Part shown: positions 1 to 46,833 of the stretch, piece by piece | How the letters are laid out: each line of letters begins with the position of its first letter | How positions within the stretch are numbered: the stretch's first letter is position 1 | Source: Escherichia phage vB_EcoS Sa179lw | Length of the DNA: 46,833 nucleotides | Reading direction: 5' to 3' (one strand) | Sequence record: NC_054637.1 | Notes under the pieces: model-generated | The model's database searches: none | The model's input: only the letters and a program-made list of their open reading frames with translations | Told to the model about the DNA's origin: nothing | Made by a program: the position numbers and the translations under genes

Positions 1-127
1 ATTAACAACGCAGGCTTAAAGGTAAAAAAATGATTATCCAGTTAAACGACATCATGAAAGCAGACATTATTCAGCTTGAAGATTATGACATGCAGCTGGC
101 GTTTGAAATTGAAACCGTTGAGCGGCA
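1..127. repeat. Terminal duplication: bases 1-127 are identical to 46707-46833 (circular closure or assembly overlap); genome unit 46706 bp
   Basis: Direct comparison of the two window ends. Confidence 0.9.
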
Positions 128-356
128 ATTGCAATATGCTGATAAGAAGAATGATCGCGTATGGCATGAGAAGGCACTTAAGGCGCGCGACCACATGAAG
201 CGCACGCGAGCACTCATCAAAACGCGGCTTGATAAGCTGTATTACGGAGAGGAAAGGATGTTGCATGGCGCAATTCTGGCTCAAATCCGTAAGGAAATGC
301 CCATTGGCAAGTTTATGTCATACGTTCACCGAGCAAGGCAGGAGGCGGGGTTATGA
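30..356 (+). CDS. Hypothetical protein, 108 aa
   Basis: ORF track; ATGA stop/start overlap with the preceding gene (46335-46739 in the duplicated copy). Confidence 0.55.
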   Translation: MIIQLNDIMKADIIQLEDYDMQLAFEIETVERQLQYADKKNDRVWHEKALKARDHMKRTRALIKTRLDKLYYGEERMLHGAILAQIRKEMPIGKFMSYVHRARQEAGL

Positions 357-499
357 TTCCGTTGCTGTGGATATTATCAGCTTACGCATTCGCAAGGGTA
401 TTTGAGGCTGACACTCTGTACCAGATGATTTGCTATGGCGCTCTGTTCTGCCTTTCAGGCGCTGCTCTTGCATTTATGGATGATGTAATTTCAGACTAA
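353..499 (+). CDS. Small hydrophobic protein, 48 aa
   Basis: ATG overlaps the upstream stop (TTATGA); hydrophobic translation MIPLLWILSAYAF... Confidence 0.35.
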   Translation: MIPLLWILSAYAFARVFEADTLYQMICYGALFCLSGAALAFMDDVISD

Positions 500-639
500 C
501 ACCGTATATCTTTTGTTCATCATGGGCTGCTATCATTTAATCAGGAGGTAGCCCATGAACATAATCCCTATCACTTACTTTCTCACGCTCTACGCGCTCA
601 CTGATTCGCCATTGTTTGCACTGGCTACCGCCTCATGGT

Positions 640-665
640 GTTATATCTCCCTGTGTTATAATTCG
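640..665 (+). promoter_or_regulatory. Candidate extended -10 promoter (TGTTATAAT) upstream of the scaffold-like gene
   Basis: TGT+TATAAT at 654-662; weak -35. Confidence 0.3.
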
Positions 666-693
666 ACCACAAACTAACCGTGGAGAGTTAACC

Positions 694-2573
<1,880 letters not shown>

Positions 2574-2575
2574 TA

Positions 2576-3646
2576 ATGGAAAAGATTATTTTTACCAAAG
2601 ATTTGGTGGCCAACTCCGCAGTGGTGGCTGACCAGTGGAAACATCTCACCATCGACCGTAAAGTGTTCTGCAACGCAGAAGCTGAGCTGGCGAAAACTTA
2701 CGGTGTTAACGCCACCGCACTGGTAACGAAAGATTACTGGCGCGACGTGGATAACGTCACCACCCGTGTTTTCCGCAACGAAGCTGGTCAGGACATGATG
2801 GCTGACCTGATGGGTATCGCGGCAAACATCAACATCGGTAAGACTGTGGCAATCAGCCGTATTGCTTCCGATGCTGGTAAGGTAGTCCGCACTCTGTCTG
2901 GTCAGGAGCCGGAAGATTTGGATAAAACCCGCTACGATTACACTGGCGATGTGATTCCAATCTTCAAGACTGGCTACAGCCGCGAATGGCGTGAGCTGCT
3001 GGGTATGCAGTCTGAAGGCTTCGACCCGCTGCTGGACGATCAGGCCAACGTTACCTTTAACCTGCGTTCCGACATGGCGCAATATCTGCTGACTGGCGAC
3101 CAGACTCTGAACGTGAATGGCGTTTACACTGGCTACGGCATCACCAACCACCCGAACACTGTTCAGGTTAACCTGAACGTTTCCGGTGGCCTGAATATCG
3201 ACCTGCAAACCGCAACGCCAGACGAAATCGTGAAATTCTTCAATCAGGATTTCCAGGCTATTCTGGATGCGCAGAACGTATTCGAGCAGGTTACCTTGTG
3301 GGTTTCTCCAGCAGTGCGTCGCAGCTTCATGCGCCCGTATTCTGATGCAGCTGGCTTCAAAGGCGGCACGGTTGAGCAGTACATCACTCAGTTCGGTAAT
3401 GGTCGCATTGGCAAGATTGGCACCAACTTCCTGCTGACTGGTAACCATTTCGTTGGCTACGTTCGCAACGACATGTACATCCGTCCGCGTGTTGCTCAGC
3501 CGGTTTCCACCTATGCGGCAGCTCGCGATAACCCGCACGATAACTTCAACTTCCTTGTGTGGTCAGCTTTTGGGCTTCAGGTGCGCAAGGATTTCACTGG
3601 CAAGTCCAAAGTGTTCAACGGATACGGTACGCAAACTCCGCTGTAA
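2576..3646 (+). CDS. Major capsid protein, 356 aa
   Basis: Size, position after scaffold/decoration genes, strong terminator immediately downstream. Confidence 0.7.
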   Translation: MEKIIFTKDLVANSAVVADQWKHLTIDRKVFCNAEAELAKTYGVNATALVTKDYWRDVDNVTTRVFRNEAGQDMMADLMGIAANINIGKTVAISRIASDAGKVVRTLSGQEPEDLDKTRYDYTGDVIPIFKTGYSREWRELLGMQSEGFDPLLDDQANVTFNLRSDMAQYLLTGDQTLNVNGVYTGYGITNHPNTVQVNLNVSGGLNIDLQTATPDEIVKFFNQDFQAILDAQNVFEQVTLWVSPAVRRSFMRPYSDAAGFKGGTVEQYITQFGNGRIGKIGTNFLLTGNHFVGYVRNDMYIRPRVAQPVSTYAAARDNPHDNFNFLVWSAFGLQVRKDFTGKSKVFNGYGTQTPL

Positions 3647-3649
3647 TAA

Positions 3650-3676
3650 AAAGGGGGCGAAAAGCCCCTTTGTAAA
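3650..3676 (+). terminator. Rho-independent terminator after the major capsid gene
   Basis: Hairpin AGGGGGCGAAAAGCCCCTTT followed by T-rich tract. Confidence 0.6.
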
Positions 3677-3689
3677 TTTGAGGTGAATA

Positions 3690-3887
3690 ATGGCTAAATA
3701 CGAAGTGATCGCTCGCGGAATCTTTGTAAAAGAGAAAGGCAAGATTCGTGAGTTACAGCTTGGCGAGGTGATTACCGAACCAGACGAGCACCTGCTACCA
3801 AAACTGCGCGTTATGCCAGAACTTGAAAAGTCTTTCGAAGTCGCAACCCCGCAAGAAAAGACGACAAAGAGAAAGAAAGCAGAGTAA
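3690..3887 (+). CDS. Hypothetical protein, 65 aa, lysine-rich C-terminus
   Basis: ORF with RBS GAGGTGA; flanked by terminators on both sides. Confidence 0.45.
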   Translation: MAKYEVIARGIFVKEKGKIRELQLGEVITEPDEHLLPKLRVMPELEKSFEVATPQEKTTKRKKAE

Positions 3888-3889
3888 AC

Positions 3890-3917
3890 TGAACCCGCAT
3901 AATGCGGGTTTTTTATT
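3890..3917 (+). terminator. Rho-independent terminator
   Basis: Hairpin AACCCGCATAATGCGGGTT followed by TTTTTTATT. Confidence 0.7.
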
Positions 3918-3927
3918 GGGGGTTTCT

Positions 3928-4776
3928 ATGGCTGTAAGATACGACATATTCACCACGCGGGAAGATGGTGAGGTGATGCTTGATGAACTGATGTCTGCTG
4001 ACTGGGCGGCGCTACAGGTTAACGTAATGCCGCTTGATTCATCTGGCGAATACACTCCACTTGTCAGCGGCACCGTGTCCGTTAAGGTATCACCATTTGA
4101 ATCAGGTGACTACTGGATTGATGTTAACAATAATAATTATTATGGCATGGCGCTACGCCTGAAGATAATCAAAAACCAGCTGCCAGTAGCGGTTAGTTCA
4201 CTGCGTGTTTCTGTGTGGCGCGCAGGAGTGTCGCCGCAATCGGTAGTTAACGTGTCGCCAGAAGTGAATGTGAGCAATGTCACTTCACAGTCATATTCTG
4301 AGCGAGCTAATAAGCAGGGTAAACTGTTCACTGCATCACGCAGAGTGACGGATGTCGCTGGTAGTTCAAACCTTGACAGCATATTCATCACCGGAACGAA
4401 GCAGGTAATATTCAACCAGCGCATTATTGGCTACACAGGAAAGGGCGTTGTTGCATCAATCTATCGTGGCGCGGTGGCTACTGGCGGAACTGCTGCGGAG
4501 ATTAATAACCCTAACGATATAACTCCGCAGGCAGCCACGGCGCAGCTACTTACTGGCGCTACGGTAACAAGCGTCGGGCAGCTAACGGTCGCGGCAACGT
4601 ACAGCGAGGGTAATGCTTCAAATCAGGGACAGGGGAACTCGCAGGCGCGGCTTGGTGAGCAAATCATCATGGCACCAAACACGACATATTTGCTTCGCAT
4701 AACATCACTGGATACGGCGGCGCAGAATATCAATGCGTATGTTTCGTGGTTTGAGGATGATACTTATCTGGCGTGA
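3928..4776 (+). CDS. Hypothetical protein, 282 aa, possibly virion-associated
   Basis: ATG at 3928; V/S/T/N/G-rich, Cys-free translation; flanked by terminators. Confidence 0.55.
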   Translation: MAVRYDIFTTREDGEVMLDELMSADWAALQVNVMPLDSSGEYTPLVSGTVSVKVSPFESGDYWIDVNNNNYYGMALRLKIIKNQLPVAVSSLRVSVWRAGVSPQSVVNVSPEVNVSNVTSQSYSERANKQGKLFTASRRVTDVAGSSNLDSIFITGTKQVIFNQRIIGYTGKGVVASIYRGAVATGGTAAEINNPNDITPQAATAQLLTGATVTSVGQLTVAATYSEGNASNQGQGNSQARLGEQIIMAPNTTYLLRITSLDTAAQNINAYVSWFEDDTYLA

Positions 4777-4782
4777 TAAAAG

Positions 4783-4807
4783 AAAAGCCCCGTAAAGGGG
4801 CTTTTGA
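4783..4807. terminator. Bidirectional terminator between convergent genes
   Basis: Hairpin AAAGCCCCGTAAAGGGGCTTT. Confidence 0.7.
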
Positions 4808-4810
4808 TTG

Positions 4811-5347
4811 CTATAGTCGCATCGGCATAACAACAATCTTCGCAGTCTCACCAGATGGCGCACTAAGACAGCAAACTGCGGCATTTGTATTTCCATTCAA
4901 TTCAAACTTAACTCCACATAATTTAGGGTTAAATAGCTTCGCAGCTTTCTCGACATCAACAAGATAGCCAGCATTGAAGCCAATTTCCTCTGTTGGCGAG
5001 GTCTGCTTCGGAATGATGCGGTCAATATCCGGGAATCGTCCGCCAATCTCTTCGCAGATACCAGTGCCAACCATCACACCAGCTTCATCATGATACGTTG
5101 CAATTTTCGCTTTGGTATCAATGATGGCGTACTCATAGCGTTTTGTCGGTGACTTGCCAATCTTGATAATCAAATTTTCAGCCAGCTCATTGTCATGGGT
5201 GCCGCCAATAAATGCACGATGACCGTCAGTTGATGCAATGCGACCATCAGGCATAAAGCAGATGCCGTTCAGGTAGTAACGCACATCATTGCGCGCCTGA
5301 AATATTAATGCTGATTCAAGTAATAATTTGCTGATTTTTAGTTTCAT
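4811..5347 (-). CDS. Truncated DNA polymerase III beta sliding-clamp homolog, about 178 aa
   Basis: Translation contains NDVRYYLNGICF, STDGHRAF, GRFPDIDRIIPK, EIGFNAGYLVDV and C-terminal VVMPMRL, matching E. coli DnaN motifs QDVRYYLNGMLF, TDGHRLAV, GRFPDYRRVLPK, EIGFNVSYVLDV, VVMPMRL (recalled from memory). Confidence 0.8.
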   Translation of the reverse strand: MKLKISKLLLESALIFQARNDVRYYLNGICFMPDGRIASTDGHRAFIGGTHDNELAENLIIKIGKSPTKRYEYAIIDTKAKIATYHDEAGVMVGTGICEEIGGRFPDIDRIIPKQTSPTEEIGFNAGYLVDVEKAAKLFNPKLCGVKFELNGNTNAAVCCLSAPSGETAKIVVMPMRL

Positions 5348-5520
5348 CACTTCACCTTAATCATATGCTGTTTTACAACCTTCAGGCATTCTTCAAAAAT
5401 GCCTCCCTTCTTTGCGCTCTGGTTGCGCTTGTAATACTGAATTGCCGCATCAATTGCCCTCTGGTCAATGTCAGGCAGCTTGGCGCGGAGTTGTTTTTCG
5501 ATGAATTTTTCAGGGGTCAT
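5347..5520 (-). CDS. Hypothetical protein, 57 aa
   Basis: TGATG stop/start coupling at both ends; not in ORF track because under 60 aa. Confidence 0.4.
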   Translation of the reverse strand: MTPEKFIEKQLRAKLPDIDQRAIDAAIQYYKRNQSAKKGGIFEECLKVVKQHMIKVK

Positions 5521-5741
5521 CACATCTCCTCCGCGCCACTCATGAACTCAATGAATTCCTTAGTGCATGACAGACAAAGCCACTTGCATTCCTGAATATT
5601 AATTCCTCCGCAGCCCTGACCAATACTGCCTTTGTAGGAGACGGTAAGTTCTCCGCACTCACCATTGATGTACTCATCGGGATTTTTGGTCTCATATCCG
5701 CACCTGTCACATTTGTGGATTGTTATAGTTATTTTTGCCAT
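5520..5741 (-). CDS. Small Cys-rich zinc-ribbon-like protein, 73 aa
   Basis: Motifs CDRCG, CGGINIQEC, CLSC; TGATG coupling. Confidence 0.5.
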   Translation of the reverse strand: MAKITITIHKCDRCGYETKNPDEYINGECGELTVSYKGSIGQGCGGINIQECKWLCLSCTKEFIEFMSGAEEM

Positions 5742-5944
5742 CACATCTTCTCCATCTTCTCAAATTTCTTTAGGCATTGTTTGCATATTGCATCAGGCTT
5801 CCATGCCGATATGTCTTCTCTTCCTCCGCCAAACATCCATTTCCCACATTCACTGATAATTTTCCCATCGCGGAAATAGTGAACTTTCTTAGCCAGTAGC
5901 GGGTCGCCCCATCCTGCAATTAACTTGTCATCACGCTCATTCAT
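5741..5944 (-). CDS. Hypothetical protein, 67 aa
   Basis: ORF track; coupled to the ParB-like gene; contains CKQC. Confidence 0.45.
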   Translation of the reverse strand: MNERDDKLIAGWGDPLLAKKVHYFRDGKIISECGKWMFGGGREDISAWKPDAICKQCLKKFEKMEKM

Positions 5945-6753
5945 CACATCTTCTCCAGAATTGCCATAACCTCGTGAATATCGGCAACAGGAATCTGAAT
6001 GAATTCCTCATCCTCTGCCACTACATGACCAGCAGGAAGAATTACGTGGTCTGCTGGTTTTAGTAACTCAATCAGGCGGTCAACTGGCTTAACCTTTTTC
6101 GACTTAAGCACCTTTGCCGTGACTTTATCTTTGCCTTGCGCTTTGGCTTCTTCGACCGCTTCGTTGATAACTTTAACCGCATCGTCACCATGCTCACGCG
6201 TTACCGCAACGGCGTTTGCATAGCTGATTTGCCCGGCATTGATTCGCGCTTTTACTTCTGCTGGCACATCACCAAGCGACAGGTGCATCTGCACGTCAGA
6301 CACTGAACGGCCTACCTTCTTGGCAATTTCTTCATTCGTCCAGCCAAAGCCTTTCAGTCGTGTGTAAGCCTTTGCGCGCTCAAACGGGTCGAGCTGCTTG
6401 CCCTGACTTGATGACACCATGAACGCGATTTTATCCGCCTCATCGCCAGTAAAGTCCTTGCACTCAATGCGAACGATTGGTGCGCCACGCTCAATGGCTC
6501 GAAGTGCGCCGAGATAGCGATGCTGACCATCAAGAATGCGGATTCCTTTATCGTCAGGAATAACTGTTAATGCTGGTAATGGCTGACCTGATTCCCAGCA
6601 CTGCGCGAAATATTCCACATGTTGCTCATCTGCTTCACGGATGTTGTATCCCGGCTCCAGATAGATTTGCTCCACTGGCACGAGATAGGTTTTGTTAACA
6701 GCGATGCCGTTTCGCGTTTCTTTGTCTGAATAGATTTTGCTTAGTGTTTTCAT
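5944..6753 (-). CDS. ParB N-terminal-like nuclease domain protein, about 269 aa
   Basis: Motif ILDGQHRYLGA typical of the ParB/sulfiredoxin fold; ATG at 6753 after RBS GGTGAGTGAG. Confidence 0.7.
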   Translation of the reverse strand: MKTLSKIYSDKETRNGIAVNKTYLVPVEQIYLEPGYNIREADEQHVEYFAQCWESGQPLPALTVIPDDKGIRILDGQHRYLGALRAIERGAPIVRIECKDFTGDEADKIAFMVSSSQGKQLDPFERAKAYTRLKGFGWTNEEIAKKVGRSVSDVQMHLSLGDVPAEVKARINAGQISYANAVAVTREHGDDAVKVINEAVEEAKAQGKDKVTAKVLKSKKVKPVDRLIELLKPADHVILPAGHVVAEDEEFIQIPVADIHEVMAILEKM

Positions 6754-6754
6754 C

Positions 6755-6946
6755 TCACTCACCACTTTCTTCTAATAAAAGTTCATAGTTTGCAATGTAT
6801 GCATTAGCCAGATGATATATTTGCTCTGCTGCGCAACGCTCTGGCGAGCTAAAGTCATCAATAGAACCAGCATTGCTGAGTGCATCAACACAATTTCGGA
6901 AATCATCCATAGTATTGCGGAACATACAGTAGTACATGTTTGCCAT
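6755..6946 (-). CDS. Hypothetical protein, 63 aa
   Basis: ORF track. Confidence 0.45.
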   Translation of the reverse strand: MANMYYCMFRNTMDDFRNCVDALSNAGSIDDFSSPERCAAEQIYHLANAYIANYELLLEESGE

Positions 6947-6948
6947 GA

Positions 6949-7209
6949 TTACTCCTCATCACCCTGAAAAATGCCACCAAACTCTTCAACGAGTTCATCA
7001 ATACACTGGTCCGCCTCAGCGCAATTACCAGCGGCACTAAGCAGAATATCAACAGCCTCATCATCAGGAATGTTGATTGCTGAGAAGAACTCAACAATGC
7101 ACATTTTCACAACCTGATATTCACCTTCTGTCTGGCAAGAAGCAAAACTGCAAGCGACTGCATCAATCAGCTTGGCTTTGTCGTCACTTGGGTTATCAAT
7201 ATCAAACAT
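6949..7209 (-). CDS. Highly acidic small protein, 86 aa from MFDIDNPSDDK; first gene of an early leftward operon
   Basis: About 21 D/E versus 3 K/R; RBS AGAGGTGA then ATG at 7209; downstream of promoter at 7245-7280. Confidence 0.55.
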   Translation of the reverse strand: MFDIDNPSDDKAKLIDAVACSFASCQTEGEYQVVKMCIVEFFSAINIPDDEAVDILLSAAGNCAEADQCIDELVEEFGGIFQGDEE

Positions 7210-7244
7210 TTCATCACCTCTAACATTTATTGTTGTTTCTACGT

Positions 7245-7280
7245 CACTAACTATAAACGCCACTTCAATCTACGTCAACA
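7245..7280 (-). promoter_or_regulatory. Sigma70-like early promoter: TTGACG, 17-bp spacer, TATAGT (minus strand)
   Basis: -35 at 7273-7278 and -10 at 7250-7255 read on the minus strand; contains the recurring ATCTACGTCA motif. Confidence 0.6.
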
Positions 7281-7325
7281 GTAATATGCTAAAATCATGC
7301 TAATCAAACAACAGGAGATTCAAAC

Positions 7326-7445
7326 ATGGGTTCAACAAACGGTCCGTCTCGTTCACGCGCCACTGGCAATACTAAAACTGGCGGCAAAACTGGCGCAGTG
7401 AAGCCAAACGGCTCTACCCGCTCACCATCACGCGGTAAGAAATAA
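7326..7445 (+). CDS. Small basic protein, 39 aa
   Basis: RBS ACAGGAG then ATG 7326; TAATG coupling to the next gene. Confidence 0.4.
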   Translation: MGSTNGPSRSRATGNTKTGGKTGAVKPNGSTRSPSRGKK

Positions 7446-7885
7446 TGTTCGGCGCAGATATTGCCATCATGATCATGTATGTGCTCGGCTTTTCCTGCAC
7501 AGGCATGATTGCGTTTCTGGTGTTCATTCCGGCAATGGTGATGTCTGTGTATCTTGGATGGGTGCTTGTTGATTCATTTCCCGCCGAATATCTGTATTAC
7601 CTTGCGCAGTCTATGGTCTGGCTGTTCCCAGCTATAGCCTTGCGCAAAAGTACAAAGATGGCGCTCTGCGTGCTGACGATGAGCCTTTACGAATGGCTTG
7701 TGGCTGTCGAGTCATTCGTATGGGAATTTATCACGCCTGTAGAAACGCCGCTTCATGCGCAGTACGCATTTATTATTATTGGCATCCATCTGTTCATCCT
7801 TTCCATCACTTTTAAATGGGGCGGCGAAATTGGATATTATTCTTGGCGTGGTCGCCATCGTTTTTTCGCTGATTCAAATCTATAA
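7445..7885 (+). CDS. Integral membrane protein, 146 aa
   Basis: Several hydrophobic segments in the translation. Confidence 0.5.
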   Translation: MFGADIAIMIMYVLGFSCTGMIAFLVFIPAMVMSVYLGWVLVDSFPAEYLYYLAQSMVWLFPAIALRKSTKMALCVLTMSLYEWLVAVESFVWEFITPVETPLHAQYAFIIIGIHLFILSITFKWGGEIGYYSWRGRHRFFADSNL

Positions 7886-7917
7886 GTGCTGGAAACATAT
7901 CATCAGCGAGACTCGCA

Positions 7918-8202
7918 ATGAACGGAACACTAAGACAAGTCGCAGAGCAGATCATAAGCGGGACGACAGGTCAGGTGATTGACAAAGCTGGCTATGCTTC
8001 CATTGGCACTGGTATCGGCCTTAAGGTTGCAGAACAAACACCTGTCACGCAATCGTATTTTGAAGCAATGATTCCACACTCATTAACAGAGTGGGCGGCA
8101 GTGGCATCAATACTTGGTGCACTGTCTCTGGTAATAAAAAACCTCTTTGAAATGTGGTGGAAGGTACGGGAGTCGAAGAAAAATGGCAGCACCAACACCT
8201 GA
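7918..8202 (+). CDS. Membrane protein, 94 aa, one predicted TM segment
   Basis: Hydrophobic segment WAAVASILGALSLVI. Confidence 0.45.
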   Translation: MNGTLRQVAEQIISGTTGQVIDKAGYASIGTGIGLKVAEQTPVTQSYFEAMIPHSLTEWAAVASILGALSLVIKNLFEMWWKVRESKKNGSTNT

Positions 8203-8575
8203 AGAATTAGTAAGCCAGATGGCATCCCGCGGAATGACTATCACCACAACGGATGCGTCAGGTATTCTGTGCCTTGTGGCATCAATCAGTGAATGCCTTG
8301 AGCTGAATTATCCCAATGATGAATGCCGACAAAATGCGATCATGCTGTGGGCTTCAATCCTGATTGGGGCTAATACCGCAGGCCGCTATGTCACCAGTCA
8401 GAGTGCACCATCCGGAGCATCGCAATCATTTGCTTATGGCAGCAAGCCGTGGGTGGCTCTTTATAACCAGATGAAATTACTGGACAGCGCGGGTTGCACT
8501 GGCGATTTAGTGGAAGACCCTGATGGCGGTAGTAAGCCATGGTTTGTGGTTGTTAGTGGGAGTAGATGCAAATGA
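8183..8575 (+). CDS. Putative head-tail connector / neck protein, about 130 aa
   Basis: Position in a run of overlapping genes between capsid and tail genes; function by synteny only. Confidence 0.45.
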   Translation: MAAPTPEELVSQMASRGMTITTTDASGILCLVASISECLELNYPNDECRQNAIMLWASILIGANTAGRYVTSQSAPSGASQSFAYGSKPWVALYNQMKLLDSAGCTGDLVEDPDGGSKPWFVVVSGSRCK

Positions 8576-8913
8576 CTTCACTTGCTCGGTTTTCTTACAC
8601 GCAACCATGCACCATCTGGCACAAAAGCGGCACGGACAAGTATGGAAAGCCGACTTTTGATGCGCCAGTGGGCATCATGTGTGACTATGGCTTTAACGAT
8701 GATGTATCGACTGATGCGAAAGGTAATGAGATTGTACAGAAGAACACTTTCTGGACAGAATACACTAGCGCTAAGGTAGGTGATTACATCATGATTGGCA
8801 CGGTAACAGATGCTGACCCGCTGGCGGCTGGCGCAAATCAGATTCTGAATGTGATTAATTATGGCAATACGTTCAATCGCGCTGAGCCTCCTGACTTTGC
8901 ACTGGTGACATAA
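8566..8913 (+). CDS. Putative head-tail adaptor protein, 115 aa
   Basis: Synteny; overlapping start/stop with neighbours. Confidence 0.45.
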   Translation: MQMTSLARFSYTQPCTIWHKSGTDKYGKPTFDAPVGIMCDYGFNDDVSTDAKGNEIVQKNTFWTEYTSAKVGDYIMIGTVTDADPLAAGANQILNVINYGNTFNRAEPPDFALVT

Positions 8914-9311
8914 TGCCAGCGAAATTAAGAGGCGTCAGGCAGGCCGTAGAAAGAACATCGCAGATTGTGGATGAGATAATCGCCACGAAAGCTGTGCGCG
9001 CTATGAAGTCAGCGACATACATCATCCGCACAGAATCAGCCACGTTAACGCCGATTGATACATCGACGCTGATTAACAGCCAGTTTGATACCGTGGAAGT
9101 TAACGGAACGCGAATCACTGGTAGGGTTGGCTACTCTGCGAAATATGCCATTTACGTCCACAATGCCAGCGGTAAACTTGCAGGGAAACCGCGCAGCAAC
9201 GGCAATGGTACATACTGGTCGCCGGGCGGTGAACCGCAATTTTTAACCAAAGGTGCGCGGCGCACAAAAGACCTTGTTGATAGCGCAATTAAGAAGGAGA
9301 TGACACTGTGA
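8913..9311 (+). CDS. Putative tail completion protein (HK97 gp10-like), 132 aa
   Basis: Synteny and size. Confidence 0.45.
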   Translation: MPAKLRGVRQAVERTSQIVDEIIATKAVRAMKSATYIIRTESATLTPIDTSTLINSQFDTVEVNGTRITGRVGYSAKYAIYVHNASGKLAGKPRSNGNGTYWSPGGEPQFLTKGARRTKDLVDSAIKKEMTL

Positions 9312-9682
9312 ATATGCTTGAACTGGTTGATGCATATCTTCAGGATGCCGGATTATACGATGGCTGGACTTCGCAGTTGCAGTTCTGGAATGACACCGGA
9401 GACGGCAATGAGCAATTTATTGTCCTGCAATCCAACGGCGGCACACAGGTGATGGATGGCCTCGGCGGTGACTTCTATTTCTCGCTGTATATTGTCGGCA
9501 AACAAGGACAATACAACGTTCAGGATGTTGATGCGAAAGCCAATGAAATTATCGAATACATCAAGACGCATCCGATTGATTCATGCGTGAACTACATCCA
9601 GTTGCAGGCTCCGCTCGGACGACCAATGTTGACGGAAGAGAAGCGCCCTGTGCATGAGTTGCTTTTGCGGGTTGTGAAATAA
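9308..9682 (+). CDS. Putative tail terminator / neck protein, 124 aa
   Basis: Synteny; last gene before the terminator and major tail gene. Confidence 0.45.
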   Translation: MNMLELVDAYLQDAGLYDGWTSQLQFWNDTGDGNEQFIVLQSNGGTQVMDGLGGDFYFSLYIVGKQGQYNVQDVDAKANEIIEYIKTHPIDSCVNYIQLQAPLGRPMLTEEKRPVHELLLRVVK

Positions 9683-9686
9683 ATAA

Positions 9687-9712
9687 AGCCGCACGAAGCG
9701 GCCTTATTACTG
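9687..9712 (+). terminator. Candidate terminator
   Basis: Hairpin GCCGCACGAAGCGGC followed by a weak T tract. Confidence 0.4.
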
Positions 9713-9736
9713 GTTTAAGCATTGCCAGCGTGCTTT

Positions 9737-9801
9737 CTTAACATCCAGCCCCGTACCCATACATACCCCTACATATGATTGCGATAATGCTGGATGTTAA
9801 G
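9737..9801. repeat. Perfect 13-bp inverted repeat (CTTAACATCCAGC / GCTGGATGTTAAG) separated by 39 bp
   Basis: Read directly; lies in a 540-bp non-coding gap. Confidence 0.85.
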
Positions 9802-10174
9802 TGTTGTGGCTCTGGTGCCTCCAGATTGCTGGTCGGTAAATCCAGCAGGCAATCGCAAAACCAAATGGAGTGTATCTTTACCTTGCCGCGTGCGCATAGC
9901 CGCATTACCACAACGGAAAGAGCACTGAGACAAACGTCTTTGTCGCCTGCGCAAAGGGTTCGAGTTCCACTGATATGCGCCAATGCCCTCACCTGTTGTG
10001 CGCCCATTATTAATCACACCGGGCCAGTGCGCCGAATTTGTTTACAAGGAATCGGAAGACCTTGCTGATTTACAGGTTATTACGCCGCCATCAGAACAAC
10101 ATCATCGTTTGCATTTATCTTTGTGGTCAGTTTCTAAAAACCCGCAAAGTCGCTCACGAAAACTATCTGAAATA

Positions 10175-10222
10175 CAATCTACACCACAAAATAATACCTG
10201 TCAACACCTGTGATATAATCAC
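10175..10222 (+). promoter_or_regulatory. Candidate late promoter for the major tail gene: AATCTACACCAC ... TGTCAACACC ... TGATATAAT (extended -10)
   Basis: Extended -10 TGA+TATAAT at 10211-10219; poor -35; same architecture as 12184-12234. Confidence 0.5.
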
Positions 10223-10255
10223 CACGTTAGCAGCTAACACAATTCGGAGATCGAA

Positions 10256-10972
10256 ATGGCTATTTGTGCAAATGATAAAGGAGTTCTGGTCGGTCGCATG
10301 ACCAGACTGTTCCTTGCTGAAGGGTGCGGTGACGCAGTTCCGGAGGCAGGAGACTGGAAGTATTTAGGTTCAACCACCAGTAAAGGAGTTGACTACTCGC
10401 CGCAGACCACTACGTCGGAAGCGGATACCGCTGGCGGCTTTGTTTCCACTCTCGTTACCAGCTCTGATATGACCATCAGCGCAGAGGTGGAAATCCGCAA
10501 GAATGACCCGAGCGATGAGTTTGGATTCCATCGTCTTGTTGAGATTTACGCCACTGAACTGAAAGCGCGTCGCCAGCCCTCTCTGTGGGTGCGTCAGGTT
10601 ACTGGTGCAACTATCGTTACCGCGTACTGCAACATTACCAGCATCAGCTACGAAGGTGGCACGAACGACATCGTCACTGGCAGCCTTGAGTTCAAGGTTT
10701 ACGATTCTGACAGCGTTACCGTCGAAAGCCTTGAACCTCTGGCATTCACTACCGACCTGCAATCAACTGGTAGCACTGGCAGCCCGTTAACTGTTGCTGT
10801 TGAAGGTGGCGTTGCTCCTTACACTTATGTATGGCGCAAAGATGGTGTGGTTGTTGGTAGTGAGTCTGGCGCTTCACTGGCAAGCCCAACCGCTGGCGTG
10901 TATACAGTTACCGTTACCGACTCATCTACTGACCCTGAAATTATTATCAGTACGGCCTGCACAGTATCCTGA
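10256..10972 (+). CDS. Major tail protein with C-terminal Ig-like domain, 238 aa
   Basis: Position upstream of tail assembly and tape measure genes; C-terminal segment VAPYTYVWRKDG...GVYTVTVTDS is Ig-like. Confidence 0.6.
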   Translation: MAICANDKGVLVGRMTRLFLAEGCGDAVPEAGDWKYLGSTTSKGVDYSPQTTTSEADTAGGFVSTLVTSSDMTISAEVEIRKNDPSDEFGFHRLVEIYATELKARRQPSLWVRQVTGATIVTAYCNITSISYEGGTNDIVTGSLEFKVYDSDSVTVESLEPLAFTTDLQSTGSTGSPLTVAVEGGVAPYTYVWRKDGVVVGSESGASLASPTAGVYTVTVTDSSTDPEIIISTACTVS

Positions 10973-10975
10973 TAA

Positions 10976-11008
10976 AGAAAAAGCCCCGAAAGGGGCTTTG
11001 TTTATTCT
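10976..11008. terminator. Bidirectional terminator
   Basis: Hairpin AAAGCCCCGAAAGGGGCTTT followed by GTTTATT. Confidence 0.7.
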
Positions 11009-11199
11009 TGTGGAGGTCCCGGTAGCGGCATCCAGTGGTCGAAGGTGGTCTGTGCTAATTCATCATATTCGTTGTACCAGTCACTCCATGACTCCCCATC
11101 CCAACAAAAAACATTTTTCTGCACTACCTCATTCACGCATACCAAAACAGCGACGTTCGTAGGAGGCATCATCTCACTACACTTAATCCACTGGCTCAT
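11002..11199 (-). CDS. DUF551-like small protein, 65 aa
   Basis: W-rich translation ending DHWMPLPGPP, as recalled for DUF551 phage proteins. Confidence 0.55.
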   Translation of the reverse strand: MSQWIKCSEMMPPTNVAVLVCVNEVVQKNVFCWDGESWSDWYNEYDELAQTTFDHWMPLPGPPQE

Positions 11200-11486
11200 A
11201 ATCCTTCCTCATTCATCTTCAGGAAAACAATCATGGCGGCGCGTAGTGGGTTTCTGTCTTCAGTGGTGAACTTTGAAGCCACGCCAAATGCCGTTGGCCA
11301 AGCCTGTGGGATGGTGTATTGATATGGCACGACTGCGATATGGTTTTCAACAATAATAGGCCATGCATCAGCTGGGTTGCTGCAGTAGTCTTTTGCCTTA
11401 AATGAATTCAATCCTGAAATTTGCATAATCTCTGCGTGCACACGGCAGTTAATTTCAAAATCACTCATCTCTTCATAATTTTTCAT
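11196..11486 (-). CDS. Hypothetical protein, 96 aa
   Basis: ORF track; overlapping start/stop. Confidence 0.45.
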   Translation of the reverse strand: MKNYEEMSDFEINCRVHAEIMQISGLNSFKAKDYCSNPADAWPIIVENHIAVVPYQYTIPQAWPTAFGVASKFTTEDRNPLRAAMIVFLKMNEEGL

Positions 11487-11626
11487 ATCACCTTATCCTC
11501 ATCAAAAATCACACCAATCACACGAAGCAAGTCTTTCGCCATGCGCTCAGCCTCTTCGTAATCGTAACCTGCATCAACATACAGCTCTGTGTAGAAAATC
11601 AGGTCTGATTTTGTTTGTTCGTTCAT
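11483..11626 (-). CDS. Hypothetical acidic protein, 47 aa
   Basis: Manual translation MNEQTKSDLIFYTELYVDAGYDYEEAERMAKDLL...; coupled to neighbours. Confidence 0.3.
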   Translation of the reverse strand: MNEQTKSDLIFYTELYVDAGYDYEEAERMAKDLLRVIGVIFDEDKVI

Positions 11627-11829
11627 TTCTTGTCGCCACTGTTAACTAATGCCCAAACAAGTGCTGCAACCCAACCAATAAAGCTCCATCCGACAAGAAT
11701 ATTCAGCACACAGATTGCGGTAGTATTTGTATGCTTTCTTTGCAATGCCACAAATGATGGGAGAAGATAAGCAAATATCACCAATCCAGCGAAAAACAAC
11801 AAAATAACAACGTCCATAGCTAACCTCAA
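11623..11829 (-). CDS. Small membrane protein, 68 aa, two hydrophobic segments
   Basis: Translation VVILLFFAGLVIFAYLL and ILVGWSFIGWVAALVWALV. Confidence 0.5.
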   Translation of the reverse strand: MRLAMDVVILLFFAGLVIFAYLLPSFVALQRKHTNTTAICVLNILVGWSFIGWVAALVWALVNSGDKK

Positions 11830-11849
11830 CTGTTAATAACTTGTTTATA

Positions 11850-12143
11850 TTACATGCCATTCTTTTCGCACAAAGCAACAGATACATCACGCAATTGCTC
11901 TTTGGTCATATCATTGCGTGCATAAACCATTTCTACGATAGCAAGGCCGATTATTTCTGCTGATTCGTTGTTTTTTGTGGAACCCTTAACTACCACCTCG
12001 GCAAGATTCTTGCTGATACCGTTATCTCGAGCATCGGCAGTGTTCATGGCGACTTCTCCGATGCTTTTACAAACCTCAGAGGTTGCACTCACCGCAAAGG
12101 AGGAAGCAAACAGCACTGATGCAATCAACATTTTAATTTTCAT
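11850..12143 (-). CDS. Secreted or periplasmic protein with N-terminal signal peptide, 97 aa
   Basis: MKIKMLIASVLFASSFAVSA signal-like N-terminus; RBS GAGGTGAG. Confidence 0.55.
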   Translation of the reverse strand: MKIKMLIASVLFASSFAVSATSEVCKSIGEVAMNTADARDNGISKNLAEVVVKGSTKNNESAEIIGLAIVEMVYARNDMTKEQLRDVSVALCEKNGM

Positions 12144-12183
12144 AACTCACCTCATTTATTCATCACTCGTTTCGATGACTTTA

Positions 12184-12234
12184 ATCTACATCACCACCTC
12201 ACAGGTGTCAACACCACCGAGATGATATAATCAA
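12184..12234 (+). promoter_or_regulatory. Candidate late promoter for the tail assembly / tape measure operon; same architecture as 10175-10222
   Basis: AATCTACATCACC ... TGTCAACACC ... TGATATAAT at 12223-12231. Confidence 0.5.
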
Positions 12235-12251
12235 CATCAGTCAAATTCAGG

Positions 12252-12968
12252 ATGCAAAACATGAGCAATCGCACGCCACTAACAGAAATCGGAGAGATGC
12301 GCATCTCGCTTTCTGACAGGAGTTTTTTCTTTAAGCCATCATTCCGCGCCATGAATGAAATCGGCACACCAAAAGAAATCGTAGAGGTGTACGCAAGACT
12401 CAATGGCATTGATTATGTTGCGCCATTGCAGCACGTCGAATACCTGCCATTTGGCGCTCAGATGCAGGTTATGAAGACCATTAGCAAGCCTGTGTATGGT
12501 CGACACGTGCTGAGTGCCGCCTATATCGTCATGCAGTCATGCTGTGAAGATGATATTTCTGTGCTGATTGGTGGATGGAAGCCAACGCCGCGCGGCGTGC
12601 GATACGTTCCCGGCATCATGCCAGTGAGCGACATTATTATTATTGCGCGCAACCTGATGCAGCATGGCATCATCGGCAAATCACCACTCAAAGTTCCTGA
12701 ACGTCTGGAAGAGCAGGGCAAGAAAACCACAAACGAATTTCATGCGTCACAGTACATTATCTCAGCGCGCACGCATTTCGACATGACGCGTGATGAGGCT
12801 GAAAACCTGTCCATGACAGAGTTTCAGATGATGATCAAGAATAAATATCCGGAGCCGAAGGGGCTGACAAAAGAAGAGCGCGCGGCAGAGTACGATCAGG
12901 CTAAGGCAGACCGTGAGCGCATGAAGGCACTGGCTGAACGCAAAGCGAAAAAAGCGAGGAATATATAA
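12252..12968 (+). CDS. Putative tail assembly chaperone, 238 aa
   Basis: Immediately upstream of, and coupled (TAATG) to, the tape measure gene. Confidence 0.45.
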   Translation: MQNMSNRTPLTEIGEMRISLSDRSFFFKPSFRAMNEIGTPKEIVEVYARLNGIDYVAPLQHVEYLPFGAQMQVMKTISKPVYGRHVLSAAYIVMQSCCEDDISVLIGGWKPTPRGVRYVPGIMPVSDIIIIARNLMQHGIIGKSPLKVPERLEEQGKKTTNEFHASQYIISARTHFDMTRDEAENLSMTEFQMMIKNKYPEPKGLTKEERAAEYDQAKADRERMKALAERKAKKARNI

Positions 12969-15909
12969 TGGCTGAAGAAGTCGGCGGAATTGTTTATGAA
13001 GTCGGGATGGATGTATCCGGGCTTAAAGCTGGCGCAAGCTCAGCGGAATCAGAATTATCAAAATTTGACTCCGCTGTAAGTGGCTCCACGAAGAATTTAA
13101 ATAAACTTGACGGGCAAGCGGATTCGACTGGGAAGGAGTTTTCCTCTCTGATCTCCGTAGTTAAAAGCATTGATGCCACACTGAGTAAAATGGCTACCTC
13201 AAGCGATGGTGCATCAAGCGCAGTCAAAGCCACTTCGCAATCTGCTGAGTCAGCAAATCAGGTTATTGATGCATTAAATCAGCAACTGGCAATGATGCAG
13301 CAACAACAGCAACAAGCTGCTGTATCAACCGGAAGGCTGGAAACATCAATTAACGCCGTAACAACCGCAATTCGCGAACTTGGAACGTCAACTGGTGGTG
13401 CTGGAGCAAGTATATCTGGCACAGAAAGACTGATTGAAAGCCTCGGAAATCAGGTCGCTATTCTTGAAGAACAAATGGAGAACGGAGCGAGGAGTGCGGC
13501 AATTCTTGCGGCACAACTACGTGCTGGTGATGGTGCCACGGATGCACAAAAGGCTAAGATTGCTGAACTGACTGGTCGCCTGTATGACATGAAGAATGGC
13601 ACAGAGTCGGCTGGCAAATCCACAAATGGATTCAGGAATGCGCTACAACAGGGAGGCTATCAGGTTCAGGACTTTATTGTTCAGGTTCAGGGTGGTCAGT
13701 CTGCTCTTGTTGCATTCAGTCAGCAGGGTTCTCAACTCGCCTCTGTATTCAGTCCGGTAGCTGGCGCAGTATTGACAATAGCGACAGTTATTGCTGGTTC
13801 TCTGTTGGCATCGCTGAGCAATGGAAAGAATGCCATTGATGCAATGAAGGATGCCATTTCTGCAATGGATCAGGTTATCAGTGTTTCCAGTAATGGCGTG
13901 GCAGCATACTCAGATAAGTTTGCAGCACTAGCAAAAGCCAACACAACTGTTGCAACGCTGATGCGCCAGCAGGCGCAACTTGAACTATCCGCTGCACTAT
14001 CTAAAGCATCAAAGGAAGTATCAAAAGCATCCGGTGAGTTCGTCACCTTTGGTGACAGACTTTTCGCATCTTTTGCTGGTGCAAACGTCAGCGTTAAATC
14101 ATTCAACGATTACCTCTCAATGCTGAATATCACCACCAATGATTTTAGCGAGGCAATGAAGCAGGCTGCATCTGCCGGACTTGCCGGGCAATCTACGATG
14201 AATAACATGATTGCTACGGTTGGCGCTCTGGCAAGTCGCTTTGACCTGACAGACCAGCAGGCATTTGAGTTTGCCAAGCAGCTTTCAGAGATTGCGAAAA
14301 ATCCGAGCAATGAAAAACTTAATGAGTTAATTGTTACTCTGCAAAAGGTAGGTGAAGGCCAGTCATCTGGCGCTCAAAAAGCCAGAGAGTATGCCGCTCG
14401 TTTGCTGGAAATTGCAACCACAACAACTGACGCAACAATGCGTCTGAAAGCCCTTAAGGAAATGACAGATAACCTGACATCAAGTCAGGACAGGGCATTG
14501 CAAACTGCTCGCCAGACATTATTTATTGAGAAGCAAACTGGCGATGAAAAACTAAAAGCTCAGGCGTGGCGTGATGCGGAGGCGCAGGGGTTAAAGCAGA
14601 ACACTGCCGCTTTCCGCGAATACTACAATGTGCGCCTTGAAACCTACCGCCAACAGGAAAGGAATGCGCAGGCAGCAAAAGATGAGCGCAATGCAAATAA
14701 CCAGCTTAAGACAGAGTTAAAGCAACAAGAAACAATCCAGCAAAAATTAAATAAACTTCGCGATGAGGCTTTGCTCGCTGGTCAGGCAGAATCAACAAAA
14801 GAACTCTCCCGTGAACAAGCTATTCTTAATGCTCAGCAGTCGCTTGGCAAGGCGGCTACTCAGGAGCAGATAAAGCTGGCTGGAGAATACGCCGCTAAGA
14901 TTTGGGACCAGAAGAATGCGTTGAAGGAGCAGGCAGCAGCGGAGAAGGAAAGGCAGCGTGTAGAAAAATCATATCAGGGACTACGCGCCATTGCGTCGCC
15001 AACATCTGGCATTGATAGCGAATACCAGCAGCGTATGGCTGACCTTGATGCTTATGCTGCTGCGTACCCGCAGAAAATTACGGAGATTGAACAGACTCGC
15101 GCATCGATTGAAGCACAATACCGCCAGCAGAGAATGGATGCTATGTGGGATGAATGGCAGCAGCAAAGCCTCGGGGCGCAACTGTTCGGCACAGCACTGG
15201 ATTCTGCGATGAGCACAGCATCAAACAGTATTACCGGATTACTGACAGGCACAATGAGCGTTCAGGATGCCATGCGTAGTCTCGGCTCTACGGTGCTTAA
15301 CTCACTGGTAAACAGCTTCGTCGAGATGGGCGTGCAGTGGGTGAAATCTGCGGTAATGGGGCAGACAGCACAGGTTGCAGCGACTGCTACCACAACGGCG
15401 GCGCAAACAGCGGGATTGGCAACTACCACAGCAGCCTCCACTGCGGCGGCAGCCACCACCACGGCGGCATGGACCCCCGCTGCAATCGTTGCGTCAATCG
15501 GTTCATTTGGTGGGGCGGCTGCAATTGGTGTAGGTGCTGTCCTTGGGGCGCTGGCGATGGGTATTGCTGGTAAGCGCAAGAATGGCGGTCCTGTTAGCGC
15601 TGGAAGTATGTATGAAGTGGGTGAAAATGGCTTACCTGAGATATTCCAGGCATCCAACGGTCGCCAGTACATGATTCCAGGAAATGATGGGTCCGTTATT
15701 AGCAACAAAGACCTTACCGGAGGTGATGGAGGAGTTGTGGTTTATAATAACGTTATCAACAACAGCTCTGCTCAGGTTAGTAGCAGCGCCAGAGATAACG
15801 GTGATGGCAGCGTGACAATTGAGACTATAGTTAGTGACATCGAGAACAACGGCCCTATAGGGCAAAGCATTAGCCGCAACTACTCAGCAAACCGGAGAGC
15901 AACAGAATA

Positions 15910-15910
<1 letters not shown>
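12968..15910 (+). CDS. Tail tape measure protein, 980 aa
   Basis: Length; coiled-coil-like Q/A/E/K-rich regions; Ala/Thr-rich hydrophobic C-terminal segment; position. Confidence 0.85.
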
Positions 15911-19711
<3,801 letters not shown>

Positions 19712-19750
19712 TACAATATACATCAAATTCACAAAGGAGCATTTATTATA

Positions 19751-22297
19751 ATGGCTACCACACCAACTAATAAACCAATTCCGTCAGAAGACCCGCGCGA
19801 CCTCAAGTTTAACGCCGGGAAGATTGATGAGGTAGTGACATCTGATGCGCATTACTATACAGATCGCTTTGGCGTGCGCAGATTTACTATCGAAGGATTT
19901 CAGCACACCGCAGAAGAGGCTATACGCAACTATGGCTATATTACGATGTACAGCTTTGAAGATGGTGCGACACTGACGCTTCCTAATCAGGTGCTGCGCT
20001 ATGAGGCTACTGGCGAATATTATCGTTTTGATGGCGACCTACCAAAAACAGTGCCAGCGGGTTCAACTCCTGAAACTTCTGGTGGAATTGGTTTAGGTAA
20101 GTGGATTAGCGTTGGTGATGCTTCACTGAGGTCCGAATTAAATGGTCAGAACGGTATAAGGATAATTTCTGGTTCTGAAATTATTGTCGATAAATTTAGC
20201 GACGCTCTGCTTCTTTCTGGAGTGAAATCAAAGGTTGTTAGAACGCTATCGCACCATGATGGTAATCATGGTGGTGCGTCATATAAAAGAACAGGAAACA
20301 CAGGAACACCATCAACAGGTTCTGTAGAGTTATTTTATGACGCAGAAGGTAATGAGTGGTCGCTTTCAGTTGATTACATTGATTACTATATGTTTGGTGC
20401 TGAACTTAATGGTACTACCGATGATACACTATCGATAGTTGCAGCGCATACTTACGCAAACACCAATAAAATTCCTATTGTGCAGAATGGTGGTAACGCT
20501 TTCGTCACCCCAAACGACTCCTCCAGGCAGATTGCATTTAACACTGATGCCACATTTACCGGTGGGTTTAAGTTCATCTCAAACTCAATCACTGGCCGGG
20601 GTTTTGTCGTACGTTCTATCGCCGATGAGGTAACTCTCTCACAGAGTGACGTTGTTATTTCTGAATTCGTAGCAACACGGATGAAGATTCCAAGTCTGTC
20701 CGGTTACGAAAACTGTTACGCAGCTATTCAGTCTACGGAAACCGACCTAAATCGTAAACGTGACACCGGCCCGGCATTGCAACTTAAACGTCAACCGGTA
20801 GTAATTGGCAAGGATGGAACTCTTGATGCACCACTGTGGGCGACTTTCAACTCAATATCTGCGATTAAAATTCAAAGTATCCTTCTACCAACCATAACCA
20901 TTGATGGTTTCCGGTTACGGTCTGAGGGTACGTTAACCAATGCCAACCCCTTCGGCGTTCAAAGGAACAACGTTGTCATAAAAAATTTCTACTATGAGAA
21001 AGGCACGACATCGGCAACAATACCGGTTCAATCCCTACTCAGTGTAGAATTCTGCTATAACGTAACCATAGATGGCATCTCATGCGACCCGTTGAGTGTC
21101 GGTATCGTTGATTACAACTACGTTATAAACACATGGACAAGTTCTAAAATTTCCATCAGAAATATGACATCTTTTGATGGCTGGGCGCAGCTTGACGGCA
21201 ACTATTGCCGAAATGTTTCTATTAGTGATTCTGTAATCGACCGTGTCGGCTCTCACTTTAGGTGCTACGACTACACTTTCAAAAACCTCACAGCACGAAG
21301 GGGGCGCTGCATCGCTGTTTCCGGAGGAGGATTACTCCATGTGGAAAACATCAAGGTTTATGCGGAATCATCCACGGTATCCGATGAACAGTACACTGTT
21401 GTAACCATTCGAGGTGACTACGGTGCTGAGTGGGACGGCGCTGTCGTAGTTAAGAATGTTATTTTCGACTTCAGTAACTTCTACTCATCGTCTACTGGCA
21501 TAACGGCATCTATAGTGTCGGCGTTTATCGATTCCACCGTGGGTGCACACGATTTTATGCGTACAGTCGTTATGCCCAAGAGCATATCTATTAAAGATTG
21601 CACTTTCATCATAAACACCATGCCTGGAAGTTATCTTCGTGCATTAGGGGTTGGTTGTACTTCTGCAATAGTCTCTAGTGTTATTTACCCAAGTAATATA
21701 GATGTAGAAAACATAACGTGTGATAACAGTTCTGGTACAAATAAATTTAAGGTCCGCGGGGTGGAATGGAACACTTTACAGCGTTCTGAGATACGTCGAC
21801 ATGACGTGAACATCCGCGTTAAAGGTGTTGTAAATATAGACCCGGCGACCTACGGAGAGACCATACTTGATGACACTACCAGCACAAATACCATCCTTAC
21901 TACCGGAACAAACACCAGAATCTATATGACTGTTCGTGATTGCCCGTGGCAGAGCTTACGCACGGAAGGTAACTATATCCGCACAAAAGTTTATGGTGGG
22001 AGCATTACTTACTTCACAGGCACGGCAGGTACATCAAACCGTATATCTTTTTATGGAACTGAGTTCAACGGAACAAGGTTTCGCGGTGCGATAAAGGTTA
22101 CTATCCAGGACTGTATTTTCAACAATTATGTTGATTACACATCCGCATCTGTTCCCATAGGGAACGGACAGAGTGTTGATACCAACACGACTTTTATCAT
22201 TGGGACTGCTACAGAGTTCGGAGCTACCATAACTGGCACTGCTGTTACGGCCTCAACAGCAAAAACGGGATACTCGCAATCTGGTTACTATCAATAA
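19751..22297 (+). CDS. Tailspike / tail fiber (receptor-binding protein), 848 aa
   Basis: Last large structural ORF; S/T/N/G/V-rich repetitive body consistent with a beta-helix; strong terminator downstream. Confidence 0.6.
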   Translation: MATTPTNKPIPSEDPRDLKFNAGKIDEVVTSDAHYYTDRFGVRRFTIEGFQHTAEEAIRNYGYITMYSFEDGATLTLPNQVLRYEATGEYYRFDGDLPKTVPAGSTPETSGGIGLGKWISVGDASLRSELNGQNGIRIISGSEIIVDKFSDALLLSGVKSKVVRTLSHHDGNHGGASYKRTGNTGTPSTGSVELFYDAEGNEWSLSVDYIDYYMFGAELNGTTDDTLSIVAAHTYANTNKIPIVQNGGNAFVTPNDSSRQIAFNTDATFTGGFKFISNSITGRGFVVRSIADEVTLSQSDVVISEFVATRMKIPSLSGYENCYAAIQSTETDLNRKRDTGPALQLKRQPVVIGKDGTLDAPLWATFNSISAIKIQSILLPTITIDGFRLRSEGTLTNANPFGVQRNNVVIKNFYYEKGTTSATIPVQSLLSVEFCYNVTIDGISCDPLSVGIVDYNYVINTWTSSKISIRNMTSFDGWAQLDGNYCRNVSISDSVIDRVGSHFRCYDYTFKNLTARRGRCIAVSGGGLLHVENIKVYAESSTVSDEQYTVVTIRGDYGAEWDGAVVVKNVIFDFSNFYSSSTGITASIVSAFIDSTVGAHDFMRTVVMPKSISIKDCTFIINTMPGSYLRALGVGCTSAIVSSVIYPSNIDVENITCDNSSGTNKFKVRGVEWNTLQRSEIRRHDVNIRVKGVVNIDPATYGETILDDTTSTNTILTTGTNTRIYMTVRDCPWQSLRTEGNYIRTKVYGGSITYFTGTAGTSNRISFYGTEFNGTRFRGAIKVTIQDCIFNNYVDYTSASVPIGNGQSVDTNTTFIIGTATEFGATITGTAVTASTAKTGYSQSGYYQ

Positions 22298-22299
22298 AA

Positions 22300-22330
22300 C
22301 TAACCCCGCTCCGGCGGGGTTAGTTTTTAT
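22300..22330. terminator. Bidirectional terminator between tailspike and the replication operon
   Basis: Hairpin AACCCCGCTCCGGCGGGGTT followed by AGTTTTT. Confidence 0.7.
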
Positions 22331-22332
22331 CA

Positions 22333-22449
22333 TCAAAACGGAATGTCGTCATCGAAGTCCATTGGAGGCTCATTTCCTCCTTGTGGGCTTTGTTGTTTTG
22401 GTAGCTGTTGCTGTCGTTGCGGTTGTTGTCCTGATTGCTGGCGTGGTTG
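22333..22449 (-). pseudogene. SSB C-terminal tail remnant (Q-rich linker plus GNEPPMDFDDDIPF), in frame directly after the VRR-NUC stop codon
   Basis: Manual minus-strand translation QPRQQSGQQPQRQQQLPKQQSPQGGNEPPMDFDDDIPF; no start codon; upstream TAA at 22450-22452 is the VRR-NUC stop. Confidence 0.5.
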
Positions 22450-22905
22450 TTAAAAACCATCAAATATCAATGGCTCTGATGGTTTTTTATATTTTGGGTA
22501 ATTCATTGCTCTCCAGTCGTTAAATGCCATCATTGCAGCTTCCCAACCAAGGCATACACACGCGAAGGAACCTAATTCTTTTGCCGCCTTTAGGTATGCC
22601 ATTTGACCGGGCTGCCATTTTGATAAAGTATGATCCATTCTTTTCATCTCCATAACGAATGATTGCTTTCCGCTAATAATGATGTCTGACGCCCCGAAGT
22701 TTAGCGCGCCTTTTTTCTTCAGGTTTTCAACTTCATACCCTTTACGCTTTCCTTCATTTGGTACATGAATCATAACTCTTGCAAAGTCAGGGTATAGCTT
22801 CCTTATCTGATTAACAAAAGTCTCCAGTTCAGCGTCTTCTGACGGGCACTTTTTGTTTCTGTAATCTAAATTTCCATATACCTTAACGCCTTCTGGAAAA
22901 ATCAT
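22450..22905 (-). CDS. VRR-NUC domain nuclease, about 151 aa
   Basis: Motifs PNEGKRKG ... GASDIIISGKQSFVMEMKR; ATG at 22905 overlaps the helicase stop (ATGA). Confidence 0.7.
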   Translation of the reverse strand: MIFPEGVKVYGNLDYRNKKCPSEDAELETFVNQIRKLYPDFARVMIHVPNEGKRKGYEVENLKKKGALNFGASDIIISGKQSFVMEMKRMDHTLSKWQPGQMAYLKAAKELGSFACVCLGWEAAMMAFNDWRAMNYPKYKKPSEPLIFDGF

Positions 22906-24767
22906 AATACCCCCCAATACATGCCTTTAACGTTGAAATATTTACTACCCTTATCTCTTCTGAACATAATCACTGATGGCGCGACAGCCTCATCTCTTTT
23001 AGATATTGCATCATCAATTGACATGTTATGTTCACCAAAGCACTTCTCACAAAATTCTTCCCACTCCTTCTTCATCCATTCCTTCTCAGAGTTTGGATTG
23101 TAGAACTTGCTAACAAAAAATGGTTTCTGTTCAATAGCAAATTTTACGTGCACCAAATCTTCACCGCTTGAAACGTAATGCTTCATGATGTTCATCATGG
23201 TTACGCTTGATTGCTTGGTTGCATAAGGAGAAGAATCAAGCCTGTCAGCTTCTTCCTTTAGCTTTTGGTTGGGGTCAATAATTTCAGCTCCGCATGATGT
23301 GCAATTTCTTGCTGCTATATCATTTTCAAACCCACAATCGGGACACTCCTTTACCGACCATTTATAAGTACACCTATGCATTTCCCTTAGTGGTCCATGC
23401 ATAACGTAGTTTTTACACCGCCTACCAAAATGAGCAGGCATAGGCTTGCTCCCAATCTTTTCACCTGACTTATCAAAAATATCAATCATTACTCTGTCAC
23501 CCGCCAAATCCAGCCAGTAACCTTCCTTGTCAACTTCAAGATTTTCAGGATTTGGGCGCACACCAAATTCATTAATAAAGCCACAAAGAGGGCACTTGAC
23601 ATCCATTGGCACGGATGGTTTTTTCCTTGTTGCTTTTATTTCTGGAGTGAATAAGTCCCCAGTCTCAGAAAAGTGGCGCTGAATGTTGCCTGCGTAATCG
23701 CTGACAAGAAAATCTTCCTTGCCTTCATAAAGGCGCGTCCCTCTGCCAATTATTTGCTGGTAGAGCCTTGGTGATTCTGTGGCTCTCATTACTGCTATAT
23801 GATCACAATGAGGAACATCCACCCCTACAGTAAGGATATTCTGGTTAACGATGTATTTAACTTTTTGTGCCTTGAAGTCTGATATTGCCTTATTGCGTTC
23901 CGTTGTCGGCATGTCACCAAAAACATAACTATAAGAACCGGGAGGAAGTGACTCCATTATCTCCATAGCGTGCTTCTTGGTGCTGGCAAAAATCATCGTT
24001 CCGCGCCGATTAACAGAGCGACGGATAATATCTTCAACAATACGTGATGTTTTCCTTCCTTTGCCAACCATCGCCTTTTCAACTGAAGCTGTCGTGTACC
24101 GACCTAACTTATCCTTTTCAAGACAAGACGTATCATACTCGTCAAAAACAGGCTCTGTTACTGGAGGAGTAAGGTATCCGTTTTCGATGAGAAATTTAGC
24201 TTCAAGCTCATAAACGACTTTGTCGTAATATGGGTCTATGGCTGTTTCTTCATCTGTAGGACCGTCGAGGTAATGCTCTTTGTAGATGTATCCAGTTCCA
24301 AGGCGGTAAGGCGTAGCGGTCATTCCAATAACGCGCAGTTTTGGATTGCGACGCTTCATCTCATTAATAATAAATTTAATGGTTGGCGTTATTCCATCAC
24401 ATTCATCAATAATGACAGCACCATACTTATCACCAAACATCTCTATTGAGTTCTTGATTGTAACTGGTGAACCAAACACCACAGGATGACGCAGGTTTTT
24501 GGGACCAGCTTTTGCACTGAACATGCTGGCTGGTTCTCCTGTAAGAAGATATTTAGCGCGATTTTGTGTGACGAGTTCCGCCGTGGGAGCAATGCACAAA
24601 ACTCGCTTTTTGCTGATACCATAAATACGAGATGCAAGCTCTGCTACAACCATAGATTTTCCTGCACCTGTCGGGAGGATGATAACGCATGATGAGATAG
24701 TGCTGCGAATGTGTGCCATAGCCGCGTCAACTGCTTCCTGTTGGTATGGCCTTAGCGTGTATTTCAT
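22902..24767 (-). CDS. Superfamily 2 (DEAD/DEAH-like) helicase with C-terminal Cys-rich zinc-ribbon region, 621 aa
   Basis: Walker A PTGAGKS, motif II DECD, motif III-like TATP; CPLCGF and CPDCGF...CTSCG near the C-terminus. Confidence 0.8.
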   Translation of the reverse strand: MKYTLRPYQQEAVDAAMAHIRSTISSCVIILPTGAGKSMVVAELASRIYGISKKRVLCIAPTAELVTQNRAKYLLTGEPASMFSAKAGPKNLRHPVVFGSPVTIKNSIEMFGDKYGAVIIDECDGITPTIKFIINEMKRRNPKLRVIGMTATPYRLGTGYIYKEHYLDGPTDEETAIDPYYDKVVYELEAKFLIENGYLTPPVTEPVFDEYDTSCLEKDKLGRYTTASVEKAMVGKGRKTSRIVEDIIRRSVNRRGTMIFASTKKHAMEIMESLPPGSYSYVFGDMPTTERNKAISDFKAQKVKYIVNQNILTVGVDVPHCDHIAVMRATESPRLYQQIIGRGTRLYEGKEDFLVSDYAGNIQRHFSETGDLFTPEIKATRKKPSVPMDVKCPLCGFINEFGVRPNPENLEVDKEGYWLDLAGDRVMIDIFDKSGEKIGSKPMPAHFGRRCKNYVMHGPLREMHRCTYKWSVKECPDCGFENDIAARNCTSCGAEIIDPNQKLKEEADRLDSSPYATKQSSVTMMNIMKHYVSSGEDLVHVKFAIEQKPFFVSKFYNPNSEKEWMKKEWEEFCEKCFGEHNMSIDDAISKRDEAVAPSVIMFRRDKGSKYFNVKGMYWGVL

Positions 24768-24777
24768 AAATCAAATC

Positions 24778-24966
24778 CTAATATAAATCGCAATGATTTA
24801 GATCTAAAATATCATCATCTATCTCAGTAACCTGAGACTCATTGAATAATGGAATACCATCTGGACTTCTAAAGCTTGATTTTTCACCTTTTATTACTGT
24901 AAAACCAAATTCTCTCCACGCGGAAAAACTCATGAACTTTTCATGTTTTTCTTTATTTTCTTTCAT
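24778..24966 (-). CDS. Hypothetical protein, 62 aa
   Basis: ATG at 24966 preceded by TTCGAGAGGACATT; lies downstream of a terminator. Confidence 0.4.
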   Translation of the reverse strand: MKENKEKHEKFMSFSAWREFGFTVIKGEKSSFRSPDGIPLFNESQVTEIDDDILDLNHCDLY

Positions 24967-24984
24967 AATGTCCTCTCGAATAAA

Positions 24985-25012
24985 AAGGGCCACGAATGGC
25001 CCTGATTCAAAT
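24985..25012 (-). terminator. Rho-independent terminator or attenuator after the SSB-like gene
   Basis: Minus-strand hairpin GGGCCATTCGTGGCCC followed by TTTTTATT. Confidence 0.6.
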
Positions 25013-25017
25013 CTAAA

Positions 25018-25539
25018 TTAAAACGGAACGTCGTCATCAAAGTCCATCGGTGGTTCATTAGATGACGCTGATTGCTTAGGAGCAGGTGTTGCTTTTGTTT
25101 GTTGACGACTAAAAACACCAGCCACATAGTTACCAGTTTTTTGCTTATCCTCAGACTCCCAAACTCGCAGAAGAAGAATCATTGGGCGATTTGCAAGCGC
25201 ACTTGCAATAGCCAAATCAGTAGGCTCTTTTCCTGACGCCATCAGCTTACCTCCAGCATTTGCATCAATTGCTGCAAGCATAGTGATAGCATTATCCCGC
25301 TGTTTCTCTTTTGAGCTAAACACCTTCAGCTTCTGGAAGATGATTCGATTTTTATACTCACCTTCAAGGATTCGCCACTTAAGATTGAAGAATCGCTCAC
25401 CTTCCCACTGATCATCTTTACATTCCTCAACAGCAGCCAGAACACGGCTGCCATCAGGAATTACCTCAAAACCACCACCCAATTCAAATTCAGATTTAGA
25501 TTCAACAGCTTTACCGTCAGAAAGATTCCAGAAACCCAT
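25018..25539 (-). CDS. ssb: SSB-like single-stranded DNA-binding protein with E. coli-type C-terminal acidic tip, 173 aa
   Basis: C-terminus SSNEPPMDFDDDVPF; ATG at 25539 preceded by AATCGAGAGGACAC; N-terminal domain not obviously a canonical OB fold by eye. Confidence 0.6.
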   Translation of the reverse strand: MGFWNLSDGKAVESKSEFELGGGFEVIPDGSRVLAAVEECKDDQWEGERFFNLKWRILEGEYKNRIIFQKLKVFSSKEKQRDNAITMLAAIDANAGGKLMASGKEPTDLAIASALANRPMILLLRVWESEDKQKTGNYVAGVFSRQQTKATPAPKQSASSNEPPMDFDDDVPF

Positions 25540-25556
25540 TTTTGTGTCCTCTCGAT

Positions 25557-26036
25557 TTATTTGATGATCAGTTTTGGTTTGCCGTCGGTGATGGCACAAC
25601 CCTTAATTTCAATCCCGGCTTTTATCGCATTTTTAATTGCTGCATTATCTGCCGACACTTTCACAACTCGGTACTGCTCAGGAAGCTGCTCAACAGGAAC
25701 AAACACATCAAGAACTGGTGACGGCTTGCCAAGAGTGATACTGAACAACTTACCTTTGATATTTGTCTTTCCTGACGCCATCATGTTCTGACGAAGATAA
25801 TCTTTAAGGTTATCAATCTTCGCAACTAAAACACGCTTACGTTCAGAAAGGCGATCAATCTCTGACTTAAGTCCAGCTTCATCAGCTTCAAGCTCACGAA
25901 TGTAAGCAGCAACCATTTCTGCTTTTCCTTCAAACTCCTCTTCAATAAGATTGATGGTATCTTCAATCTGCTCCCGTGGAATATCCTCCATCGCCAGCAG
26001 TTCATTAAGCTGTTTGGTTATCTCATAGAGATGCAT
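25557..26036 (-). CDS. Siphovirus Gp157-like protein, about 159 aa
   Basis: Sequence pattern and position next to the Sak4-like ATPase and SSB; start (ATG 26036 or GTG 26051) uncertain. Confidence 0.55.
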   Translation of the reverse strand: MHLYEITKQLNELLAMEDIPREQIEDTINLIEEEFEGKAEMVAAYIRELEADEAGLKSEIDRLSERKRVLVAKIDNLKDYLRQNMMASGKTNIKGKLFSITLGKPSPVLDVFVPVEQLPEQYRVVKVSADNAAIKNAIKAGIEIKGCAITDGKPKLIIK

Positions 26037-26847
26037 AATATTTAATCTCACTCAAAAGCGGGTTCTCACCCTTTTCAAAAGGAATTTCAGGCTCAAGGTT
26101 GTATCTGTTTTTTGCATTAACATATCCAACTCTACCATCGCCAGAGGTAATAAGAACTCGCTGACCAGTCTGAACAACCTTTCCAAACTTGGTCACCTGC
26201 CCTTTCTTATCAGTCTCAGTTCCTTTCACGAACTCCTCATTCCTGATGTAAATAACAGCATCGCTAAGATTCACATAGCCAGAAACAGAAGCATCATGCA
26301 TATCAAGTGTGTAAACAGTGTATTCATCAGCATCAGGGCGATTTTTCATCTTTTTAACACCTGCGTGTGCAAGATAAATAATGCTCATTCCTTTTTCTTT
26401 GCGAAGATACTTACATGCATTTATTATTTCAGCGTGCATTTCAGAAACAACAATATATCCTTTGTTGTAACCACCGGCCGCAGAACCTACGTTGTCAACA
26501 CCGTAATTTTCACAAACCTCATGCTCAAACATTGAATGTAGGCTTGTGATTGAGTCAATTACAAGCGTTTTGTAATTATGTTCCTCAGTAATTAATGCGC
26601 GTAGCTGTGACAGCAAATCATCCTTTGTGCTTGTTTTGCGTTTAGCATCAGCTCGCTTCAGTACAGGAAATGAATCAGGTTTCTTCTCATCATCCCAATC
26701 ATCAAAAACACCAGTTATTTCTTCTGCCTGAATGAATACCGGATTTGGGAACAAAGCAGCAAGCGTTGTCTTGCCGACACCAGGTGTTCCAACCAATGTT
26801 ATGATTGGTGCTGCTGGTTTTGGTTTTTGAATCATTGATAAGCTCAT
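26023..26847 (-). CDS. Sak4-like RecA-fold ATPase (AAA_24-type), 274 aa
   Basis: Walker A GTPGVGKTT; size; neighbours Gp157-like and SSB-like. Confidence 0.65.
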   Translation of the reverse strand: MSLSMIQKPKPAAPIITLVGTPGVGKTTLAALFPNPVFIQAEEITGVFDDWDDEKKPDSFPVLKRADAKRKTSTKDDLLSQLRALITEEHNYKTLVIDSITSLHSMFEHEVCENYGVDNVGSAAGGYNKGYIVVSEMHAEIINACKYLRKEKGMSIIYLAHAGVKKMKNRPDADEYTVYTLDMHDASVSGYVNLSDAVIYIRNEEFVKGTETDKKGQVTKFGKVVQTGQRVLITSGDGRVGYVNAKNRYNLEPEIPFEKGENPLLSEIKYYASL

Positions 26848-26981
26848 AGTGTCCTCTCGATTTAACTCAGCATTTCGCTGGTGTGAATTAAAGATACGTC
26901 AATGCGATGGTAAACGCAACACCTTGACGAAAATTTTTTTTGAGTTCATTATTGCTACATACAGATAGTAGAGGTAATCAC

Positions 26982-27224
26982 ATGAAAAGTATTGCAGAAC
27001 AAATAAGGGAAATGGAACAGAAAAAGCTGTCAGAGCTGATTAATTATGTTGGCGGACAGTCTCAACTGGCAAGGTTCCTTGGCGTATCAAAACAGGCGGT
27101 CAATCAATGGGTATCAAGAGGAAGAATTAGTGCTACAGAGGCTATTCATGCTGAAATGCTAACTGGTGGTGCTTTCAGGAAAGAAGATTTAAGGCCAGCC
27201 GTTACAAAGTGGATAGTGAAATGA
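26982..27224 (+). CDS. Cro/YdaS-like HTH DNA-binding protein, about 80 aa
   Basis: HTH segment QSQLARFLGVSKQAVNQWVSRG; encoded opposite to the surrounding operon; own terminator. Confidence 0.6.
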   Translation: MKSIAEQIREMEQKKLSELINYVGGQSQLARFLGVSKQAVNQWVSRGRISATEAIHAEMLTGGAFRKEDLRPAVTKWIVK

Positions 27225-27225
27225 T

Positions 27226-27256
27226 AAAGCCCGCGATTGCGGGCTTTTTTTTTAAA
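27226..27256 (+). terminator. Rho-independent terminator after the HTH gene
   Basis: Hairpin AAAGCCCGCGATTGCGGGCTTT followed by TTTTTTTT. Confidence 0.7.
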
Positions 27257-27647
27257 TTCCTTTTGAGCTTAAACTATCTTTCTCACGCCTTCCGATATAC
27301 TCTTTGCTTACATCATCATACAAAACACCAAACGCCTTGCAGAAATTAAATAGCGCGTCACCTGCGAATACTTCGCTCGGATGCCAGCTTCCTGATTTCA
27401 TTGCAACATCCCTGTATGATGCTGTTAATATACCGACATTGTTTTTGTGTTTTATCCTGCAAAACAAAACGTCATCATCAATGCAGACTCCCATATTGCA
27501 ACGGAACACGGGAAACTTCCAGTAGTAAACCTCCATCAGGTGTTTTCCTGTCATCAGGGAGATGGCGTTGTTATGTGCATGCTCAGGATTTTCTGATTCA
27601 AAGTAGTCATACAACCCTTTCATCACCAGAAACTTGTAGTTAATCAT
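27252..27647 (-). CDS. Hypothetical protein, 131 aa
   Basis: ORF track; coupled to the primase-polymerase gene. Confidence 0.5.
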   Translation of the reverse strand: MINYKFLVMKGLYDYFESENPEHAHNNAISLMTGKHLMEVYYWKFPVFRCNMGVCIDDDVLFCRIKHKNNVGILTASYRDVAMKSGSWHPSEVFAGDALFNFCKAFGVLYDDVSKEYIGRREKDSLSSKGI

Positions 27648-29977
27648 ATTTCAACCTCATCATTTGTTAATTTGTAAATAACTACAGCATTGCTTGTTCT
27701 TTTTGCGCTTTCATCTTTCTCAATAACACCATCTTCAATAAGTTTCTCTATACATCTTTTCACATCTTCGCGTTTATATCCGCCTTCTTTTGCCACGCCT
27801 CTAACTATTGCAGTTTTAGTCATTCCACGCTTCACATATTCTTTAACCATTGAGAAAATACCTTCAATTCTTTCTTCCATGGCTTTAGACTTCGCTCCGG
27901 CTATACTATCAGCACGCATCATCAGGTCGCTTGTTGATTTGATTGTTAATGCTACTGCATATCGCAAGTGCTCCATGGTTATAACTCCGGTATCGCACGC
28001 AAGAATGCCAGCAATCTTTGCAACTTTAACAGCACATCTGTTTATCAAAGGGTGATAACCAGTCCCGTTCTCTACATGCTTTCTTGCAATAGTCTTAATC
28101 CATGAGAAAAACTCTTTAGCAAGCCGTGACACCTCTGGTGTGGCCTTTATAATTCGTCTTTCATTTTGACTGATGATTGAATCGGTCCAGTTTTTGTATC
28201 CGGCAGCTCCTCCATTTATTATTGTTTTTATGGTCATTTGCATATCCATCGGGAGATCGCAGTAATTAACATTTTCGTTTTCGTCAGCAATCTCCTGCAA
28301 CTCCTGCATAATCATTGCACGACCCATAAGCCCTGACTTGATGTTCTCCTCAGTAATTAGGCGCTTGAACTGGTCATCAGTAGAAACACCGAAAATTGAG
28401 AAAAATGGATTTCTTATCGCTCCGTCAATTCGGTTTATGACTTCATCAAACTGACGCTTAATGTCAGCAGGGTCAGCTTGAATTTCGTTTTCTTCAATAG
28501 CCATCAACAACATAGCTTTTCTCTTTTCGAAAGCCTTAATGAACTCCTCTGTCACTCGTTGATCGCAATAAAGAACTTCAGATGTGTAAGCCTCCATGAT
28601 GGCACCAGCGGTTGCCATGTTGTACTCGCTTACCTTCTGACCAACAACACTCCCAAGTTTTATACCAATCTCATCCATGATGAGATTAAACATCTGGTTA
28701 GCACAAAGACCTTCATATATTGCACGCTCAGAGCGTATCTTGCCTGCAACTGTCTTACTCAGCCCTGAACAATCAATTATCTTTTGTAACGCTGCAAGAA
28801 CATCACCCTTACCAGAGCCCGAACCAGCGATACCAATGGCAAACAGATTTGGCAAAGCCTTCCTGTTTGTAAGATAAATATCAGATGACGCTCCGCAAAT
28901 CATGGATGCAGCGTGCAACGCAGCGAGTGCCGAAATGTTTTCACGCTTCTCTGCACAGTTCTTATTAATCCATGCTGTAAGACGCCCAACAAATCCTGGT
29001 GGATAACGAACATCAACACTCTTGTACTCTATTGGGCATTCACCAACACCCATTGCCATTTCTCTCTCGAAAGACTCAAGCTTCTCAATTTCCTCTGGCG
29101 TAGCCTCAAAAGTTACTTGCCTTACCCATCCACCCTCTTGTGCGAGATAAACCAGCGTTGCTTCTGTTATCTTTTCGCTAACACCGTCCTTACCGAATGA
29201 GTGCCATTTAGCGTCCATTTCCTCAGCTCTGTACTTGCTGAACTGAGAAGACCAGTTATCCCAAAGATCAAAACCATTGCCATCGGTGGCTTCGTGGATA
29301 GCCATCCCAACATGAATCCACGGGTCATACTCGTCTCCATCTTTGATGTATTTGAGCATATCCTCCATTTCGGCAATGCTGTAATTTTTACTATCAAGCG
29401 TAAAAATCTCATCTTCCGTTCGTTCAGGCCTAAGCAAAAGCTCAATAAGTTCAGATGGCGCTTCCGTTATCTCTGAAGGAGAACCGTGCTCTGCTTCGTA
29501 AAAGTTTCCTGACTTATGGAAAGAACCGCAGCCAATAACGAAACCAGATGATTTAAAGTCAATACCTTTAAATCTCCTGTCGTGAGATCGCAGCTTCACA
29601 TCAGCAGGAAGCTTGTAATAGATATGGCGACCACATCCACCAGTCTTAACCGTAAAACCAGCTTCGTCAGCAAGTTCAACATCTAACGTATCACAAAGCG
29701 CCTCGTATCCATCATTACCGCCATTTCTTGGGTCAATATCAACAACAAGGTACCCATTCACAAGAACGCCGAATGACTGTAACTTGCCATACTTAGCCAT
29801 GCTTTCAATCTGCTCATCATCCCACTGGACACCAAGCTGCCAGTTACTCATAACCGGATGCTTTCCAGCAGCCTTACATTCCGGATTTCCACAGGTACAG
29901 TTGCGATCCTCATCCATCGGATGAATGTCGATAATAGGGAAGCCGCATTTACGGTAATCTTCATAACCAATCATCAT
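27644..29977 (-). CDS. Bifunctional DNA primase-polymerase (PrimPol N-terminal domain plus C-terminal helicase-like region), 777 aa
   Basis: N-terminal primase-polymerase-like motifs (VVDIDPRNGG, KTGGCGRHIYY); large C-terminal domain; first large gene of the leftward operon. Confidence 0.75.
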   Translation of the reverse strand: MMIGYEDYRKCGFPIIDIHPMDEDRNCTCGNPECKAAGKHPVMSNWQLGVQWDDEQIESMAKYGKLQSFGVLVNGYLVVDIDPRNGGNDGYEALCDTLDVELADEAGFTVKTGGCGRHIYYKLPADVKLRSHDRRFKGIDFKSSGFVIGCGSFHKSGNFYEAEHGSPSEITEAPSELIELLLRPERTEDEIFTLDSKNYSIAEMEDMLKYIKDGDEYDPWIHVGMAIHEATDGNGFDLWDNWSSQFSKYRAEEMDAKWHSFGKDGVSEKITEATLVYLAQEGGWVRQVTFEATPEEIEKLESFEREMAMGVGECPIEYKSVDVRYPPGFVGRLTAWINKNCAEKRENISALAALHAASMICGASSDIYLTNRKALPNLFAIGIAGSGSGKGDVLAALQKIIDCSGLSKTVAGKIRSERAIYEGLCANQMFNLIMDEIGIKLGSVVGQKVSEYNMATAGAIMEAYTSEVLYCDQRVTEEFIKAFEKRKAMLLMAIEENEIQADPADIKRQFDEVINRIDGAIRNPFFSIFGVSTDDQFKRLITEENIKSGLMGRAMIMQELQEIADENENVNYCDLPMDMQMTIKTIINGGAAGYKNWTDSIISQNERRIIKATPEVSRLAKEFFSWIKTIARKHVENGTGYHPLINRCAVKVAKIAGILACDTGVITMEHLRYAVALTIKSTSDLMMRADSIAGAKSKAMEERIEGIFSMVKEYVKRGMTKTAIVRGVAKEGGYKREDVKRCIEKLIEDGVIEKDESAKRTSNAVVIYKLTNDEVEI

Positions 29978-30189
29978 TTAATTCTCCGAACAGATACTTC
30001 ACCAAACCCCGCCTTTCTTGTTACAAAAACCCATGAGTTATCTTTCGCAACGCAACACAGACTTGCTCTGAATTTTTCAATACTGCTATTGGCGCGGAAA
30101 TCATCAATAATAAAAAACCGCACATCACCAACAGACATCCCATTAACAAACTCATACGCCTCAGCCATCGCACTACCAAAACGATACAT
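29974..30189 (-). CDS. Hypothetical protein, 71 aa; first gene of the leftward replication operon
   Basis: ORF track; ATGA coupling to the primase-polymerase gene. Confidence 0.45.
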   Translation of the reverse strand: MYRFGSAMAEAYEFVNGMSVGDVRFFIIDDFRANSSIEKFRASLCCVAKDNSWVFVTRKAGFGEVSVRRIK

Positions 30190-30214
30190 AACAACACCCT
30201 CTCCAGTAATCTAA

Positions 30215-30250
30215 ATACAATATACCAACATTCCTATAATTAGGCAACAT
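30215..30250 (-). promoter_or_regulatory. Candidate leftward early promoter: TTGCCT, 17-bp spacer, TATATT (minus strand)
   Basis: Read on the minus strand at 30242-30247 and 30219-30224. Confidence 0.5.
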
Positions 30251-30356
30251 ACTCAATACACACAAAACAAATGAACAGCGTTGACAAGAAAAAACAAAAG
30301 GTGTATCAATACAGGTATGTTGTGTAAGTGGTTGTTTTGAAAAGAAAAAGAATCCG

Positions 30357-30591
30357 ATTTGCCAGCTATTTGCCAGCTATTTTCCAATGATAAGTTACTG
30401 ATTTTTAACTATTTACCCTAATTTCCTATTTGACACGGCTCTAAACGATATTTGATGTCCGGGAATAAAATTTATAGACCACCCGTGGCAAATAGGGCAA
30501 ATAGAAAATAGAAAAAAACAAAAGCAAAAACAGCAACTTAAAAACAAAAAAGTTTGGCAAATAGAAAGAAAATAGAAAGAAAATAGAAAAC
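30357..30591. repeat. Iteron cluster: tandem TTGCCAGCTAT x2, GGCAAATAG x3, AAAATAGAAAG x3, with A-rich tract; candidate replication origin or operator array
   Basis: Direct reading; non-coding; flanked by divergent promoters and an AT-rich stretch at 30640-30780. Confidence 0.7.
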
Positions 30592-30789
30592 AGGAAACAA
30601 ACCACAAGTAACCAGCTTAACTGCTGGTTTTCGTGTTTCTGTGAACTAAGTTATTAATATCTATAATAAATATAAAGAAGATCTTAATATACTTTATAGA
30701 TGTAATAAACAAAGGTTACTATTAATAATATATGTAACTATATGCTTAAGCTAGCGTTCACTAACATCTATTAATATTTTTCTCCATGT

Positions 30790-30825
30790 GCATTGACGTA
30801 GAATCATTGTTGATGTAGATTAAAA
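30790..30825 (+). promoter_or_regulatory. Rightward early promoter: TTGACG, 17-bp spacer, TAGATT
   Basis: -35 at 30793-30798, -10 at 30816-30821; carries inverted copies of the ATCTAC(A/G)TC motif. Confidence 0.6.
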
Positions 30826-30851
30826 TCATCGGAACAAATGAGGAATCAAAG

Positions 30852-30998
30852 ATGGAAATCAAAGACCGTGAAGAATTTGAAGATGCACAGGCTATGGCGC
30901 GAATTGCTATTGATCGCACAAACAACAGCATTCCAGCAGAAGCATTCTGGAACGCAGCAATGCAGGCTTTAATCTCAGCGTATGGGCTTAGCAAATGA
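30852..30998 (+). CDS. Hypothetical early protein, 48 aa
   Basis: Manual translation MEIKDREEFEDAQAMARIAIDRTNN...; first ORF after the promoter. Confidence 0.45.
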   Translation: MEIKDREEFEDAQAMARIAIDRTNNSIPAEAFWNAAMQALISAYGLSK

Positions 30999-31090
30999 CA
31001 GGAGCAGCATTCGAACTTATCGCCAGCCTGGTTATTGTGGCGTTTATTATCATCGCAGTGGCAGTTTCTAAATCAGGATATAAGGAGTAA
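30995..31090 (+). CDS. Small hydrophobic peptide, 31 aa
   Basis: ATGA coupling; translation MTGAAFELIASLVIVAFIIIAVAVSKSGYKE. Confidence 0.3.
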   Translation: MTGAAFELIASLVIVAFIIIAVAVSKSGYKE

Positions 31091-31179
31091 CAGAATGAGC
31101 AACTGGCATAACGAACACATCATGCATTGGTATCGTCGCCGCATTAAGGCAATCACTAACTCTTACGAGGTTTAACTAA

Positions 31180-31338
31180 ATGAGCAACAAACCAATCCAG
31201 CCAACAGAAGAAATGATTGAGGCAGGTATCCGTGAGCTTATGGAAAACATTGATGTTGAGTGTATGACAAATGATGATATGAGTGACGCAGTGGTTTTCA
31301 TCTGGCAAGCAATGTATCAGGCGCACGTGGAGAAATAA
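31180..31338 (+). CDS. Hypothetical early protein, 52 aa
   Basis: Manual translation MSNKPIQPTEEMIEAGIRELMENIDVE... Confidence 0.4.
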   Translation: MSNKPIQPTEEMIEAGIRELMENIDVECMTNDDMSDAVVFIWQAMYQAHVEK

Positions 31339-31341
31339 CAA

Positions 31342-31524
31342 ATGGCAAAGACTATCTATCGTCGAGAGAAGCTGGAGCAAGAACTTGGACACGTTGGCGC
31401 GCAGAACTTTATGAGCAAGCAGGCACGCAATGCAATGGAATCTATCCGCGTAAATCGCGTTGTTCGCGTGTTTAATGGTGAAGGTAAGCGAAGAGTAATG
31501 GATGAGCTGATTATCGTATTTTGA
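31342..31524 (+). CDS. Hypothetical early protein, 60 aa
   Basis: ORF track. Confidence 0.45.
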   Translation: MAKTIYRREKLEQELGHVGAQNFMSKQARNAMESIRVNRVVRVFNGEGKRRVMDELIIVF

Positions 31525-31560
31525 CCTCGATTCAGCAGTCTTATTTCTAATGGTGATGAT

Positions 31561-31794
31561 ATGGCAAAAGTGAAAACATACGAATTCTGGTTTGTGCAGA
31601 ACAAAATGTATGCGAGCAAGACAATCAAGCGAGCGCACTGGTTGAATAAGTGGCTAATCCTGTCAGGATGCATTGTGCTGGCAAAGTGCAAATTCAAAGC
31701 GATTGACATCACAGATGAGGATGCGCTCAAAATCGCAAAGATTGAGTTTGAAGAAGATGGTTATTACGAAGAAATTATGGTGGTTAGGGTATGA
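31561..31794 (+). CDS. Hypothetical early protein, 77 aa
   Basis: ORF track. Confidence 0.45.
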   Translation: MAKVKTYEFWFVQNKMYASKTIKRAHWLNKWLILSGCIVLAKCKFKAIDITDEDALKIAKIEFEEDGYYEEIMVVRV

Positions 31795-32258
31795 GTGAAG
31801 TTAAGCGTTATGACCTTGTTGGAGATATGGATGGAAACTGCAATCTTAACGAAGCAAGAATGGAACTGTCGGATGATGGTGTTTATGTAAAGCACAGTGA
31901 CTATGGGGCGCTTCAAGCTAAATGCGCGGCGCTGGCAGCGGAGAATGCGGGGTTGAAGTCTGGCGCTATGGACGAAATCAAGGTTATCAACCGTGGAGGG
32001 CAGGCATATTGCGTAAAAGATGGAGTGCAAGTTAATCCCATGTATGCAAGAGGGTGGAATGACTATCGCGCAAAGTCTCTGCAATCAGACACCACGGCCA
32101 CCGATGCTTTCCTGGCTGAAATCGAAAACAAAGCAATCCGCAGGTTCATTAACAGCATTGAACACATCCTACGCGACAGGTTGTCACCGTATGACACCGA
32201 GGAGATGCTTGAAGCTATGCGTATTTTTCTGGAAGAACAGAGTGGTGAGCAAAAATGA
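31791..32258 (+). CDS. Hypothetical early protein, 155 aa
   Basis: ORF track; ATGA coupling. Confidence 0.5.
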   Translation: MSEVKRYDLVGDMDGNCNLNEARMELSDDGVYVKHSDYGALQAKCAALAAENAGLKSGAMDEIKVINRGGQAYCVKDGVQVNPMYARGWNDYRAKSLQSDTTATDAFLAEIENKAIRRFINSIEHILRDRLSPYDTEEMLEAMRIFLEEQSGEQK

Positions 32259-32602
32259 CAATCACAAAACAACGAGTAGAAGAGATCATATCGCGCATTG
32301 AAATGTATGGGCATGGTGCAGGGTATACAGCGGAAGAGGTTTATGACCTGGCTGTACTTGCGCTGAATTTATCAAATATCGCAAACCTGAAGAGATACGA
32401 GCTTGATATGGATGGTTGTGACTCATGCGGTCAGGATTGCGGTGCTGACATGACTGAAGACCCTGAAGGCGAATTTGTAATGTTTGACGATGTTGTCAAG
32501 ATGTTTCAGTTTGACACAACCGCGCAGCAATTCGAAAGCCTAAGCAACCACAAGCATCACTTCATTAATGGCACTTGCGTACAGTGCCTGAAAAGTGAAT
32601 AA
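32255..32602 (+). CDS. Cys-rich zinc-finger-like protein, 115 aa
   Basis: CDSCGQDCG and CVQC motifs. Confidence 0.5.
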   Translation: MTITKQRVEEIISRIEMYGHGAGYTAEEVYDLAVLALNLSNIANLKRYELDMDGCDSCGQDCGADMTEDPEGEFVMFDDVVKMFQFDTTAQQFESLSNHKHHFINGTCVQCLKSE

Positions 32603-32659
32603 CTACCCGTTCATATTAATTATCAGTGCGCTATATGTGGCGCACGCTTTAGCGGAGAT

Positions 32660-33052
32660 ATGTTGATGAGCAATAGATATATTTATCACTACAATGCAAT
32701 ATCTGCAGGTGGCGCGTCATCAGTGGCTGGCATAGCTCAGTTGACGTTCCGAATTAAATCGCAAGAAGATGTCGAGGTGCTGAAGAGTTTGATTAGCAGT
32801 GACAGGTTTACGGCAGTGGCAATCACGTCGCTCTCATATCTCGGACGGGAGAAAGACGACGAAAAGTACGACGCAACAAAATTCGACCAGGCGTTTTTGA
32901 TTAACAAATTCTACGAGCGTTATCCGCTTTCTGAATTTAAGAGCGACTCAGAGCGAGCAGAGGCGCTTGGTTACTTCATGGCCGGCGCAGAGTTGCAGCG
33001 ACTTGGAAAGTTTATCGAATACAATGATGAGGATGATGACGATGATTACTAA
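32660..33052 (+). CDS. Hypothetical protein with poly-acidic C-terminal tail (DEDDDDDY), 130 aa
   Basis: ORF track. Confidence 0.5.
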   Translation: MLMSNRYIYHYNAISAGGASSVAGIAQLTFRIKSQEDVEVLKSLISSDRFTAVAITSLSYLGREKDDEKYDATKFDQAFLINKFYERYPLSEFKSDSERAEALGYFMAGAELQRLGKFIEYNDEDDDDDY

Positions 33053-33144
33053 ATACCAACGACGCCGATACACCACTGGCGCTAAAATCTTCCTTGCTGT
33101 GTACGCTCTGGCTCTGGTAGCCGCTATCGCAGGAGTTGTGCATT

Positions 33145-33324
33145 ATGTTTAACGATATCAGTGACGCAATGCAAAACATGTGGGAGCGCTACTGGGACAG
33201 TATGAAGACATGTCATTACATGATGGTGCAGATAGGTAATTACATTGAGGTTGTGCCTGACAATGGCGTGCATAACATTAAGTGCATGTGCTCCACGAGG
33301 GATTATGCTAATGCAAACCACTAA
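33145..33324 (+). CDS. Hypothetical protein, about 59 aa
   Basis: ORF track with internal ATG start chosen. Confidence 0.35.
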   Translation: MFNDISDAMQNMWERYWDSMKTCHYMMVQIGNYIEVVPDNGVHNIKCMCSTRDYANANH

Positions 33325-33484
33325 GCAGAAAGTCTGGCACATCGCCAAACAGCACCAGCTGGACGACTTCGTCGTAAAGGTCGCAAAGACATTCCCTGAT
33401 GCACTTGAAATCGTTCATGTGCAGACGCGTAATGAAAATGCATGGTGCTATGCTGGCAATCGCGATAATGATGGTGTACAATAA
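33308..33484 (+). CDS. Hypothetical protein, about 58 aa
   Basis: ORF track with internal ATG start chosen. Confidence 0.35.
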   Translation, partial: LMQTTKQKVWHIAKQHQLDDFVVKVAKTFPDALEIVHVQTRNENAWCYAGNRDNDGVQ

Positions 33485-33527
33485 GCACATAACCACCATT
33501 GCTTTCCTCATATCATCACCCAACCTT

Positions 33528-33556
33528 TAACCCGCCTTGTGCGGGTTCTTTTTTGC
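33528..33556 (+). terminator. Rho-independent terminator ending the early rightward operon
   Basis: Hairpin AACCCGCCTTGTGCGGGTT followed by CTTTTTTG. Confidence 0.7.
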
Positions 33557-33595
33557 CTTTGTGATAGAATGGACATAAATATCAAGAGGTGAATT

Positions 33596-34057
33596 ATGTC
33601 AGATAAACCAATCGGGCGACCGACAGAATACAAACCTGATTACGATGAGCAGGCTTACAACTATTGCCTGCTTGGCGCTACCGATAAGCAGCTTGCAACT
33701 TTCTTTGATGTGAGCGAGCAGACAATAAACGCGTGGAAGCACAAGCACCCTTCGTTTCTTGAGTCCTTAAGGCGCGGAAAGGAAATTGCAGATGCGCGAG
33801 TTGCTCAGGCTTTGTTCAGTAGGGCTACCGGTTATGAGCACCCAGAAGACGATATCAAGGCGGTTAATGGTGAAATAGTAATCACACCAACAATAAAAAG
33901 ATACCCGCCAGACCCTACATCAATGATTTTCTGGCTAAAAAACAGACAGCCAAAATTGTGGCGAGATAAACCTGAGTCGGAAGGTTCTGATGGTGACGGC
34001 GCAATCCATAAAGTGCAGATTGAGGTGATTAGTGCAGATAAGAGTAACGGCAACTGA
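33596..34057 (+). CDS. terS: Terminase small subunit, 153 aa
   Basis: Immediately upstream of and overlapping the large terminase; N-terminal HTH-like segment. Confidence 0.65.
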   Translation: MSDKPIGRPTEYKPDYDEQAYNYCLLGATDKQLATFFDVSEQTINAWKHKHPSFLESLRRGKEIADARVAQALFSRATGYEHPEDDIKAVNGEIVITPTIKRYPPDPTSMIFWLKNRQPKLWRDKPESEGSDGDGAIHKVQIEVISADKSNGN

Positions 34058-35339
34058 GCCACAAGCCAGATACCTGAATCTTAAGTGTAAATTCCCGGCT
34101 TTTATTGCTGGCTTTGGCACTGGAAAGTCAGAAACCATGTGCAACTCAGCACTTCTTGATAGCCTTGAGGGTGGTTCAGATAGTCTGGTCGCTTTGTATG
34201 AGCCGACCTATGACCTCGTGCGTCTTATTCTTGCCCCCCGCATGGAGGAGAAACTAATCGACTGGGGTGTCAGGTACAAATACAACAAGGCAGAGAACAT
34301 AATTTACACGTCATCAGGACAGATGGGGGATTTTGTCCTCAGGACTCTTGATAATCCAGCGCGAATAGTTGGTTATGAGTCGTTCAGGGCAAAGATAGAC
34401 GAAATTGACACCCTTAAGCAAGAACATGCATCTGAGGCGTGGATAAAAATAATTGCCCGTAATCGACAGCGCCCAAGAACTTATATGGATACCTCAGGAA
34501 AGCCAATGAACACTGTTGGCATATTCTCAACCCCAGAGGGGTTCCGGTTTGTTTATGACAGATGGGTAAAGAACAAAAAGGATGGGTACGAAATGGTGCA
34601 GGCAAGCACTATGAGCAACCCTTTCCTTCCTGATGATTACGTTCAGTCGCTGCGAGATAGCTATCCACCGCAACTCATTGAGGCATATTTGCAGGGCGAG
34701 TTTGTAAACCTCACATCTGGCACTGTCTATCCTCAATTCGACAGGAATCTTAATCACAGCGATGAGGAATACAGGACGGGTGAGCCAGCCCATGTCGGCA
34801 TGGACTTCAACGTAGGAAAGATGTCTGCGATTATCCATGTTGAAAGGAATGGCGACCCGATCGCAGTTGGCGAGATACTCGGAGCTTACGATACGCCGGA
34901 AATGATTCGGTTAATAAAACAGCGCCTGTGGAGGGAGACATCAAATGGCGAGTTTGAGAAACTGTGTGAAATTTATGTTTATCCTGATGCATCGGGCGGT
35001 AGCCGTAAAACCGTGAACGCTGGCACGTCAGATATAGCCTTATTGAGAGATGCTGGCTTTCATGTTATGGCTGACAGTAAGAACCCGCCGGTCAGGGACC
35101 GCATCAACTCTGTTAACGCGATGTTCTGCAACGCTGAAGGCGAGCGCAGATACAAGGTAAATACAAAGCTGTGCCCAATCTACACTGAGGCGAGAGAGCA
35201 GCAGATTTACAACAAGCAGGGAGAACCAGACAAAACTCACGATAAGGACCACCCGAACGATGCGGCTGATTATTACATTTATAATAAGTTCCCACTCGTA
35301 CGACCAATGGCAGCAATGCTAATTCGGCGCAGGCGTTAA
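34032..35339 (+). CDS. terL: Terminase large subunit, 435 aa
   Basis: Walker A GFGTGKS near the N-terminus; C-terminal nuclease-like acidic motifs; GTG start after GAGGTGA. Confidence 0.85.
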   Translation: MQIRVTATEPQARYLNLKCKFPAFIAGFGTGKSETMCNSALLDSLEGGSDSLVALYEPTYDLVRLILAPRMEEKLIDWGVRYKYNKAENIIYTSSGQMGDFVLRTLDNPARIVGYESFRAKIDEIDTLKQEHASEAWIKIIARNRQRPRTYMDTSGKPMNTVGIFSTPEGFRFVYDRWVKNKKDGYEMVQASTMSNPFLPDDYVQSLRDSYPPQLIEAYLQGEFVNLTSGTVYPQFDRNLNHSDEEYRTGEPAHVGMDFNVGKMSAIIHVERNGDPIAVGEILGAYDTPEMIRLIKQRLWRETSNGEFEKLCEIYVYPDASGGSRKTVNAGTSDIALLRDAGFHVMADSKNPPVRDRINSVNAMFCNAEGERRYKVNTKLCPIYTEAREQQIYNKQGEPDKTHDKDHPNDAADYYIYNKFPLVRPMAAMLIRRRR

Positions 35340-35342
35340 AAA

Positions 35343-35366
35343 TAAAGCCCTCAAATGAGGGCTTGT
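35343..35366. terminator. Bidirectional terminator between terminase and a convergent gene
   Basis: Hairpin AAGCCCTCAAATGAGGGCTT; T tract on the minus strand. Confidence 0.55.
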
Positions 35367-35369
35367 TGG

Positions 35370-35723
35370 CTAGTGTGTGTACATGATGCTTTTGCACGTT
35401 TTCATTGGCACACCGATTGCATCCCAAAATTCGACGTTTTCACAAGCCAAAAAGCAAAACAGCATTGATTGAGGCCATGAAGAATGAGCACTTTTCCAGT
35501 AGGTGCCGCGCTTGATTTGCTCGGCTTCATCGTTGAGGCAGTGAATAAAGAATTCTGTGCCATCGCTGGTTTCATTCCATTCGTGTGATTTACCCAAGCA
35601 GAAATGGTGCAGAAAGCGGTCTATGTAGGATGATTTGCTTGCTGATATCCCCATTACAATCATTCTGATAACCCTAATAGCATATACGTTCTGCACTTCA
35701 GCACTTCGTTCATGACCTTGCAT
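35370..35723 (-). CDS. Hypothetical protein, 117 aa
   Basis: ORF track; ATG 35723 lies downstream of the promoter at 35768-35800. Confidence 0.5.
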   Translation of the reverse strand: MQGHERSAEVQNVYAIRVIRMIVMGISASKSSYIDRFLHHFCLGKSHEWNETSDGTEFFIHCLNDEAEQIKRGTYWKSAHSSWPQSMLFCFLACENVEFWDAIGVPMKTCKSIMYTH

Positions 35724-35767
35724 TGCCTTATCCTAATTCATCTGCGACCCCGCGCCGCTCTATGAGT

Positions 35768-35800
35768 TAAATCTACATCACCAACATATCTACGTCAACA
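35768..35800 (-). promoter_or_regulatory. Leftward early promoter: TTGACG, 17-bp spacer, TAGATT (minus strand)
   Basis: -35 at 35793-35798, -10 at 35770-35775 on the minus strand. Confidence 0.55.
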
Positions 35801-35834
35801 TTTATTATTGTTGTTGATAAATCCACACCACAAC

Positions 35835-35868
35835 ACTTGACCAATCTACACCGTGCGCATATAGTTAT
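35835..35868 (+). promoter_or_regulatory. Rightward early promoter: TTGACC, 17-bp spacer, TATAGT
   Basis: -35 at 35837-35842, -10 at 35860-35865; AATCTACACC in the spacer. Confidence 0.6.
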
Positions 35869-35896
35869 CTACATCGGAAACATCGGAGGTGCTACT

Positions 35897-36103
35897 ATGC
35901 GCAGCTATGCAGGATTTACACAGGAGGAAAAAGAGCAGGTTTATTCACTGGCGCGTGCTGGTGTGCCTGATGATGTGATTTGCCGTCGGTATGACATCGA
36001 CGAGGATTTCCTGCTGCGCGTCATTGATGATGTCTTCGTTAACCTGCAAGAGAAGCGTGGGTACAAGGGTATCTGCTGCAAGAATGATTTTTTGAGAGGG
36101 TGA
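35897..36103 (+). CDS. Hypothetical protein, 68 aa
   Basis: ATG at 35897 preceded by GGAGGTG. Confidence 0.5.
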   Translation: MRSYAGFTQEEKEQVYSLARAGVPDDVICRRYDIDEDFLLRVIDDVFVNLQEKRGYKGICCKNDFLRG

Positions 36104-36294
36104 TTATGAGAGATTTTGTAAGAGATTTTCTGTTATTGGTATTAAGTACACCATCGCATTGGTGATTGCTTTCCCGCTTATCTGGCTGATTAGATGGGAA
36201 GCGCCAAGTATTGATGACATTCTAAACTGGCAGGTTTTCAGGATTTTTATCGGCTTGTGGATTTTATCAGCCATTGCCGCATGGTGGGTTAATC

Positions 36295-36702
36295 ATGTTC
36301 AGGAATAAACTAAAGAAAATAATCCGCGACGCTGCGGATAAGAAATACACCAAAAAGATTGATATATCATTCATTGACGGCACTGGAATGTACAACCACG
36401 CATGTCATCTGAATGCGGTAAATCGTGCGCGTGATGGGAGTTCGTGCGCAGTGGTTGAGGTTGTGGTGATTGATGACAAATCGGTGACCGCTCATTACAT
36501 CAATATGCAGTCAGACGGTACATACATCGACTACACGCTCGGCTGGCACTGGTCTGGTGCTGATTACCGATTTGTGCGCTTCGTCCCGTTCACGGAATGG
36601 GCTGATATTACTGGCGCGCTAAACAGGCTTAAAGCTGAACTGTGCAAGCCGGTGGCTAAATGGCAGAAGTTGTTAATGGTAACTGATGGTGAACTTTGTT
36701 GA
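36295..36702 (+). CDS. Hypothetical protein, 135 aa
   Basis: ORF track with internal ATG (MFRNKLKK) chosen. Confidence 0.5.
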   Translation: MFRNKLKKIIRDAADKKYTKKIDISFIDGTGMYNHACHLNAVNRARDGSSCAVVEVVVIDDKSVTAHYINMQSDGTYIDYTLGWHWSGADYRFVRFVPFTEWADITGALNRLKAELCKPVAKWQKLLMVTDGELC

Positions 36703-36711
36703 GGTGATGTG

Positions 36712-36906
36712 ATGATTATTGATGAAACAGAAAATGCATATGACATGCACGTAACTGAGCAAGAGCTTGAGGATGGAACCCCTGTCGTAGAGTTGTATCA
36801 AGAGAATGGCTCAGGTGTCGACTCATTTATTGGCATAGACAAACACCAAGCCTCGCAACTAATCGAAGTCCTGCAACGCTGGGTTAATGGTGAGGAGATT
36901 GAGTGA
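36712..36906 (+). CDS. Highly acidic small protein, 64 aa
   Basis: About 16 D/E versus 2 K/R; RBS GAGGTGA. Confidence 0.5.
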   Translation: MIIDETENAYDMHVTEQELEDGTPVVELYQENGSGVDSFIGIDKHQASQLIEVLQRWVNGEEIE

Positions 36907-37136
36907 TGATGAATACCAAACAAAGATACAGGATGGGATATTGCGTCTGGCTGCAAGAGACTATTAGTGATTTTCTTGATAAGAAAATGTTGGCAGACAT
37001 GGTTTATGGATTGTTGTGTTTCCTGCTGCTTATCTCTTTTCCAGTTTCAATGCCGATGGTTGCTGCAATAAGAATGATAGTAACCAAGCGGAATATTAGA
37101 AAACAGTATGCTCGCGATGAACTGATGGAGGATTGA
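36903..37136 (+). CDS. Small membrane protein, 77 aa
   Basis: Hydrophobic segment LADMVYGLLCFLLLISFPVSMPMVAAI; coupled to neighbours. Confidence 0.45.
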   Translation: MMMNTKQRYRMGYCVWLQETISDFLDKKMLADMVYGLLCFLLLISFPVSMPMVAAIRMIVTKRNIRKQYARDELMED

Positions 37137-37139
37137 GTG

Positions 37140-37451
37140 ATGAGCATAAAAAATCCAATGCACCCGGGCGAGTTTCTGCTGGAGGCATTCATGAAGCCAT
37201 TCGGAATTGGTGTTAAGAAAATGGCCGATGCACTTGGGGTTTCGCAGTCAACAGTTAGCAGGCTCATCAACAAGAAGGCTGATTTAACTGCCGACATGGC
37301 TGTCAGATTGTCCGTTGTTGTTGGGAGGTCACCAGAGTCATGGTTGAATATGCAAAACAATTACAGCCTAAATAGACTTACCGCCGATAATGGTCGCTTA
37401 CTGTCATCTTTGAAGCCAATTAAATTTGATTTTGATTACAAGGTGGAGTGA
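37140..37451 (+). CDS. higA: HigA-like XRE-family HTH antitoxin homolog, about 103 aa
   Basis: HPGEFLLEAF...SQSTVSRLINKKADLTADMAVRLSVVVGRSPESWLNMQNNYSL closely parallels the recalled E. coli HigA sequence; no HigB/RelE-like partner adjacent. Confidence 0.8.
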   Translation: MSIKNPMHPGEFLLEAFMKPFGIGVKKMADALGVSQSTVSRLINKKADLTADMAVRLSVVVGRSPESWLNMQNNYSLNRLTADNGRLLSSLKPIKFDFDYKVE

Positions 37452-37654
37452 TGGACAGAAAACATCTTCACGAGATGGCTGTTGAACTCAGAAAAAGGGT
37501 TGAGGGCATCTGGTTTGATAGTCATGATAAATTCAATAATAAGCAGTATCAGGTTTACGCAAAATGCAGGGGGTTGGTGCTCGGCGATAGGATGGAAAAC
37601 GCTGTATTCCATCACAGTAACGCCATGATACACAAGCGAGCTTTCGACTACTGA
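37448..37654 (+). CDS. Hypothetical protein, 68 aa
   Basis: ORF track; ATGA coupling to the HigA-like gene. Confidence 0.45.
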   Translation: MMDRKHLHEMAVELRKRVEGIWFDSHDKFNNKQYQVYAKCRGLVLGDRMENAVFHHSNAMIHKRAFDY

Positions 37655-37664
37655 TACCATGCTA

Positions 37665-37695
37665 TAATCCCTCCATCGTGAGGGATTTTTTATTG
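37665..37695 (+). terminator. Rho-independent terminator before the portal gene
   Basis: Hairpin ATCCCTCCATCGTGAGGGAT followed by TTTTTATT. Confidence 0.65.
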
Positions 37696-37702
37696 GTGAC
37701 AT

Positions 37703-39115
37703 ATGTCAAAAATTGATGCATTAGACGCCTATATACGCGACCGCGTGGCGAACAATAACCGGGCTATTCAACAGCAGCGGCTTTGTGCTGGAGGGAAGAA
37801 TCTTGACCAGAAACATGACAGGTTGTGGCAGGAATGCGGATACCCGCAGGAAATCACCGCTGAGATGTTCCGCTATGCCTACGAACGGCACCCAGCAGCC
37901 GCAGCTGGCATTAACCGCATTATTAATAAATGTTGGCAGAAATACCCCGAAGTGGTAGAAGATGGCGAGGATGACAAGAATTCAACGTCGTGGGAGTTGT
38001 CCATCAATGACATGATGAAGCGTGCATACCCGTTCATCAAAGAGGCTGACAAGCGCAACGCCATCAACCGCTATTCCGCCGTTATCCTGCAAATCCGCGA
38101 TGGTAAACAATGGAGTGAGCCGGTAGACATCACCAAAACACGCCGCATTAAAGATAAATCCATTGTTCGCTTTATTCCTGTGTGGGAGGAGCAACTCCGC
38201 GTCAGTGCGTGGAATAACGACGAAACCAGCGAAGACTACGGTATGCCTGAGATGTACGAATACCAGGAAAGCGCCGTGGAAGATTTCGATAGTGACGGCA
38301 AGCCTGAACGTTCCGTGCAGATTCACCCTGACCGCATTATTATTCTTGCAGAGGGTAGCTTTGATGGCAGCATGTTCAGTGGCATCCCGATGCTACGTGC
38401 TGGCTACAACAGCCTTATCGACATGGCAAAGGTTTCAGGCAGTTCCGCGGAAGGCTTCCTGAAGAATGCCAGTCGTCAGCTGGCTGTTAACTACACGAAG
38501 GATAACGTAACACCAGTGAGTCTTGCGCAGTCGATGGGTGTCGATATTGAAGAGCTCACCGACATCATGAATGAGAACATTGAGGCACTGAACTCCGGGA
38601 TTGACGCCGCTATGTTCACAATGGGCGCGGATGCAAAAGTTCTCGCTGTGACTCCCGCTGACCCAAAACCAACATGGGAAGTGGCTGCCAACCAGTTCGC
38701 TGCGTCAATGGCGCTTCCGTTTACTGTTATTTTTGGGCAACAGACCGGAAGGCTTGCAAGCGATGAGGATAAGATGCAGGAGGCAATGACCGCCAAGCAG
38801 CGCCGCGAAACGTGGGTTGATTATGTCATCTCAATGTTCGTTGAGCGCATGATTCAGTTCGGCATTGTCGATAAAGCACCGGCAAATGGCTACAAAGTTA
38901 AGTGGGATGATTTGCTGGCACCATCGGAACTTGATAAGGCTGAATTGCTGTCCAAGCTCGCCACTGCGAATAAGTCATTCTTTGATGCTGGTCAGTCTGC
39001 GTTGCTGAGCGTCGATGAAGCTCGTGGCATGGTTGGTATGGAGCCGATTGAACTCGACGAAAGCTACCGCGAAGACACGCCTCCGGAAGACGAAAATGAA
39101 GATACTCCGGTTTAA
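37703..39115 (+). CDS. Portal protein, 470 aa
   Basis: Size and position between terminase and the head morphogenesis gene; acidic C-terminus. Confidence 0.65.
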
Positions 39116-40046
39116 CGCACGCCTTCCACAGCCGCGCATATCACAGAGCCTGACCGACCCGCTGGGCTCTGCAACTCGCCTGTCGAAGATGGACAAAGCG
39201 ATAACGCGCAAATACAAACAGCTCAGGTCTCGTGCGCTTGAGTTGTTTCGCACTATTCCGAGCAGTCAGGCCAACGCAGAATCAAGTGGGTTGTATTTCT
39301 ATGACTTCAGTAGTGCGCGAGCTGCAACTTTCATGGATGAGTTGCAGGCGCTGATTGATGAGATTCTGCTGGAAGGTGATGATTTCGGTCACGGCAGGAT
39401 GTGGGCGAACGTGTTCATTGGTGATGCGTATCAGGCCGGAACGCAGAAGGCCAACTCTGAGCTGTCAATCCTGTCTCCCGTTTACGCCGAGCAACGACCG
39501 ATTGCTGCGATACTCTATAGCGAACCATACCTTAACCGCCTGCAACTGGCTTACACGGCGGGATACAGTGACTGGCGCGGCTTGAGTGATTATTCACGGC
39601 AGCAGCTGGCATCTGTCATTATGGAAGGCATTGCCCGTGGCGCAAATCCTCGCGACGTTGAGGCTGATATTGTTAAGCGTGTTGATGTGTCGCACAGTTA
39701 CGCCAAGCAAATTGCGCAGACTGAAATTACCGGAACACTACGTCAAGCCAACAGGCGTGAGGTCATTGAGGCTCGCGAAGAGTTAGGCATTGAGACTGTA
39801 ATGCTGTGGCAGTCGGCACTGATGCGAACAACCCGCCAGACTCACGCGTCGAGACATGGGCGGTTTTATACGCCAGAAGAGATTGATACGTTTTATAGCG
39901 AGGTAGCAAACCGCAGAAATTGCCACTGCAGCCAAGTCCCAGCACTTGTGATGGATGGTAAGCCAGTAATTCTTGAATCATCACAAGAGCGGTTGGATAA
40001 GCAACGCGAAGCGTGGCAATCAGCAAACAAAAAGCCCTCTAAGTGA
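39096..40046 (+). CDS. Putative head morphogenesis protein (Mu gpF / SPP1 gp7-like), about 316 aa
   Basis: Position directly after portal; start chosen at internal ATG overlapping the portal end. Confidence 0.5.
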
Positions 40047-40060
40047 GGGCTTTGATTTAT
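40031..40060. terminator. Bidirectional terminator overlapping the stop codon
   Basis: Hairpin AAAGCCCTCTAAGTGAGGGCTTT. Confidence 0.6.
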
Positions 40061-40129
40061 CTTATCAGCATGCACAGAACAAATATTATTATCGCATAGC
40101 ACAATATCTCTACGACGCTGAATATTGTT

Positions 40130-40774
40130 TTAATCATCCAGTTTAACGCCGGGAATTTTGCCTGCCGCGATGGCGTCGTAAATGATTTCGTATTCGCTAT
40201 AAATCCAGTTATCGCCCTCGTCAGCTTCTCTCTGCATTGCTTCCACTGCTGCATCGCGCTTCCTTTCCGCTTCAGTGATGGCTGGTTTTAGGCTTTCTGG
40301 TACGAAGCAACATGACCTTCCTGCGCCGCGTTCATCCCAATAACAAACTGCCACATTATTGCCATCCGTTGTTGTCTTGTGTGCAACCACTTCCATTTCA
40401 GTGCCAGCATCAGGAATCCAGGCGTTTCTGTATCCAATTTTTGGATTAATGAAGAACTCAACTTTCTCACCAACTGGCGGCAGACCTTCGCCGTTCCATG
40501 CTGGCTTTTGCGATGCGGCGAGTGCTGCTTTATATTGCCAATAGGTCACTATCGACTCCCTGTGGTCGCAAGATAAAGGTACACCCTCAATTCCATGCCA
40601 GTAATACACAAGGCTATTCCCAGTGTGATGTTTCCATGAAAATCCATCATAGTGGGGATCATTCGTGTCCCATACACACAGCGAACCGTCATCATCTTGA
40701 GTAATTGACAGAGCACCATCAGGCCACCCGCCACGCTTAGGTAATTCTTGAACTAACATGTCGATAAGTTTCAT
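40130..40774 (-). CDS. Hypothetical protein, 214 aa, W/H-rich
   Basis: ORF track with start at MKLIDMLVQ; ATGA coupling to upstream small gene. Confidence 0.5.
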   Translation of the reverse strand: MKLIDMLVQELPKRGGWPDGALSITQDDDGSLCVWDTNDPHYDGFSWKHHTGNSLVYYWHGIEGVPLSCDHRESIVTYWQYKAALAASQKPAWNGEGLPPVGEKVEFFINPKIGYRNAWIPDAGTEMEVVAHKTTTDGNNVAVCYWDERGAGRSCCFVPESLKPAITEAERKRDAAVEAMQREADEGDNWIYSEYEIIYDAIAAGKIPGVKLDD

Positions 40775-40950
40775 TTTGTTTCTCCAAAAAAGTACGCGTG
40801 ATTCGATTGCTTGGTAATGATTGGCAGCCAAAGATTGCTATCTCTTCCAATCCTCATTGCTTCTCGATCATTAAACCATCGCAGCTTTTTATTATTTGAC
40901 TCCCAGTGGTCAAGTTTTAATAATCTGCGAGCCACTTTGTTACTTTTCAT
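40771..40950 (-). CDS. Hypothetical basic protein, 59 aa
   Basis: Manual translation MKSNKVARRLLKLDHWESNNKKLRWF...; RBS GGGAGAAAACAG. Confidence 0.4.
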   Translation of the reverse strand: MKSNKVARRLLKLDHWESNNKKLRWFNDREAMRIGRDSNLWLPIITKQSNHAYFFGETK

Positions 40951-41216
40951 CTGTTTTCTCCCAGTGCCTTATTAACCGCCGCACGCGCATTATCCAGAGC
41001 GCGACGCTTGCTTGATGTTGTCCAGACTTTGCCGGAGTGGTCGTCGTAGATTTCCAGTATTTGCTGGAGTGCTGAAAGCATAGCTTTGTTATTGTCGTGG
41101 CAATATCCAACAGAAAACCCAAACCAAAGCCAGTCCACTTCCCTATCAGTCATGTCGCAAAAACCAACGGAATCGAACCACTTGTTAAATAATTGGTGCA
41201 GTTCTCGCTTCGTCAT
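40947..41216 (-). CDS. Hypothetical protein, about 89 aa
   Basis: ORF track with ATG at 41216 after GAGG. Confidence 0.45.
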   Translation of the reverse strand: MTKRELHQLFNKWFDSVGFCDMTDREVDWLWFGFSVGYCHDNNKAMLSALQQILEIYDDHSGKVWTTSSKRRALDNARAAVNKALGENR

Positions 41217-41223
41217 CACAGCC

Positions 41224-41382
41224 TCACTTAATATATTCAACAATCTCACACTCGCGCATTTGCATCAAACCAAATGGTGCAACTACCTTTCCGCACGGAC
41301 TGATTTTGATTTGCTCAAGATCGAACACTCCGCAGCGTCCGTTTTCTTTGAATTTGACAATTACCATTTTGCAACCATCCAT
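41224..41382 (-). CDS. Hypothetical Cys-containing protein, about 52 aa
   Basis: Manual translation MDGCKMVIVKFKENGRCGVFDLEQ...; start uncertain. Confidence 0.3.
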   Translation of the reverse strand: MDGCKMVIVKFKENGRCGVFDLEQIKISPCGKVVAPFGLMQMRECEIVEYIK

Positions 41383-41522
41383 TTCATTTCTTTGACCATG
41401 CGTTGAGCTGCTTTCTTGGTGTGACCGGCAGCCATCAATTGCTTCACCTTTGCTTTTTTGTTGGCAGCCTTCGCAGCCTTCGGATTTGGCTCACTGTAAA
41501 AAGCAACGTCACGCGGATTCAT
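41361..41522 (-). CDS. Small basic lysine-rich protein, about 53 aa
   Basis: ATG at 41522 six nt after GAGGTG; first gene after the promoter at 41545-41585. Confidence 0.45.
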   Translation of the reverse strand: MNPRDVAFYSEPNPKAAKAANKKAKVKQLMAAGHTKKAAQRMVKEMKWMVAKW

Positions 41523-41544
41523 TTTCATCACCTCACTCATCATT

Positions 41545-41585
41545 TGATGTAGATACTATGCACCACCACTCAATCTACGTCAATA
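41545..41585 (-). promoter_or_regulatory. Candidate leftward early promoter with TTGACGTAGATTG motif (minus strand)
   Basis: -35 TTGACG at 41578-41583 on the minus strand; -10 TAGTAT lies at 19-bp spacing, so the exact -10 is uncertain. Confidence 0.4.
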
Positions 41586-41627
41586 GCCATTGTGATAGAA
41601 TTAATCATTATTTGAACAGGAGGCAGA

Positions 41628-41906
41628 ATGAAACTATCGCGACGCGGCAAAGAGACGCTTGGAATCACCGATGCCGTGGATATATCGCCTTACATCACCA
41701 CCGAGACGACACAGAATCAGTTTGATGCGCTGACGAGCCTTGCTACTGACATTGGCATTGACGTGTTCCGTAAATCAACGCTTCTGAAGAAGCACAATCT
41801 CCGCTGCTTCTCATGTGCTGTTGCGCATTTCATCGTGTGGGGCGAGAAGACTGGCGACAAAGCAAAACGCAAAGCTGAAAAAGAGGTTTACTGGTATGGC
41901 TATTAG
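41628..41906 (+). CDS. Hypothetical hydrophilic protein, 92 aa, overlapping the endolysin start
   Basis: RBS AGGAGG before ATG 41628; no transmembrane segment seen. Confidence 0.5.
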   Translation: MKLSRRGKETLGITDAVDISPYITTETTQNQFDALTSLATDIGIDVFRKSTLLKKHNLRCFSCAVAHFIVWGEKTGDKAKRKAEKEVYWYGY

Positions 41907-42360
41907 CAAAAACATGAAGGCATTTTTGGATATGCTGGCGTACAGTGAGGGCACGGATAACGGGCGACAGAAAACTAATAATCATGGCTATGATGTGATT
42001 GTTGGTGGCTCACTGTTTACTGACTATTCCGACCACCCACGCAAGCTGATTAGCCTGCCAAATCTGGGTATCAAATCCACTGCCGCCGGGCGCTATCAGG
42101 TGCTGGCTAAGTTCTATGATGCGTACAAAAAGCAGTTGCGCCTGCCTGACTTCTCTCCCGCATCGCAGGACGCTATTGCAATACAGCTAATTCGTGAATG
42201 CAAAGCCACCGCCGATATTGAGGCTGGTCGCATTGCTGATGCTATTCATAAATGCCGTTCCCGCTGGGCCTCACTGCCGGGCGCTGGTTATGGTCAGCAT
42301 GAGCAAAAACTGGATAAGCTGATTCAGGTGTACAAGTCCGCTGGCGGGACGGTCGCATGA
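41896..42360 (+). CDS. R: Endolysin, lambda R-like lytic transglycosylase, 154 aa
   Basis: KAFLDMLAYSEGTDNGRQKT.NHGYDVIVGG.LFTDYSDHPRKL and WASLPGAGYGQ match the lambda R sequence as recalled. Confidence 0.85.
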   Translation: MAISKNMKAFLDMLAYSEGTDNGRQKTNNHGYDVIVGGSLFTDYSDHPRKLISLPNLGIKSTAAGRYQVLAKFYDAYKKQLRLPDFSPASQDAIAIQLIRECKATADIEAGRIADAIHKCRSRWASLPGAGYGQHEQKLDKLIQVYKSAGGTVA

Positions 42361-42596
42361 AAAAGCTAAGCAACTGGCTGCTTGGCCTGTGGATTTCATT
42401 CTGCTCGCTATTGCAGATATGGCCTGAGTCCATGCTTTATGTGTGGGCCATGATGCCGGACGACCTGAAATCTGCGCTGCCACCTTTTGCTGTTAAAGGG
42501 GTCAGTTATTCCGTTATGCTGGCGGCGATTCTTGGCAAGATGCATGCGATGAATAAGGCGAATAAGAGGCTAAAAGATGAGAGTAATGATGCGTGA
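42357..42596 (+). CDS. Candidate holin (two hydrophobic segments, charged C-terminus), 79 aa
   Basis: Hydrophobic segments LSNWLLGLWISFCSLLQIW and VSYSVMLAAILG; ATGA coupling to the endolysin gene. Confidence 0.45.
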   Translation: MKKLSNWLLGLWISFCSLLQIWPESMLYVWAMMPDDLKSALPPFAVKGVSYSVMLAAILGKMHAMNKANKRLKDESNDA

Positions 42597-42718
42597 AATA
42601 CATAAGTCCATAAAGGCGCGAGGTGGTTTTTATTCTGCATATCAGACCACCAAGGGATTGCACCTCATAACCAATTGCATGGCATTCCCACATCTGTGGC
42701 TGGCGGGAGCACTGAAAG

Positions 42719-43210
42719 ATGATGGCAATTCTCACTAAATACTGGCGACCGCTGGCAATTATTATAATTGTCGCTATCTGCGCGCTATGGGTTGTTAACA
42801 AGGTGTCCAGCTATGGTGAGCAGAGATACAACGACGGGTATGCGAAGGCTGTAGCAGAACAGAAGGCCGCAAACAAAAAAGAGGAGCAACGACGCAATGC
42901 AGAACTGCAAAAGATTCAGGCTGACGCACAACAAAGGATTGATGCTGCGCGCAACGATGCTGTCAACGCTGCTGCTAAGTCTGGCAGGTTGCAGCAACAG
43001 CTCGCAAATATCCGCAAGCAGCTTGTCGGATATTCCGCCGCTGAGTTCATTGGCAATCCAGCCGCAGAAACCGGAGTTTTGCTTGCCGACGTGCTCAGCA
43101 AATCTGTCGAAAGAAATCGACAGCTGGCAGATTACGCTGACAGGGCAAGAGAAGCAGGATTAGCGTGTGAGGCGCAGTACAATTCGCTGCGCAATAAAAA
43201 AGCCCCGTAA
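42719..43210 (+). CDS. Rz: Rz-like i-spanin, 163 aa
   Basis: N-terminal TM segment followed by coiled-coil-like Q/A/R/E-rich periplasmic domain; position after the endolysin. Confidence 0.65.
   Translation: MMAILTKYWRPLAIIIIVAICALWVVNKVSSYGEQRYNDGYAKAVAEQKAANKKEEQRRNAELQKIQADAQQRIDAARNDAVNAAAKSGRLQQQLANIRKQLVGYSAAEFIGNPAAETGVLLADVLSKSVERNRQLADYADRAREAGLACEAQYNSLRNKKAP
42942..43163 (+). CDS. Rz1: Rz1-like o-spanin lipoprotein, embedded in the +1 frame of the Rz-like gene
   Basis: Lipobox-like LSLAGC followed by a Pro-rich segment; entirely within the Rz-like gene. Confidence 0.55.
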   Translation: MLRATMLSTLLLSLAGCSNSSQISASSLSDIPPLSSLAIQPQKPEFCLPTCSANLSKEIDSWQITLTGQEKQD

Positions 43211-43228
43211 TGGGGCTTGTGTTTAATT
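43196..43228. terminator. Bidirectional terminator after the lysis cassette
   Basis: Hairpin AAAAAGCCCCGTAATGGGGCTT followed by GTGTTT. Confidence 0.65.
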
Positions 43229-43349
43229 GGCTTGATCTGAGCTTTCTCTCTGCTTCCACATTTGCTTCAGCTGGAAATAAGCATACGCCTCATCACCATC
43301 TTTCGCATTGCGCTCCATTTGCTCACACCATGCTGATGGTTTTGGTGGC

Positions 43350-43655
43350 TCACTCTGCTGGTAATGTTGTTGGCTCATCAACAGATTCCTCGACCGCAGC
43401 TTCAACGATGCGCACCAACGAACACTCAAGGTTCGGCGCATTATAATTGCCAGCCAGAAACAGCACGCTACCAGTGCTAATCAACACCTGTTTTGCGCTT
43501 GCCTGCGACAGATTCTGCACGATGAATTGTGCTGTTTCGGTACCAATTTTTAGCACTGCGCTGCCGTCGCTGTTCAGTGATACCAGTTGTGCGGATGTGT
43601 CAGCGATGTTGGTGTAGTTCGCGTTTCGTTGCGCGATTGTGATGTCTGTGAACAT
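43350..43655 (-). CDS. Hypothetical protein, 101 aa
   Basis: ORF track; ATG lies one nt after the stop of the upstream reading frame. Confidence 0.5.
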   Translation of the reverse strand: MFTDITIAQRNANYTNIADTSAQLVSLNSDGSAVLKIGTETAQFIVQNLSQASAKQVLISTGSVLFLAGNYNAPNLECSLVRIVEAAVEESVDEPTTLPAE

Positions 43656-43656
43656 A

Positions 43657-43877
43657 TTAGCCTCTTACGTTTAATTTGATTTTTCCATCCACGTCGCGTG
43701 ATGCACACTCAACAGTGATTGTTAACTTGGTGATCTCTTCGACGTCTGCATCAAGAATCAAGCGGATGCAACCACCAACTATTCTACCATCCTGATCAAC
43801 AACGCGAATTTTATCATCGACTCTTTCAACGTGGAGCCAGACTTTTTTTCGTCACACCCGTTATTGAGGATTGCCAT
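43657..43877 (-). CDS. Hypothetical protein needing a -1 frameshift at A_AAA_AAG (or containing a homopolymer indel); fused product about 73 aa
   Basis: ATG at 43877 after GGAGAG; frame 0 stops after 32 codons; the -1 frame continues without a start codon to a stop at 43657-43659. Confidence 0.4.
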
Positions 43878-44416
43878 TATTTAATCTCTCCATTCAGTTC
43901 ATTGACAATTAACGTCGCATAGCCAGCAATATCTTTCCAGCTATCATCATATGTCGGGTCGCCATTCAGGATGCGCCCAATCTTGTGCTGAATCATGTCT
44001 AGCGCCTCGCGTTGGCTTGGCGTCAGATTGTGCCACCCATCCACTTCGCGCATCACATCTTTCAGCTCCTGCATGATTTCAGCACCGTCTTTGAACTTAC
44101 CGTATCGACTGCCGCGTTCGGTGATGAGTTGCTCAGTAGTATCAGCTTCCGGCGCGCCAATGCAATCATTGAGGTCTTGTTCGTCGTTGATTGGTTTACG
44201 ATGAGCGATAACCTCATACATATCCATGTCTTCGACAAATTGATTAACGCGACCATTGTTGGCAACATCTTGATATGCGCCATATTTATTCAAGTGCTCA
44301 ACGAAATAATATTTCGAATCAATCAACCTCCCCTTGAGAGTCGCCCAGTCTGGCGCACCATCAAAATCCTTCTCGCAACCTTTCAGGTATTTCCACGCTT
44401 TCATTTCTCTCTCCAC
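43877..44416 (-). CDS. Hypothetical protein, 179 aa
   Basis: ORF track; TAATG coupling downstream. Confidence 0.5.
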   Translation of the reverse strand: MEREMKAWKYLKGCEKDFDGAPDWATLKGRLIDSKYYFVEHLNKYGAYQDVANNGRVNQFVEDMDMYEVIAHRKPINDEQDLNDCIGAPEADTTEQLITERGSRYGKFKDGAEIMQELKDVMREVDGWHNLTPSQREALDMIQHKIGRILNGDPTYDDSWKDIAGYATLIVNELNGEIK

Positions 44417-44625
44417 TTAATCATCTCGCGTCGCGGCATTGTGACGCGGTTGTATTCATCAACATTAAAATTCGCCCTAATCAAATCATACATCTCATCC
44501 TTTGGCATATCAGCCAGTGCCACATAGCAACGGGCAAAGTAGCGAACATCACGGAGTGTTAGCGGCTGTCGCTTCTCCACAATGCTGGTGATAATGTCCA
44601 TCGGCTCTCGTCGTGGTCTTGGCAT
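44401..44625 (-). CDS. Hypothetical protein, about 74 aa
   Basis: ATG at 44625 after AAAGGAG. Confidence 0.45.
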   Translation of the reverse strand: MPRPRREPMDIITSIVEKRQPLTLRDVRYFARCYVALADMPKDEMYDLIRANFNVDEYNRVTMPRREMIKWREK

Positions 44626-44725
44626 ATTTACTACTCCTTTTTCGAAATTATTGTTGACCAATCTACATCATTTAGTCAATACTTATTGACGTAGATTGTA
44701 CCACAACGGAAAAGGTGATGTGGAA

Positions 44726-44923
44726 ATGCGATACAAAGAAATAGCAGCAAGATATCAGAAAGAGGTGCGCGAGGTTATGGAAATACTTAATGTTCGCGAG
44801 GATACCATTAAGTATGTGGAAACTGCCATGTGTTCACTGGCGCTTGAAGCGGAGGTTGCTGGTCGTGAAAAGGCTGACGAACTTATATCTGCGGTGGTTT
44901 ATAGTTCAACCAGTAACTGTTGA
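44726..44923 (+). CDS. Hypothetical protein, about 65 aa
   Basis: ATG at 44726 after AAAGGTGATG. Confidence 0.45.
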   Translation: MRYKEIAARYQKEVREVMEILNVREDTIKYVETAMCSLALEAEVAGREKADELISAVVYSSTSNC

Positions 44924-44983
44924 AGATGAAGGTTACCTGTGCGTTGAGCACGTTGTTATTAAATTCTACGGGAGAAATTACAA

Positions 44984-45178
44984 ATGGCGAATGACGAGCT
45001 GTACGAAAAATCGTTAATCCAGCGACTGAATGAAGTCGAAAGCACTCGCGAATGGCTGGAGCGTGAATTGCGTGAAGTGCGAAACCGCCTGCAACGCAAG
45101 CGTAGTCAGCAGAAAGACATTATTGACTGGTCCGGCGATAAGCCTAAGTTTAATAATATTGGGGAGTGGACGAAGTGA
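44984..45178 (+). CDS. Hypothetical coiled-coil protein, 64 aa
   Basis: ORF track; E/R/L-rich. Confidence 0.45.
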   Translation: MANDELYEKSLIQRLNEVESTREWLERELREVRNRLQRKRSQQKDIIDWSGDKPKFNNIGEWTK

Positions 45179-45489
45179 ATGATTTAAGCGTTGGCGACAA
45201 AGTTGTCATTAGAAATAGATATGGAGTAACCATCTCAAGAATCGTTCGTGAAACGGCTAAGCAATGGATTGTAGAAGGTACAGAGAACGGCAGCGTAAGG
45301 AGATTCAGAAAATCAGACCTTATTGAGATTGGTTGCGATGTGTGGCACATAGTTAGCATATCAAAATGCACTGACGACATAGAGAATGAGATTCGCAAAA
45401 AACAAATAGTCAGGATGATTGAGGTTAAGGGTGACTTAAGCAAGCTACCACTTACTGAGTTAGTTTCTTTATGGGAGAAAGTTAAATGA
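45166..45489 (+). CDS. Hypothetical protein, 107 aa (GTG start)
   Basis: ORF track; overlaps neighbours. Confidence 0.45.
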   Translation: MDEVNDLSVGDKVVIRNRYGVTISRIVRETAKQWIVEGTENGSVRRFRKSDLIEIGCDVWHIVSISKCTDDIENEIRKKQIVRMIEVKGDLSKLPLTELVSLWEKVK

Positions 45490-45731
45490 CAGCACCACAT
45501 ATGCCGATGATGAATGATGAAGGCTTGCTGGAGTGCCCATTCTGCAACAGCCATGAAATCAAGTTATATAACGACGATGGGATGTATTTCGCCATGTGCG
45601 AGTGCGGCTGCTCAAGTGATGTTCACATAACGAAGTTGGCGGCCGCCACCCAATGGAACACTCGCAACGGACGCCTCTACACCGCTGACGATTTCAATCA
45701 GACAGCTGAGGAGCGCGAACATGGACTATAA
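45486..45731 (+). CDS. lar: Lar-family-like restriction alleviation protein (Cys-rich), 81 aa
   Basis: LLECPFCNSHEI ... MCECGCSSDVH ... ATQWNTRNG matches the recalled Lar-family pattern (CPFCG ... second Cys pair ... AWNRR). Confidence 0.55.
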   Translation: MTAPHMPMMNDEGLLECPFCNSHEIKLYNDDGMYFAMCECGCSSDVHITKLAAATQWNTRNGRLYTADDFNQTAEEREHGL

Positions 45732-46209
45732 ATCACAAATCATGCGCGTGATTATCAATCATCCAGGCGCAACTCGCGCATACATTGAGAAGCATTGCGG
45801 AGGAAAGCATTCAAGCACCACAACGCATCGTTTGCATGAGATGCTTGCGCTTGGCTTTATTCGCCGTGAGAAGTCAGTGATTCGTGGTGGCAAGTGGCAG
45901 TACAAGTATTTCATCTCTGATGATGCTGCTGGCATTGATGATGCTATCAGGTGTCACTTGCTGGGCAATGCTGGCTCAGAGGTGAAAGAAATTAGTGCCG
46001 CCACTGGCATTGACTACCGAATCGTGAAAAGCCGCATCCGCATCATGTTCCATAACAGCGATGTTACGCGAAGCTATGACCACCACAAGAAGCTGTGGCG
46101 TTACTCATGGCAGGAGCGGGAAGTAAATGTGAGCAACCTGTTTAATTCACTTCTTCGCAATGCAAGGAGTCATCATGGGGAAAGCCAAGCGCAAGAAACA
46201 AGAGTATGA
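45721..46209 (+). CDS. Putative winged-helix DNA-binding protein, 162 aa
   Basis: wHTH-like segment THRLHEMLALGFIRRE; function tentative. Confidence 0.4.
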   Translation: MDYKSQIMRVIINHPGATRAYIEKHCGGKHSSTTTHRLHEMLALGFIRREKSVIRGGKWQYKYFISDDAAGIDDAIRCHLLGNAGSEVKEISAATGIDYRIVKSRIRIMFHNSDVTRSYDHHKKLWRYSWQEREVNVSNLFNSLLRNARSHHGESQAQETRV

Positions 46210-46351
46210 ACCGCTACCGCCATACGAAATATCAGGCATGCCTCAGCAGGAGGATGTGATTCTCACCGAAGCTGAATGGCGCAAAGTGGCAAGAGTGCAA
46301 ATCATGTTCCGCAAACTTGCCGAGGATGTACTAAATGAGATGGGCTATTAA
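46175..46351 (+). CDS. Hypothetical protein, about 58 aa
   Basis: ATG at 46175 five nt after AAGGAG. Confidence 0.4.
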   Translation: MGKAKRKKQEYEPLPPYEISGMPQQEDVILTEAEWRKVARVQIMFRKLAEDVLNEMGY

Positions 46352-46739
46352 GCATAAATCCGGCAGAACTCTGTTTGTGACATCAGATGAGTTTATTGCC
46401 AATAACCGTAGAAAGATGGGCTGGATAGTGGAGGAAGTGAAGATGACGAGTAGAGAGCGGTTTGAAGAAGAAATGAGCGATAAATATGAGTGGTTCAGTG
46501 ATGCGATCGCTTGTGCTGATTTTTGCGGTGACGATGATGATGGCTACTATGTTGGCGGTGATTATCTCTATTATGGAACTTCATGTTCAGAGGCTTTGTT
46601 CTGGTTATGGCGAGGATGGCAGGCATCGCGAGCGGCTATTCAGATTCAGGCATGCCCATACCCAAACAACCACGGACCACATGTTGATGACTATTACCTC
46701 GACCAAATTAACAACGCAGGCTTAAAGGTAAAAAAATGA
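46335..46739 (+). CDS. Hypothetical protein, 134 aa, with acidic Cys-containing segment
   Basis: ORF track; coupled (ATGA) to the gene at 30-356 via the duplicated end. Confidence 0.5.
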   Translation: MRWAIKHKSGRTLFVTSDEFIANNRRKMGWIVEEVKMTSRERFEEEMSDKYEWFSDAIACADFCGDDDDGYYVGGDYLYYGTSCSEALFWLWRGWQASRAAIQIQACPYPNNHGPHVDDYYLDQINNAGLKVKK

Positions 46740-46833
46740 TTATCCAGTTAAACGACATCATGAAAGCAGACATTATTCAGCTTGAAGATTATGACATGCA
46801 GCTGGCGTTTGAAATTGAAACCGTTGAGCGGCA
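46707..46833. repeat. Second copy of the 127-bp terminal duplication
   Basis: Identical to bases 1-127. Confidence 0.9.

What the first reader, a model, noticed from the sequence alone, without database searches (positions are those of the whole stretch)
4811..7280. Minus-strand early operon embedded between capsid and neck genes
A sigma70-like promoter (TTGACG, 17 bp, TATAGT) at 7245-7280 drives seven tightly coupled minus-strand genes: acidic 86-aa protein, 63-aa protein, ParB-like nuclease domain protein, two small Cys-rich proteins, a 57-aa protein and the clamp fragment. The block is closed by a bidirectional terminator at 4783-4807. Three consecutive junctions share the sequence GGAG(A/G)AGATGTGATG, so three adjacent genes all end in E-(E/K)-M-stop overlapping the next ATG. 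Gene content and early promoter suggest a host-takeover or anti-defence cassette rather than morphogenesis genes.
Basis: partly seen in the sequence, partly recalled or inferred. Interest (0 to 1): 0.6.

Follow-up and report, generated by a model that had tools for sequence, protein, structure and literature searches.

The report
Antisense ParB / mini-clamp operon in phage
A real, self-contained seven-gene operon runs backwards between the head and neck genes of this phage; it has a conserved core (a ParB-like DNA-binding protein, a 57-aa protein and a cut-down copy of the host DNA sliding clamp) and slots where small accessory genes are swapped, a layout already present, though unstudied, in about 190 sequenced relatives.

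Summary
Seven translationally coupled minus-strand genes (4811-7209) lie between a TTGACG-17-TATAGT promoter (7278-7250) and a bidirectional hairpin terminator (4783-4805). The junction GGAGRAGATGTGATG occurs three times, and only here. The window is a complete 46.7-kb Skatevirus-like siphophage genome.

- **Conservation:** the block sits at this position across the lineage. The promoter hexamers and a 40-nt leader are near-invariant in 72 of 74 related loci.
- **Core and variable genes:** ParB-like protein, 57-aa protein and clamp-like protein form the core. Genes before ParB, after ParB and before the clamp gene are swapped freely; relatives carry DNA methyltransferases, HNH or wHTH genes there.
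- **The "clamp fragment":** it is a full-length member of a large phage family of about 180-aa "mini β-clamps". These keep the host clamp's client-binding pocket almost residue for residue but lack the ring-forming parts.
- **Likely role of the core:** in Serratia phage Eta the ParB/mini-clamp pair sits between SSB and helicase, and this phage has no DNA polymerase. The core therefore most likely serves DNA replication or host replisome capture.
- **What is not shown:** anti-defence is plausible only for the variable genes, and "early" timing is untested.
- **Repeated junction:** it is the ParB 3' tail, copied with each inserted gene.

The cassette itself is ordinary; the mini-clamp is moderately interesting.

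The parts
7250..7278 (-). sigma-70-type promoter: TTGACG (7278-7273), 17-nt spacer, TATAGT (7255-7250)
   Evidence: Best match in 2-10 kb. Both hexamers conserved in 72 of 74 related loci with a variable spacer, at 76-1256 nt from ParB depending on the genes in between. The match alone is not above chance.
7210..7249 (-). conserved 5' leader with a second GACGTAGA copy and the Shine-Dalgarno sequence (…GACGTAGAAACAACAATAAATGTTAGAGGTGATGAA-ATG)
   Evidence: GACGTAGA follows the -10 in 63 of 73 relatives, and the leader is nearly identical in the variants listed, whichever gene comes first. GACGTAGA occurs 6 times in the genome vs 0.6 expected, always at promoter-like sites.
6949..7209 (-). g1: acidic 86-aa protein (net -18, 5 Cys); variable-slot gene
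   Evidence: PHROG 14587, labelled 'anti-restriction'. No Pfam, NCBIfam or PDB sequence match. Only 17 clusters of homologues found. Present in 13 of 71 related loci. dN/dS 0.04.
6755..6946 (-). g2: 63-aa acidic protein; variable-slot gene
   Evidence: PHROG 8760, function unknown. Present in 16 of 71 loci. dN/dS 0.20.
5944..6753 (-). g3: orphan ParB-family protein (N-terminal ParB/Srx-like domain with DGQHR motif, ParB HTH domain, C-terminal region); core gene
   Evidence: Pfam HTH_ParB 2e-11 and KorB 3e-6. PHROG 1033 1e-90. Spo0J 1vz0 3e-13 over residues 40-203. 30% identical over its full length to the Serratia phage Eta ParB-like protein.
5741..5944 (-). g4: 67-aa protein ending EKMEKM; variable-slot gene
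   Evidence: PHROG 2358, function unknown. Present in 3 of 71 loci, including Sf11. Its 3' end repeats the ParB tail.
5520..5741 (-). g5: 73-aa protein with two CxxC pairs (zinc-ribbon-like); variable-slot gene
   Evidence: No family match. Present in 3 of 71 loci. Its 3' end differs from the other copies by a 7-nt insertion that recreates the ParB-tail junction.
5347..5520 (-). g6: basic 57-aa protein; core gene, normally directly upstream of the mini-clamp gene
   Evidence: PHROG 4439. Present in 70 of 71 loci. dN/dS 0.10.
4811..5347 (-). g7: 178-aa 'mini beta-clamp' (beta domain II plus the C-terminal half of domain III, with an intact client-binding pocket); core gene
   Evidence: PDB DnaN 4e-13, with identical C-terminus VVMPMRL. 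AF2 pLDDT 96.5. Foldseek top hits are E. coli beta clamp. Large family of 170-210-aa proteins. Pocket residues are the most conserved columns. Present in 56 of 71 loci.
4783..4805 (.). bidirectional intrinsic terminator hairpin shared with the converging + strand virion-protein gene (3928-4776)
5942..5956 (-). junction copy 1, GGAGAAGATGTGATG (the true ParB 3' tail: SD, stop codon and overlapping start)
   Evidence: The ParB tail CTGGAGAAG(A/C/T)TGTGATG is kept, with minor variants, in the ParB-to-next-gene junctions of close relatives whatever gene follows.
5739..5753 (-). junction copy 2, GGAGAAGATGTGATG (3' end of g4)
5518..5532 (-). junction copy 3, GGAGGAGATGTGATG (3' end of g5)

Best explanation
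The block is an autonomous operon read by host RNA polymerase from its own conserved promoter and leader. It ends at a hairpin terminator shared with the converging structural gene. It is a fixed feature of Skatevirus-like siphophages.

It has two layers. The first is a conserved core: an orphan ParB-family DNA-binding protein, a 57-aa basic protein and a 178-aa 'mini beta-clamp'. The mini-clamp is a shortened relative of the host sliding clamp. It keeps the pocket that host polymerases and repair proteins dock into, and has lost the parts that make a ring. This phage encodes a primase-helicase, helicase and recombination proteins but no DNA polymerase. The core most likely works in phage DNA replication or host replisome capture: the mini-clamp binds the clamp-binding motifs of host proteins (Pol III alpha/epsilon/delta, Hda, repair polymerases) and either recruits them to phage DNA or withholds them from the host. 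The ParB-like protein would be the DNA-bound partner or regulator.

The second layer is three exchange slots: after the leader, after ParB, and before the clamp gene. Small accessory genes are swapped in and out there, with the exchanged genes abutting stop/start junctions. In this genome the slots hold the acidic 86-aa, 63-aa, 67-aa and 73-aa proteins. In relatives they hold DNA methyltransferases, HNH endonucleases and small wHTH proteins.

The thrice-repeated junction is the 3' tail of ParB (Shine-Dalgarno, stop, overlapping start). It was duplicated each time a gene was inserted behind ParB, so it serves both as a translational-coupling signal and as a scar or substrate of recombination.

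Shown: operon anatomy, conservation, mosaicism, pocket conservation, and genomic association with replication genes. Inferred: binding of host clients, cooperation with ParB, and timing of expression.
For: **Anatomy:**

**Real genes:** dN/dS 0.04-0.20.

**Lineage-wide feature:** 193 GenBank phage records match the block. The promoter is conserved in 72 of 74 loci. GACGTAGA follows the -10 in 63 of 73 loci, in a leader that is nearly identical whichever gene comes first.

**Core versus variable genes:** of 71 complete loci, the 57-aa gene is in 70, the mini-clamp in 56, the 63-aa gene in 16, the acidic gene in 13, and the two Cys-rich genes in 3 each. Gene orders are listed. Variable genes include a C5-MTase (PF00145, 3.5e-22), an N6-MTase, an HNH and a wHTH.

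**Mini-clamp:**
- E. coli / Enterobacter DnaN E=4e-13. Residues 7-154 align to beta 136-289 and residues 119-178 to beta 314-366.
- AF2 pLDDT 96.5, pTM 0.90.
- Foldseek top 50 hits are all beta clamps, best TMq 0.68.
- In an 82-sequence family alignment with 26% mean identity, the most conserved columns are R152, Y154, L155, G157, T172, G174, H175, P242, N320, Y323, M362, P363 and R365 in beta numbering. Except Y154 and G157, these are subsite I/II pocket residues listed in PMC11139829.

**No DNA polymerase found:** Pfam on the ten largest ORFs of the 22-41 kb region gives Prim-Pol/PriCT_2/DUF3987, an SF2 helicase, AAA_24, Gp157 and DUF669, and no polymerase.

**Replication context elsewhere:**
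- Serratia Eta: SSB, ParB-like (30% identical), mini-clamp (58%), helicase (44% identical to this phage's helicase).
- L092: ParB directly upstream of the mini-clamp gene.
- Xanthomonas PhiXhv-5: helicase, mini-clamp, DNA polymerase.
- Skarpretter and Lumpael: primase, Dam, mini-clamp, one hypothetical gene, Dcm.

**Junction:** the ParB tail is kept (minor variants) whatever gene follows it. g4 ends EKMEKM, and g5 here carries a 7-nt insertion that recreates the tail.

**Not virion proteins in Sf11:**
Against: - No experiment on any member of the mini-clamp family or on this ParB was found.
- The mini-clamp is absent from 15 of 71 related cassettes, so it is dispensable for the lineage and cannot be an essential replication factor.
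- In most other phages examined it occurs without a ParB neighbour. Cooperation with ParB is therefore clade-specific at best.
- One pocket position differs: beta L177 is Ala here.
- Sponge and recruiter roles cannot be told apart from sequence.
- ParB Box II is DGQHRYLGA instead of GERRxRA, so CTP-switch behaviour is uncertain.
- No repeated parS-like site was found.
- The timing of expression is unknown.
Confidence: 0.55

Rival explanations
1. Anti-defence / anti-restriction cassette. The acidic protein acts as a DNA mimic, the small Cys-rich proteins inhibit defence systems, and the ParB-like protein supports DNA modification.
For: - PHROG 14587 carries the label 'anti-restriction protein'.
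- g1 has net charge -18 in 86 aa.
- The slots are hypervariable.
- Relatives place C5 and N6 DNA methyltransferases directly behind ParB with overlapping stop/start codons.
- ParB-fold proteins are often fused to, or work with, DNA-modifying enzymes in phages (10.1101/2025.10.10.680097; PMC13229309).
Against: - No Pfam, NCBIfam, PADLOC or PDB sequence match supports any of the four variable proteins.
- The origin of the PHROG label is unknown, and homologues of g1 carry no functional name.
- This genome has no methyltransferase in the cassette.
- The conserved core sits with replication genes in other phages.
Confidence: 0.25
2. The mini-clamp is a genuine DNA-encircling processivity factor. 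It would assemble into a ring of new stoichiometry (for example four copies of 1.5 domains giving six domain equivalents) for host Pol III or the phage Prim-Pol.
For: - The pocket is fully conserved.
- The gene lies between the helicase and DNA polymerase genes in Xanthomonas phage PhiXhv-5 and next to SSB and helicase in Eta.
- The arithmetic works: 3 beta-alpha-beta-beta-beta motifs times 4 equals the 12 motifs of known clamps.
Against: - It lacks domain I and the first half of domain III, which contains the I272/L273 dimer interface.
- The confident model has only two long helices, where a beta protomer contributes six to the channel.
- It is missing from 15 of 71 related cassettes.
- No multimer prediction could be run.
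Confidence: 0.12
3. The ParB-like protein is mainly a transcription regulator (like KorB, HerB or BisD) that times phage or host gene expression. The cassette would be a regulatory switch unit and the other genes passengers.
For: - It has HTH_ParB and KorB domain matches.
- Orphan ParB proteins on mobile elements act as regulators made immediately after entry (HerB/YfjB, PMC13370423).
- A conserved GACGTAGA element occurs at about 6 promoter-like sites and twice at this promoter, overlapping the predicted transcription start.
Against: - The repeated element is mostly just the -35 hexamer plus its extension.
- No palindromic operator was found.
- No binding data exist.
- This rival does not explain the conserved linkage to the mini-clamp.
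- It is not exclusive of the best explanation.
Confidence: 0.2
4. The genes serve head assembly or DNA packaging, which would explain why they sit in the structural module.
For: Mini-clamp genes lie inside head or tail modules in at least four other genera.
Against: - In those genera, as here, the gene is antisense to the structural genes.
- The same family lies in replication modules elsewhere.
- Cassette proteins are not among the Sf11 virion proteins.
Confidence: 0.04

Closest known systems
Bacterial beta sliding clamp (DnaN); from my own knowledge also beta*, the UV-induced domain II-III form of E. coli beta
   Same: There is significant sequence and fold homology to domains II-III. The motifs DVRYYLNG, TDGHR, GRFPD and VVMPMRL are shared. 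Pocket residues that could be aligned by sequence are identical or conservatively replaced; the V344 equivalent was not mapped.
   Different: It has about 1.5 domains instead of 3. Domain I is absent, as is the I272/L273 dimer interface, and one channel helix of domain II is lost in the model. It scores far below the curated cut-offs: TIGR00663 31 vs 137.65 bits, and Pfam beta_2/beta_3 below gathering score. It is encoded by phages and is often dispensable.
Orphan ParB-family proteins of mobile elements: KorB (RK2), HerB/YfjB (F leading region), Noc, BisD
   Same: It has an N-terminal ParB/Srx-like domain plus a ParB HTH. There is no ParA partner nearby. It is encoded on a mobile element in a unit with its own strong promoter. 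HerB is made immediately after DNA entry (PMC13370423).
   Different: The Box II arginine patch is degenerate: DGQHRYLGA vs GERRxRA. It scores below the TIGR00180 cut-off. The protein is much shorter than the HerB regions described in that paper. No binding site has been identified, and CTP binding is untested.
Phage morons and accessory-gene islands; conserved gene-boundary sequences of mosaic phages (from my own knowledge of lambdoid phage and mycobacteriophage comparative genomics)
   Same: It has its own promoter and terminator inside a late operon, in the opposite orientation. Content varies between close relatives, with the exchanged genes abutting stop/start junctions, and junction sequences are duplicated.
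   Different: It is not a dispensable add-on. The unit and its ParB gene are present in every relative examined, and the same conserved leader serves whichever gene comes first.
Phage ParB-like activators or partners of DNA-modifying enzymes (5mYOX-associated ParB; ParB-methyltransferase fusions)
   Same: In several relatives a C5 or N6 DNA methyltransferase is translationally coupled directly behind this ParB.
   Different: The 5mYOX-associated ParBs lack a DNA-binding domain (PMC13229309), whereas this protein has one. This genome has no modifying enzyme in the cassette.

Membership tests
Sigma-70 promoter | -35 and -10 hexamers close to TTGACA/TATAAT with a 16-18-nt spacer | tested here: met
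   TTGACG-17-TATAGT, 10/12 matches; the best site in 2-10 kb.
Sigma-70 promoter | The match is rarer than expected by chance | tested here: not met
   9 sites vs 12.0 +/- 3.2 expected in the region. 11 vs 10.6 +/- 3.2 genome-wide at >=10/12.
Sigma-70 promoter | Hexamers conserved among relatives while the spacer drifts, at a fixed position before the first gene | tested here: met
   72 of 74 close loci keep both hexamers. GACGTAGA follows the -10 in 63 of 73 loci, in a near-identical leader.
Sigma-70 promoter | Mapped transcription start, and early timing | not testable with these tools
   No transcript data were found for this phage group.
Intrinsic (Rho-independent) terminator | GC-rich hairpin followed by a U-tract | tested here: met
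   9-bp stem with 5 GC pairs, followed by CUUUUAU on the minus strand. Folding z-scores -3.8 (minus) and -3.4 (plus).
ParB/Spo0J/KorB family | ParB-type HTH DNA-binding domain | tested here: met
   PF17762 at 44.4 bits, above the 22.6 cut-off; PF08535 KorB at 27.5 bits, above 22.3.
ParB/Spo0J/KorB family | N-terminal ParB/Srx (CTPase-fold) domain | tested here: inconclusive
   Residues 40-100 align to the Spo0J 1vz0 N-terminal domain. PF02195 was not reported, and TIGR00180 scored 40.2 bits, below its 58.45 cut-off.
ParB/Spo0J/KorB family | Box II arginine patch GERRxRA (nucleotide binding and hydrolysis) | tested here: not met
   The aligned segment reads DGQHRYLGA; one Arg is kept and the catalytic Glu is replaced by Gln.
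ParB/Spo0J/KorB family | Cognate ParA and repeated parS centromere sites | tested here: not met
   No ParA is annotated in the cassette or in 24 kb of Sf11. None appeared among the ten large ORFs scanned. No recurrent palindrome was found, and the one 18-bp palindrome is not conserved. Small ORFs outside the cassette were not scanned.
Beta sliding clamp (DnaN) | Three-domain protomer forming a head-to-tail dimer ring | tested here: not met
   178 aa aligning only to beta 136-302 and 314-366. Domain I and the I272/L273 interface are absent. TIGR00663 scored 31 bits, below its 137.65 cut-off.
Beta sliding clamp (DnaN) | Clamp-binding-motif pocket (subsites I and II) | tested here: met
   R23, L26, T40, G42, H43, R44, P106, R110, I111, V172, M174, N125, Y128, P175, M176 and R177 correspond to beta R152, L155, T172, G174, H175, R176, P242, R246, V247, V360, M362, N320, Y323, P363, M364 and R365. 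Only L177 to A45 is not conservative; the V344 equivalent was not mapped. Many of these positions are among the most conserved columns of the family. This is sequence-level evidence only; binding was not tested.
Anti-restriction DNA mimics (ArdA, Ocr, KlcA and similar) | Sequence or profile membership in a characterised anti-restriction family | tested here: not met
   Only the PHROG 14587 label. No Pfam, NCBIfam or PDB sequence match.
Anti-restriction DNA mimics (ArdA, Ocr, KlcA and similar) | Strongly acidic surface | tested here: met
   21 Asp+Glu vs 3 Lys+Arg in 86 aa; pI 4.05. This is composition only; no structure was predicted.
Anti-restriction DNA mimics (ArdA, Ocr, KlcA and similar) | Protects the phage from restriction | not testable with these tools
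   Indirect evidence against: Bas77 carries a 99% identical protein, and its group is reported as markedly RM-sensitive.
Moron / accessory island | Own promoter and terminator inside a late operon, with presence varying between relatives | tested here: inconclusive
   The promoter, terminator and variable slots meet the criterion. But the unit and its ParB gene are present in all relatives examined, which were themselves retrieved with the ParB protein.

The most novel reading that the evidence does not exclude
The ParB-like protein and the mini beta-clamp could together form a surrogate, loader-independent sliding clamp. The ParB-family protein (a fold known to make nucleotide-gated DNA-sliding clamps) would supply the DNA-encircling part. 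The mini-clamp, perhaps bridged by the 57-aa protein, would supply an exact copy of the host clamp's docking pocket. Host Pol III, or other clamp clients, would then be tethered to phage DNA without the host beta clamp or clamp loader. A weaker version of this reading is that the mini-clamp is a monomeric pocket decoy that traps the clamp-loader delta subunit or repair and RecBCD-type clients.
Probability: 0.1. Interest if true: 0.8.

Novelty: new member of a known kind. Interest (0 to 1): 0.4.

Why it matters
The cassette itself is an ordinary, already sequenced feature of a common group of Salmonella, Escherichia, Shigella and Klebsiella siphophages.

Three points go beyond routine annotation.

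1. A large, uncharacterised phage family of about 180-aa proteins preserves the host beta-clamp's client-docking pocket while discarding the ring. These proteins are mislabelled in RefSeq as 'RusA-like Holliday junction resolvase'. The pattern points to a simple, testable way for polymerase-less phages to capture or starve the host replisome. The same pocket is an antibiotic target.

2. The cassette is a clean natural example of gene exchange, with the swapped genes abutting stop/start junctions behind a fixed promoter and leader. It also gives an explanation of how junction sequences get duplicated.

3. The variable slots are a short list of candidate host-interaction genes for phages used in biocontrol and therapy.

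Tried and rejected
- **First AF2 run:** a shallow alignment of 29 sequences at 70-95% identity gave pLDDT 56 and was discarded. A second run with 82 diverse family members gave pLDDT 96.5.
- **Promoter statistics:** counts are not above chance, so the argument was moved to conservation.
- **ParB binding site:** I searched for repeated palindromes or recurrent 12-mers. Only two isolated perfect palindromes turned up; the one checked, an 18-mer inside the capsid gene, is present in only 7 of the 85 fetched loci. Rejected.
- **Phage-encoded clamp-binding motifs:** a scan of 85 predicted proteins for Q-phi-x-[LM]-(x)-[FL] gave 3 hits, by my rough estimate no more than chance. One lies inside the ParB HTH helix. 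Not informative.
- **QLRAKL in the 57-aa protein as a clamp-binding motif:** the Gln is not conserved in the family. Rejected.
- **PADLOC scan of all seven proteins:** no hits.
- **Context sampling from IMG/VR:** three divergent mini-clamp queries returned 0, 1 and 3 loci, too few. GenBank records were used instead.
- **Literature:** searches for phage mini-clamps, clamp decoys, or transcript data for this phage group found nothing directly relevant.
- **Junction as a universal cassette boundary (attC-like):** rejected. Most inserted genes in relatives end with other sequences.

Full report
**What the window is.** The first 127 bases equal the last 127, so the window is a closed assembly of a 46,706-bp phage genome. 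It is about 90% identical over most of its length to Shigella phage Sf11 (Cedarrivervirus), Escherichia phages C1 and Bas79, and Salmonella phage 64795_sal3 (Saltrevirus). The BASEL authors treat this group as the Skatevirus cluster of small O-antigen-dependent siphoviruses (10.1101/2024.09.12.612763).

**Checking the observation.**
- Seven minus-strand ORFs run from 7209 to 4811, with gaps of +2, +1, -1, -1, -1, -1 nt.
- TTGACG-17-TATAGT lies at 7278..7250. A 9-bp GC-rich hairpin at 4805..4783 folds well on both strands.
- GGAGRAGATGTGATG occurs exactly three times, at the three consecutive junctions ParB/g4, g4/g5 and g5/g6. There is no other exact copy in the genome. Allowing two mismatches, 0.22 matches are expected and 0 of 100 shuffles reach the observed four.
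- All seven ORFs show purifying selection among relatives (median dN/dS 0.04-0.20).

The promoter match by itself is not significant. Sites of this quality occur at the chance rate: 9 vs 12.0 +/- 3.2 in the region, and 11 vs 10.6 +/- 3.2 genome-wide at >=10/12. What makes it credible is comparative. In 72 of 74 related loci both hexamers are unchanged while the middle of the spacer varies. The promoter always sits just upstream of whichever gene comes first, so its distance from ParB ranges from 76 to 1256 nt. The leader that follows, GACGTAGAAACAACAATAAATGTTAGAGGTGATG, is also nearly invariant.

**The cassette in relatives.** I collected 79 IMG/VR loci with the ParB protein, plus three GenBank loci, and compared gene content. 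Among 71 loci that cover the whole unit:
- the 57-aa gene is present in 70;
- the clamp-like gene in 56;
- the 63-aa gene in 16;
- the acidic gene in 13;
- each of the two Cys-rich genes in 3.

No other locus combines both Cys-rich genes. Three positions are exchange slots: between the leader and ParB, between ParB and the 57-aa gene (the gap ranges from 3 nt to about 1.45 kb), and between the 57-aa gene and the clamp-like gene. Alternative occupants include a C5 cytosine methyltransferase (PF00145, 3.5e-22), an N6/N4 methyltransferase, an HNH endonuclease, small winged-helix proteins and many unknowns. Nearly all junctions are 1-nt or 4-nt stop/start overlaps. The unit is therefore a fixed expression platform with a conserved core and swappable passengers.

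**The repeated junction.** The ParB gene ends CTGGAGAAG(A/C/T)TGTGATG in relatives whatever gene follows. The sequence is thus ParB's own tail, and it also supplies a GGAG Shine-Dalgarno sequence 8 nt before an ATG that shares one base with the TGA stop. The 67-aa gene ends GAGAAGATG-GAGAAGATG-TGATG (EKMEKM), a tandem copy of that tail. The 73-aa gene ends differently in other phages (…GENNER, overlapping the next gene by 11 nt). In this genome it carries a 7-nt insertion that recreates GGAGGAGATGTGATG. Other working junctions in the same operon have different sequences. Identity of 15/15 and 14/15 bases is therefore better explained by duplication of the ParB tail during insertion or unequal recombination than by convergent selection. 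It is not a general cassette boundary: most inserted genes in relatives end otherwise.

**The ParB-like protein.**
- Family matches: Pfam HTH_ParB (2e-11) and KorB (3e-6), both above their cut-offs. PHROG 1033 at 1e-90. Spo0J 1vz0 at 3e-13 across residues 40-203, which includes the N-terminal domain.
- Departures from canonical ParB: the segment aligned to the nucleotide-binding Box II GERRYRAAL reads DGQHRYLGAL. TIGR00180 is below its cut-off. No ParA was seen, and no repeated palindrome.
- Conclusion: it is an orphan ParB-family protein. Recent work shows such orphans on mobile elements acting as host-reprogramming DNA binders made immediately after entry (HerB/YfjB, PMC13370423). Others act as activators or fusion partners of DNA-modifying enzymes in phages (PMC13229309; 10.1101/2025.10.10.680097). 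The methyltransferases placed directly behind this ParB in relatives fit the latter theme.

**The clamp-like protein.** This is the most informative gene.
- Sequence homology: it matches enterobacterial DnaN at 4e-13. Residues 7-154 align to beta 136-289, and residues 119-178 to beta 314-366, ending in the identical VVMPMRL. A family profile gives 9e-24 and 4e-8 for the two segments.
- Structure: with a diverse 82-sequence alignment, AlphaFold2 gives pLDDT 96.5 and pTM 0.90. Foldseek finds only beta clamps at the top of the PDB list, best TMq 0.68. In BFVD it finds many 180-210-aa phage proteins at TM 0.8-0.88.
- Family size: an exhaustive profile-free search finds 1543 cluster representatives at E<=1e-3 and 151 at E<=1e-10, nearly all 170-210 aa. 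Full-length DnaN appears only at about 1e-12. This is a large family of 'mini-clamps', not a broken gene.
- What is missing: domain I, the first half of domain III (which holds the I272/L273 dimer interface) and, in the model, the second channel helix of domain II.
- What is kept: in an alignment with 26% mean identity, the most conserved columns correspond to beta R152, Y154, L155, G157, T172, G174, H175, P242, N320, Y323, M362, P363 and R365. Except Y154 and G157, these are residues that the 2024 review lists as subsites I and II of the clamp-binding-motif pocket (PMC11139829). In the window's protein only L177 to Ala is non-conservative; the V344 equivalent was not mapped.
- Annotation error: the RefSeq/PHROG name 'RusA-like Holliday junction resolvase' is wrong.

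**Genomic context of the core.** Pfam on the ten largest ORFs of the 22-41 kb region finds a Prim-Pol/PriCT_2/DUF3987 primase-helicase, an SF2 helicase, an AAA_24 protein, Gp157 and DUF669, and no DNA polymerase. Elsewhere the mini-clamp gene appears in two kinds of place.
- In replication modules:
  - Serratia phage Eta has SSB, ParB-like (30% identical, 3e-24), mini-clamp (58% identical) and a helicase 44% identical to this phage's helicase.
  - Metagenomic locus L092 has ParB directly upstream of the mini-clamp gene.
  - Xanthomonas phage PhiXhv-5 has helicase, mini-clamp, DNA polymerase.
  - Skarpretter and Lumpael have primase, Dam, mini-clamp, one hypothetical gene, Dcm.
  - Vibrio phage R19R has it next to Dam and SSB.
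- As a single antisense gene inside a head or tail module: Dhillonvirus TheodorHerzl, Burkholderia Bcep781, Kagunavirus phage 26 and Proteus phage Isfahan.

The association with replication genes argues that the core is a DNA-replication or DNA-metabolism function. The repeated antisense embedding in late operons suggests a need for expression independent of late transcription. Because 15 of 71 cassettes lack the mini-clamp, it is an accessory rather than an essential factor.

**Most likely mechanism.**
- Shown: an autonomous operon; a ParB-family DNA binder; a pocket-preserving, ring-less clamp derivative; linkage to replication genes.
- Inferred: the mini-clamp binds the clamp-binding motifs of host proteins. 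It would then act either as an adaptor that brings Pol III or other clients to phage DNA, or as a sponge that withholds them from the host. From my own knowledge, the clamp-loader delta subunit binds monomeric beta more tightly than the ring. The ParB-like protein may be the DNA-bound partner or a regulator.
- Limits: I could not run multimer predictions or any binding test. No convincing clamp-binding motif is encoded by the phage itself, which weakly favours host clients.

**Anti-defence reading.** It remains reasonable for the passengers. The slots are hypervariable and hold methyltransferases in relatives. For the four passengers in this genome, however, there is no positive evidence beyond an acidic composition and an unexplained PHROG label. 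There are no Pfam, NCBIfam, PADLOC or PDB sequence matches. The BASEL phages of this group, including Bas77 with a 99% identical acidic protein, are described as markedly sensitive to restriction-modification systems and Old.

**Timing and virion content.** No transcript data were found. The genome has about eight similar promoter-like sites (TTGAC(G/A)tagat…TAGATT/TATAGT). Some are ahead of blocks that run into structural genes, so the promoter type does not by itself mean 'early'. Virion mass spectrometry of Sf11 detected the 30-kDa product of the gene that converges on the terminator (window 3928-4776) but none of the cassette proteins (PMC12724387).

**Verdict.** The cassette is a known-in-sequence, lineage-wide feature, here in a new gene combination. 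The point of interest is the mini beta-clamp with an intact client pocket, and its conserved pairing with a ParB-family protein in this clade.

Noticed in passing
window 1-127 and 46707-46833: The two ends are identical (127/127). The window is a closed circular assembly of a complete genome with a unique length of 46,706 bp.
   Followed up: yes
window 7278(-), 10204(-), 12211(-), 30793(+), 35798(-), 35837(+), 41583(-), 44686(+): About eight promoter-like sites share TTGAC(G/A)-tagat…-TAGATT/TATAGT. GACGTAGA or its complement occurs 6 times vs 0.6 expected, always at these sites. They may form one promoter class with a shared regulatory element.
   Followed up: partly
window about 9700-10204 and 11000-12211, minus strand: Two further antisense islands lie inside the tail module, each behind TTGACA-17-TAGATT. 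In Sf11 the first holds tRNA-Arg and tRNA-Ser and the second a DUF551 protein and a superinfection-exclusion gene. ARAGORN finds no tRNA anywhere in this window.
   Followed up: partly
window 7326-7445 (+): A 39-aa, very basic, Gly/Ser/Thr-rich ORF (MGSTNGPSRSRATGNTKTGGKTGAVKPNGSTRSPSRGKK) has an AGGAG ribosome-binding site, and its stop overlaps the next gene's ATG. It is the first gene of the plus-strand block that diverges from the cassette promoter. No good sigma-70 promoter was seen for that block.
   Followed up: no
window 4811-5347 and RefSeq relatives (e.g. NC_031918.1 BOX16_gp31): The RefSeq/PHROG 3007 product name 'RusA-like Holliday junction resolvase' is a propagated misannotation. 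The protein is homologous to beta-clamp domains II-III.
   Followed up: yes
L083 (TheodorHerzl), L084 (Bcep781), L093 (phage 26), L088 (Proteus Isfahan): In four unrelated genera the mini-clamp gene is a single gene placed antisense inside the head or tail gene module. This recurrent arrangement is unexplained.
   Followed up: partly
window 22450-29977 (-): The replication module has an SF2 helicase, DUF669, Gp157, AAA_24 and a Prim-Pol/PriCT_2/DUF3987 primase-helicase, but no DNA polymerase. The phage must use a host polymerase.
   Followed up: partly
window 3161-3178 and 1839-1854: There are perfect palindromes of 18 bp (GTTCAGGTTAACCTGAAC, inside the capsid gene) and 16 bp (GTTGACAGCTGTCAAC). 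The 18-mer is present in only 7 of the 85 fetched loci, so it is probably not a conserved protein-binding site.
   Followed up: yes
window 3928-4776 (+): This 282-aa gene converges on the cassette terminator. It corresponds to Sf11 gp68 (30 kDa), which was detected in virions by mass spectrometry but not placed in the cryo-EM map. It is absent from many relatives.
   Followed up: partly

Follow-up and report, generated by a model that had tools for sequence, protein, structure and literature searches.

T7 Ocr is an elongated helical mimic of bent B-DNA that inhibits type I restriction-modification (RM) and BREX, and ArdA, which is much longer than 86 aa, has a three-domain DNA-mimic fold. Small acidic proteins produced early in phage infection are also commonly host-takeover factors, such as T7 Gp2 and T4 AsiA/Arn, and T7 Gp5.5 is likewise named in this group. 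Only about a dozen DNA-mimic anti-defence proteins have been catalogued (11 in EVADES); these usually have a broad spectrum and usually set off second-line defences.

The window analysed here is the whole 46,833-nt stretch of Escherichia phage vB_EcoS Sa179lw (NC_054637.1). It was classed as a Skatevirus-like Salmonella siphovirus and shared ~90% identity with Skatevirus/Saltrevirus-like siphoviruses from Salmonella, Shigella and E. coli; such close relatives include 64795_sal3, SeSz-2, seszw, LPST10 and BASEL Bas77. A gene for a strongly acidic 86-aa protein heads a seven-gene minus-strand operon of the window (Table 1). This gene belongs to a family, phrog_14587, that is catalogued but uncharacterised, and probably mislabelled.

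The acidic gene, its promoter and its operon

The translation of the acidic ORF was MFDIDNPSDDKAKLIDAVACSFASCQTEGEYQVVKMCIVEFFSAINIPDDEAVDILLSAAGNCAEADQCIDELVEEFGGIFQGDEE, followed by the stop codon (86 aa, beginning MFDIDNPSDDK). The protein contains 11 Asp and 10 Glu (21 acidic residues in all), 3 Lys, no Arg, no His and 5 Cys, which gives a net charge of −18 (computed −18.5 at pH 7) and a pI of ~4.05. The sequence-only reading had described an 86-aa product with about 21 Asp/Glu, 3 Lys/Arg and a net charge near −18, and this was borne out by the ORF translation and the composition count, which also placed the gene on the minus strand, a point that reading had left out. The charge per residue was −0.21, compared with −0.24 for T7 Ocr and −0.15 for T7 Gp5.9, and the protein ranked second in acidity among 76 greedy non-overlapping ORFs in the window. 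Compared with phage seszw, the codons of the acidic gene showed 18 synonymous and 2 non-synonymous differences, and compared with Bas77, 14 synonymous and 1 non-synonymous. Because synonymous changes outnumber non-synonymous ones in both comparisons, the codon pattern indicates that the acidic ORF is a real gene under purifying selection. Another very acidic small ORF was observed on the plus strand of the window at 36709–36906 (65 aa, net −14, −0.215 per residue); it belongs to phrog_13627 (function not annotated), and by profile search it was unrelated to phrog_14587.

Table 1. Positions of the acidic gene, its expression signals and its operon in the window
Feature	Position	Strand	Remarks
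Acidic 86-aa CDS, first operon gene	6949–7209 (stop codon 6949–6951)	minus	ORF translation; phrog_14587 member
Second gene, 63 aa, acidic (net −8)	6755–6946	minus	phrog_8760, function not annotated
Third gene, ParB-like/KorB-HTH DNA-binding protein, 273 aa	5944–6765	minus	
Three small ORFs, 68, 74 and 58 aa	5347–5947	minus	first two Cys-rich; variable slot
Last operon gene, 179 aa	4811–5350	minus	conflicting annotation
Intrinsic-terminator-like hairpin and T-run, operon end	4783–4805	minus	9-bp stem, 5 GC pairs
Sigma-70-like promoter TTGACG-17 nt-TATAGT	7278–7250	minus	10/12 match, top site of 4-kb region
Shine-Dalgarno AGAGGTG (GAGGTG core), 5 nt before ATG	7215–7221	minus	upstream sequence
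Two exact TGACGTAGA copies	7238–7277 (7269–7277 overlaps −35; 7238–7246 just past −10)	minus	candidate operator or promoter-family signature

The spacing between the sigma-70-like promoter and the ATG of the acidic gene was 41 nt. Both promoter hexamers were kept across the Skatevirus-like relatives, including a locus (L029) whose protein is only 72% identical, and the Shine-Dalgarno sequence of the acidic gene was conserved in the relatives as well. The sigma-70-like scan found 5 sites overall, compared with 6.5 expected by chance from shuffles; because this total was not above chance, it is the conservation and the position of the site that argue for the promoter. The conserved site lies directly before the gene, in agreement with the earlier claim that the gene is promoter-proximal in its operon. 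From the host-type promoter we infer that the acidic gene is expressed early. An alternative GTG start at 7263, which would give a protein of 104 aa, was rejected because it would begin within the −10 box, and the ATG at 7209 was taken as the start.

The two TGACGTAGA copies bracketing the promoter are part of a wider pattern. It was found that the window contained 16 matches to this 9-mer with at most one mismatch, compared with 7.1 ± 2.7 expected, and none of the 100 shuffles reached 16. The 9-mer recurred in about six other places, 50–70 nt 5' of gene starts with good Shine-Dalgarno sequences, and the copies were usually paired, 17–31 nt apart. TGACGTAGA (or TGATGTAGA) was also observed at 12185–12193, 30794–30819, 35772–35797, 41545–41582 and 44662–44695. 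The acidic-gene promoter thus looks like a member of a phage promoter family sharing the 9-mer, and the pair of copies at this promoter could be an operator or a signature of that family. Possibly, the 9-mer is a candidate site for the ParB/KorB-like protein of the same operon.

The operon lies on the strand opposite to the flanking capsid genes on one hand and the head-tail and tail genes on the other. The second gene was present in the window, in Bas77 and in SeSz-2, and absent from seszw, in which the acidic gene is immediately followed by the ParB-like gene. That this 63-aa neighbour might be a tandem paralogue of the acidic gene was considered and rejected (profile E value of 13). The product of the third gene matched HTH_ParB (E value of 2 × 10^-11), KorB (3 × 10^-6) and phrog_1033 (5 × 10^-91). 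The slot 3' of the ParB-like gene, for which the window was compared with L002 (2021–2818), L039 (3863–4660) and L038 (30294–30518), held a DNA methyltransferase in Bas77 and Bas78 and a second phrog_14587 paralogue of 74 aa in SeSz-2. As for the last gene of the operon, its 179-aa product matched the PHROGs entry 'RusA-like Holliday junction resolvase' (9 × 10^-62) and a DNA polymerase processivity-factor PHROG (1 × 10^-10), and it was named DNA pol III beta clamp in GenBank records.

The family, its distribution and its predicted structure

The sole PHROG match of the acidic protein was phrog_14587, named 'anti-restriction protein' in PHROGs v4 (E value of 1.2 × 10^-46, residues 1–82 on profile positions 1–82 of 82), and all 28 of the 28 diverse homologues that were aligned matched this PHROG only. 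The family was found to be small. A search of 5.8 billion proteins returned 18 clusters, all at least 66% identical, and an exhaustive search of 1.84 billion representatives returned only 32 relatives, which were small and acidic and nearly all of 68–89 aa; no annotated distant family was found among these 1.84 billion representatives. The net charge of the full-length homologues ranged from −7 to −20, and the acidity was kept across ~45 homologues although their identity was only 23–48%. In the family alignment, A17, G61 and D67 were invariant and a hydrophobic core was kept, and the conserved acidic columns (E30, E40, D49–E51, D54, E65, D67, D68, D71 and E72) were mostly located in the C-terminal half.

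The homologues occurred in several genomic contexts. In lambdoid phages and prophages (HK446, ECP1, L008, L033 and metagenomic prophages), the gene was located between N and cIII of the pL operon, where lambda has its ral/ea10 slot. This lambdoid version was present in 58 of 5426 complete E. coli genomes and was annotated as hypothetical every time. One homologue (L005) was the first leftward gene, directly 5' of RecT and of a 190-aa ORF without assigned function, approximately where lambda carries gam next to bet-exo. Another was found near the integrase end of an early-left operon, and yet another between the DnaB and PolA genes of a virulent-type phage.

Some genomes carry two family members. 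SeSz-2 has two paralogues, the 86-aa gene and the 74-aa copy directly 3' of the ParB-like gene; the window itself has a single copy. Two divergent members, P0019 and P0034, were also observed on the 47.8-kb contig ERR14657711_10721 (loci L005 and L037), in which P0019 adjoins a Cro-like/RecT early region and P0034 occupies the Skatevirus-type slot between capsid and tail genes. At this Skatevirus-type locus, P0034 precedes a 308-aa ORF. In Bas78, the promoter-proximal slot was occupied by an unrelated 114-aa gene (phrog_1273, function not annotated; L039 5466–5810), which replaces both the acidic gene and the 63-aa gene (window 6755–7209). Among the Escherichia Skatevirus-like records other than Bas77, no tblastn match to the acidic protein was found. 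Because Bas78–81, which are without the acidic gene, plate normally, the gene does not belong to the core functions of the group. These observations demonstrated that the phrog_14587 gene behaves as an accessory, slot-exchangeable gene. Rarity, mobility, duplication and exchange within a slot are what is typically seen in accessory genes directed at the host.

The AlphaFold2 model of the 86-aa protein, built from the 28-sequence alignment, had a pLDDT of 87.5 and a pTM of 0.76. It predicted a compact four-helix bundle with helices at residues 7–21, 28–44, 49–58 and 64–76, followed by a disordered acidic tail at residues 81–86. At the sequence level, the conserved acidic positions clustered on helices 3 and 4. 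Foldseek against the PDB returned nothing at E ≤ 0.001, and Ocr, ArdA, Gam, Gp5.9 and other known mimics were not among the structural neighbours listed.

Sequence searches gave a similar picture. Neither the single sequence nor the 28-member profile returned anything significant from Pfam, NCBIfam or the PDB sequences, and the top sub-threshold matches were Peptidase_C71 (E value of 0.0054, below cutoff), RAP80 UIM (0.025) and von Willebrand factor A1 (0.2). For the Pfam families ocr, ArdA and Gam, no match was obtained even at E ≤ 1 with the 86-aa protein or any of the 28 homologues. The hhalign probabilities of the family were 0.2% against T7 Ocr, 0.9% against Gp5.9, 0.2% against lambda Gam and 0.1% against lambda Ral. 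Weak matches to Pfam UBA were observed in 3 of the 28 members (best E value of 0.0015, below the Pfam thresholds), and residues ~38–78 were UBA-like in pattern, with a hydrophobic-x-x-A motif, an acidic loop, the invariant Gly61 and a helix.

Retention, restriction phenotypes and candidate functions

Yuan et al. (2022) reduced the genome of seszw by iterative Cas9-driven deletion, found 53 of its 81 genes to be removable and deposited 69 mutant genomes (PMC9825161). We read the retention of each gene from these deposited genomes by querying the phage collection with seszw genes and counting the records at ≥99% identity. The coat gene was found in 72 records, the acidic gene Seszw_19 in 70 (all covered ≥80%), the ParB-like gene in 70 and the 179-aa gene 17 in 47. 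Gene 17 is dispensable in seszw, because only 47 of ~70 genomes keep it, i.e. about one third have lost it. In the smallest mutant, of 36,655 bp, genes 19 and 18 are still present, although the genes around them have been lost. The sole coding changes found in gene 19 were C19G (P7A) and C142T (P48S), each of which destroys a CC, i.e. a GG PAM on the reverse strand. Such PAM-destroying point mutations point to escape from Cas9 in place of the programmed deletion. These results suggest that seszw could not tolerate the loss of gene 19 on S. Typhimurium ST56. Since the phage is already host-modified on this strain, there would be no selection for an anti-RM role.

The mutant seszw_230L (L013, MZ375339.1) carried a 47-nt deletion between two GATG repeats, corresponding approximately to 7212–7258 of the window, in addition to P7A and P48S. 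With this deletion, the acidic gene loses its −10 box, 5' UTR and Shine-Dalgarno sequence. Because seszw_230L is viable, full expression of the acidic gene is not strictly essential. The retention of gene 19 could instead reflect an effect on the expression of the downstream ParB-like gene.

The origin of the name 'anti-restriction protein' was then traced. In primary GenBank records, the homologue was called 'hypothetical protein' except in ECP1 (KY979108), where it was called 'antirestriction protein ral'; the PHROG wording appears in RefSeq re-annotations and in genomes annotated with pharokka. The probable source of the label is the single ECP1 record, in which the gene was probably named by its position. 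The label looks like a propagated positional guess, because the ECP1/HK446 gene occupies the ral slot and yet is not homologous to Ral, and the charges of the two proteins are opposite. A literature search found no experimental paper on the family and no match to the PHROG identifier or to peptide strings.

Plating on restricting hosts could be followed, as indirect evidence, in published BASEL data. Bas77 (ClaudiaMuster) carries a copy identical at 85 of 86 residues, and Bas77 and Bas78 form a natural with/without pair among the BASEL Skatevirus isolates. In experiment 1 of the BASEL raw data, the plaque counts of Bas77 were 1 × 10^9 on the vector control, 8 × 10^7 with EcoKI, 6 × 10^5 with EcoCFT_I, 3 × 10^4 with EcoRI, 500 with EcoRV, 1 × 10^3 with EcoCFT_II and 1 × 10^4 with EcoP1. 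The efficiency of plating (EOP) of Bas77 was ~0.08 with EcoKI (1 site in the genome) and ~6 × 10^-4 with EcoCFT_I (2 sites). Bas78, without the gene, showed ~0.03 and ~6 × 10^-4, respectively, and the pattern of Bas80 was alike. Bas77 was thus restricted to the same extent as Bas78, and no Ocr-like protection by the gene was found in E. coli against six systems, two each of type I, II and III. The gene also made no visible difference with RexAB, PifA, Fun/Z, Old and Tin. The BASEL panel is one without BREX (including Salmonella StySA) and without the Salmonella type I families.

The claim of an Ocr- or ArdA-like mimic is therefore supported for composition and position but not for Ocr/ArdA-like anti-restriction, since there is no homology and Bas77 is restricted. 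It is plausible that a decoy or 'mimic' inhibitor remains the most reasonable function class for the acidic protein. Our preferred reading, to which we give a probability of roughly 0.45, is an accessory role: the acidic protein would be expressed early and would act as a decoy for, or an inhibitor of, some host protein that handles DNA and is not a classical restriction enzyme. This reading was chosen because the charge density is mimic-like, the acidity is family-wide, the promoter and ribosome binding site are conserved, the gene behaves as an accessory gene in an exchangeable slot, and it is retained in seszw. In the proposed mechanism, the protein would be made first, from the host-type promoter, when the phage DNA enters. 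It would act stoichiometrically as an electrostatic decoy or inhibitor, binding and blocking a basic nucleic-acid-binding surface of the host DNA-handling protein. The likely contact surface would be the acidic stripe on helices 3 and 4 (E40, D49–E51, D54, E65, D67, D71 and E72). The target would work whatever the methylation state of the DNA, and would not be a classical type I, II or III restriction enzyme.

Of all single candidates for such a target, RecBCD comes first, although taken on its own it is unlikely; other DNA-targeting defences are the alternatives. It was favoured because it is constitutive, the phage DNA is linear, no known RecBCD inhibitor is listed in the Bas77 genome annotation, and one homologue lies 5' of RecT. 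The support is circumstantial and is partly contradicted by genes of HK446 and by the equal Old sensitivity. Abc2 and gp33, the latter a proposed RecBCD manipulator, are already encoded by HK446, whose homologue gp36 was not reported in the OLD trigger/inhibitor study. Old senses RecBCD inhibition, and the sensitivity to it was equal (~0.1) in Bas77 and Bas78. Old sensitivity as a read-out of RecBCD inhibition was set aside, since the two phages were alike. It was also considered, as a somewhat unlikely proposal, that phrog_14587 represents an unrecognised decoy or DNA-mimic fold, a four-helix bundle with a UBA-like acidic C-terminal half, directed against a modification-independent DNA-processing or defence complex (RecBCD, or a system outside the standard panels such as BREX/StySA or Gabija), and that its paralogues are tuned to different targets.

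Alternatively, the acidic protein could be a host-takeover factor that acts on RNA polymerase, a sigma factor, H-NS or HU and thereby redirects or de-represses expression. Such a factor would be needed in every infection, which fits the retention in seszw, and the TGAYGTAGA signature shared by promoters of the window suggests dedicated regulation. However, no similarity to any such protein was observed, the gene gives way to an unrelated one in Bas78 and counts among the rare accessory genes of lambdoid prophages, and paralogues within one genome are more typical of arms-race inhibitors. A takeover function is thus quite unlikely.

The protein could also be a partner or antagonist of the co-operonic ParB-like protein, that is, a decoy modulating its DNA binding, for example to time an expression switch. 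Consistent with this, family members flank the ParB-like gene in Skatevirus-like genomes (the 86-aa gene upstream, the 74-aa gene of SeSz-2 directly downstream and P0034 before the 308-aa ORF), both genes were retained together in all seszw mutants, and the 9-mer repeats around the promoter may form an operator. Nevertheless, the lambdoid, DnaB/PolA-module and integrase-proximal homologues are without a ParB-like neighbour, and the ParB-like gene is present in Bas78, which lacks the acidic one; this partnership is very doubtful. Finally, an anti-restriction protein of the Ocr, ArdA or Ral type, blocking or alleviating type I (perhaps BREX) restriction, would agree with the extreme acidity and first-gene position, as in T7 gene 0.3, with the phrog_14587 label and the homologues in the ral slot, and could have a narrow specificity for BREX/StySA, Salmonella type I or the many other systems outside the BASEL panel, but it is very unlikely, as the label probably came from the one ECP1 name, homology to lambda Ral (hhalign 0.1%, BLASTP E value of 16), Ocr or the Pfam anti-restriction families was absent, and such a gene would be expected to be dispensable under one-host passage yet was never deleted in seszw.

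If the decoy reading is true, a structurally unrelated family of acidic inhibitors would add a tractable example to the known ones. The family is present in siphoviruses of Salmonella, Klebsiella and E. coli that are used for biocontrol, as well as in lambdoid prophages, and the seszw data suggest that the acidic gene matters for growth on Salmonella. The analysis also flags an annotation error, because 'anti-restriction protein' now stands in dozens of phage genomes (RefSeq, pharokka), including candidate therapeutic and feed-additive phages. No experimental basis for this name was traced, and the phenotypic data point the other way.

Comparison with known systems

ArdA differs from the acidic protein in that no Pfam match to it was obtained and no ArdA was found among the structural neighbours. 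With lambda Ral and Rac Lar, the likeness is one of position: the lambdoid homologues share the pL slot between N and cIII, a likeness that does not apply to the window, which is from a virulent siphovirus. In contrast to this shared slot, the ECP1/HK446-type protein is not homologous to Ral, and Ral is basic, with a net charge of +3 compared with −18. As for Lar, the window separately encodes a Lar-like protein on the plus strand at 45486–45728. This protein is Cys-rich and zinc-ribbon-like, and showed 57% identity to the product of a Bas77 gene annotated 'Lar-like restriction alleviation protein'; Bas77 with this Lar-like gene is still restricted by EcoKI and EcoCFT_I.

A possible, sub-threshold likeness to UBA/TS-N-like three-helix domains lies in the pattern of residues ~38–78; the top structural neighbours included no UBA protein. 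Lambda Gam and T7 Gp5.9 differ from the family in profile, HK446 has other RecBCD-directed genes, and Old sensitivity was the same with and without the gene. On the other hand, they are likewise small, acidic, helical phage proteins, one family member lies in a gam-like position 5' of RecT, and the acidic gene would be needed regardless of DNA modification, which is consistent with its retention in seszw.

T7 Ocr differs from the acidic protein in that there is no sequence or profile similarity, the predicted compact four-helix bundle did not retrieve Ocr, and type I RM still acts on Bas77 despite its near-identical copy. In other respects the two are alike: both are small, helical and extremely acidic proteins (−18 over 86 aa compared with −28 over 117 aa for Ocr), each is encoded by the gene that comes first after a host-type promoter, and each has an acidic C-terminal tail.

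Follow-up and report, generated by a model that had tools for sequence, protein, structure and literature searches.

The window analysed here, 46,833 nucleotides of Escherichia phage vB_EcoS Sa179lw (NC_054637.1), comes from a virulent siphophage of the Skatevirus/Sf11/E1 group (Salmonella/E. coli phages). Its accessory gene clusters, and operons containing terminase, portal, lysis, head and tail genes, are headed by promoters that bear a short motif, ATCTACRTCA (Table 1), of which we found no prior description. The 14 copies proposed in a first-pass annotation are all present, each displaced by at most 2 bp. Nine of them match ATCTACRTCA exactly, against 0.22 expected in the window, a count reached by no shuffled sequence, and the remaining five are one or two bases off. 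A matrix made from the 14 copies and used at a threshold of at least 12 bits gave 16 matches in the window (2.2 expected); the two additional ones, at 12230-12239 and 19716-19725, are also intergenic. All 16 matches fall in the non-coding 6.9% of the window (binomial P ~3e-19, with some gene starts in this tally set by hand), which bears out the claim that the motif is confined to intergenic DNA, and both orientations occur among the 14, as had been described. The information content defines an 11-bp element, wATCTACrTCA, whose opposite strand, tTGAyGTAGATt, holds a -35-like TTGACG and a -10-like TAGATT.

In an independent promoter scan, the best sigma-70-like promoters proved to have motif copies across their -35, spacer, -10 or start site. 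The three sigma-70 readings made in the first pass (7278 to 7250 and 35798 to 35770 on the minus strand, 30793-30821 on the plus strand) were recovered and ranked among the best of the scan, and the copies overlap or abut sigma-70 hexamers, in support of the claim that the motif marks promoters. On its reverse strand, the element supplies the -35 (TTGACG) in some copies and the -10 (TAGATT) in others. A consensus sigma-70 promoter of the phage usually has two copies, whose orientation and spacing (10-31 bp) differ from case to case. Found at about nine promoters round the genome, wATCTACrTCA overlies the core of almost every strong sigma-70 promoter that the phage has; the replication operon of the window is without a copy. 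Since the motif can face either way and stands in at least four different registers to good sigma-70 hexamers, a phage-specific promoter class in which the motif replaces the -35 or -10 is unlikely. Nor does the label of an early regulon find support, as the motif promoters also head the structural, packaging and lysis operons listed above.

Table 1. Motif copies, promoters, terminators and genes discussed in the text (window coordinates)
Feature	Position	Strand	Remarks
ParB/KorB-like protein, 273 aa	5944..6765	-	DGQHR variant of ParB N-terminal motif, ParB HTH
Motif copy TTCTACGTCA	7237..7246	+	Invariant in 64 distinct relatives; reads TGACGTAGAA on minus strand; start-site region, 3 nt downstream of leftward -10
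Leftward promoter TTGACG-17-TATAGT	7250..7278	-	Sigma-70-like, 10/12 matches
Motif copy ATCTACGTCA	7268..7277	+	Complement is TTGACG -35 of leftward promoter; also in -35 zone of rightward TAAAAT promoter
Leftward promoter TTGACA-17-TAGATT	10176..10204	-	Promoter scan
Motif copy ATCTACACCA	10177..10186	+	Complement overlaps TAGATT -10 of leftward promoter
Rightward extended -10 promoter TGaTATAAT, major tail gene	10211-10219		Back to back with 10176..10204
Leftward promoter TTGACA-17-TAGATT	12183..12211	-	Promoter scan
Motif copy ATCTACATCA	12184..12193	+	Complement overlaps TAGATT -10 of leftward promoter
Rightward extended -10 promoter TGaTATAAT, tail operon	12223-12231		Back to back with 12183..12211
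Degenerate copy ATCAACATCA	12230..12239	+	12.9 bits; conserved in 28 relatives; overlaps end of rightward TATAAT and start-site region
Weak copy ATATACATCA	19716..19725	+	Short gap between central tail protein and tailspike genes
Rightward promoter TTGACG-17-TAGATT	30793..30821	+	Two motif copies 17 bp apart
Motif copy, plus strand TTGACGTAGAA	30794..30803	-	-35 of rightward promoter
Motif copy, plus strand TGATGTAGAT(T)	30811..30820	-	TAGATT -10
Predicted terminator	33529-33547		Just upstream of terminase small subunit
Leftward promoter TTGACG-17-TAGATT	35770..35798	-	Promoter scan, alignment of relatives
Motif copy	35771..35780	+	Complement is TAGATT -10 of leftward promoter
Motif copy	35788..35797	+	Complement is TTGACG -35 of leftward promoter
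Degenerate upstream copy ATCCACACCA	35821..35830	+	10.7 bits; ATC(T/C)GCATCA in relatives
Rightward promoter TTGACC-17-TATAGT	35837..35865	+	Conserved in 32/32 relatives aligned
Motif copy ATCTACACCG, forward	35844..35853	+	Spacer, directly 3' of TTGACC -35
Motif copy ATCTACATCG, forward	35867..35876	+	Start-site region, directly 3' of -10
p68, 68 aa	35897..36103	+	Acidic, universal; predicted three-helix HTH-like fold
Predicted terminator	37666-37687		Just upstream of portal
Motif copy ATCTACATCA	41545..41554	-	Just downstream of leftward -10
Leftward promoter TTGACG-17-CATAGT	41555..41583	-	Promoter scan
Motif copy	41573..41582	+	Complement is TTGACG -35 of leftward promoter; also in -35 zone of rightward lysis-gene extended -10 promoter TGaTAGAAT (41593-41601)
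p74, 74 aa	44401..44625	-	Basic (pI 9.6); conserved N-terminal arm MPRPRREP; predicted winged-helix fold
Overlapping divergent promoters	44650..44683	both	Rightward TTGACC-18-AATACT (44654-44683); leftward TTGACT-18-AACAAT (44679-44650)
Motif copy	44661..44670	+	Directly 3' of TTGACC -35 of rightward promoter; also in spacer of leftward p74 promoter
Motif copy, plus strand TTGACGTAGATT	44687..44696	-	Over predicted start-site region of rightward promoter

The promoter at 30793..30821 heads small genes ahead of terminase, and that at 35837..35865 heads p68, more small genes and then the portal gene; at the place equivalent to the weak copy at 19716..19725, phage SB28 has two full copies. In four intergenic regions a strong leftward promoter stands back to back with a rightward structural or lysis-gene promoter without a -35. 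Three of these four rightward promoters have an extended -10, and all four have the motif at the -35 position or upstream of it. Both predicted terminators lie downstream of motif-bearing promoters, and a -10-like TAGATT or TAGAAA, comparable to that of lambda PR', occurs in the initially transcribed region of some promoters (7237-7246, 44687-44696). These features would suit a positive element, either an activator or sigma-appropriation site of the MotA-box-like class or a Q-like antiterminator loading site, in which case polymerase would read through the terminators ahead of terminase and portal. We consider such a role unlikely: unlike MotA boxes and Q-binding elements, the motif has no fixed place or direction with respect to the -10 (-35, spacer, -10 or +1), and most motif promoters are near-consensus in both hexamers, so that activation should be needless.

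The motif is kept at the same promoters in all sampled relatives. Of 33 related loci, nearly all have 6-14 copies in their 14-21 kb, where about 2-2.6 would be expected for a locus of full size; two 6-kb fragments among them have 2 and 4. Five complete relatives, Klebsiella clade included, have 14-19 each. When regions were compared across 22-64 distinct relatives each, motif bases outside the hexamers were as conserved (0.946) as the hexamers themselves (0.941), other intergenic bases reached 0.808 (Mann-Whitney p = 2e-11), and spacers varied freely. Conservation thus goes beyond what sigma-70 needs, as had been claimed, and the motif is therefore most likely the binding site of a phage regulator. 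At 30793-30821, for instance, 22 relatives agree fully in both copies but differ in the intervening 6 nt and have upstream flanks unrelated to one another, while the leftward copy pair at 35771-35797 is missing exactly where relatives have no leftward gene; each copy pair travels with one promoter.

Whole promoter regions, 5' untranslated regions included, are conserved as cassettes that stand next to unrelated genes from one relative to another, and mosaic recombination is typical of such phages. The repeats could accordingly have no dedicated factor and descend from a single ancestral sigma-70 promoter cassette through duplication and mosaic recombination, their conservation reflecting promoter strength and shared ancestry only; the good -35 (TTGACG) and -10 (TAGATT, TAGAAT) hexamers held by the element agree with this. 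Three observations make it improbable, however. Of each copy only one half supplies a hexamer; the other half is just as well conserved, next to spacer bases that vary. The forward copies (35844, 35867, 44661, 41545) supply no hexamer, lying in the spacer or start site, and are conserved nonetheless. Finally, the flanks of different copies within one genome share no similarity, and the copies are therefore not recent duplicates of a longer cassette.

We thus regard wATCTACrTCA, with moderate confidence, as most likely the operator of a phage-encoded, sequence-specific DNA-binding protein, placed over strong sigma-70 promoters; of the two readings first offered, a shared operator or a promoter class, it is the former that motif-only conservation favours. 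The binder could instead come from the host, as a protein conserved across Enterobacteriaceae through which the phage would tie its transcription to host physiology. Indeed, phages of Salmonella, E. coli, Shigella and Klebsiella, hosts that have most global regulators in common, all carry the motif in identical form, and we found no phage DNA-binding protein with a recognised domain that is universal in the group. Against this, a search of 2.9 million viral contigs met the two-copy promoter form in this phage group alone, and to our knowledge no consensus site of an E. coli regulator, as compared by eye, matches the motif. The DnaA box (TTATNCACA), which we take to be the nearest, differs at a critical base, and relatives do not keep the sole DnaA-like copy of the window. 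A host binder therefore appears very unlikely.

Another possible binder is the ParB/KorB-like protein, encoded in the operon headed by the two-copy promoter at 7250..7278, for which the motif would be a binding or loading site; the protein would act as a KorB-style global regulator, possibly as a CTP-dependent clamp. It matches Spo0J (3e-13) and KorB among PDB sequences and HTH_ParB and KorB in Pfam, and its identity across relatives is 97-99%, compared with only 67-98% for their portal proteins. In a clade with a 72%-identical ParB-like protein, moreover, the ATCTAC core forms a palindrome, GTCGTAGATaataATCTAC, directly upstream of its gene. We give this possibility little weight nevertheless. 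Dimers of ParB and KorB bind palindromes at their known sites, whereas the window has mostly single, asymmetric sites that face either way. In SB28 and at least eight other isolates only a 40-aa remnant of the gene is left after deletion, yet all the promoters of SB28 bear the motif, in 16 intact copies. KE12 lacks the gene as well and diverges from SB28 by 7.3% genome-wide, yet the copies shared by the two show about three changes in some 150 positions (two of them at the degenerate position, from a reading of the site lists); the motif is therefore under selection in the absence of the ParB/KorB-like protein.

The three HTH proteins put forward as regulators are poor candidates, since relatives that bear the motif do not conserve any of them. 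Akira lacks the Cro-like protein (26982-27224) and retains the MarR-like protein (45721-46209) only as a 23-aa remnant, and the HTH_3 protein (37137-37451) was found in just one relative; all these phages keep the motif. The best universal candidate is p74, which is conserved throughout the group and consists of a 60-residue core and the basic arm, nothing more. Its model superposes on the winged-helix domains of forkhead, MarR, IclR, BlaI and PadR proteins with weak Foldseek E-values (0.16), and similarity to known winged-helix proteins is not detectable in sequence. Forkhead domains act as monomers on asymmetric sites of 7-10 bp; bacterial winged-helix regulators are usually dimers on palindromes, and winged helices can also mediate protein-protein contacts. 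A weaker candidate is p68, whose gene is the first past the most conserved motif-bearing promoter, and p108, a basic, helical and universal small protein, may be a further one.

The arrangement shares features with several known systems. As in the lambda Cro/CI operators (OR, OL), several copies lie over the -35 and -10 of strong sigma-70 promoters, early ones in lambda and putatively so here, divergent promoters overlap, and the regulator's own gene would lie downstream of a regulated promoter. The lambda operators, however, are 17-bp near-palindromes bound by dimers at two loci, in contrast to an asymmetric 11-mer in both orientations at some nine promoters of a virulent phage without CI or integrase, whose Cro-like gene is not conserved among relatives that bear the motif. 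The KorB/KorA global regulon of IncP-1 (RK2) plasmids (PMC11790492) likewise places one operator sequence at most promoters of a mobile element, and the phage encodes a KorB/ParB-family protein in a motif-bearing operon, but that gene is dispensable here, and the KorB operator OB is a 13-bp palindrome. The T4 MotA box, too, is short, asymmetric and specific to the phage; it lies near the -35, is read by MotA, a small monomeric phage protein, and goes together with a host-type -10 that is often extended. The four rightward promoters without a -35 resemble such middle promoters. The box is fixed at about -30 in one orientation and replaces the -35, whereas most promoters in the window keep a consensus -35 and carry the element in either orientation from -35 to +7. 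In the phi29 p4 switch (divergent A2b/A2c, A3), closely spaced divergent promoters are again found, and here too one small protein would turn down the strong early promoter to the benefit of the late one facing away from it, which lacks a good -35; p4, however, is a dimer that acts with p6 on inverted repeats. No sequence or protein similarity to the phi29 system was found in the phage, in which promoter geometry suggests such a switch.

We infer the binder of the motif, the sign of regulation and its timing as follows. The operator-binding protein is probably monomeric, which fits a site that is asymmetric, used in both orientations and spaced at 10-31 bp; p74, regulating itself, would be the best candidate. 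Because a factor bound to the motif would compete with host RNA polymerase, its action is most likely negative, a shut-off or damping of the promoters that fire on DNA entry, the regulator's own included. Strong motif promoters also head the terminase and portal operons, so that simple repression of early promoters needs the two predicted terminators, which would then separate early from late genes. Where promoters stand back to back, occupation of the motif should turn the leftward promoter down and free or directly help the rightward one, giving an early-to-late switch. The putative regulator would thus most likely be a shut-off repressor or an early/late switch, and most likely controls the whole transcription programme of the phage.

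The exact 10-mer ATCTACRTCA occurs nine times in the window, against 0.22 expected. All 14 copies of the motif reported in the first-pass annotation were present within 2 bp of the positions assigned there, five of them being 1-2 bases off consensus, and their alignment revealed 11 informative positions, wATCTACrTCA, with flanks that carry no information (motif-site DNA, ATCTACGTCA). When the whole window was searched with a matrix built from these 14 copies, at a threshold of 12 bits and with Markov-shuffled sequence as background, the proposed enrichment was confirmed (16 matches versus 2.2 expected). All 16 lie within the non-coding 6.9% of the window (P ~3e-19; some gene starts were set by hand for this test), in agreement with the exclusively intergenic location claimed earlier. 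An analysis of 8-mer enrichment across the whole genome did not rediscover the motif, the signal being too noisy. The element is asymmetric, self-complementarity being limited to its central ACGT, which is ACAT in half of the copies; in six complete genomes, some copies stand alone and others form direct or inverted pairs, with spacings of 10, 17, 21-26, 28 and 30-31 bp. The lack of symmetry and the uneven spacing favour a protein that takes one site at a time.

Sigma-70 promoters carry a -35 hexamer near TTGACA and a -10 hexamer near TATAAT, 16-18 bp apart, and start 6-8 nt past the -10. The complementary strand of the element, tTGAyGTAGATt, holds both a -35-like TTGACG and a -10-like TAGATT. 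Indeed, in an independent sigma-70 scan the motif-bearing sites rank among the best matches, and nine motif-associated promoters agree with consensus at 9-10 of 12 positions, with spacers of 17-18 bp (Table). The total of promoter-like matches in the window did not exceed the shuffled expectation, and the scan thus supports only the top-ranked, conserved sites. Four regions pair a strong leftward promoter back to back with a rightward one that has no recognisable -35; three of these four rightward promoters have an extended -10 (TGaTATAAT twice, TGaTAGAAT once), and the genes behind the four are head-tail, major tail, tail and lysis genes. The consensus leftward promoter TTGACA-17-TAGATT in the region 10100-10204 (-) drives tRNA genes in phages Sf11 and KP591P1; ARAGORN detected zero tRNA in the whole window, where the only nearby candidate genes for this promoter are minus-strand ORFs at 9738-10017.

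Table. Predicted promoters, registers of the motif copies (named by the first base of the 10-mer), back-to-back regions and iteron-like repeats
Feature	Position	Strand	Sequence	Basis
Predicted promoter	7278->7250	minus	TTGACG-17-TATAGT	sigma-70 scan
Predicted promoter	10204->10176	minus	TTGACA-17-TAGATT	sigma-70 scan
Predicted promoter	12211->12183	minus	TTGACA-17-TAGATT	sigma-70 scan
Predicted promoter	30793-30821	plus	TTGACG-17-TAGATT	sigma-70 scan
Predicted promoter	35798->35770	minus	TTGACG-17-TAGATT	sigma-70 scan
Predicted promoter	35837-35865	plus	TTGACC-17-TATAGT	sigma-70 scan
Predicted promoter	41583->41555	minus	TTGACG-17-CATAGT	sigma-70 scan
Predicted promoter	44654-44683	plus	TTGACC-18-AATACT	sigma-70 scan
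Predicted promoter	44679->44650	minus	TTGACT-18-AACAAT	sigma-70 scan
Copies over -35	7268, 30794, 35788, 41573			
Copies over -10	10177, 12184, 30811, 35771			
Copies in spacer right after -35, opposite orientation	35844, 44661			
Copies in start-site region, either orientation	7237, 35867, 41545, 44687			
Back-to-back promoter regions	7268-7295, 10176-10219, 12183-12231, 41555-41601			
Iteron-like repeats	30357-30386, 30487-30504, 30559-30589		ATTTGCCAGCT x2.7, its complement GGCAAATAG x2, AAATAGAAAGA x2.8	

Most promoters carry two copies, and the copies occupy at least four registers, at -34 to -25, -28 to -19, -17 to -8 and approximately -5 to +7. The first-pass annotation had left a choice between a shared operator and a phage-specific promoter class. 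In phage T4, the MotA box that defines such a class is centred at about -30, has one orientation and substitutes for the -35 hexamer; here, in contrast, position and orientation are not fixed and TTGACx is kept in most promoters, so that the element does not belong to a MotA-type class and this half of the proposal is unlikely. The operator half fared better. Overlap with the core promoter, in either orientation and in several registers, is as expected for a repressor operator rather than for a promoter-specificity element. In addition, since the unused half of each copy is as constrained as the hexamers and forward copies yield no hexamer, the sequence suggests that something besides polymerase must read the element. 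A function at the RNA level was rejected, as copies are found at transcript 5' ends in both orientations, and the host-factor sites compared (DnaA box, marbox and others) do not fit.

Across 40-76% of its length, the window is ~88-91% identical to virulent siphophages infecting Salmonella, E. coli, Shigella and Klebsiella, among them Sf11, Akira, swi2, C1, E1 and the BASEL phages Bas77-80. The BASEL paper terms this group 'Skatevirus and relatives', with the Klebsiella clade corresponding to Roufvirus (PMC11990801). Published genomes of the group measure 45-48 kb, and the window is thus probably a whole, circularly permuted genome. Its rightward operons for packaging, head, tail and lysis are broken up by short leftward clusters of small genes, and there is one leftward replication operon; neither an integrase nor a CI-type repressor was found in the window.

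Of 33 loci surrounding portal homologues, nearly all are enriched in the motif: stretches of 14-21 kb carry 6-14 copies where ~2-2.6 would be expected, and two fragments of 6 kb have 2 and 4. Enrichment extends to loci with ParB-like homologues and to five complete relatives, Klebsiella phage KP591P1 among them. Alignments of seven promoter regions, each with 22-64 distinct sequences, reveal a clear footprint. At 30793-30821, the two copies are invariant, in contrast to the intervening 6 bases, which are free to vary, and to the upstream flanks, which show no relationship. In the 7237-7277 region the spacer varies, but no change is seen in the -10 or in either copy. The leftward pair at 35771-35797 is confined to relatives with a leftward gene at that place, whereas the adjacent rightward promoter, with two copies of its own, is present in all relatives, indicating that each pair belongs to one promoter. 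Mean major-allele frequency over the seven pooled regions was 0.946 for motif columns outside the hexamers, 0.941 for hexamer-only columns and 0.808 for other intergenic columns (Mann-Whitney p = 2e-11; columns are partly dependent, yet the contrast is present within each alignment). A search of 2.9 million IMG/VR contigs with the two-copy promoter pattern TTGACGTAGAW-N5-8-TGATGTAGATT gave 35 matches, all from this phage group.

The 5' untranslated region of the leftward operon (TGACGTAGAAACAACAATAAATGTTAGAGGTGATGA; window 7210-7250) is invariant in 64 distinct relatives in the alignment of 7195-7335, and the first gene behind it differs completely among phages; promoter and leader behave as a fixed cassette at a mosaic joint. 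The large terminase (34032-35339, +) differs in type from that of Sf11, being 98.9% identical to that of phage NX263 and ~61% identical to those of Jersey-like phages, and illustrates module exchange at motif-bearing junctions.

As to the protein that binds the element, the three helix-turn-helix proteins named in the first-pass annotation are not conserved among motif-bearing relatives and were rejected on that ground. The Cro/YdaS-like protein (26982-27224) is missing from Akira although that phage has 20 motif copies, the MarR-like protein is reduced there to a 23-aa remnant, and the HTH_3 protein is present in only one of the relatives compared. We initially favoured the ParB/KorB-like protein (273 aa, 5944-6765, -), which has all the domains of a ParB protein, the N-terminal motif (ParB arginine patch) being a DGQHR variant. 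It is 97-99% identical across relatives, its gene sits behind a two-copy promoter, and a palindrome of the ATCTAC core directly precedes the gene in a clade whose version of the protein is 72% identical. It was then downgraded because a lineage without the gene keeps the motif. The gene is deleted in Salmonella phage SB28 and at least eight other isolates (Canada, Kenya and elsewhere), together with neighbours including RusA, leaving a 40-aa in-frame C-terminal remnant behind an intact promoter (SB28, locus L115 14409-14707; KE12, locus L189 17192-17508). SB28 still has 16 intact copies. SB28 and KE12, both devoid of the gene, differ by 7.3% genome-wide, but by our own count from the site lists ~3 changes fall within the ~150 positions of the copies they share, two of these changes at the degenerate position. 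This indicates that the motif is under selection without the ParB-like protein, with the caveat that recombination with ParB-positive phages could re-import promoters.

More distant ParB-like homologues (43-47% identical, in prophage-like loci) lack the motif and have a different gene context. The 72%-identity clade is represented by partial metagenomic loci only, with zero GenBank members. It keeps the ATCTAC core with changed 3' bases (L105 7950-7995, 11085-11125 and 13440-13490; L106; L107), arranged as close inverted repeats, GTCGTAGAT-aata-ATCTACTCC, and the altered site (ATCTACGAC/ATCTACTCC palindromes) is found on contigs IMGVR_UViG_3300013022_000001 and 3300013104_000007. A similar GTAGAATGATTCTAC palindrome occurs at the 44687-equivalent site of the ParB-positive loci L044, L009 and L043, as well as in SB28 and KE12, which are without the ParB-like gene.

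Besides structural proteins and the helicase, only a few small proteins without assigned function are common to all five complete relatives. Two of these, p97 and p79, look exported and were set aside, as was p64 (a 64-aa coiled coil, 44984-45178), whose gene in phage DS8 contains an in-frame stop (locus L010, 15843-16034) that reflects either a pseudogene or a sequencing error. Another, p47, is acidic. Neither sequence nor profile searches (Pfam, PHROGs, NCBIfam, PDB) produced a match for p74, p68, p108 or p64. The predicted model of p74, a basic 74-aa protein encoded at 44401-44625 (-), displays the H1-S1-H2-H3-S2-wing-S3 order of a winged helix, and this fold, combined with its phyletic pattern, makes it our candidate for the motif binder; it was not found in 16.7 kb of sequence from the 72%-identity clade. 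The 68-aa p68 (35897-36103, +) is the first gene product behind the most conserved promoter; its model, an HTH-like bundle of three helices, weakly matches NarL, GerE and CENP-B. It is acidic, with a putative recognition helix rich in Asp/Glu, and appears to be the weaker candidate.

Comparison with known systems helps to place the element. Lambdoid Cro/CI operators are two-fold symmetric, 14-17 bp long and bound by a dimeric HTH protein, unlike the asymmetric copies described here, single or paired, and no Cro or CI gene is conserved with the motif; in its proposed action the element would be closest to Cro-type shut-off, here multiplied across about nine promoters. The parS and OB sites read by the HTH of ParB and KorB are palindromic, whereas close inverted pairs of the phage element occur in few relatives only, and the motif is intact and constrained in the SB28 lineage, from which the ParB-like gene is deleted. 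Likeness is limited to genome-wide use of one operator for the KorB regulon of IncP-1 plasmids, and to the geometry of opposing promoters for the phi29 p4 switch. The lack of a palindrome and of a conserved Cro/CI gene, together with a ParB-family protein that can be dispensed with, keeps the element outside the Cro-type, KorB and p4 systems. Phage regulators that act through operators on phage promoters are familiar in kind; unusual features here are that an asymmetric element is used in both orientations, that it doubles as donor of -35 and -10 hexamers, and that nearly all promoters of a virulent phage carry it. Also unusual is its likely reader, a family-specific minimal protein with a predicted winged-helix fold. 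In a literature survey with incomplete coverage of subscription journals, we found neither the motif nor the control of transcription in this group described.

Taking the predicted promoters, the motif, its positions and its conservation as firm ground, we infer a series of steps that we advance tentatively. In the most far-reaching reading, which we consider possible rather than probable, one 11-bp element would donate the -35 in one copy and the -10 in the next, and serve as the operator of p74 as a monomeric winged-helix protein, forming a genome-wide, self-regulating switch in a virulent phage that would work with no phage polymerase, sigma factor or classical repressor. Upon infection, host polymerase would fire every consensus promoter, including that of p74. 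As p74 builds up, it would occupy the 11-mers over -35, -10 and +1, damping the motif promoters and its own, and would shut the strong promoters that fire on DNA entry. In the four back-to-back regions, occupancy would remove the competing leftward polymerase, and p74 may sit at ~-35 to -50 of the rightward extended -10 promoters, so that polymerase would be handed to structural and lysis transcription.

Each of the motif-bearing rightward promoters at 30793 and 35837 is followed by a run of small genes and then by a predicted terminator, a strong hairpin at 33529-33547 (+) and 37666-37687 (+), respectively. The hairpins lie within these operons, directly upstream of the terminase small subunit gene in the first and the portal gene in the second. 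The early and late parts of these two operons may thus be split by termination rather than by promoter, and late genes may depend on read-through or antitermination at the two hairpins.

The replication operon of the window has its own promoter region without the motif, in the 600-bp AT-rich non-coding stretch (30190-30790) that separates it from the 30793 promoter and holds iteron-like repeats (Table); the different replication module of Akira carries motif copies. Published relatives have their genome ends placed at the equivalent position, where Akira is also annotated with repeats, and the stretch is probably a replication origin or packaging region.

Skatevirus, Sf11, E1 and their relatives, including Bas77-80, are common isolates for typing and for biocontrol of Salmonella, E. 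coli and Klebsiella. Their key regulators probably lie outside the annotated HTH genes and the conspicuous ParB/KorB-like gene, which redirects experiments. If our reading is true, a specific uncharacterised protein would be singled out, and a short operator/regulator pair would become available for engineering these phages. One operator on essentially every promoter would then offer a compact, testable model of how transcription is timed in a small virulent siphophage that depends solely on the polymerase of its host.

Follow-up and report, generated by a model that had tools for sequence, protein, structure and literature searches.

Almost all bacteria possess trans-translation, which also serves as a drug target. 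The tmRNA (SsrA; RF00023) shares with the phage RNA described here an Ala resume codon without start codon or Shine-Dalgarno sequence, preceded by U-5 and A-4; a 10-residue tag that starts with AND and ends in small hydrophobic residues and Ala; a double stop located within the loop of a helix-5-like hairpin, after which UAAUAACCUG follows, as it does in E. coli; and H-type pseudoknots downstream of the tag. In contrast to tmRNA, the phage RNA lacks an acceptor stem and a T-arm as well as the G3:U70 pair and the CCA end, and for this reason cannot be charged. Moreover, two small pseudoknots stand in place of PK2-PK4, and a leader antisense to host ssrA replaces the PK1/helix-2 region. Every score obtained for the phage RNA with tmRNA models (18-39 bits) was below the gathering threshold.

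The best partial matches of the phage module in Rfam are the two-piece permuted tmRNAs of alpha-proteobacteria, beta-proteobacteria and cyanobacteria (RF01849-51, RF04321). Under the model proposed below, the likeness would extend to template and tRNA-like function residing on separate, base-paired RNAs. The pieces of a two-piece tmRNA, however, are derived from one host gene and are paired via the acceptor stem and helix 2, whereas here a phage piece and a complete host tmRNA would pair at the host tag region.

Some prophages, for instance those of EHEC with AgvB and AsxR, encode anti-sRNAs or RNA sponges that imitate the mRNAs targeted by Hfq-dependent sRNAs. Like these sponges, the present RNA is encoded by phages and prophages, often in a late region, and would base-pair with an abundant host regulatory RNA; unlike these, it would target tmRNA and add a replacement coding module. 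Phage tRNA clusters can also encode stable RNAs without assigned function, such as T4 species 1 and 2 (rnaC/rnaD). Both they and the present RNA are found among same-strand phage tRNA genes, with which they are presumably co-transcribed and processed; to our knowledge, neither a tag frame nor ssrA complementarity has been described for the T4 RNAs. Likewise, no natural RNA is known to us that base-pairs with tmRNA as its target or gives a tag template in trans. Mycobacteriophage DS6A carries a tmRNA consisting of the tRNA-like domain only, a presumed means of interference with trans-translation in its host (PMC4131195; PMC11915505). In both cases the phage carries only part of a tmRNA, but DS6A keeps the tRNA-like domain without the tag frame and the present element is the opposite half.

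The gap between the neck and major tail genes

The locus was analyzed in a window of 46,833 nt, the whole stretch of DNA under study, from Escherichia phage vB_EcoS Sa179lw (NC_054637.1). The original prediction had pointed to a long gap without convincing open reading frame (ORF), and this was confirmed: 573 bp (9683-10255) separate the end of the neck gene ORF (9682) from the start of the major tail ORF (10256). Four gap ORFs (76-97 aa) gave no matches in Pfam or PHROG and, in an alignment of relatives, cross stretches with many indels; being unmatched and broken in relatives, they were rejected as protein-coding. Identity of the gap to relatives was 75-96%. Conservation peaked at 10002-10167, outside the inverted repeat to which attention had been drawn earlier. 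That repeat, CTTAACATCCAGC / GCTGGATGTTAAG (9737-9749 and 9789-9801), was found exactly as described, with arms of 13 nt that are 100% complementary and spaced by 39 nt. Following shuffling of the gap (n = 300), the longest perfect inverted repeat was mostly 7-8 bp with a maximum of 11 bp (1/300), and the 13-bp repeat therefore exceeds chance.

The gap is a predicted minus-strand noncoding RNA transcription unit (operon) of approximately 490 nt with its own promoter and terminator (Table 1). The strand, the conservation of the gap and its peak outside the repeat had been missed earlier, as had the tmRNA-like tag module with its anti-ssrA leader, which makes up the main content of the gap.

Table 1. 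Features of the gap, ordered along the minus strand; coordinates are those of the window.
Feature	Position	Strand	Sequence or structure	Basis
Extended -10 of putative divergent promoter, major tail gene	10211..10219	+	TGATATAAT	By sequence; invariant in relatives
Sigma-70 promoter of noncoding RNA	10176..10204	-	TTGACA 10204-10199, 17-nt spacer, TAGATT 10181-10176	
5' leader	10125..10165	-	UAGUUUUCGU GA GCGAC UUUGCGG G UUUUUA GAAA CUGACC	
Single-stranded linker before resume codon	10113..10124	-	ACAAAGAUAAAU, 12 nt	Alignment of units
Start-less tag frame	10077..10112	-	GCA AAC GAU GAU GUU GUU CUG AUG GCG GCG UAA UAA (ANDDVVLMAA, two stops)	
Helix-5-like hairpin	10065..10094	-	CUGAU...AUCAG, stop codons in loop	99% of cells paired
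First H-type pseudoknot	10032..10064	-	Stems CAAGG/CCUUG and CCGA/UCGG	99-100% paired
Second H-type pseudoknot	10002..10031	-	Stems CGCAC/GUGUG and GCCC/GGGC, loop AUUAAUAAU	Covariation
Cassette hairpin	9908..10000	-	Arms CACAACAGGUGAGGGCAUU (10000-9982) and CAGUGCUCUUUCCGUUGUGG (9927-9908)	Alignment, fold
tRNA-shaped multi-branched unit	9803..9914	-	Closed by GUUGUGG/CCACAAC	Predicted fold, alignment
13-bp inverted-repeat hairpin	9737..9801	-	G-rich 39-nt loop on RNA strand	RNAalifold
3' element	9710..9736	-	AAAGCACGCUGGCAAUGCUUAAACCAG, hairpin GCUGG/CCAGC	
Intrinsic terminator	9677..9703	-	GGCCGC UUCGU GCGGC(C) then UUUAUUUAUUU	

In the promoter scan, the minus-strand sigma-70 promoter had 10/12 consensus matches, and its region is invariant in an alignment of 8 relatives. 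The transcript is expected to start at approximately 10169, 0-5 nt 5' of GUUUUCG. Equivalent promoters are located directly upstream of the element in Felixounavirus HY02, in phiEa21-4 and in IMG/VR contigs L010, L045 and L080. The promoter previously placed at the 3' end of the gap is plausible by sequence as a plus-strand element of the major tail gene, with an extended -10, but has no entry in the consensus scan list. The terminator was identified by sequence; its hairpin appears in the scan list as a plus-strand entry and can also serve the plus-strand neck gene. In relatives, tRNA genes precede this hairpin or replace it, and in several of them tRNA genes follow the noncoding modules on the same strand. 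G-U pairs in the repeat hairpin and the pseudoknot region fix the RNA strand as minus. In HY02 the element lies within a tRNA array and has its own promoter; in an E. coli prophage it is flanked by Q and the holin gene and has the orientation of the late genes.

The tag module, the leader and the 3' modules

The first and most widely conserved module of the transcript is a putative tmRNA-derived RNA without tRNA-like domain. Its tag frame opens, without AUG, GUG or UUG, at an Ala resume codon, and an in-frame UAG is present 7 codons upstream. All 25 distinct tag ORFs (22 obtained from 75 units, plus those of P1, phiEa21-4 and Berlingot) consist of 10 codons and a stop, and several of the peptides occur with multiple synonymous codings. 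Third codon positions vary in 10/10 codons, first and second positions in 5 and 6 of 10, respectively, and the other frames across this stretch contain stops. The tag is conserved at the peptide level and evolves like coding sequence. As in a tmRNA tag frame, the resume codon has no start signal and the C-terminus is hydrophobic and Ala-rich. The partial matches of Rfam tmRNA_permuted and beta_tmRNA fall exactly on the tag stretch, and nothing else aligns. In the linker, U at -5 and A at -4 match U85 and A86 of E. coli tmRNA (E. coli numbering checked); there was no variation at A-4 and A-3, U-5 was conserved to at least 90%, and the linker is 12 nt long in every non-Felix type.

Downstream, the stop codons in a helix-5-like hairpin are followed by pseudoknots as in tmRNA, although these number two and not three. 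Pair 85:108 of the hairpin is split evenly between A-U and G-C (13 sequences each). In the first pseudoknot, four pairs change on both sides (C-G to U-A, A-U to G-C and G-C to A-U). In the second, pair 149:172 was seen as C-G, G-C and U-A, 4/4 pairs of stem 2 co-vary, and an invariant G-U pair (146:175) fixes the strand. Taken over helix 5 and the two pseudoknots, 97.4% of cells are paired and 11/22 pairs change on both sides; the observed values were reached by 0/500 shuffles, and slid controls gave at most 45%.

In sequence, the 5' leader corresponds to the reverse complement of nt 68-107 in host ssrA, and RNAduplex widened this pairing to nt 54-107. The target comprises the 3' strand of PK1, the resume codon and tag codons 1-6 and is near-invariant across Enterobacterales ssrA. 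Alignment of leaders with ssrA scored 30-44 in antisense, compared with a shuffle mean of 17 (sd 2.5), and the observed antisense score was matched by 0-1/2000 leader shuffles. Sense scores (14-19) were noise, and the leader was rejected as a sense homologue of tmRNA nt 13-35. Complementarity of 22-38 nt to the same ssrA site is kept in 26/26 diverse leaders, which are homologous to one another and hence not independent cases; the conserved leader blocks are the ssrA-complementary ones (26 columns, mean identity 0.93). For some variants (P1, L080, Felix type), RNAduplex energies exceeded those of shuffles only moderately, because U/G-rich leaders pair promiscuously. Shuffled leaders of this composition already gave approximately -28 kcal/mol, and the alignment score was used as the statistic instead; it is the stronger support for leader complementarity. 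Against its own downstream RNA, the leader gave a duplex energy at background, and it has no complementarity to its own tag. In the predicted fold of the free RNA, the leader is partly paired with its own GCAAACGA, which would compete with trans pairing to tmRNA. A search for leaders adapted to divergent ssrA (Aeromonas/Pasteurellaceae-type, Yersinia-type) yielded, among the matches listed, only host ssrA flanks or chance matches. Overall, complementarity to the single-stranded mRNA-like region and the PK1 3' strand is significant, collinear and conserved, as for an antisense RNA against tmRNA. We propose the leader as a predicted trans-acting antisense element against host tmRNA, in a class that is put forward here and has no curated family.

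In the cassette hairpin, the arms are conserved and the insert is wholly different among relatives; a cassette-type module with identical insert is present in siphophage Skate and podophage St11Ph5. Neither a canonical T-loop nor a G3:U70 pair or CCA end is present in the tRNA-shaped unit, and a true T-arm is seen in the related units of Skate and of an E. coli prophage. The 13-bp repeat forms a separate conserved hairpin that belongs to the transcript's 3' module. Its pair 14:94 is C-G in 8 sequences, U-A in 4 and U-G in 2, pair 20:88 is G-C in 13 and U-A in 1, and further U-G wobbles pair on the minus strand only. This hairpin is located just upstream of tRNA genes or the terminator, and its role is most likely in processing or stability. 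The 3' element that follows possibly forms a small pseudoknot with AAGCA/UGCUU, as judged from its letters; being almost invariant, it offers little covariation. The distance from its end to the first tRNA gene is 7-12 nt in relatives.

The original prediction had left three options for the gap. A structured RNA is what the repeat supports, as a conserved hairpin with compensatory and G-U changes that pairs only on the minus strand, and a regulatory operator found no support. A gene remnant was rejected since relatives carry the same noncoding modules and no protein gene at the locus; homologous phages with an intact gene, of which the gap would be a decayed copy, were not seen among these relatives. 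Two comparisons suggested at the time proved informative: analysis of structure and covariance across related phages gave covariation in the repeat, helix 5 and both pseudoknots, and nucleotide comparison with other phages showed the gap to be conserved in relatives and the core module to occur in unrelated families.

Comparison with tRNA and tmRNA genes, and distribution

ARAGORN detected no tmRNA or tRNA in the window, and none adjoining the element in L001-L006, L008-L030 and L251. With ARAGORN and RF00005, no tRNA matches at E <= 10 were obtained on either strand of 9660-10260. An acceptor stem (7 bp formed by both ends, with G3:U70 and a 3' (N)CCA) is not present, and the RNA starts directly after the promoter. 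No T-arm with GGUUCGA-type loop occurs on the minus strand of the gap; the sole motif of this type (9958-9970) is on the plus strand, within the variable insert. No Rfam family reached its threshold (tmRNA_permuted 28.3 bits, threshold 47; beta_tmRNA 18 bits, threshold 84). As for a two-piece tmRNA, only the promoter was found upstream of the module, and in the cmscan alignment the tRNA-domain pairs of the permuted tmRNA model are not satisfied. A tRNA or tmRNA gene was rejected on the basis of the empty ARAGORN result and the Rfam scores below threshold.

Several further identities were considered. A plus-strand tRNA-like stretch at 9895-9985 (GCGCATA...GGGTTCGAGTTCC...TATGCGCCA) was dropped, as the cassette insert is wholly different in relatives. 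A permuted tmRNA with GGGGCUG (9752-9746) as acceptor 5' strand was rejected, as no T-arm or CCA is present upstream and GCUG belongs to the 13-bp hairpin. A host ssrA fragment or attP was rejected, since the element is never at the ssrA locus in E. coli genomes and is present in strictly lytic phages. Finally, a 'dicF-like region' is annotated beside the element in P1, yet the window gave no Rfam match to DicF.

The module, an element of enterobacterial phages, was found in 767 phage records from unrelated families, and the element in 656/5426 E. coli genomes (~12% of complete genomes), where it is carried by prophages and P1-like plasmids. Annotation pipelines essentially never recognize it; its position is blank or covered by spurious small CDSs. 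A literature search that included the tag peptides as words, and that extended to sources other than the P1 genome paper, yielded no description of the element. The conservative part of our reading is that of a large, structured, unannotated RNA family, as predicted from these comparisons.

Proposed mechanism and rival explanations

The reading that we prefer, to which we give slightly less than an even chance, is that the phage RNA binds to host tmRNA and puts its own tag template in place of the host's. In short, the 5' end of the leader (UAGUUUUCGU ... GCGAC ... UUUGCGG ... UUUUUA ... CUGACC) would pair with host tmRNA nt 54/68-107 and occlude the host resume codon, the first six tag codons and the PK1 3' strand. 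At 12 nt past this intermolecular helix, the phage resume context (U-5 A-4), the 10-codon tag, the stops in the helix-5-like hairpin and the two pseudoknots would be presented. A ribosome rescued by host Ala-tmRNA/SmpB would then resume on the phage template, and the added tag would be of the phage type (A-N-D/E-x-x-F/V/Y-L-A/M-V/A-A) and not ANDENYALAA. The phage RNA and the host tmRNA would in effect constitute a two-piece tmRNA in trans. The transcription signals, conservation, covariation of helix 5 and both pseudoknots, peptide constraint on the tag, complementarity of the leader to ssrA and not to its own tag, and absent tRNA-like domain are shown by the sequence comparisons; from these we infer pairing in vivo, decoding of the phage frame and an effect of the altered tag. 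Counting against this reading, the phage tags still resemble degrons, so that an exchange of tags would bring no obvious benefit, and the ribosome would have to load a template attached to tmRNA by no more than an imperfect helix.

The same leader complementarity would also suit an RNA that only blocks or destroys tmRNA, by occlusion of the resume codon, unfolding of PK1 or RNase III cleavage. Tagging and decay of phage products would be shut down, and the body of the RNA would be a scaffold or a decoy (S1, RNase R, SmpB). This is consistent with the finding that, in some settings, phage propagation can be restricted through tmRNA tagging (PMC6207430), and the DS6A tmRNA with tRNA-like domain only, reported to inhibit tmRNA, is a precedent for phage interference with trans-translation (PMC4131195). 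We nevertheless consider it unlikely, though worth serious attention, as the start-less 10-codon frame with its synonymous, peptide-level conservation, the invariant U-5 A-4 context and the constant 12-nt spacing between helix and resume codon are left unexplained, and ribosomes needed by the phage would stay trapped if rescue were blocked and no other template offered. The tag frame, evolving like coding sequence, and the coincidence of conserved leader blocks with ssrA-complementary ones are likewise not expected from mere descent from a rearranged ssrA fragment. This makes it improbable that the likeness to ssrA is such a relic in a stable structured RNA with another role, for instance as host-protein sponge or anti-defence decoy, even though exchangeable RNA cassettes are arrayed at the locus, the same frame occurs in Skate with the tag module missing, inserts are common to unrelated phages, and many RNAs of phage tRNA regions have unknown roles.

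There is only a slim chance that the tag module and the phage tRNA-like unit (9803-9914) form a self-contained split tmRNA, aminoacylated and independent of host tmRNA. Units of tRNA shape do occur downstream of the module in this phage group and in prophages, and other tRNA-like units are found near the element in Kuttervirus and G7C-like phages. In the unit of the E. coli 55989 prophage, a canonical T-arm and a stretch resembling a D-loop are aligned by the tmRNA model RF00023 to its two ends (20 bits, E = 4e-6), with a score far below the gathering threshold of 47. The unit of the window, however, has no canonical T-loop, G3:U70 or CCA and received no ARAGORN call, it is highly variable among close relatives, no such unit accompanies the module in Felixounavirus, and the anti-ssrA leader would be left unexplained. 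Finally, the window does not contain the tRNA genes that relatives have at this locus, as would fit a non-functional spacer or a decayed gene or tRNA remnant, in which the repeat would be incidental or only part of a terminator or operator. Given 75-96% identity of the gap in relatives, a core module shared across unrelated families, covariation in helix 5, both pseudoknots and the repeat, and a repeat longer than chance allows, this can hardly be the case.

Returning to the substitution of the tag template, we tentatively put forward, as a possibility that is somewhat doubtful in its full breadth, that a widespread phage RNA family turns tmRNA into a chimeric two-piece tmRNA that writes a phage-specified tag on every rescued chain. 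If so, protein quality control (ClpXP, SspB and related recognition) would be reprogrammed during infection, and tRNA-like units, long-stem hairpins and other RNA cassettes would be arrayed at the locus in exchangeable form and pass from one phage family to another, unrelated one. At least five families of phages, together with P1 and lambdoid prophages, would then rewrite or silence the degradation tag of their host during lytic growth.

The gap and its minus-strand transcription unit

The 573 bp between the end of the neck-module ORF (9682) and the start of the major tail ORF (10256) hold no credible ORF, in agreement with the original prediction. A Pfam and PHROG search of the four gap ORFs (76-97 aa) returned no match, and all four cross segments with many indels in an alignment of the gap among close relatives (A1). 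The perfect 13-bp inverted repeat was likewise recovered at its predicted position, with 13 of 13 positions complementary and a 39-nt spacer. Following shuffling of the gap (n = 300), perfect inverted repeats (loop of at most 100 nt) usually reached a maximum length of 7-8 bp and never exceeded 11 bp.

A nucleotide search of the gap against other phage genomes, as originally proposed, matched 855 phage records. At least 80% of the gap was covered at 75-96% identity in 19 relatives, in which it is almost always unannotated; among these 19 are Cedarrivervirus Sf11, Skatevirus KFS-SE2, Deseoctovirus C1, Swiduovirus swi2 and ASO78B. In several relatives, the neck gene is separated from the conserved stretch by one or two minus-strand tRNA genes, either Arg plus Ser or Met, or a lone Ile or Met. 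No tRNA or tmRNA was called within the window.

The minus-strand unit starts at a sigma-70 promoter located back to back with an extended -10 for the tail gene, and eight relatives show no change across this region (A1). Given this invariance, the RNA promoter and the major tail gene promoter may compete or act in a coordinated manner. The two partly overlap (10176-10219), the minus-strand -35 (10199-10204) lying 7-12 nt from the tail-gene extended -10. The 488-nt RNA folded better than 100 of 100 shuffles (z = -2.8).

Coordinates of features in the window and at compared loci (L numbers)
Feature	Position	Strand	Detail
Sigma-70 promoter of the RNA	10204-10176	minus	TTGACA-17-TAGATT; sequence scan
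Extended -10, tail gene	10211-10219	plus	TGATATAAT
Tag module	~10002-10167	minus	leader 10125-10165
Cassette hairpin, window	9908-10000		long stem, arms CACAACAGGTAAGRGCATT ... CAGTGCTCTTTCCGTTGTGG
Cassette hairpin, Skate	L480 ~855-920		long stem, same arms
Cassette hairpin, St11Ph5	L252 ~2430-2520		long stem, same arms
Inverted-repeat arms	9737-9749 / 9789-9801	minus	RNA hairpin
End of unit	9703-9677	minus	GGCCGCUUCGUGCGGC then UUUAUUUAUUU; from sequence
Module, P1	68791-68979 (L004 2501-2689)
tRNA-like unit, E. coli 55989 prophage	L251 3745-3880
tRNA-like units, Kuttervirus PhaxI	L006 1500-2800	minus

A tmRNA-like tag frame and its structure

A permissive Rfam scan gave sub-threshold matches only, all on the minus strand (tmRNA_permuted, 28 bits; beta_tmRNA, 18 bits). 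The aligned stretch, AUAAAU GCA AAC GAU GAU GUU GUU CUG AUG GCG GCG UAA UAA CCUG, encodes ANDDVVLMAA and two stops, compared with ANDENYALAA in E. coli, and in both UAAUAACCUG follows. This frame lacks both a start codon and a Shine-Dalgarno sequence, and an in-frame UAG occurs seven codons ahead of it.

Using an IMG/VR scan with a first-pseudoknot motif together with annotated phages, 75 distinct module copies were collected; these copies plus P1, phiEa21-4 and Berlingot gave 25 distinct tag frames. All 25 consist of 10 codons plus stop, with Ala at codons 1 and 10 specified by two to three different codons, and a single tag peptide is written in up to five synonymous versions. Third codon sites vary at 10/10 codons, first sites at 5/10 and second sites at 6/10, and the remaining two reading frames across the tag contain stops. 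Relative to the resume codon, U at -5 and A at -4 are conserved, as U85 and A86 of E. coli tmRNA, which have a frame-setting role. The phage tag consensus retains the N-terminal AND and the terminal Ala, with positions 5-9 consistently changed; in the ssrA degron, these positions overlap SspB and ClpX/ClpA determinants.

A helix-5-like hairpin holding the stops and two H-type pseudoknots were tested against 26 aligned, diverse copies. Standard pairs occupied 97.4% of cells, and 11 of the 22 pairs (74 cells) showed changes on both sides; 0/500 shuffles equalled the observed values and slid controls reached at most 45%. An invariant G-U pair confirmed the minus strand. In five independent contexts (the window, HY02, phiEa21-4, contigs L010/L080, and L045), a sigma-70 promoter sets the RNA start 0-5 nt before a conserved GUUUUCG. 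Lambdoid prophages have the module in the late leader, after a long hairpin, between the Q and holin genes. In P1 (tag ANDDLMMVAA), the module lies in the C1-repressed leader of the ban operon, directly downstream of the annotated 'dicF-like region' and ahead of trnA and trnT, and two host-RNA-related elements thus adjoin there.

ARAGORN found no tmRNA at the window, phage, P1 and prophage loci examined, and the module lacks an acceptor stem, a T-arm and a CCA end. As the defining tRNA-like domain is missing, the module was rejected as a tmRNA. The phage tmRNAs known to date are either complete genes or, in DS6A, the tRNA-like domain only (PMC4131195, PMC11915505), whereas the module has a tag frame without that domain.

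Cassettes, tRNA-like units and the 3' module

Beyond the module, the transcript has an architecture common to relatives and a variable content (A1): a long cassette hairpin, a tRNA-shaped unit closed by GUUGUGG/CCACAAC, and a 3' module. The hairpin has conserved arms (CACAACAGGUAAGRGCAUU and CAGUGCUCUUUCCGUUGUGG) around inserts that are unrelated between close relatives. The insert GGGTAATGTCAGCCTTGGTTCGAAGTCGAAAGACATGCGGTAATACCCAGCC is identical in siphophage Skate and podophage St11Ph5, suggesting that the RNA cassettes are mobile and have conserved linkers. The type species, Skate, retains the promoter, hairpin cassette, tRNA-like unit and 3' module, and its tag module is replaced by unrelated sequence; with the insert common to St11Ph5, the locus thus behaves as an exchangeable RNA cassette array. 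The cassette 5' arm is similar to the tag-module linker (shared pattern CACAA(C)AGRUAARNGCA), and the 3' arm (9907-9924) is 72% (13/18) complementary to this linker plus the resume codon (10110-10127). Alternative pairing of the cassette arm might mask the resume codon.

In the E. coli 55989 prophage, the unit that follows the tag module shows a canonical T-arm (GCCGGTTCGATTCCGGC), a D-loop-like stretch, and CCA directly after CCACAAC; RF00023 aligns the first two to the model's two ends (20 bits, E = 4e-6). This may be a cis-encoded tRNA-like-domain unit. PhaxI carries several tRNA-like units beside the tag module, with good T-arms and closed acceptor stems (for example GGTGAGG...GTGGTTCGATTCCGCACCCTCGCCA), none of which was called by ARAGORN.

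The 13-bp repeat sits in the highly conserved 3' module, the last part of the transcript. In 14 relatives, its pairing is preserved through C-G to U-A (4 sequences) and G-C to U-A changes and several U-G wobbles, whose plus-strand equivalents are A-C mismatches; the repeat is therefore a minus-strand RNA hairpin, the structured RNA among the options originally offered. The 3' module terminates in AAACCAG, 7-12 nt ahead of the first tRNA 5' end in relatives or before the terminator in the window, a position that suggests a putative role in processing or stability. The hairpin loop (9750-9788) is G-rich on the RNA strand, with runs of GGGG, GGG and GGGG (UAGGGGUAUGUAUGGGUACGGGG), and a G-quadruplex is conceivable. 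RNAalifold placed a small inner hairpin within this loop, and GTAGGGGTAT is duplicated there in DS8.

The anti-ssrA leader, its possible role and the distribution of the module

The RNA matched E. coli K-12 ssrA twice, in sense at the tag region, as expected, and in antisense at the 5' leader. The leader, UAGUUUUCGU-GA-GCGAC-UUUGCGG-G-UUUUUA, is the reverse complement of ssrA nt 68-107, reading UAAAAAGCCGCAAAAAAUAGUC and then GCA AAC GAC GAA AAC UA. Ten leader types gave alignment scores of 30-44 against the reverse complement of ssrA and 14-19 against the sense strand. Shuffled leaders (best of both strands) averaged 17 (sd 2.5), and 0-1/2000 equalled the observed score. All 26 diverse leaders have 22-38 nt of Watson-Crick complementarity to one ssrA site. 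The 26 leader columns complementary in most sequences show a mean identity of 0.93, and the spacers between complementary blocks vary in length and sequence. In RNAduplex, the pairing covers ssrA nt 54-107, with energies of -40 to -53 kcal/mol for the majority of types and of -25 to -30 kcal/mol for the shorter Felix-type and L052 leaders, although energy is the weaker statistic, shuffled leaders already giving about -28 kcal/mol. Complementarity of the leader to its own downstream RNA was not comparable, with duplex energies at background. Codons 3-6, the binding site of the 10-bp seed, are exactly those at which phage and host tags differ. The target site is almost invariant across Enterobacterales (77 ssrA variants), consistent with the host range of the carriers.

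A trans-acting two-piece tmRNA is the model that uses every conserved feature, and it is testable. In host tmRNA, the leader would anneal to the PK1 3' strand and the single-stranded mRNA-like region and so cover the host's resume codon and tag codons 1-6. A ribosome rescued by host Ala-tmRNA/SmpB would then continue translation on the phage frame and end at the phage stops. The distance from the predicted leader-ssrA helix to the phage resume codon is a constant 12 nt, compared with 11 nt from PK1 to the resume codon in E. coli tmRNA. The main rival, a pure inhibitor of tmRNA, accounts for the leader but leaves the coding-type conservation of the tag frame unexplained. A split tmRNA formed in cis with the transcript's own tRNA-like unit is weakly suggested by the partial RF00023 match in the prophage; the unit in the window, however, lacks any charging feature.

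The 166-nt module alone was found in 767/50,697 phage records: Ackermannviridae (Kuttervirus and relatives), Ounavirinae (Felixounavirus, Suspvirus, Kolesnikvirus), Schitoviridae (Gamaleyavirus), Chaseviridae, Punavirus P1 and many siphophages. Carrier hosts are Salmonella, Escherichia, Klebsiella, Erwinia, Shigella, Citrobacter and Serratia. Among 5426 complete E. coli genomes, 656 contained the module, at 150 chromosomal (prophage) and 554 plasmid places and never at the ssrA locus itself. One record, 'Acinetobacter phage vB_AbaM_AB4P2' (OR544125.1), is 89% identical across the entire gap; its leader matches enterobacterial ssrA, a 432-nt 'hypothetical protein' CDS is annotated over the RNA, and its host label or myovirus designation may be wrong.

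PGAP and depositor annotation leave the module blank or place small hypothetical CDSs across it. Plus-strand CDSs of this kind, with assigned RBSs, cover the minus-strand RNA modules in Skate (L480, 613-1127), Bas77-81 and KFSST1, and are probably spurious. Rfam has no family at threshold for the module, and no description turned up in the full-text literature searched, tag peptides included. The important content of the gap is thus a previously unrecognised, widespread phage RNA that combines a tmRNA-like tag module with an anti-tmRNA leader, and this RNA family and its architecture are computationally well supported.

Follow-up and report, generated by a model that had tools for sequence, protein, structure and literature searches.

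Predicted back-to-back sigma-70 promoter pairs in the tail module of Escherichia phage vB_EcoS Sa179lw, one of them preceding a tmRNA-like RNA with a leader complementary to host tmRNA

It was found that two sites in the tail module of Escherichia phage vB_EcoS Sa179lw (sequence record NC_054637.1; the window is the whole stretch analysed, 46,833 nucleotides) have the layout of compact back-to-back pairs of host sigma-70 promoters. The leftward members (P-1 and P-2) are predicted to drive minus-strand accessory units, and the unit at site 1 would be a tmRNA-derived RNA; I put the probability of this reading at roughly 70%. An unannotated RNA, partly mimicking the host tmRNA and complementary to it, appears to be driven by P-1 and is found in hundreds of enterobacterial phages. 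The phage genome is circular and 46.7 kb in size. The features of the two sites and their surroundings are as follows.

9702..9677, minus strand: terminator-like hairpin (GCCGC-UUCGU-GCGGC, then UUUAUUUAUUU) next to the end of the tail terminator gene
10204..10176, minus strand: predicted promoter P-1, with -35 TTGACA (10204..10199), a 17-nt spacer and -10 TAGATT (10181..10176)
10211..10219, plus strand: predicted promoter P+1, an extended -10 TGATATAAT with no -35, before the major tail gene (ATG at 10256)
10256..10972, plus strand: major tail protein gene, C-terminal Ig-like part (phrog_853, E 1e-86)
10980..10999, both strands: bidirectional intrinsic terminator separating the major tail gene from the cassette end, called on both strands by the scan
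11002..12143, minus strand: accessory (moron) cassette of five genes, namely a phrog_2315 protein, an Imm superinfection immunity protein, a 47-aa protein, NinX and DUF551
12211..12183, minus strand: predicted promoter P-2, with TTGACA (12211..12206), 17 nt and TAGATT (12188..12183)
12223..12231, plus strand: predicted promoter P+2, an extended -10 TGATATAAT, before the DUF6246 gene (ATG at 12252) and the tape measure gene
12252..15910, plus strand: DUF6246 gene, occupying the place of a tail assembly chaperone, and tape measure gene
30793..30821, plus strand: member of the same promoter family, TTGACG-17-TAGATT, heading a plus-strand operon
35798..35770, minus strand: member of the same promoter family, TTGACG-17-TAGATT, heading a minus-strand gene

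A repeat search groups the two sites as one family (D3), with three co-linear blocks common to 10176-10221 and 12183-12233. Block 1 is AATCTACACCAC at 10176-10187 and AATCTACATCAC at 12183-12194, block 2 is TGTCAACACC at 10199-10208 and 12206-12215, and block 3 is TGATATAATCA at 10211-10221 and 12223-12233. Blocks 1 and 2 are 11 nt apart at both sites, and the gap between blocks 2 and 3 is 2 nt at site 1 versus 7 nt at site 2. Single blocks are unremarkable: TGTCAACACC, with at most one mismatch, has 4 matches versus 3.35 expected, and TGATATAATCA has 4 versus 1.37. The co-linear combination is far above chance. The gapped local alignment of the two sites scores 22.5 against a background of 7.0 +/- 1.9 (6238 60-nt genome tiles, both strands), and site 2 is the top non-self match. 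The sequence-only reading was right that the two regions share the same order of elements, that one lies before the major tail gene and the other before the DUF6246 and tape measure genes, that a minus-strand cassette lies between them, and that each carries a perfect TGnTATAAT on the plus strand with no -35.

The identity of the blocks has to be revised. It had been proposed that AATCTACAYCAC and TGTCAACACC are upstream elements of plus-strand promoters, whereas the minus strand reads TAGATT and TTGACA there, at a spacing of 17 nt. On the minus strand the first two blocks thus form a predicted near-consensus sigma-70 promoter. Of the three, only the last (TGATATAAT, a perfect extended -10 with TG one base upstream of the -10 hexamer at both sites) belongs to a plus-strand promoter. 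The hexamers 17 nt upstream of the plus-strand -10s are ATAATA (site 1) and AGGTGT (site 2), neither of which is a -35. Since extended -10 promoters function without a -35 and without an activator, the missing -35 is no sign of activator dependence.

Is each site then one composite activator-dependent late promoter of the plus strand, in which a phage activator bound to AATCTACAYCAC and TGTCAACACC offsets the missing -35? I consider this very unlikely. The absence of a -35 at 17 nt from TATAAT at either site, the late (tail) genes downstream of both and the 19 AATCTACAYCAC-like words in the genome (versus 6.7 expected), as a regulator site might show, would agree with it, but GTAGATT-containing promoter regions account for the excess of the word. 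Between TGTCAA and TGnTATAAT the distance is different at each of four homologous sites (6, 11, 2 and 0 nt), whereas the spacing between the first two blocks is fixed at 17/18 nt; such a variable distance is incompatible with an activator site of fixed geometry, and no upstream site at a fixed distance was found. Moreover, these blocks are sigma-70 hexamers on the opposite strand, the same pair occurs at 30793 and 35798 without TGATATAAT behind it, and TGnTATAAT requires no activator.

Both minus-strand promoters score 10/12 in the promoter scan, and TAGATT is only a 4/6 match to TATAAT. Since sigma-70-like sites are not in excess in the generic scan (19 versus 22.1 in shuffles), the case for the promoters is built on recurrence and conservation. 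As to recurrence, exact TTGACR-N17-TAGATT occurs four times in the window, versus 0.62 expected even with one mismatch allowed, and the copies at 30793 (plus strand) and 35798 (minus strand) are each followed by a Shine-Dalgarno sequence and a start codon. The copy at 35770..35798 lies within a divergent promoter region, with a plus-strand TTGACC-17-TATAGT at about 35838-35866 (by eye). The predicted start of P-2, at about 12176, is followed by GAGGTGAG and the ATG at 12143, the Shine-Dalgarno sequence and ATG of the cassette being 33 nt below the start. The predicted start of P-1 is at about 10169-10168, with the ORF-less RNA spacer downstream. As to conservation, six relatives keep both hexamers, the 17/18-nt spacing and TGnTATAAT, and the spacing is invariably 17 nt except for 18 nt in one distant homologue. 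At site 2 of the Klebsiella phage MK54, both hexamers are kept around an unrelated 18-nt spacer sequence; in this phage, spacer sequences have diverged and the distance between the paired promoters is altered. P+1 is kept in relatives and directly abuts TGTCAACA in MK54. Thus, near-consensus hexamers, a 16-18 nt spacer, a downstream gene or RNA and conservation in relatives were found at both sites. The earlier proposal to compare homologous phages bore out TGnTATAAT, even in the distant Klebsiella phage, but not a constant distance between the blocks and the -10.

Alternatively, the repeats might chiefly serve mobile cassettes as recombination or boundary sequences, as in the promoter-stem-loop elements of T4-type phages, with promoter activity secondary or absent. 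At both sites the cargo varies among relatives, the cassette differing in gene content, while the flanking elements, a promoter block and, opposite it, a repeated terminator hairpin, are kept. Homology ends just downstream of the -10, as it does after the -10 of P-1 in the comparison of cargo types with Skate-type relatives, and the hairpin of 10980..10999 has similar copies at 4778-4809 and 43193-43224. However, such a role is compatible with promoter function and presupposes that the blocks are regulatory modules. MK54 keeps only the hexamers and their spacing, not the surrounding sequence, which suggests that selection acts on promoter function and not on a recombination substrate. I consider a mainly recombinational role quite unlikely. 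The two sites are hot spots of cargo exchange among relatives.

In the preferred reading of divergent promoter pairs, the leftward TTGACA-17 nt-TAGATT would represent a recurrent phage promoter family that drives a minus-strand accessory unit inside the plus-strand tail module. The P-2 unit would be the five-gene Imm/NinX/DUF551 cassette, closed by the bidirectional terminator at 10999..10980, whose equivalent is annotated as a both-strand terminator in phage Skate. The P-1 unit would be an RNA gene closed by the hairpin and U tract at 9702..9677. For this hairpin (9688-9702) the scan calls the plus strand only, and the better minus-strand U tract UUUAUUUAUUU was read directly from the sequence; a G+C-rich hairpin with a U tract, as in intrinsic terminators, is present both here and at 10980-10999. 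The rightward TGATATAAT promoter would restart tail transcription after each insulated unit, from 10211 for the major tail gene (predicted start about 10224-10227) and from 12223 for the DUF6246 and tape measure genes. That the tail genes form at least two separately driven units, as had been claimed, is plausible, since each site comes after a terminator-like hairpin. The extended -10 sits 25-40 nt 5′ of the Shine-Dalgarno sequence and ATG of the next tail gene. The predicted starts within a pair are about 57-62 bp apart, and because the two promoter footprints overlap, only one promoter of a pair can be occupied at a time. I infer that, where both members fire, there is probably competition for RNA polymerase.

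On the minus strand, the spacer below site 1 contains the following features.

10169..9981, minus strand: tmRNA-like RNA core without tRNA domain, comprising the leader, tag frame, stop-codon hairpin, two pseudoknots and the start of a long helix
10165..10125, minus strand: 5′ leader, antisense to host ssrA nt ~57-106
10112..10077, minus strand: tag frame, GCA AAC GAU GAU GUU GUU CUG AUG GCG GCG UAA UAA
10094..10065, minus strand: hairpin around the stop codons
10064..10045, minus strand: hairpin B, whose loop pairs downstream to give pseudoknot a
10031..10015, minus strand: helix C, whose loop pairs with 10006..10000 to give pseudoknot b
10000..9981 with 9927..9909, minus strand: long helix enclosing a variable insert, from the MFE fold

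The cargo of site 1 would thus be a structured RNA core of about 190 nt, derived from tmRNA and devoid of the tRNA-like domain. A six-frame search of the spacer (9700-10255) gave no credible ORF: those with 30 aa or more all look unlike real proteins and overlap one another, and the spacer was therefore treated as non-coding. The small ORFs that are annotated here in Bas79 and Skate overlap with the RNA or with the corresponding spacer. KFS-SE2 and Skate carry minus-strand genes for tRNA-Arg and tRNA-Met, or for tRNA-Ile, in this spacer, so a minus-strand promoter is needed there.

The tag frame has ten codons, encoding ANDDVVLMAA, followed by two stops, and AUAAAU lies just 5′ of it. It has the parts of an mRNA-like domain: a resume codon, a short tag ending in hydrophobic residues and Ala, and a stop. 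The frame is conserved with synonymous changes (20 DNA versions, 11 peptides), many of the tag sequences having been gathered by a pattern that fixes codons 1-3 and 9-10. The stop codon lies in a hairpin followed by two pseudoknots, with covariation; the resemblance to tmRNA is architectural only, and no sequence similarity to E. coli PK2-PK4 was seen by eye. In an alignment of 28 sequences, 88% of the cells are paired, versus 33-47% in slid controls, and none of 500 shuffles reaches the observed pairing. Changes on both sides were found at 17 of the 27 pairs. Five of the six helices have compensatory changes (helix 2 is the exception), and the G-U pairs fit the minus strand only. The homologues have the same long-helix flanks with different inserts.

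The tRNA-like domain was sought and not found. ARAGORN called no tRNA or tmRNA in the whole window and Rfam gave no match at the gathering score, the best match being tmRNA_permuted with 28.3 bits (E 7e-4) versus the 47-bit gathering score, driven by the tag region. Neither an acceptor stem with G3-U70 nor a T-arm nor a 3′ CCA was found (Rfam RF00023 and RF04321; ARAGORN), no tmRNA was called in 20 homologous loci, and only about 58 nt separate the predicted start from the resume codon. A domain hidden 3′ of the pseudoknots was also considered. In warpig, the tRNA-like sequence that has G3-U70 and CCA belongs to a neighbouring tRNA, a weak one (33.4 bits), in homologue L119 a normal tRNA-Arg takes that place, and in homologue L026 the long helix is merely capped by a tetraloop; thus, the domain is not in the conserved core. 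A candidate plus-strand tRNA (9891-9981, ending GGGTTCGAGTTCC...GCGCCA) was not called by ARAGORN or by the Rfam tRNA model even at E <=10; it is on the wrong strand and falls within the long helix's variable insert. The minimum-energy fold also pairs the leader (UUUGCGGGUU) with sequence 3′ of the stops, a helix for which inspection by eye found no support in St11Ph5 or warpig. In homologue L007, from a lambdoid prophage, the insert contains a hammerhead-like core (CUGACGAG...CGAAAC); Rfam does not call it at the gathering score, and it is no more than a lead.

The core is present, unannotated, in 729 phage records, including the model phage P1, Felix O1-like phages, Kuttervirus and others, which is about 1.4% of deposited phage genomes and includes phages for therapy or biocontrol. 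Across unrelated phage groups the core identity is 72-97%, and the predicted RNA is common to P1, Felix O1-like, Kuttervirus, Gamaleyavirus, Skatevirus-like and lambdoid phages. The RNA shares its strand with neighbouring tRNA genes in P1, St11Ph5 and warpig, and several lineages have a sigma-70 -10 6-12 nt upstream of GUUUUCG (by eye). No description of the RNA or its tags was found in the literature searched, most subscription journals being outside its reach.

The leader is complementary to host ssrA in five blocks, given here by their pairing positions.

UAGUUUUCGU: ssrA 97-106
GCGAC: ssrA 87-91
UUUGCGG: ssrA 75-81
UUUUUA: ssrA 68-73
GAAACUGACC: ssrA 57-66

The first 45 nt or so of the RNA thereby span the 3′ half of ssrA pseudoknot 1, the resume codon and tag codons 1-6. 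The invariant leader columns (alignment A4) coincide with the ssrA-pairing blocks and not with the element's own tag; a leader hairpin given by RNAalifold (A4 columns 41-44 with 53-56) lacks covariation and was reinterpreted as part of the antisense block. The reverse complements of 17 of the 22 leaders align to ssrA 68-106 with scores of 26-43, versus a null of 16 +/- 2.3, and 0-2 of 1000 shuffles reach such a score. For most long-leader members, the duplex energy with ssrA is -39 to -49 kcal/mol, versus -15 to -28 with the RNA's own tag region, and the z-scores of the leader-ssrA duplex are -3.5 to -6.5; RNAduplex is heavy-tailed, and for three leaders the best of 250 decoys nearly equals ssrA. 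Short-leader members of the family have weak complementarity to E. coli ssrA. In RNAcofold (185-nt RNA plus ssrA), the minimum-energy dimer chose other pairs and did not recover the leader duplex, pseudoknots being outside its model. In sum, an extended, conserved complementarity to one target site is present above chance, as in antisense RNAs, and I infer that an RNA accumulating from P-1 might pair with host tmRNA. The exact 39-nt ssrA target is present in the genomes of 64 species, mostly Enterobacteriaceae and without Salmonella among them; being identical, it offers no variation for a co-evolution test in trans.

The segment might instead be a functionless, decaying remnant of a captured or permuted tmRNA gene, with the leader complementarity as a by-product of an inverted duplication. 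The absence of the tRNA-like domain agrees with this, as does the co-fold that did not favour the leader-ssrA duplex, and viral contigs do contain genuine permuted tmRNA genes whose resume regions are very similar (47 of 129 segments are called by ARAGORN). However, the core is kept at such identity in many records of unrelated phages, with compensatory changes in most helices and synonymous changes in the tag. In addition, the leader positions that vary least are exactly the ones that can pair with host ssrA, and a promoter stands at the 5′ edge of the RNA in several lineages. I consider a remnant unlikely.

For a tmRNA-derived RNA under P-1, a possible but doubtful mechanism is that the leader anneals to host tmRNA at nt ~57-106, the intermolecular helix replaces pseudoknot 1, and the charged tRNA-like domain of the host moves ribosomes to the phage tag template. 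Annealing would unfold pseudoknot 1, whose boundary in ssrA I take to be at nt 78, and would hide the resume codon and the first tag codons of the host within the helix. The phage resume codon would lie 12 nt beyond the intermolecular helix, and the host spacer is 11 nt (counted on the ssrA sequence). The alanine-charged tRNA-like domain of the host would deliver ribosomes onto the phage template, and rescued proteins would get ANDDVVLMAA-type tags in place of ANDENYALAA. SspB and ClpX use the ENY and LAA residues of the tag, which the ANDDVVLMAA-type tags lack. If true, the phage would in this way reprogram trans-translation, or at the minimum block it.

The promoter pair itself is ordinary, and would indicate how a virulent siphovirus insulates opposite-strand units in its tail operon and restarts late transcription. 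The importance lies in the cargo of site 1, a tmRNA tag template that lacks the tRNA-like domain and has a leader complementary to host tmRNA. If the RNA acts on trans-translation, it would give phages a new means of interfering with ribosome rescue and the tagging of proteins, one open to direct tests in E. coli.

How do these elements compare with known systems? Morons, a concept of Juhala and Hendrix, are autonomous accessory transcription units inside lambdoid late operons. Likewise, Imm, NinX and DUF551 lie in a structural module with their own predicted sigma-70 promoter and a terminator, and the content is variable; unlike morons, the present units lie on the opposite strand with bidirectional terminators and a back-to-back plus-strand restart promoter, and one unit carries RNA genes instead of proteins. 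The predicted plus-strand members resemble extended -10 promoters such as galP1 in the perfect TGnTATAAT, the lack of a recognisable -35 and the suitable distance to the gene start, but here the would-be -35 region is the core of a predicted divergent promoter. In the promoter-early stem-loop (PeSL) cassettes of T4-type phages, repeated promoter and stem-loop modules bound variable cassettes and homology breaks at the modules, as it does here; the phage group, the sequences and the divergent promoter pairs are different. The RNA shares with tmRNA (ssrA, including the two-piece permuted tmRNAs of phages) the resume GCA after U(-5)A(-4), a ten-codon tag running from AND to hydrophobic residues and Ala, and double stops in a hairpin followed by pseudoknots. 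In contrast to tmRNA, it has no acceptor stem, T-arm or CCA in this genome, the nucleotides before its resume codon are antisense to host tmRNA, and it falls below the Rfam thresholds with no ARAGORN call. Mycobacteriophage DS6A has a CDS-less tmRNA consisting of the tRNA domain only, which is reported to inhibit host tmRNA in E. coli (as cited in PMC11915505). Both are partial tmRNAs encoded by a phage and may interfere with trans-translation of the host, but the DS6A RNA keeps the tRNA-like domain and lacks the tag, whereas the present RNA combines a tag, pseudoknots and an antisense leader without a tRNA-like domain.

The two sites (10176-10221 and 12183-12233) lie in a complete circularly permuted or assembled-circular genome of ~46.7 kb, with bases 1-127 identical to 46707-46833 (127 nt). 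A search with the 5-kb tail region showed ~90% identity to Shigella phage DS8 (Deseoctovirus), Escherichia phages C1 and Bas79, and Salmonella Skatevirus phages. The relevant features are as follows.

Features around the two sites and further promoter copies
9308-9682: tail terminator gene (PF23842)
10169..9981, minus: tmRNA-like RNA element
10204..10176, minus: TTGACA-17 nt-TAGATT (promoter scan)
10211-10219, plus: extended -10
10256-10972: major tail gene (phrog_853)
12143..11002, minus: five-gene accessory cassette, with Imm superinfection immunity (PF14373), NinX and DUF551 among the genes
12211..12183, minus: TTGACA-17 nt-TAGATT (promoter scan)
12223-12231, plus: extended -10
12252-12968: DUF6246 gene, followed by the tape measure gene (980 aa)
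30793, plus, and 35798, minus: further TTGACR-N17-TAGATT copies, each followed by a Shine-Dalgarno sequence and a start codon

The sequence-only reading had described two near-duplicate sites of three co-linear blocks, flanking a minus-strand cassette. The blocks are indeed where it placed them, the gene annotation agrees on the cassette, and aligning site 1 to site 2 scores 22.5, where all other 60-nt tiles give 7.0 +/- 1.9. Jointly, the blocks form a repeat family (D3) in a repeat search of the window, while single short blocks, taken alone, occur near chance frequency. It was found that the first two blocks, TGTCAA(CACC) and AATCTA(CAYCAC), are the reverse complements of TTGACA and TAGATT. 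The genome contains exact matches to TTGACR-N17-TAGATT at four places, versus 0.62 expected even with one mismatch allowed, and GTGRTGTAGATT or TTGATGTAGATT is common to all four, from just upstream of the -10 through it. Thus, the first two blocks make up one leftward member of the phage's own sigma-70 promoter family, and TGATATAAT is the only block belonging to the rightward promoter. As had been noticed, the plus strand lacks a -35; at both sites TGATATAAT is a perfect extended -10 without one.

Both sites are nearly identical to those of the window in Bas79, DS8, KFS-SE2, CECAV_048, and Skate. More telling is Klebsiella phage MK54, which keeps TAGATT, TTGACA, and TGnTATAAT at both sites, with different intervening sequences. 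Its hexamers remain 17 or 18 nt apart, but TGnTATAAT follows TGTCAA after 2 and 0 nt, versus 6 and 11 nt in the window. Constant spacing inside the minus-strand element and free spacing to the plus-strand -10 fit two independent promoters. The earlier proposal of a single activator-dependent late promoter per site is not supported by this comparison, since the distance between its elements is not fixed across homologues.

GTAGATT/AATCTAC words are also clustered in the intergenic regions 35762-35870, 41544-41586, 44660-44698, and 7250-7281, where they adjoin TTGAC in both orientations, some as inverted pairs. TTGACGTAGATTG occurs at 7278, 41583, and 44686, and an inverted pair 24 nt apart lies at 44660-44697. 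These clusters may be more divergent promoter regions or regulator sites. Directly upstream of the 30793 promoter, an ORF-poor stretch has a purine-rich direct repeat (GGCAAATAGAAAATAGAAA..., 30496-30607), which could serve as an origin or as a group of binding sites.

What do the leftward promoters serve? At site 2, the predicted minus-strand start (~12176) is followed by GAGGTGAG and the cassette ATG at 12143. The cassette ends in a terminator (10980-10999) called on both strands, and annotated on both strands in Skate. Similar terminator hairpins (AAAAGCCCCGNAANGGGGCTTT) occur three times (4778-4809, 10973-11004, and 43193-43224); like the promoters, the terminators form a repeated family. 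At site 1, the minus-strand promoter points into 550 nt of spacer in which no credible ORF was found. The far end of this spacer is a minus-strand hairpin (9702..9688) followed by UUUAUUUAUUU. The equivalent spacer carries minus-strand tRNA-Arg and tRNA-Met genes in KFS-SE2 and a tRNA-Ile gene in Skate, and homology between cargo types breaks just downstream of the -10. In the spacer of relatives, small hypothetical ORFs (L001, Bas79 locus 3492-4156; L011, Skate locus 3013-3527) or a 58-nt 'tRNA-Ser' (L002, 2307-2364) are annotated; the Bas79 ORFs, which may be spurious, lie on the other strand across from the conserved RNA and overlap it. The terminator-like hairpins would be expected to halt plus-strand late transcription too, so the obvious job of the plus-strand extended -10 promoters would be to restart it. 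The sites are probably pairs of divergent promoters, which would serve two insulated units on the minus strand and two tail units whose transcription is restarted (probability about 0.7).

The spacer below site 1 is predicted to encode a tmRNA-like RNA. Across the whole window, ARAGORN and Rfam called no tRNA or tmRNA. Under permissive settings, Rfam gave a tmRNA_permuted match on the minus strand that stays below threshold (28.3 bits versus a gathering score of 47; E 7e-4), based on AUAAAU GCA AAC GAU GAU GUU GUU CUG AUG GCG GCG UAA UAA. This frame encodes ANDDVVLMAA followed by two stops, and it is kept with synonymous changes, 20 DNA versions giving 11 peptides (e.g., ANDDLMMVAA, ANDSEVLMAA, and ANDNVFLAVA); many of these tag sequences were collected by a pattern search with codons 1-3 and 9-10 fixed. 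The structure was tested on a 28-sequence alignment, and comprises a stop-codon hairpin, a second hairpin, and a third helix; the loops of the second hairpin and of the third helix each pair downstream, making two pseudoknots. Paired cells amount to 88%, versus 33-47% in controls with partners slid by 1-3 columns; 17 of 27 pairs changed on both sides (5-12 in slid controls), and the covariation score is 0.371 (0.07-0.15). No shuffle out of 500 matched the observed value for four of five measures, and 20 did for "further standard pair types". Frequent G-U pairs are compatible with the minus strand only.

The 163-nt core was found in 729 of 50,697 phage records, almost always unannotated, from phages of Salmonella, Escherichia, Klebsiella, Shigella, Erwinia, Citrobacter, and Serratia. 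It is also present in 656 of 5426 complete E. coli genomes, with 554 of 704 places on plasmids. Adjacent tRNA genes, wherever present, lie on the strand corresponding to the window's minus strand.

Locations of the core in other phages
P1 (L003, record 68791-68979): leader of the C1-controlled ban operon, directly downstream of an annotated dicF-like region and upstream of tRNA-Asn/Thr
Felix O1-like phages: within a tRNA array
Gamaleyavirus St11Ph5: adjoining tRNA-Ala
Kuttervirus: present
Lambdoid E. coli prophage: between Q and holin

A plain remnant without function seems unlikely, as the covariation and the wide distribution count against it.

The coding half is tmRNA-like, but the defining tRNA-like feature is missing, and the element was therefore not classed as a tmRNA. 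ARAGORN and Rfam gave no match to it in 20 homologous loci, while ARAGORN found genuine permuted (two-piece) tmRNA genes in 47 of 129 IMG/VR segments sharing the resume region (L012-L131). Among these are contigs 150-360 kb long, and ANDELFALAA, ANDEQFALAA, and ANDESYALAA are examples of the tags. Across from the RNA, the plus strand has a tRNA 3'-half-like sequence at 9891-9981, GGGTTCGAGTTCC...TATGCGCCA; GCGCATA, 90 nt further upstream, matches it. Neither ARAGORN nor the Rfam tRNA model called a tRNA there. Phage warpig has a weak tRNA-like gene (L006, 1382-1460; 33.4 bits) overlapping the start annotated for an HNH endonuclease gene, with a UCU anticodon loop, no normal D-arm, G3-U70, and an encoded CCA. 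In the window (9909-10000, minus) and in L033, L007, L021, L072, and L098, variable inserts are enclosed by a long helix in which CACAACAGGURAGRGCAUUG pairs with CAGUGCUCUUUCCGUUGUG. Lambdoid prophage contigs have this helix repeated in tandem around the tmRNA-like element. The L033 insert contains a hairpin and a canonical T-arm, and that of L007 a hammerhead-like core, CUGACGAG...CGAAAC; neither gave an Rfam call at the gathering score.

The leader, ~45 nt from the predicted start to the tag template, is the reverse complement of E. coli ssrA.

Leader blocks (minus strand) and their ssrA partners
UAGUUUUCGU, 10165..10156: ssrA 97-106, tag codons 3-6
GCGAC, 10153..10149: ssrA 87-91, including the resume codon G90 C91
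UUUGCGG, 10148..10142: ssrA 75-81
UUUUUA, 10140..10135: ssrA 68-73, placed by hand (script matched elsewhere)
GAAACUGACC, 10134..10125: ssrA 57-66, 8/10 pairs by hand pairing

The reverse complements of 17 of the 22 distinct leaders aligned to ssrA 68-106, with scores of 26-43; 1000 dinucleotide shuffles gave 16 +/- 2.3, and 0-2 of them scored as high as the real leader. RNAduplex gave -39 to -49 kcal/mol with ssrA for long-leader members (z -3.5 to -6.5), and far weaker values (-15 to -28 kcal/mol) for the same leaders with their own tag region. For five of six leaders tested, 0-2 of 250 decoys outranked or equalled ssrA. For the warpig leader the signal is marginal, with z at -2.3 and 11 of 250 decoys doing as well as ssrA. 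Members with short leaders have weak matches to E. coli ssrA, and the duplex did not come out of a full co-fold. The invariant leader columns of the 28-sequence alignment (GUUUUCG, GCG, and UU) are the pairing blocks. An exact copy of the 39-nt ssrA target occurs in the genomes of 64 species, most of them Enterobacteriaceae. Several lineages have a sigma-70 -10 located 6-12 nt upstream of GUUUUCG (TAGATT in the window, TATAGT in warpig and L053, and TATGAT in L026), which places the antisense block at the very 5' end of the predicted primary transcript.

There is roughly an even chance that the RNA interacts with the host tmRNA. An intermolecular leader-ssrA helix could replace pseudoknot 1 and would then present the phage tag template to ribosomes having accepted the host's tRNA-like domain; this specific mechanism is rather doubtful. 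Two features favor the tag-template reading. In four long-leader members, judged by eye, the helix and the phage resume codon are always separated by 12 nt; the E. coli spacer is 11 nt, counted on the ssrA sequence from the PK1 boundary. In addition, U(-5)A(-4), the positions that set the frame in E. coli tmRNA, are conserved in the element.

Divergent sigma-70 promoters, extended -10 promoters, and morons are all already known. No description of the tmRNA-like RNA was found in Rfam 15, ARAGORN output, or the literature searched. A recent tmRNA database paper (PMC11915505) lists 79 phage tmRNAs, using methods that need the tRNA-like domain. A phage tmRNA without a tag, which is the converse form, is the only such case that it mentions.

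What the first reader, a model, noticed from the sequence alone, without database searches (positions are those of the whole stretch)
11002..12143. Minus-strand cassette between tail genes encoding a secreted protein and a small membrane protein
Between the major tail gene and the tail assembly genes, five minus-strand ORFs are bounded by a terminator at 10976-11008: a 97-aa protein with a clear signal peptide (MKIKMLIASVLFASSFAVSA), a 68-aa two-segment membrane protein, two small proteins and a DUF551-like protein. Envelope-targeted accessory proteins at this position are typical of superinfection-exclusion or receptor-blocking functions (for example Cor-like proteins).
Basis: inference. Interest (0 to 1): 0.45.

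Follow-up and report, generated by a model that had tools for sequence, protein, structure and literature searches.

The report
Early accessory operon with Imm homologue
A small backwards-facing operon inside the tail genes of a virulent Salmonella/E. coli phage encodes a relative of the phage T4 protein Imm, which blocks entry of a second phage's DNA, plus an uncharacterised exported protein; the Imm part is already annotated in related phages, so most of this is ordinary.

Summary
Five translationally linked minus-strand genes lie between the major tail gene and the DUF6246/tape-measure genes. They run from a conserved sigma-70-type promoter (12211..12183) to a conserved bidirectional terminator (10980-10999).

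The window is a virulent Skatevirus-type siphophage.

- **Membrane protein:** probably 64 aa from ATG 11817, not 68. It is a clear homologue of T4 Imm (Pfam PF14373, 65.7 bits; 36% identity to T4 Imm). It keeps the two residues (R27, W44) whose T4 equivalents are needed for exclusion. Relatives already annotate it as "superinfection immunity protein".
- **97-aa protein:** it has a type-I signal peptide and no lipobox. The mature part is predicted as a four-helix domain with two family-invariant cysteines. It has no Pfam family, no named relative and no solved structural relative. It is not related to T4 Spackle, Cor or Llp.
- **Distribution:** across about 150 public relatives the exported gene and imm occur together, or either alone, at the head of the same operon. 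By junction counts, none appears to lack both.

Best reading: an early accessory operon for envelope-level superinfection exclusion. The Imm part rests on homology; the 97-aa part is inference only. This is a new member of a known kind, of modest interest.

The parts
12183..12211 (-). Sigma-70-type promoter of the cassette: TTGACA (12211-12206), 17-nt spacer, TAGATT (12188-12183)
   Evidence: 10 of 12 matches. Both hexamers are invariant in 19 genomes while the spacer varies. It is one of four copies of TTGAC[AG]-N17-TAGATT in the window, against 0.31 expected; 0 of 100 shuffles reach four.
11850..12143 (-). Exported 97-aa protein. The signal peptide is aa 1-20 (nt 12143-12084). The mature 77 aa has pI 4.8, a predicted four-helix domain and Cys25/Cys92.
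   Evidence: AF2 model with pLDDT 78-92 over the mature part. C25, R39 and C92 are invariant in distant relatives. phrog_2315, unknown function. dN/dS 0.12.
11623..11817 (-). T4 Imm-family superinfection immunity homologue, 64 aa, with two hydrophobic segments. The mechanical ORF extends to the TTG at 11829.
   Evidence: PF14373 E 3.4e-18. phrog_1039. BLASTP against T4 Imm: 36% identity over 53 aa. R27 and W44 align with T4 R33 and W50. dN/dS 0.05.
11483..11626 (-). 47-aa acidic cytoplasmic protein of unknown function. It is the most conserved gene of the cassette.
   Evidence: phrog_17424 E 1e-36. 94-100% identity in 19 genomes, dN/dS 0.045. Also present at the same site in Roufvirus-like phages.
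11196..11486 (-). NinX-like 96-aa protein of unknown function. It is a variable member of the cassette.
   Evidence: PF10765 E 4.8e-11. Present in 7 of 19 genomes at 37-65% identity.
11002..11199 (-). DUF551 65-aa protein of unknown function. It is present in every genome compared but very divergent.
   Evidence: PF04448 E 1.7e-12. 19 of 19 genomes at 32-55% identity.
10976..11008 (.). Bidirectional intrinsic terminator (hairpin 10980-10999) shared by the converging major tail gene and the cassette
   Evidence: AAAGCCCCTTTCGGGGCTTTT is present in 19 of 19 genomes.
12223..12231 (+). Extended -10 element TGaTATAAT facing the DUF6246/tape-measure genes, back to back with the cassette promoter. 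This is context: it would restart tail transcription after the cassette.
   Evidence: Read from the sequence. Invariant in 19 genomes. The same TGTCAACACC..TGATATAAT arrangement precedes the major tail gene at 10199-10231. Function is inferred.

Best explanation
The region is a self-contained accessory operon of a virulent Skatevirus-type phage. It is read by host RNA polymerase from a conserved sigma-70 promoter. That promoter belongs to the class that also heads the phage's long block of small, presumably early, genes. The operon ends at a bidirectional terminator.

**Membrane protein (Imm homologue).** Its two envelope-targeted products most likely protect the already infected cell against further infection. 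The 64-aa protein inserts into the inner membrane. Like T4 Imm, it would bind the tape-measure protein of an incoming tail, so the tape measure cannot open a channel and the DNA stays outside the cytoplasm. Homology is shown; the activity is inferred.

**97-aa protein.** It is exported by the Sec pathway, cleaved after residue 20, and folds in the periplasm into a small acidic four-helix domain stapled by one disulfide. I propose it is a second, independent periplasmic layer of the same defence. That would make it a functional analogue, but not a relative, of T4 Spackle, with an unknown target. This step is inference from context only.

**Other three products.** The 47-aa, NinX-like and DUF551 proteins are cytoplasmic and of unknown function.
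For: **Operon anatomy**
- Promoter, ribosome-binding sites, ATGA overlaps and terminator are all present.
- The promoter hexamers and the terminator are invariant in 19 genomes, while the spacer and the last gene vary.
- G+C is 42.7% in the cassette against 49% in the flanks.

**Promoter class**
- There are four copies in the window. One, at 30793, heads the block of small genes 30852 onward and shares the initial transcribed sequence with the cassette promoter.

**Virulent lifestyle**
-.

**Imm homologue**
- PF14373 at 65.7 bits.
- 36% identity to T4 Imm and 52% to the Imm of Roufvirus pYD38-A, which sits at the same genomic site.
- T4 Imm leaves superinfecting DNA in the periplasm (annotation).
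- A 2026 preprint reports that T4 Imm binds the tape measure, and that R33A and W50A weaken exclusion. Both residues are conserved here as R27 and W44.
- The window's tape measure has hydrophobic segments at aa 257-285 and 837-869.

**97-aa protein**
- Signal peptide without a lipobox.
- Both cysteines are invariant at 27-36% identity.
- Confident helical model.
- Gross properties match Spackle: 97-aa precursor, mature protein of about 75 aa, helical bundle, one disulfide, pI about 4.7.
- Distant relatives sit among early or replication genes of other phages.

**Census across about 150 records**
- Exported gene plus imm: about 29 records.
- Exported gene alone: about 91 records, of which about 71 are laboratory mutants of one phage.
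- imm alone, fused to the same leader: at least 17 records.
- A divergent 112-aa exported allele: 12 records.
- These sum to about the whole set, so no record appears to lack both.
Against: - No experiment exists for any Skatevirus gene of this cassette.
- PF14373 is a very broad family: 1790 phage records, including mycobacteriophages. Exclusion has been tested only for T4.
- The 97-aa protein shows no sequence or fold similarity to Spackle or to any characterised protein.
- No gp5-type tail lysozyme was found in the six tail proteins scanned. The only candidate wall hydrolase among them is an NlpC/P60 protein.
- dN/dS along the 97-aa gene is uniformly about 0.1, with no sign of an arms race.
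- In all listed genome-reduced seszw mutants (at least 57), down to 36 kb, the exported gene and its two neighbours were never lost. That is unexpected for a purely dispensable exclusion factor.
- Early timing is inferred from promoter similarity, not measured.
- The either/or/both pattern could equally reflect unrelated cargo genes sharing one insertion site.
Confidence: 0.55

Rival explanations
1. The 97-aa exported protein is a lysis-related factor, for example a periplasmic regulator of lysis timing or a wall-hydrolase inhibitor serving the phage's own lysis, and not an exclusion factor.
For: - In Klebsiella and Aeromonas Roufvirus-like phages the homologue (30-35% identity) is the first gene of a small operon that starts about 100 bp from, and diverges from, the endolysin-holin-spanin cassette.
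- T4 has a precedent for a small periplasmic lysis regulator, RI (own knowledge).
Against: - In Skatevirus the gene is about 30 kb from the lysis cassette at 41628-43210.
- The endolysins seen (lambda-R-like here, T4-lysozyme-like in KP591P3) have no N-terminal membrane or signal segment. There would be no periplasmic pool to regulate before holin triggering.
- The holins are only 76-81 aa, which leaves little room for a periplasmic domain that a regulator could bind (my inference).
- Other distant relatives lie next to DNA polymerase and nuclease genes instead.
Confidence: 0.12
2. The exported protein is a Cor/Llp-type receptor blocker that masks an outer-membrane receptor.
For: It is envelope-targeted, small and phage-encoded. 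This is analogy only.
Against: - There is no lipobox, whereas Llp, and Cor as predicted, are lipoproteins.
- The gene is not next to the central tail fibre and receptor-binding genes, where such factors lie in small siphoviruses.
- Skatevirus isolates depend on O-antigen recognised by a tailspike and carry no porin-binding protein.
- The fold is helical and unrelated to any solved structure.
Confidence: 0.04
3. The cassette, or at least the exported protein and the 47-aa protein, contributes to productive lytic growth itself, for example envelope conditioning or regulation. Exclusion would then be at most a side effect.
For: - All listed genome-reduced seszw mutants, which lost up to about 20% of the genome, keep the three-gene cassette intact. 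The one checked in detail has no change in it.
- By the authors' own scheme, genes never lost in isolates are not 'non-essential'.
- The 47-aa gene is as conserved as the major tail gene and is kept at this site across two phage genera.
- By junction counts, no record appears to lack both envelope genes.
Against: - Natural phages lack the 97-aa gene (imm-only type; at least 17 records) or lack imm. Neither gene is individually required.
- It is not known whether these genes were targeted in the genome-reduction screen, because the supplementary tables were not available.
- Serial passage at high phage density may itself select for exclusion functions.
Confidence: 0.2
4. The Imm-family protein here has a function other than exclusion. 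PF14373 proteins would then be generic small membrane proteins, and the T4 activity is a special case.
For: - The family is found in very diverse phages, including those of Gram-positive hosts with different envelopes.
- Only T4 Imm has been tested.
Against: - The conserved core, including the two residues needed for T4 exclusion, is retained.
- The gene comes and goes as a clean single-gene insertion or deletion, as expected for an accessory competitive trait.
- It lies two genes from the tape-measure gene, its presumed target type.
Confidence: 0.15

Closest known systems
Phage T4 Imm (immunity to superinfection; Pfam PF14373)
   Same: - Homologous small inner-membrane protein: 36% identity over the hydrophobic core.
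- The motif Y-x-L-P-x-F-[IV]-A-L-x-R ... W-S-[FI]-I-G-W is conserved.
- R and W at the positions needed for T4 exclusion are kept.
- Encoded by a virulent phage behind a host-type promoter.
   Different: - 64 aa against 83 aa: it lacks T4's C-terminal tail and a few N-terminal residues.
- It is encoded inside the tail module of a siphovirus rather than among replication genes.
- The presumed target would be a siphovirus tape measure unrelated to gp29.
- No functional test exists.
Phage T4 Spackle (Sp, gp61.3)
   Same: - Early-type gene of a virulent phage that also encodes Imm.
- 97-aa precursor with a cleavable signal peptide.
- Mature protein of about 75 aa, acidic, a helical bundle with a single disulfide.
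   Different: - No sequence similarity beyond the signal peptide (hhalign).
- Spackle's target, the gp5 tail lysozyme, has no counterpart found in this phage's tail.
- The resemblance is therefore analogy at most.
HK97 gp15 moron
   Same: - A small inner-membrane protein that blocks DNA entry.
- Encoded as an independent transcription unit inserted in the tail operon next to the tape-measure gene.
- Proposed to act on the incoming tape measure.
   Different: - Unrelated sequence family (YebO-like).
- Expressed from a prophage, whereas this phage is virulent.
- gp15 is a single gene, while this is a five-gene operon present in all relatives. Only imm and the NinX-like gene behave as insertions or deletions.
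Cor (T1, phi80, N15) and Llp (T5) receptor blockers
   Same: Small envelope-targeted proteins of phages that prevent re-infection.
   Different: - They are lipoproteins acting on FhuA at the outer membrane and are encoded next to the receptor-binding genes.
- The protein here has no lipobox and lies elsewhere.
- Its phage group uses O-antigen as receptor.
Vi II-E1 'exported phage protein' (VIP0031) / phrog_2315
   Same: - Same family and same locus.
- The 112-aa allele takes the place of the 97-aa gene in 12 records.
- It was already flagged as exported by the annotators.
   Different: About 33% identity. No function is assigned to either allele.

Membership tests
T4 Imm / PF14373 superinfection immunity family | Significant match to the family profile | tested here: met
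   PF14373 E 3.4e-18, 65.7 bits against a cut-off of 27.9. phrog_1039 E 1.8e-24.
T4 Imm / PF14373 superinfection immunity family | Direct similarity to T4 Imm, including residues required for exclusion | tested here: met
   36% identity over 53 aa, pairwise E 6e-12. T4 R33 and W50 align with R27 and W44.
T4 Imm / PF14373 superinfection immunity family | Small integral membrane protein | tested here: met
   Two hydrophobic stretches with Kyte-Doolittle 19-residue means up to 2.6 and 2.2. The topology itself was not determined.
T4 Imm / PF14373 superinfection immunity family | Blocks DNA entry of superinfecting phage; binds tape measure | not testable with these tools
   Needs plating, adsorption and DNA-entry assays and a binding test.
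T4 Spackle | Sequence homology to Sp | tested here: not met
   hhalign of the family profile against T4 Sp aligns only the signal peptide (probability 21%).
T4 Spackle | Spackle fold | tested here: not met
T4 Spackle | Periplasmic, small, disulfide-bonded helical protein made by a lytic phage | tested here: met
   Signal peptide, invariant Cys pair and four-helix model. This is predicted, not measured.
T4 Spackle | Inhibits the tail-associated lysozyme of incoming phage | not testable with these tools
   None of the six tail proteins scanned has a lysozyme domain. Only an NlpC/P60 protein was found, at 16816-17316.
Cor / Llp receptor-blocking lipoproteins | Lipoprotein signal peptide with a lipobox cysteine | tested here: not met
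   Cleavage is predicted after VSA at residue 20. The residues before Cys25 are S-E-V, which is not a lipobox. The same holds in distant relatives.
Cor / Llp receptor-blocking lipoproteins | Encoded next to receptor-binding genes of a porin-dependent phage | tested here: not met
   The gene lies between the major tail and tape-measure genes. The genus depends on O-antigen through a tailspike.
Moron (independent transcription unit added to a late operon) | Own promoter and terminator, with deviant base composition | tested here: met
   Conserved promoter and terminator. G+C is 42.7% against 49% in the flanks. Promoter activity was not measured.
Moron (independent transcription unit added to a late operon) | Absent from related genomes in which the flanking genes are adjacent | tested here: not met
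   Every Skatevirus and Roufvirus-like genome examined has a cassette at this site. Only imm, the exported gene and the NinX-like gene are individually present or absent.

The most novel reading that the evidence does not exclude
The 97-aa protein would be the first recognisable member of a widespread, uncharacterised class of small exported, disulfide-stapled helical proteins of phages of Gram-negative bacteria. Similar predicted folds occur in Burkholderia, Bordetella, Xanthomonas and Pseudomonas phages.

On this reading it acts in the periplasm as a superinfection-exclusion or envelope-protection factor. It would be a non-homologous counterpart of T4 Spackle for siphoviruses, working alongside or instead of Imm.
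Probability: 0.2. Interest if true: 0.55.

Novelty: new member of a known kind. Interest (0 to 1): 0.3.

Why it matters
Skatevirus-type phages are being developed as Salmonella and E. coli biocontrol agents. Exclusion genes decide whether phages in a cocktail interfere with each other.

The imm homologue gives a simple, testable case of Imm-type exclusion in a siphovirus. Natural imm-plus and imm-minus relatives are already in collections: Bas80 and Bas81 carry it, Bas78 does not.

The exported protein is the only real unknown. If it proves to be a periplasmic exclusion factor, it would give a function to a family that currently has none.

Tried and rejected
**Leads on the 97-aa protein that gave nothing**
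- Cor/Llp-type lipoprotein was rejected: there is no lipobox.
- PADLOC, NCBIfam and Pfam gave nothing for the 97-aa protein. The PDB sequence search gave only a chance-level match.
- Source names for ten distant relatives are all 'hypothetical' or absent.
- The afdb50 fold library was not available.
- A locus search with the divergent family alignment failed because no block was conserved enough.

**Tests with negative results**
- Obligate pairing of the exported gene with imm was rejected. Either gene occurs alone.
- Homology between the 47-aa protein and the 43-aa gene that follows the homologue in Klebsiella phages: no alignment.
- Diversifying selection in the exported protein: none; dN/dS is about 0.1 in every segment.
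- A CRISPR-escape mutation in the seszw cassette, as evidence that it had been targeted: the single difference in the region lies in the major tail gene.
- An RNA element in the cassette: Rfam gave nothing there.

**Caveat on my own sample**
- The '19 of 19' presence of the exported gene is by construction, because those loci were found with that protein as the query. I replaced it with junction-based counts.
Full report
**What the window is.** The region 10900-12300 matches 151 phage records at 80-95% nucleotide identity. Almost all are 45-48 kb Salmonella, Escherichia and Shigella siphophages of the Skatevirus group: Skate, KFS-SE2, KFSST1, Akira, DS8, Sf11 and Bas81. Only three records cover more than 80% of the query, so the cassette is mosaic. 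These phages are described as strictly lytic, with no lysogeny genes. The E. coli isolates depend on O-antigen recognised by a tailspike.

**Checking the observation.** On the left is the major tail protein gene at 10256-10972 (phrog_853, E 1e-86). On the right are a DUF6246 gene at 12252-12968 and the 980-aa tape measure.

The cassette genes are tightly packed. Three junctions are ATGA overlaps. The first gene has a GAGGTGA ribosome-binding site and the second has GAGG.

The membrane-protein ORF is 68 codons from a TTG. However, the ATG at 11817 carries the ribosome-binding site, relatives annotate 195 nt, and the upstream frame is closed in some relatives. The protein is therefore most likely 64 aa.

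The terminator hairpin at 10980-10999 is called on both strands and is present in all 19 genomes compared, with one loop-base change in one of them. Pairwise dN/dS is 0.12 for the 97-aa gene, 0.05 for imm and 0.045 for the 47-aa gene, against 0.046 for the major tail gene. These three are real genes under purifying selection.

**Transcription signals.** A minus-strand TTGACA-17-TAGATT site lies 40 nt upstream of the first ATG. Both hexamers are invariant in 19 genomes while six spacer positions vary, which is the footprint expected of a working promoter.

The pattern TTGAC[AG]-N17-TAGATT occurs four times in the window, against 0.31 expected; none of 100 shuffles reaches four. The copy at 30793 (+) heads the long run of small genes that starts at 30852. 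It shares the -10 context and the first transcribed bases with the cassette promoter.

I therefore infer, without measurement, that the cassette belongs to the phage's early host-polymerase transcription class.

Back to back with the cassette promoter, the plus strand carries an invariant extended -10 (TGaTATAAT, 12223-12231) in front of the DUF6246 and tape-measure genes. The same arrangement precedes the major tail gene. The cassette's G+C is 42.7% against 49% in the flanks.

**The membrane protein.**
- It matches Pfam PF14373 'superinfection immunity protein' at 65.7 bits (cut-off 27.9) and phrog_1039.
- It aligns directly with T4 Imm at 36% identity over 53 residues.
- It is 52% identical to the Imm gene that Roufvirus pYD38-A carries at the same genomic site.

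T4 Imm is annotated as leaving superinfecting DNA in the periplasm. A 2026 preprint reports that it binds the helical-bundle domain of the T4 tape measure and so blocks channel formation. In that work, R33A and W50A reduced exclusion. Both residues are conserved in the window protein as R27 and W44. The window's tape measure has strongly hydrophobic segments at residues 257-285 and 837-869.

Membership in the Imm family is therefore well supported. The activity is inferred. The gene is already annotated this way in several relatives, so this part is not new.

**The 97-aa protein.** It has a classical type-I signal peptide with V-S-A at positions -3 to -1. There is no lipobox before the first cysteine.

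*Family size.* A profile search of 1.84 billion representative proteins found only 20 relatives at E below 1e-3. In these, at 27-36% identity, Cys25, Arg39 and Cys92 are invariant. Asp40, Gly42 and Tyr74 are nearly so. That fits a periplasmic disulfide.

*Predicted fold.* AlphaFold2 gives four helices with block-mean pLDDT of 78-92 over the mature part.

*Fold searches.*
- Foldseek against the PDB has no hit better than E 2.5.
- The only whole-domain resemblance is a weak one to saposin-like proteins.
- In the viral model library it resembles many unnamed 95-125-aa phage proteins from phages of Proteobacteria. It also matches the Vi II-E1 'exported phage protein'.
- It is not related to T4 Spackle by sequence or by fold, although its gross properties are strikingly similar.

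*Annotation.* No library or source gives the family a function.

**Comparative context.** My first sample of 19 genomes was gathered using the 97-aa protein as the query, so its presence there is by construction. In that sample:

| Gene | Genomes (of 19) | Identity to window |
|---|---|---|
| imm | 13 | 89-98% |
| 47-aa gene | 19 | 94-100% |
| NinX-like gene | 7 | 37-65% |
| DUF551 gene | 19 | 32-55% |

. The imm gene is a clean single-gene insertion or deletion between the stop of the first gene and the ATG of the 47-aa gene.

Unbiased junction queries across the phage collection give the following:

| Architecture | Records |
|---|---|
| Exported gene plus imm | about 29 |
| Exported gene directly followed by the 47-aa gene | about 91 (about 71 are laboratory mutants of phage seszw) |
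| imm fused directly to the same leader and start codon, no exported gene | at least 17 |
| Divergent 112-aa exported allele | 12 |

These add up to roughly the 148-152 records that have the locus, so no record appears to lack both envelope genes. GenBank and RefSeq duplicates inflate all of these counts.

The two genes assort independently but occupy the same privileged position. This is what one would expect of alternative or additive solutions to one task, as with T4 Imm and Spackle. It is equally compatible with unrelated cargo sharing one insertion site.

In the sister group of Klebsiella, Vibrio and Aeromonas phages, the site between the major tail and DUF6246 genes also holds an inverted cassette containing the 47-aa gene. 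One of the two examined, pYD38-A, also has imm there. Their homologue of the exported protein instead heads a small operon that diverges from the lysis genes. More distant relatives lie among replication-type genes of other phage-like contigs, and one lies in a Luteibacter chromosome.

**Evidence that cuts the other way.** A published genome-reduction screen removed 53 of 81 genes from the Skatevirus seszw. Yet all of the listed mutant genomes (at least 57), down to about 36 kb, keep the exported gene, the 47-aa gene and the DUF551 gene intact. In the one mutant checked in detail, the cassette has no change at all.

I could not learn whether these genes were targeted, because the supplementary tables are not held. 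Natural imm-only phages show that the exported gene is not essential in general.

There is also no sign of diversifying selection in the exported protein. In addition, none of the six tail proteins scanned has a lysozyme domain that a Spackle-like inhibitor could act on. The only candidate is an NlpC/P60 protein.

**Verdict.** The anatomy is confirmed. It is best described as a conserved, probably early, accessory operon embedded in the tail module.

Its membrane protein is a new member of the known Imm family. It most likely blocks genome entry by engaging the incoming tape measure.

The exported protein is a real, conserved periplasmic protein of unknown function. I rank a Spackle-like, independent exclusion or envelope-protection role first, at roughly one chance in three for that specific claim. 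Behind it come a role in lysis control and a role in productive growth.

The Cor-like reading is not supported. Overall novelty is low to moderate. The only open question worth an experiment is what the exported protein does.

Noticed in passing
window 10176-10204 (-), 12183-12211 (-), 30793-30821 (+), 35770-35798 (-): A phage-specific promoter family, TTGAC[AG]-N17-TAGATT, with extended shared context (..TGrTGTAGATTwAA.TCATCG.AAC). There are four copies against 0.31 expected by chance. The copies at 10204 and 12211 are conserved in nearly all Skatevirus loci fetched.
   Followed up: partly
window 10176-10231 and 12183-12231: A duplicated back-to-back divergent promoter module. A minus-strand -35/-10 promoter abuts a plus-strand TGTCAACACC..TGATATAAT extended -10 just upstream of a structural gene (major tail gene at 10256; DUF6246 at 12252). 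This suggests that each inverted accessory cassette comes with a restart promoter for the tail genes.
   Followed up: partly
window 9683-10255: A 570-bp stretch between the tail terminator and major tail genes. Its conserved minus-strand promoter (10204) has no annotated minus-strand gene behind it. Relatives carry minus-strand tRNA genes and an HNH gene further on, but this window has no tRNA (ARAGORN). It has only sub-threshold tmRNA-like Rfam hits at 10031-10220 (28 and 18 bits). A second hairpin terminator lies at about 9686-9706.
   Followed up: partly
window 11483-11626; L040 2501-2632; L041 2495-2629: The 47-aa acidic protein is the one constant gene of the inverted cassette between the major tail and DUF6246 genes. 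It is present in both Skatevirus and Roufvirus-like phages (45-62% identity across genera) and is as constrained as the major tail protein. Its function is unknown.
   Followed up: partly
Phage seszw mutant records, e.g. L039 (MZ375354.1) and L011 (Seszw_1): Laboratory genome-reduced seszw mutants (36-46 kb) all retain the exported-protein, 47-aa and DUF551 genes unchanged. By the authors' criteria this would class them as not 'non-essential'. Whether they were targeted could not be checked.
   Followed up: partly
window 41628-41906 and 41896-42360: Two adjacent lysozyme-family ORFs lie at the head of the lysis cassette. One is a 92-aa fragment-like ORF matching only the middle of the Pfam Phage_lysozyme profile. 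The other is a full-length lambda-R-like endolysin of 154 aa. Relatives annotate both as 'endolysin'.
   Followed up: no
window 16816-17316: A minor tail protein with an NlpC/P60 peptidase domain (E 1.5e-8). It is the only candidate cell-wall hydrolase found among the six tail proteins scanned.
   Followed up: no
Phage records OR544125.1 (Acinetobacter phage vB_AbaM_AB4P2) and KX523699.2 (Salmonella phage IME207, host given as Klebsiella pneumoniae): Both match the Skatevirus cassette leader and imm junction at 94% identity, even though their host labels fall outside Salmonella and Escherichia. This could be mislabelling, contamination, or an unusually broad distribution.
   Followed up: no
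L043 (Escherichia phage 6947) 1262-1345: In imm-only phages the imm coding sequence is joined exactly to the leader, ribosome-binding site and ATG otherwise used by the exported-protein gene. This is a precise gene-for-gene replacement, or a deletion, at the head of the operon.
   Followed up: yes
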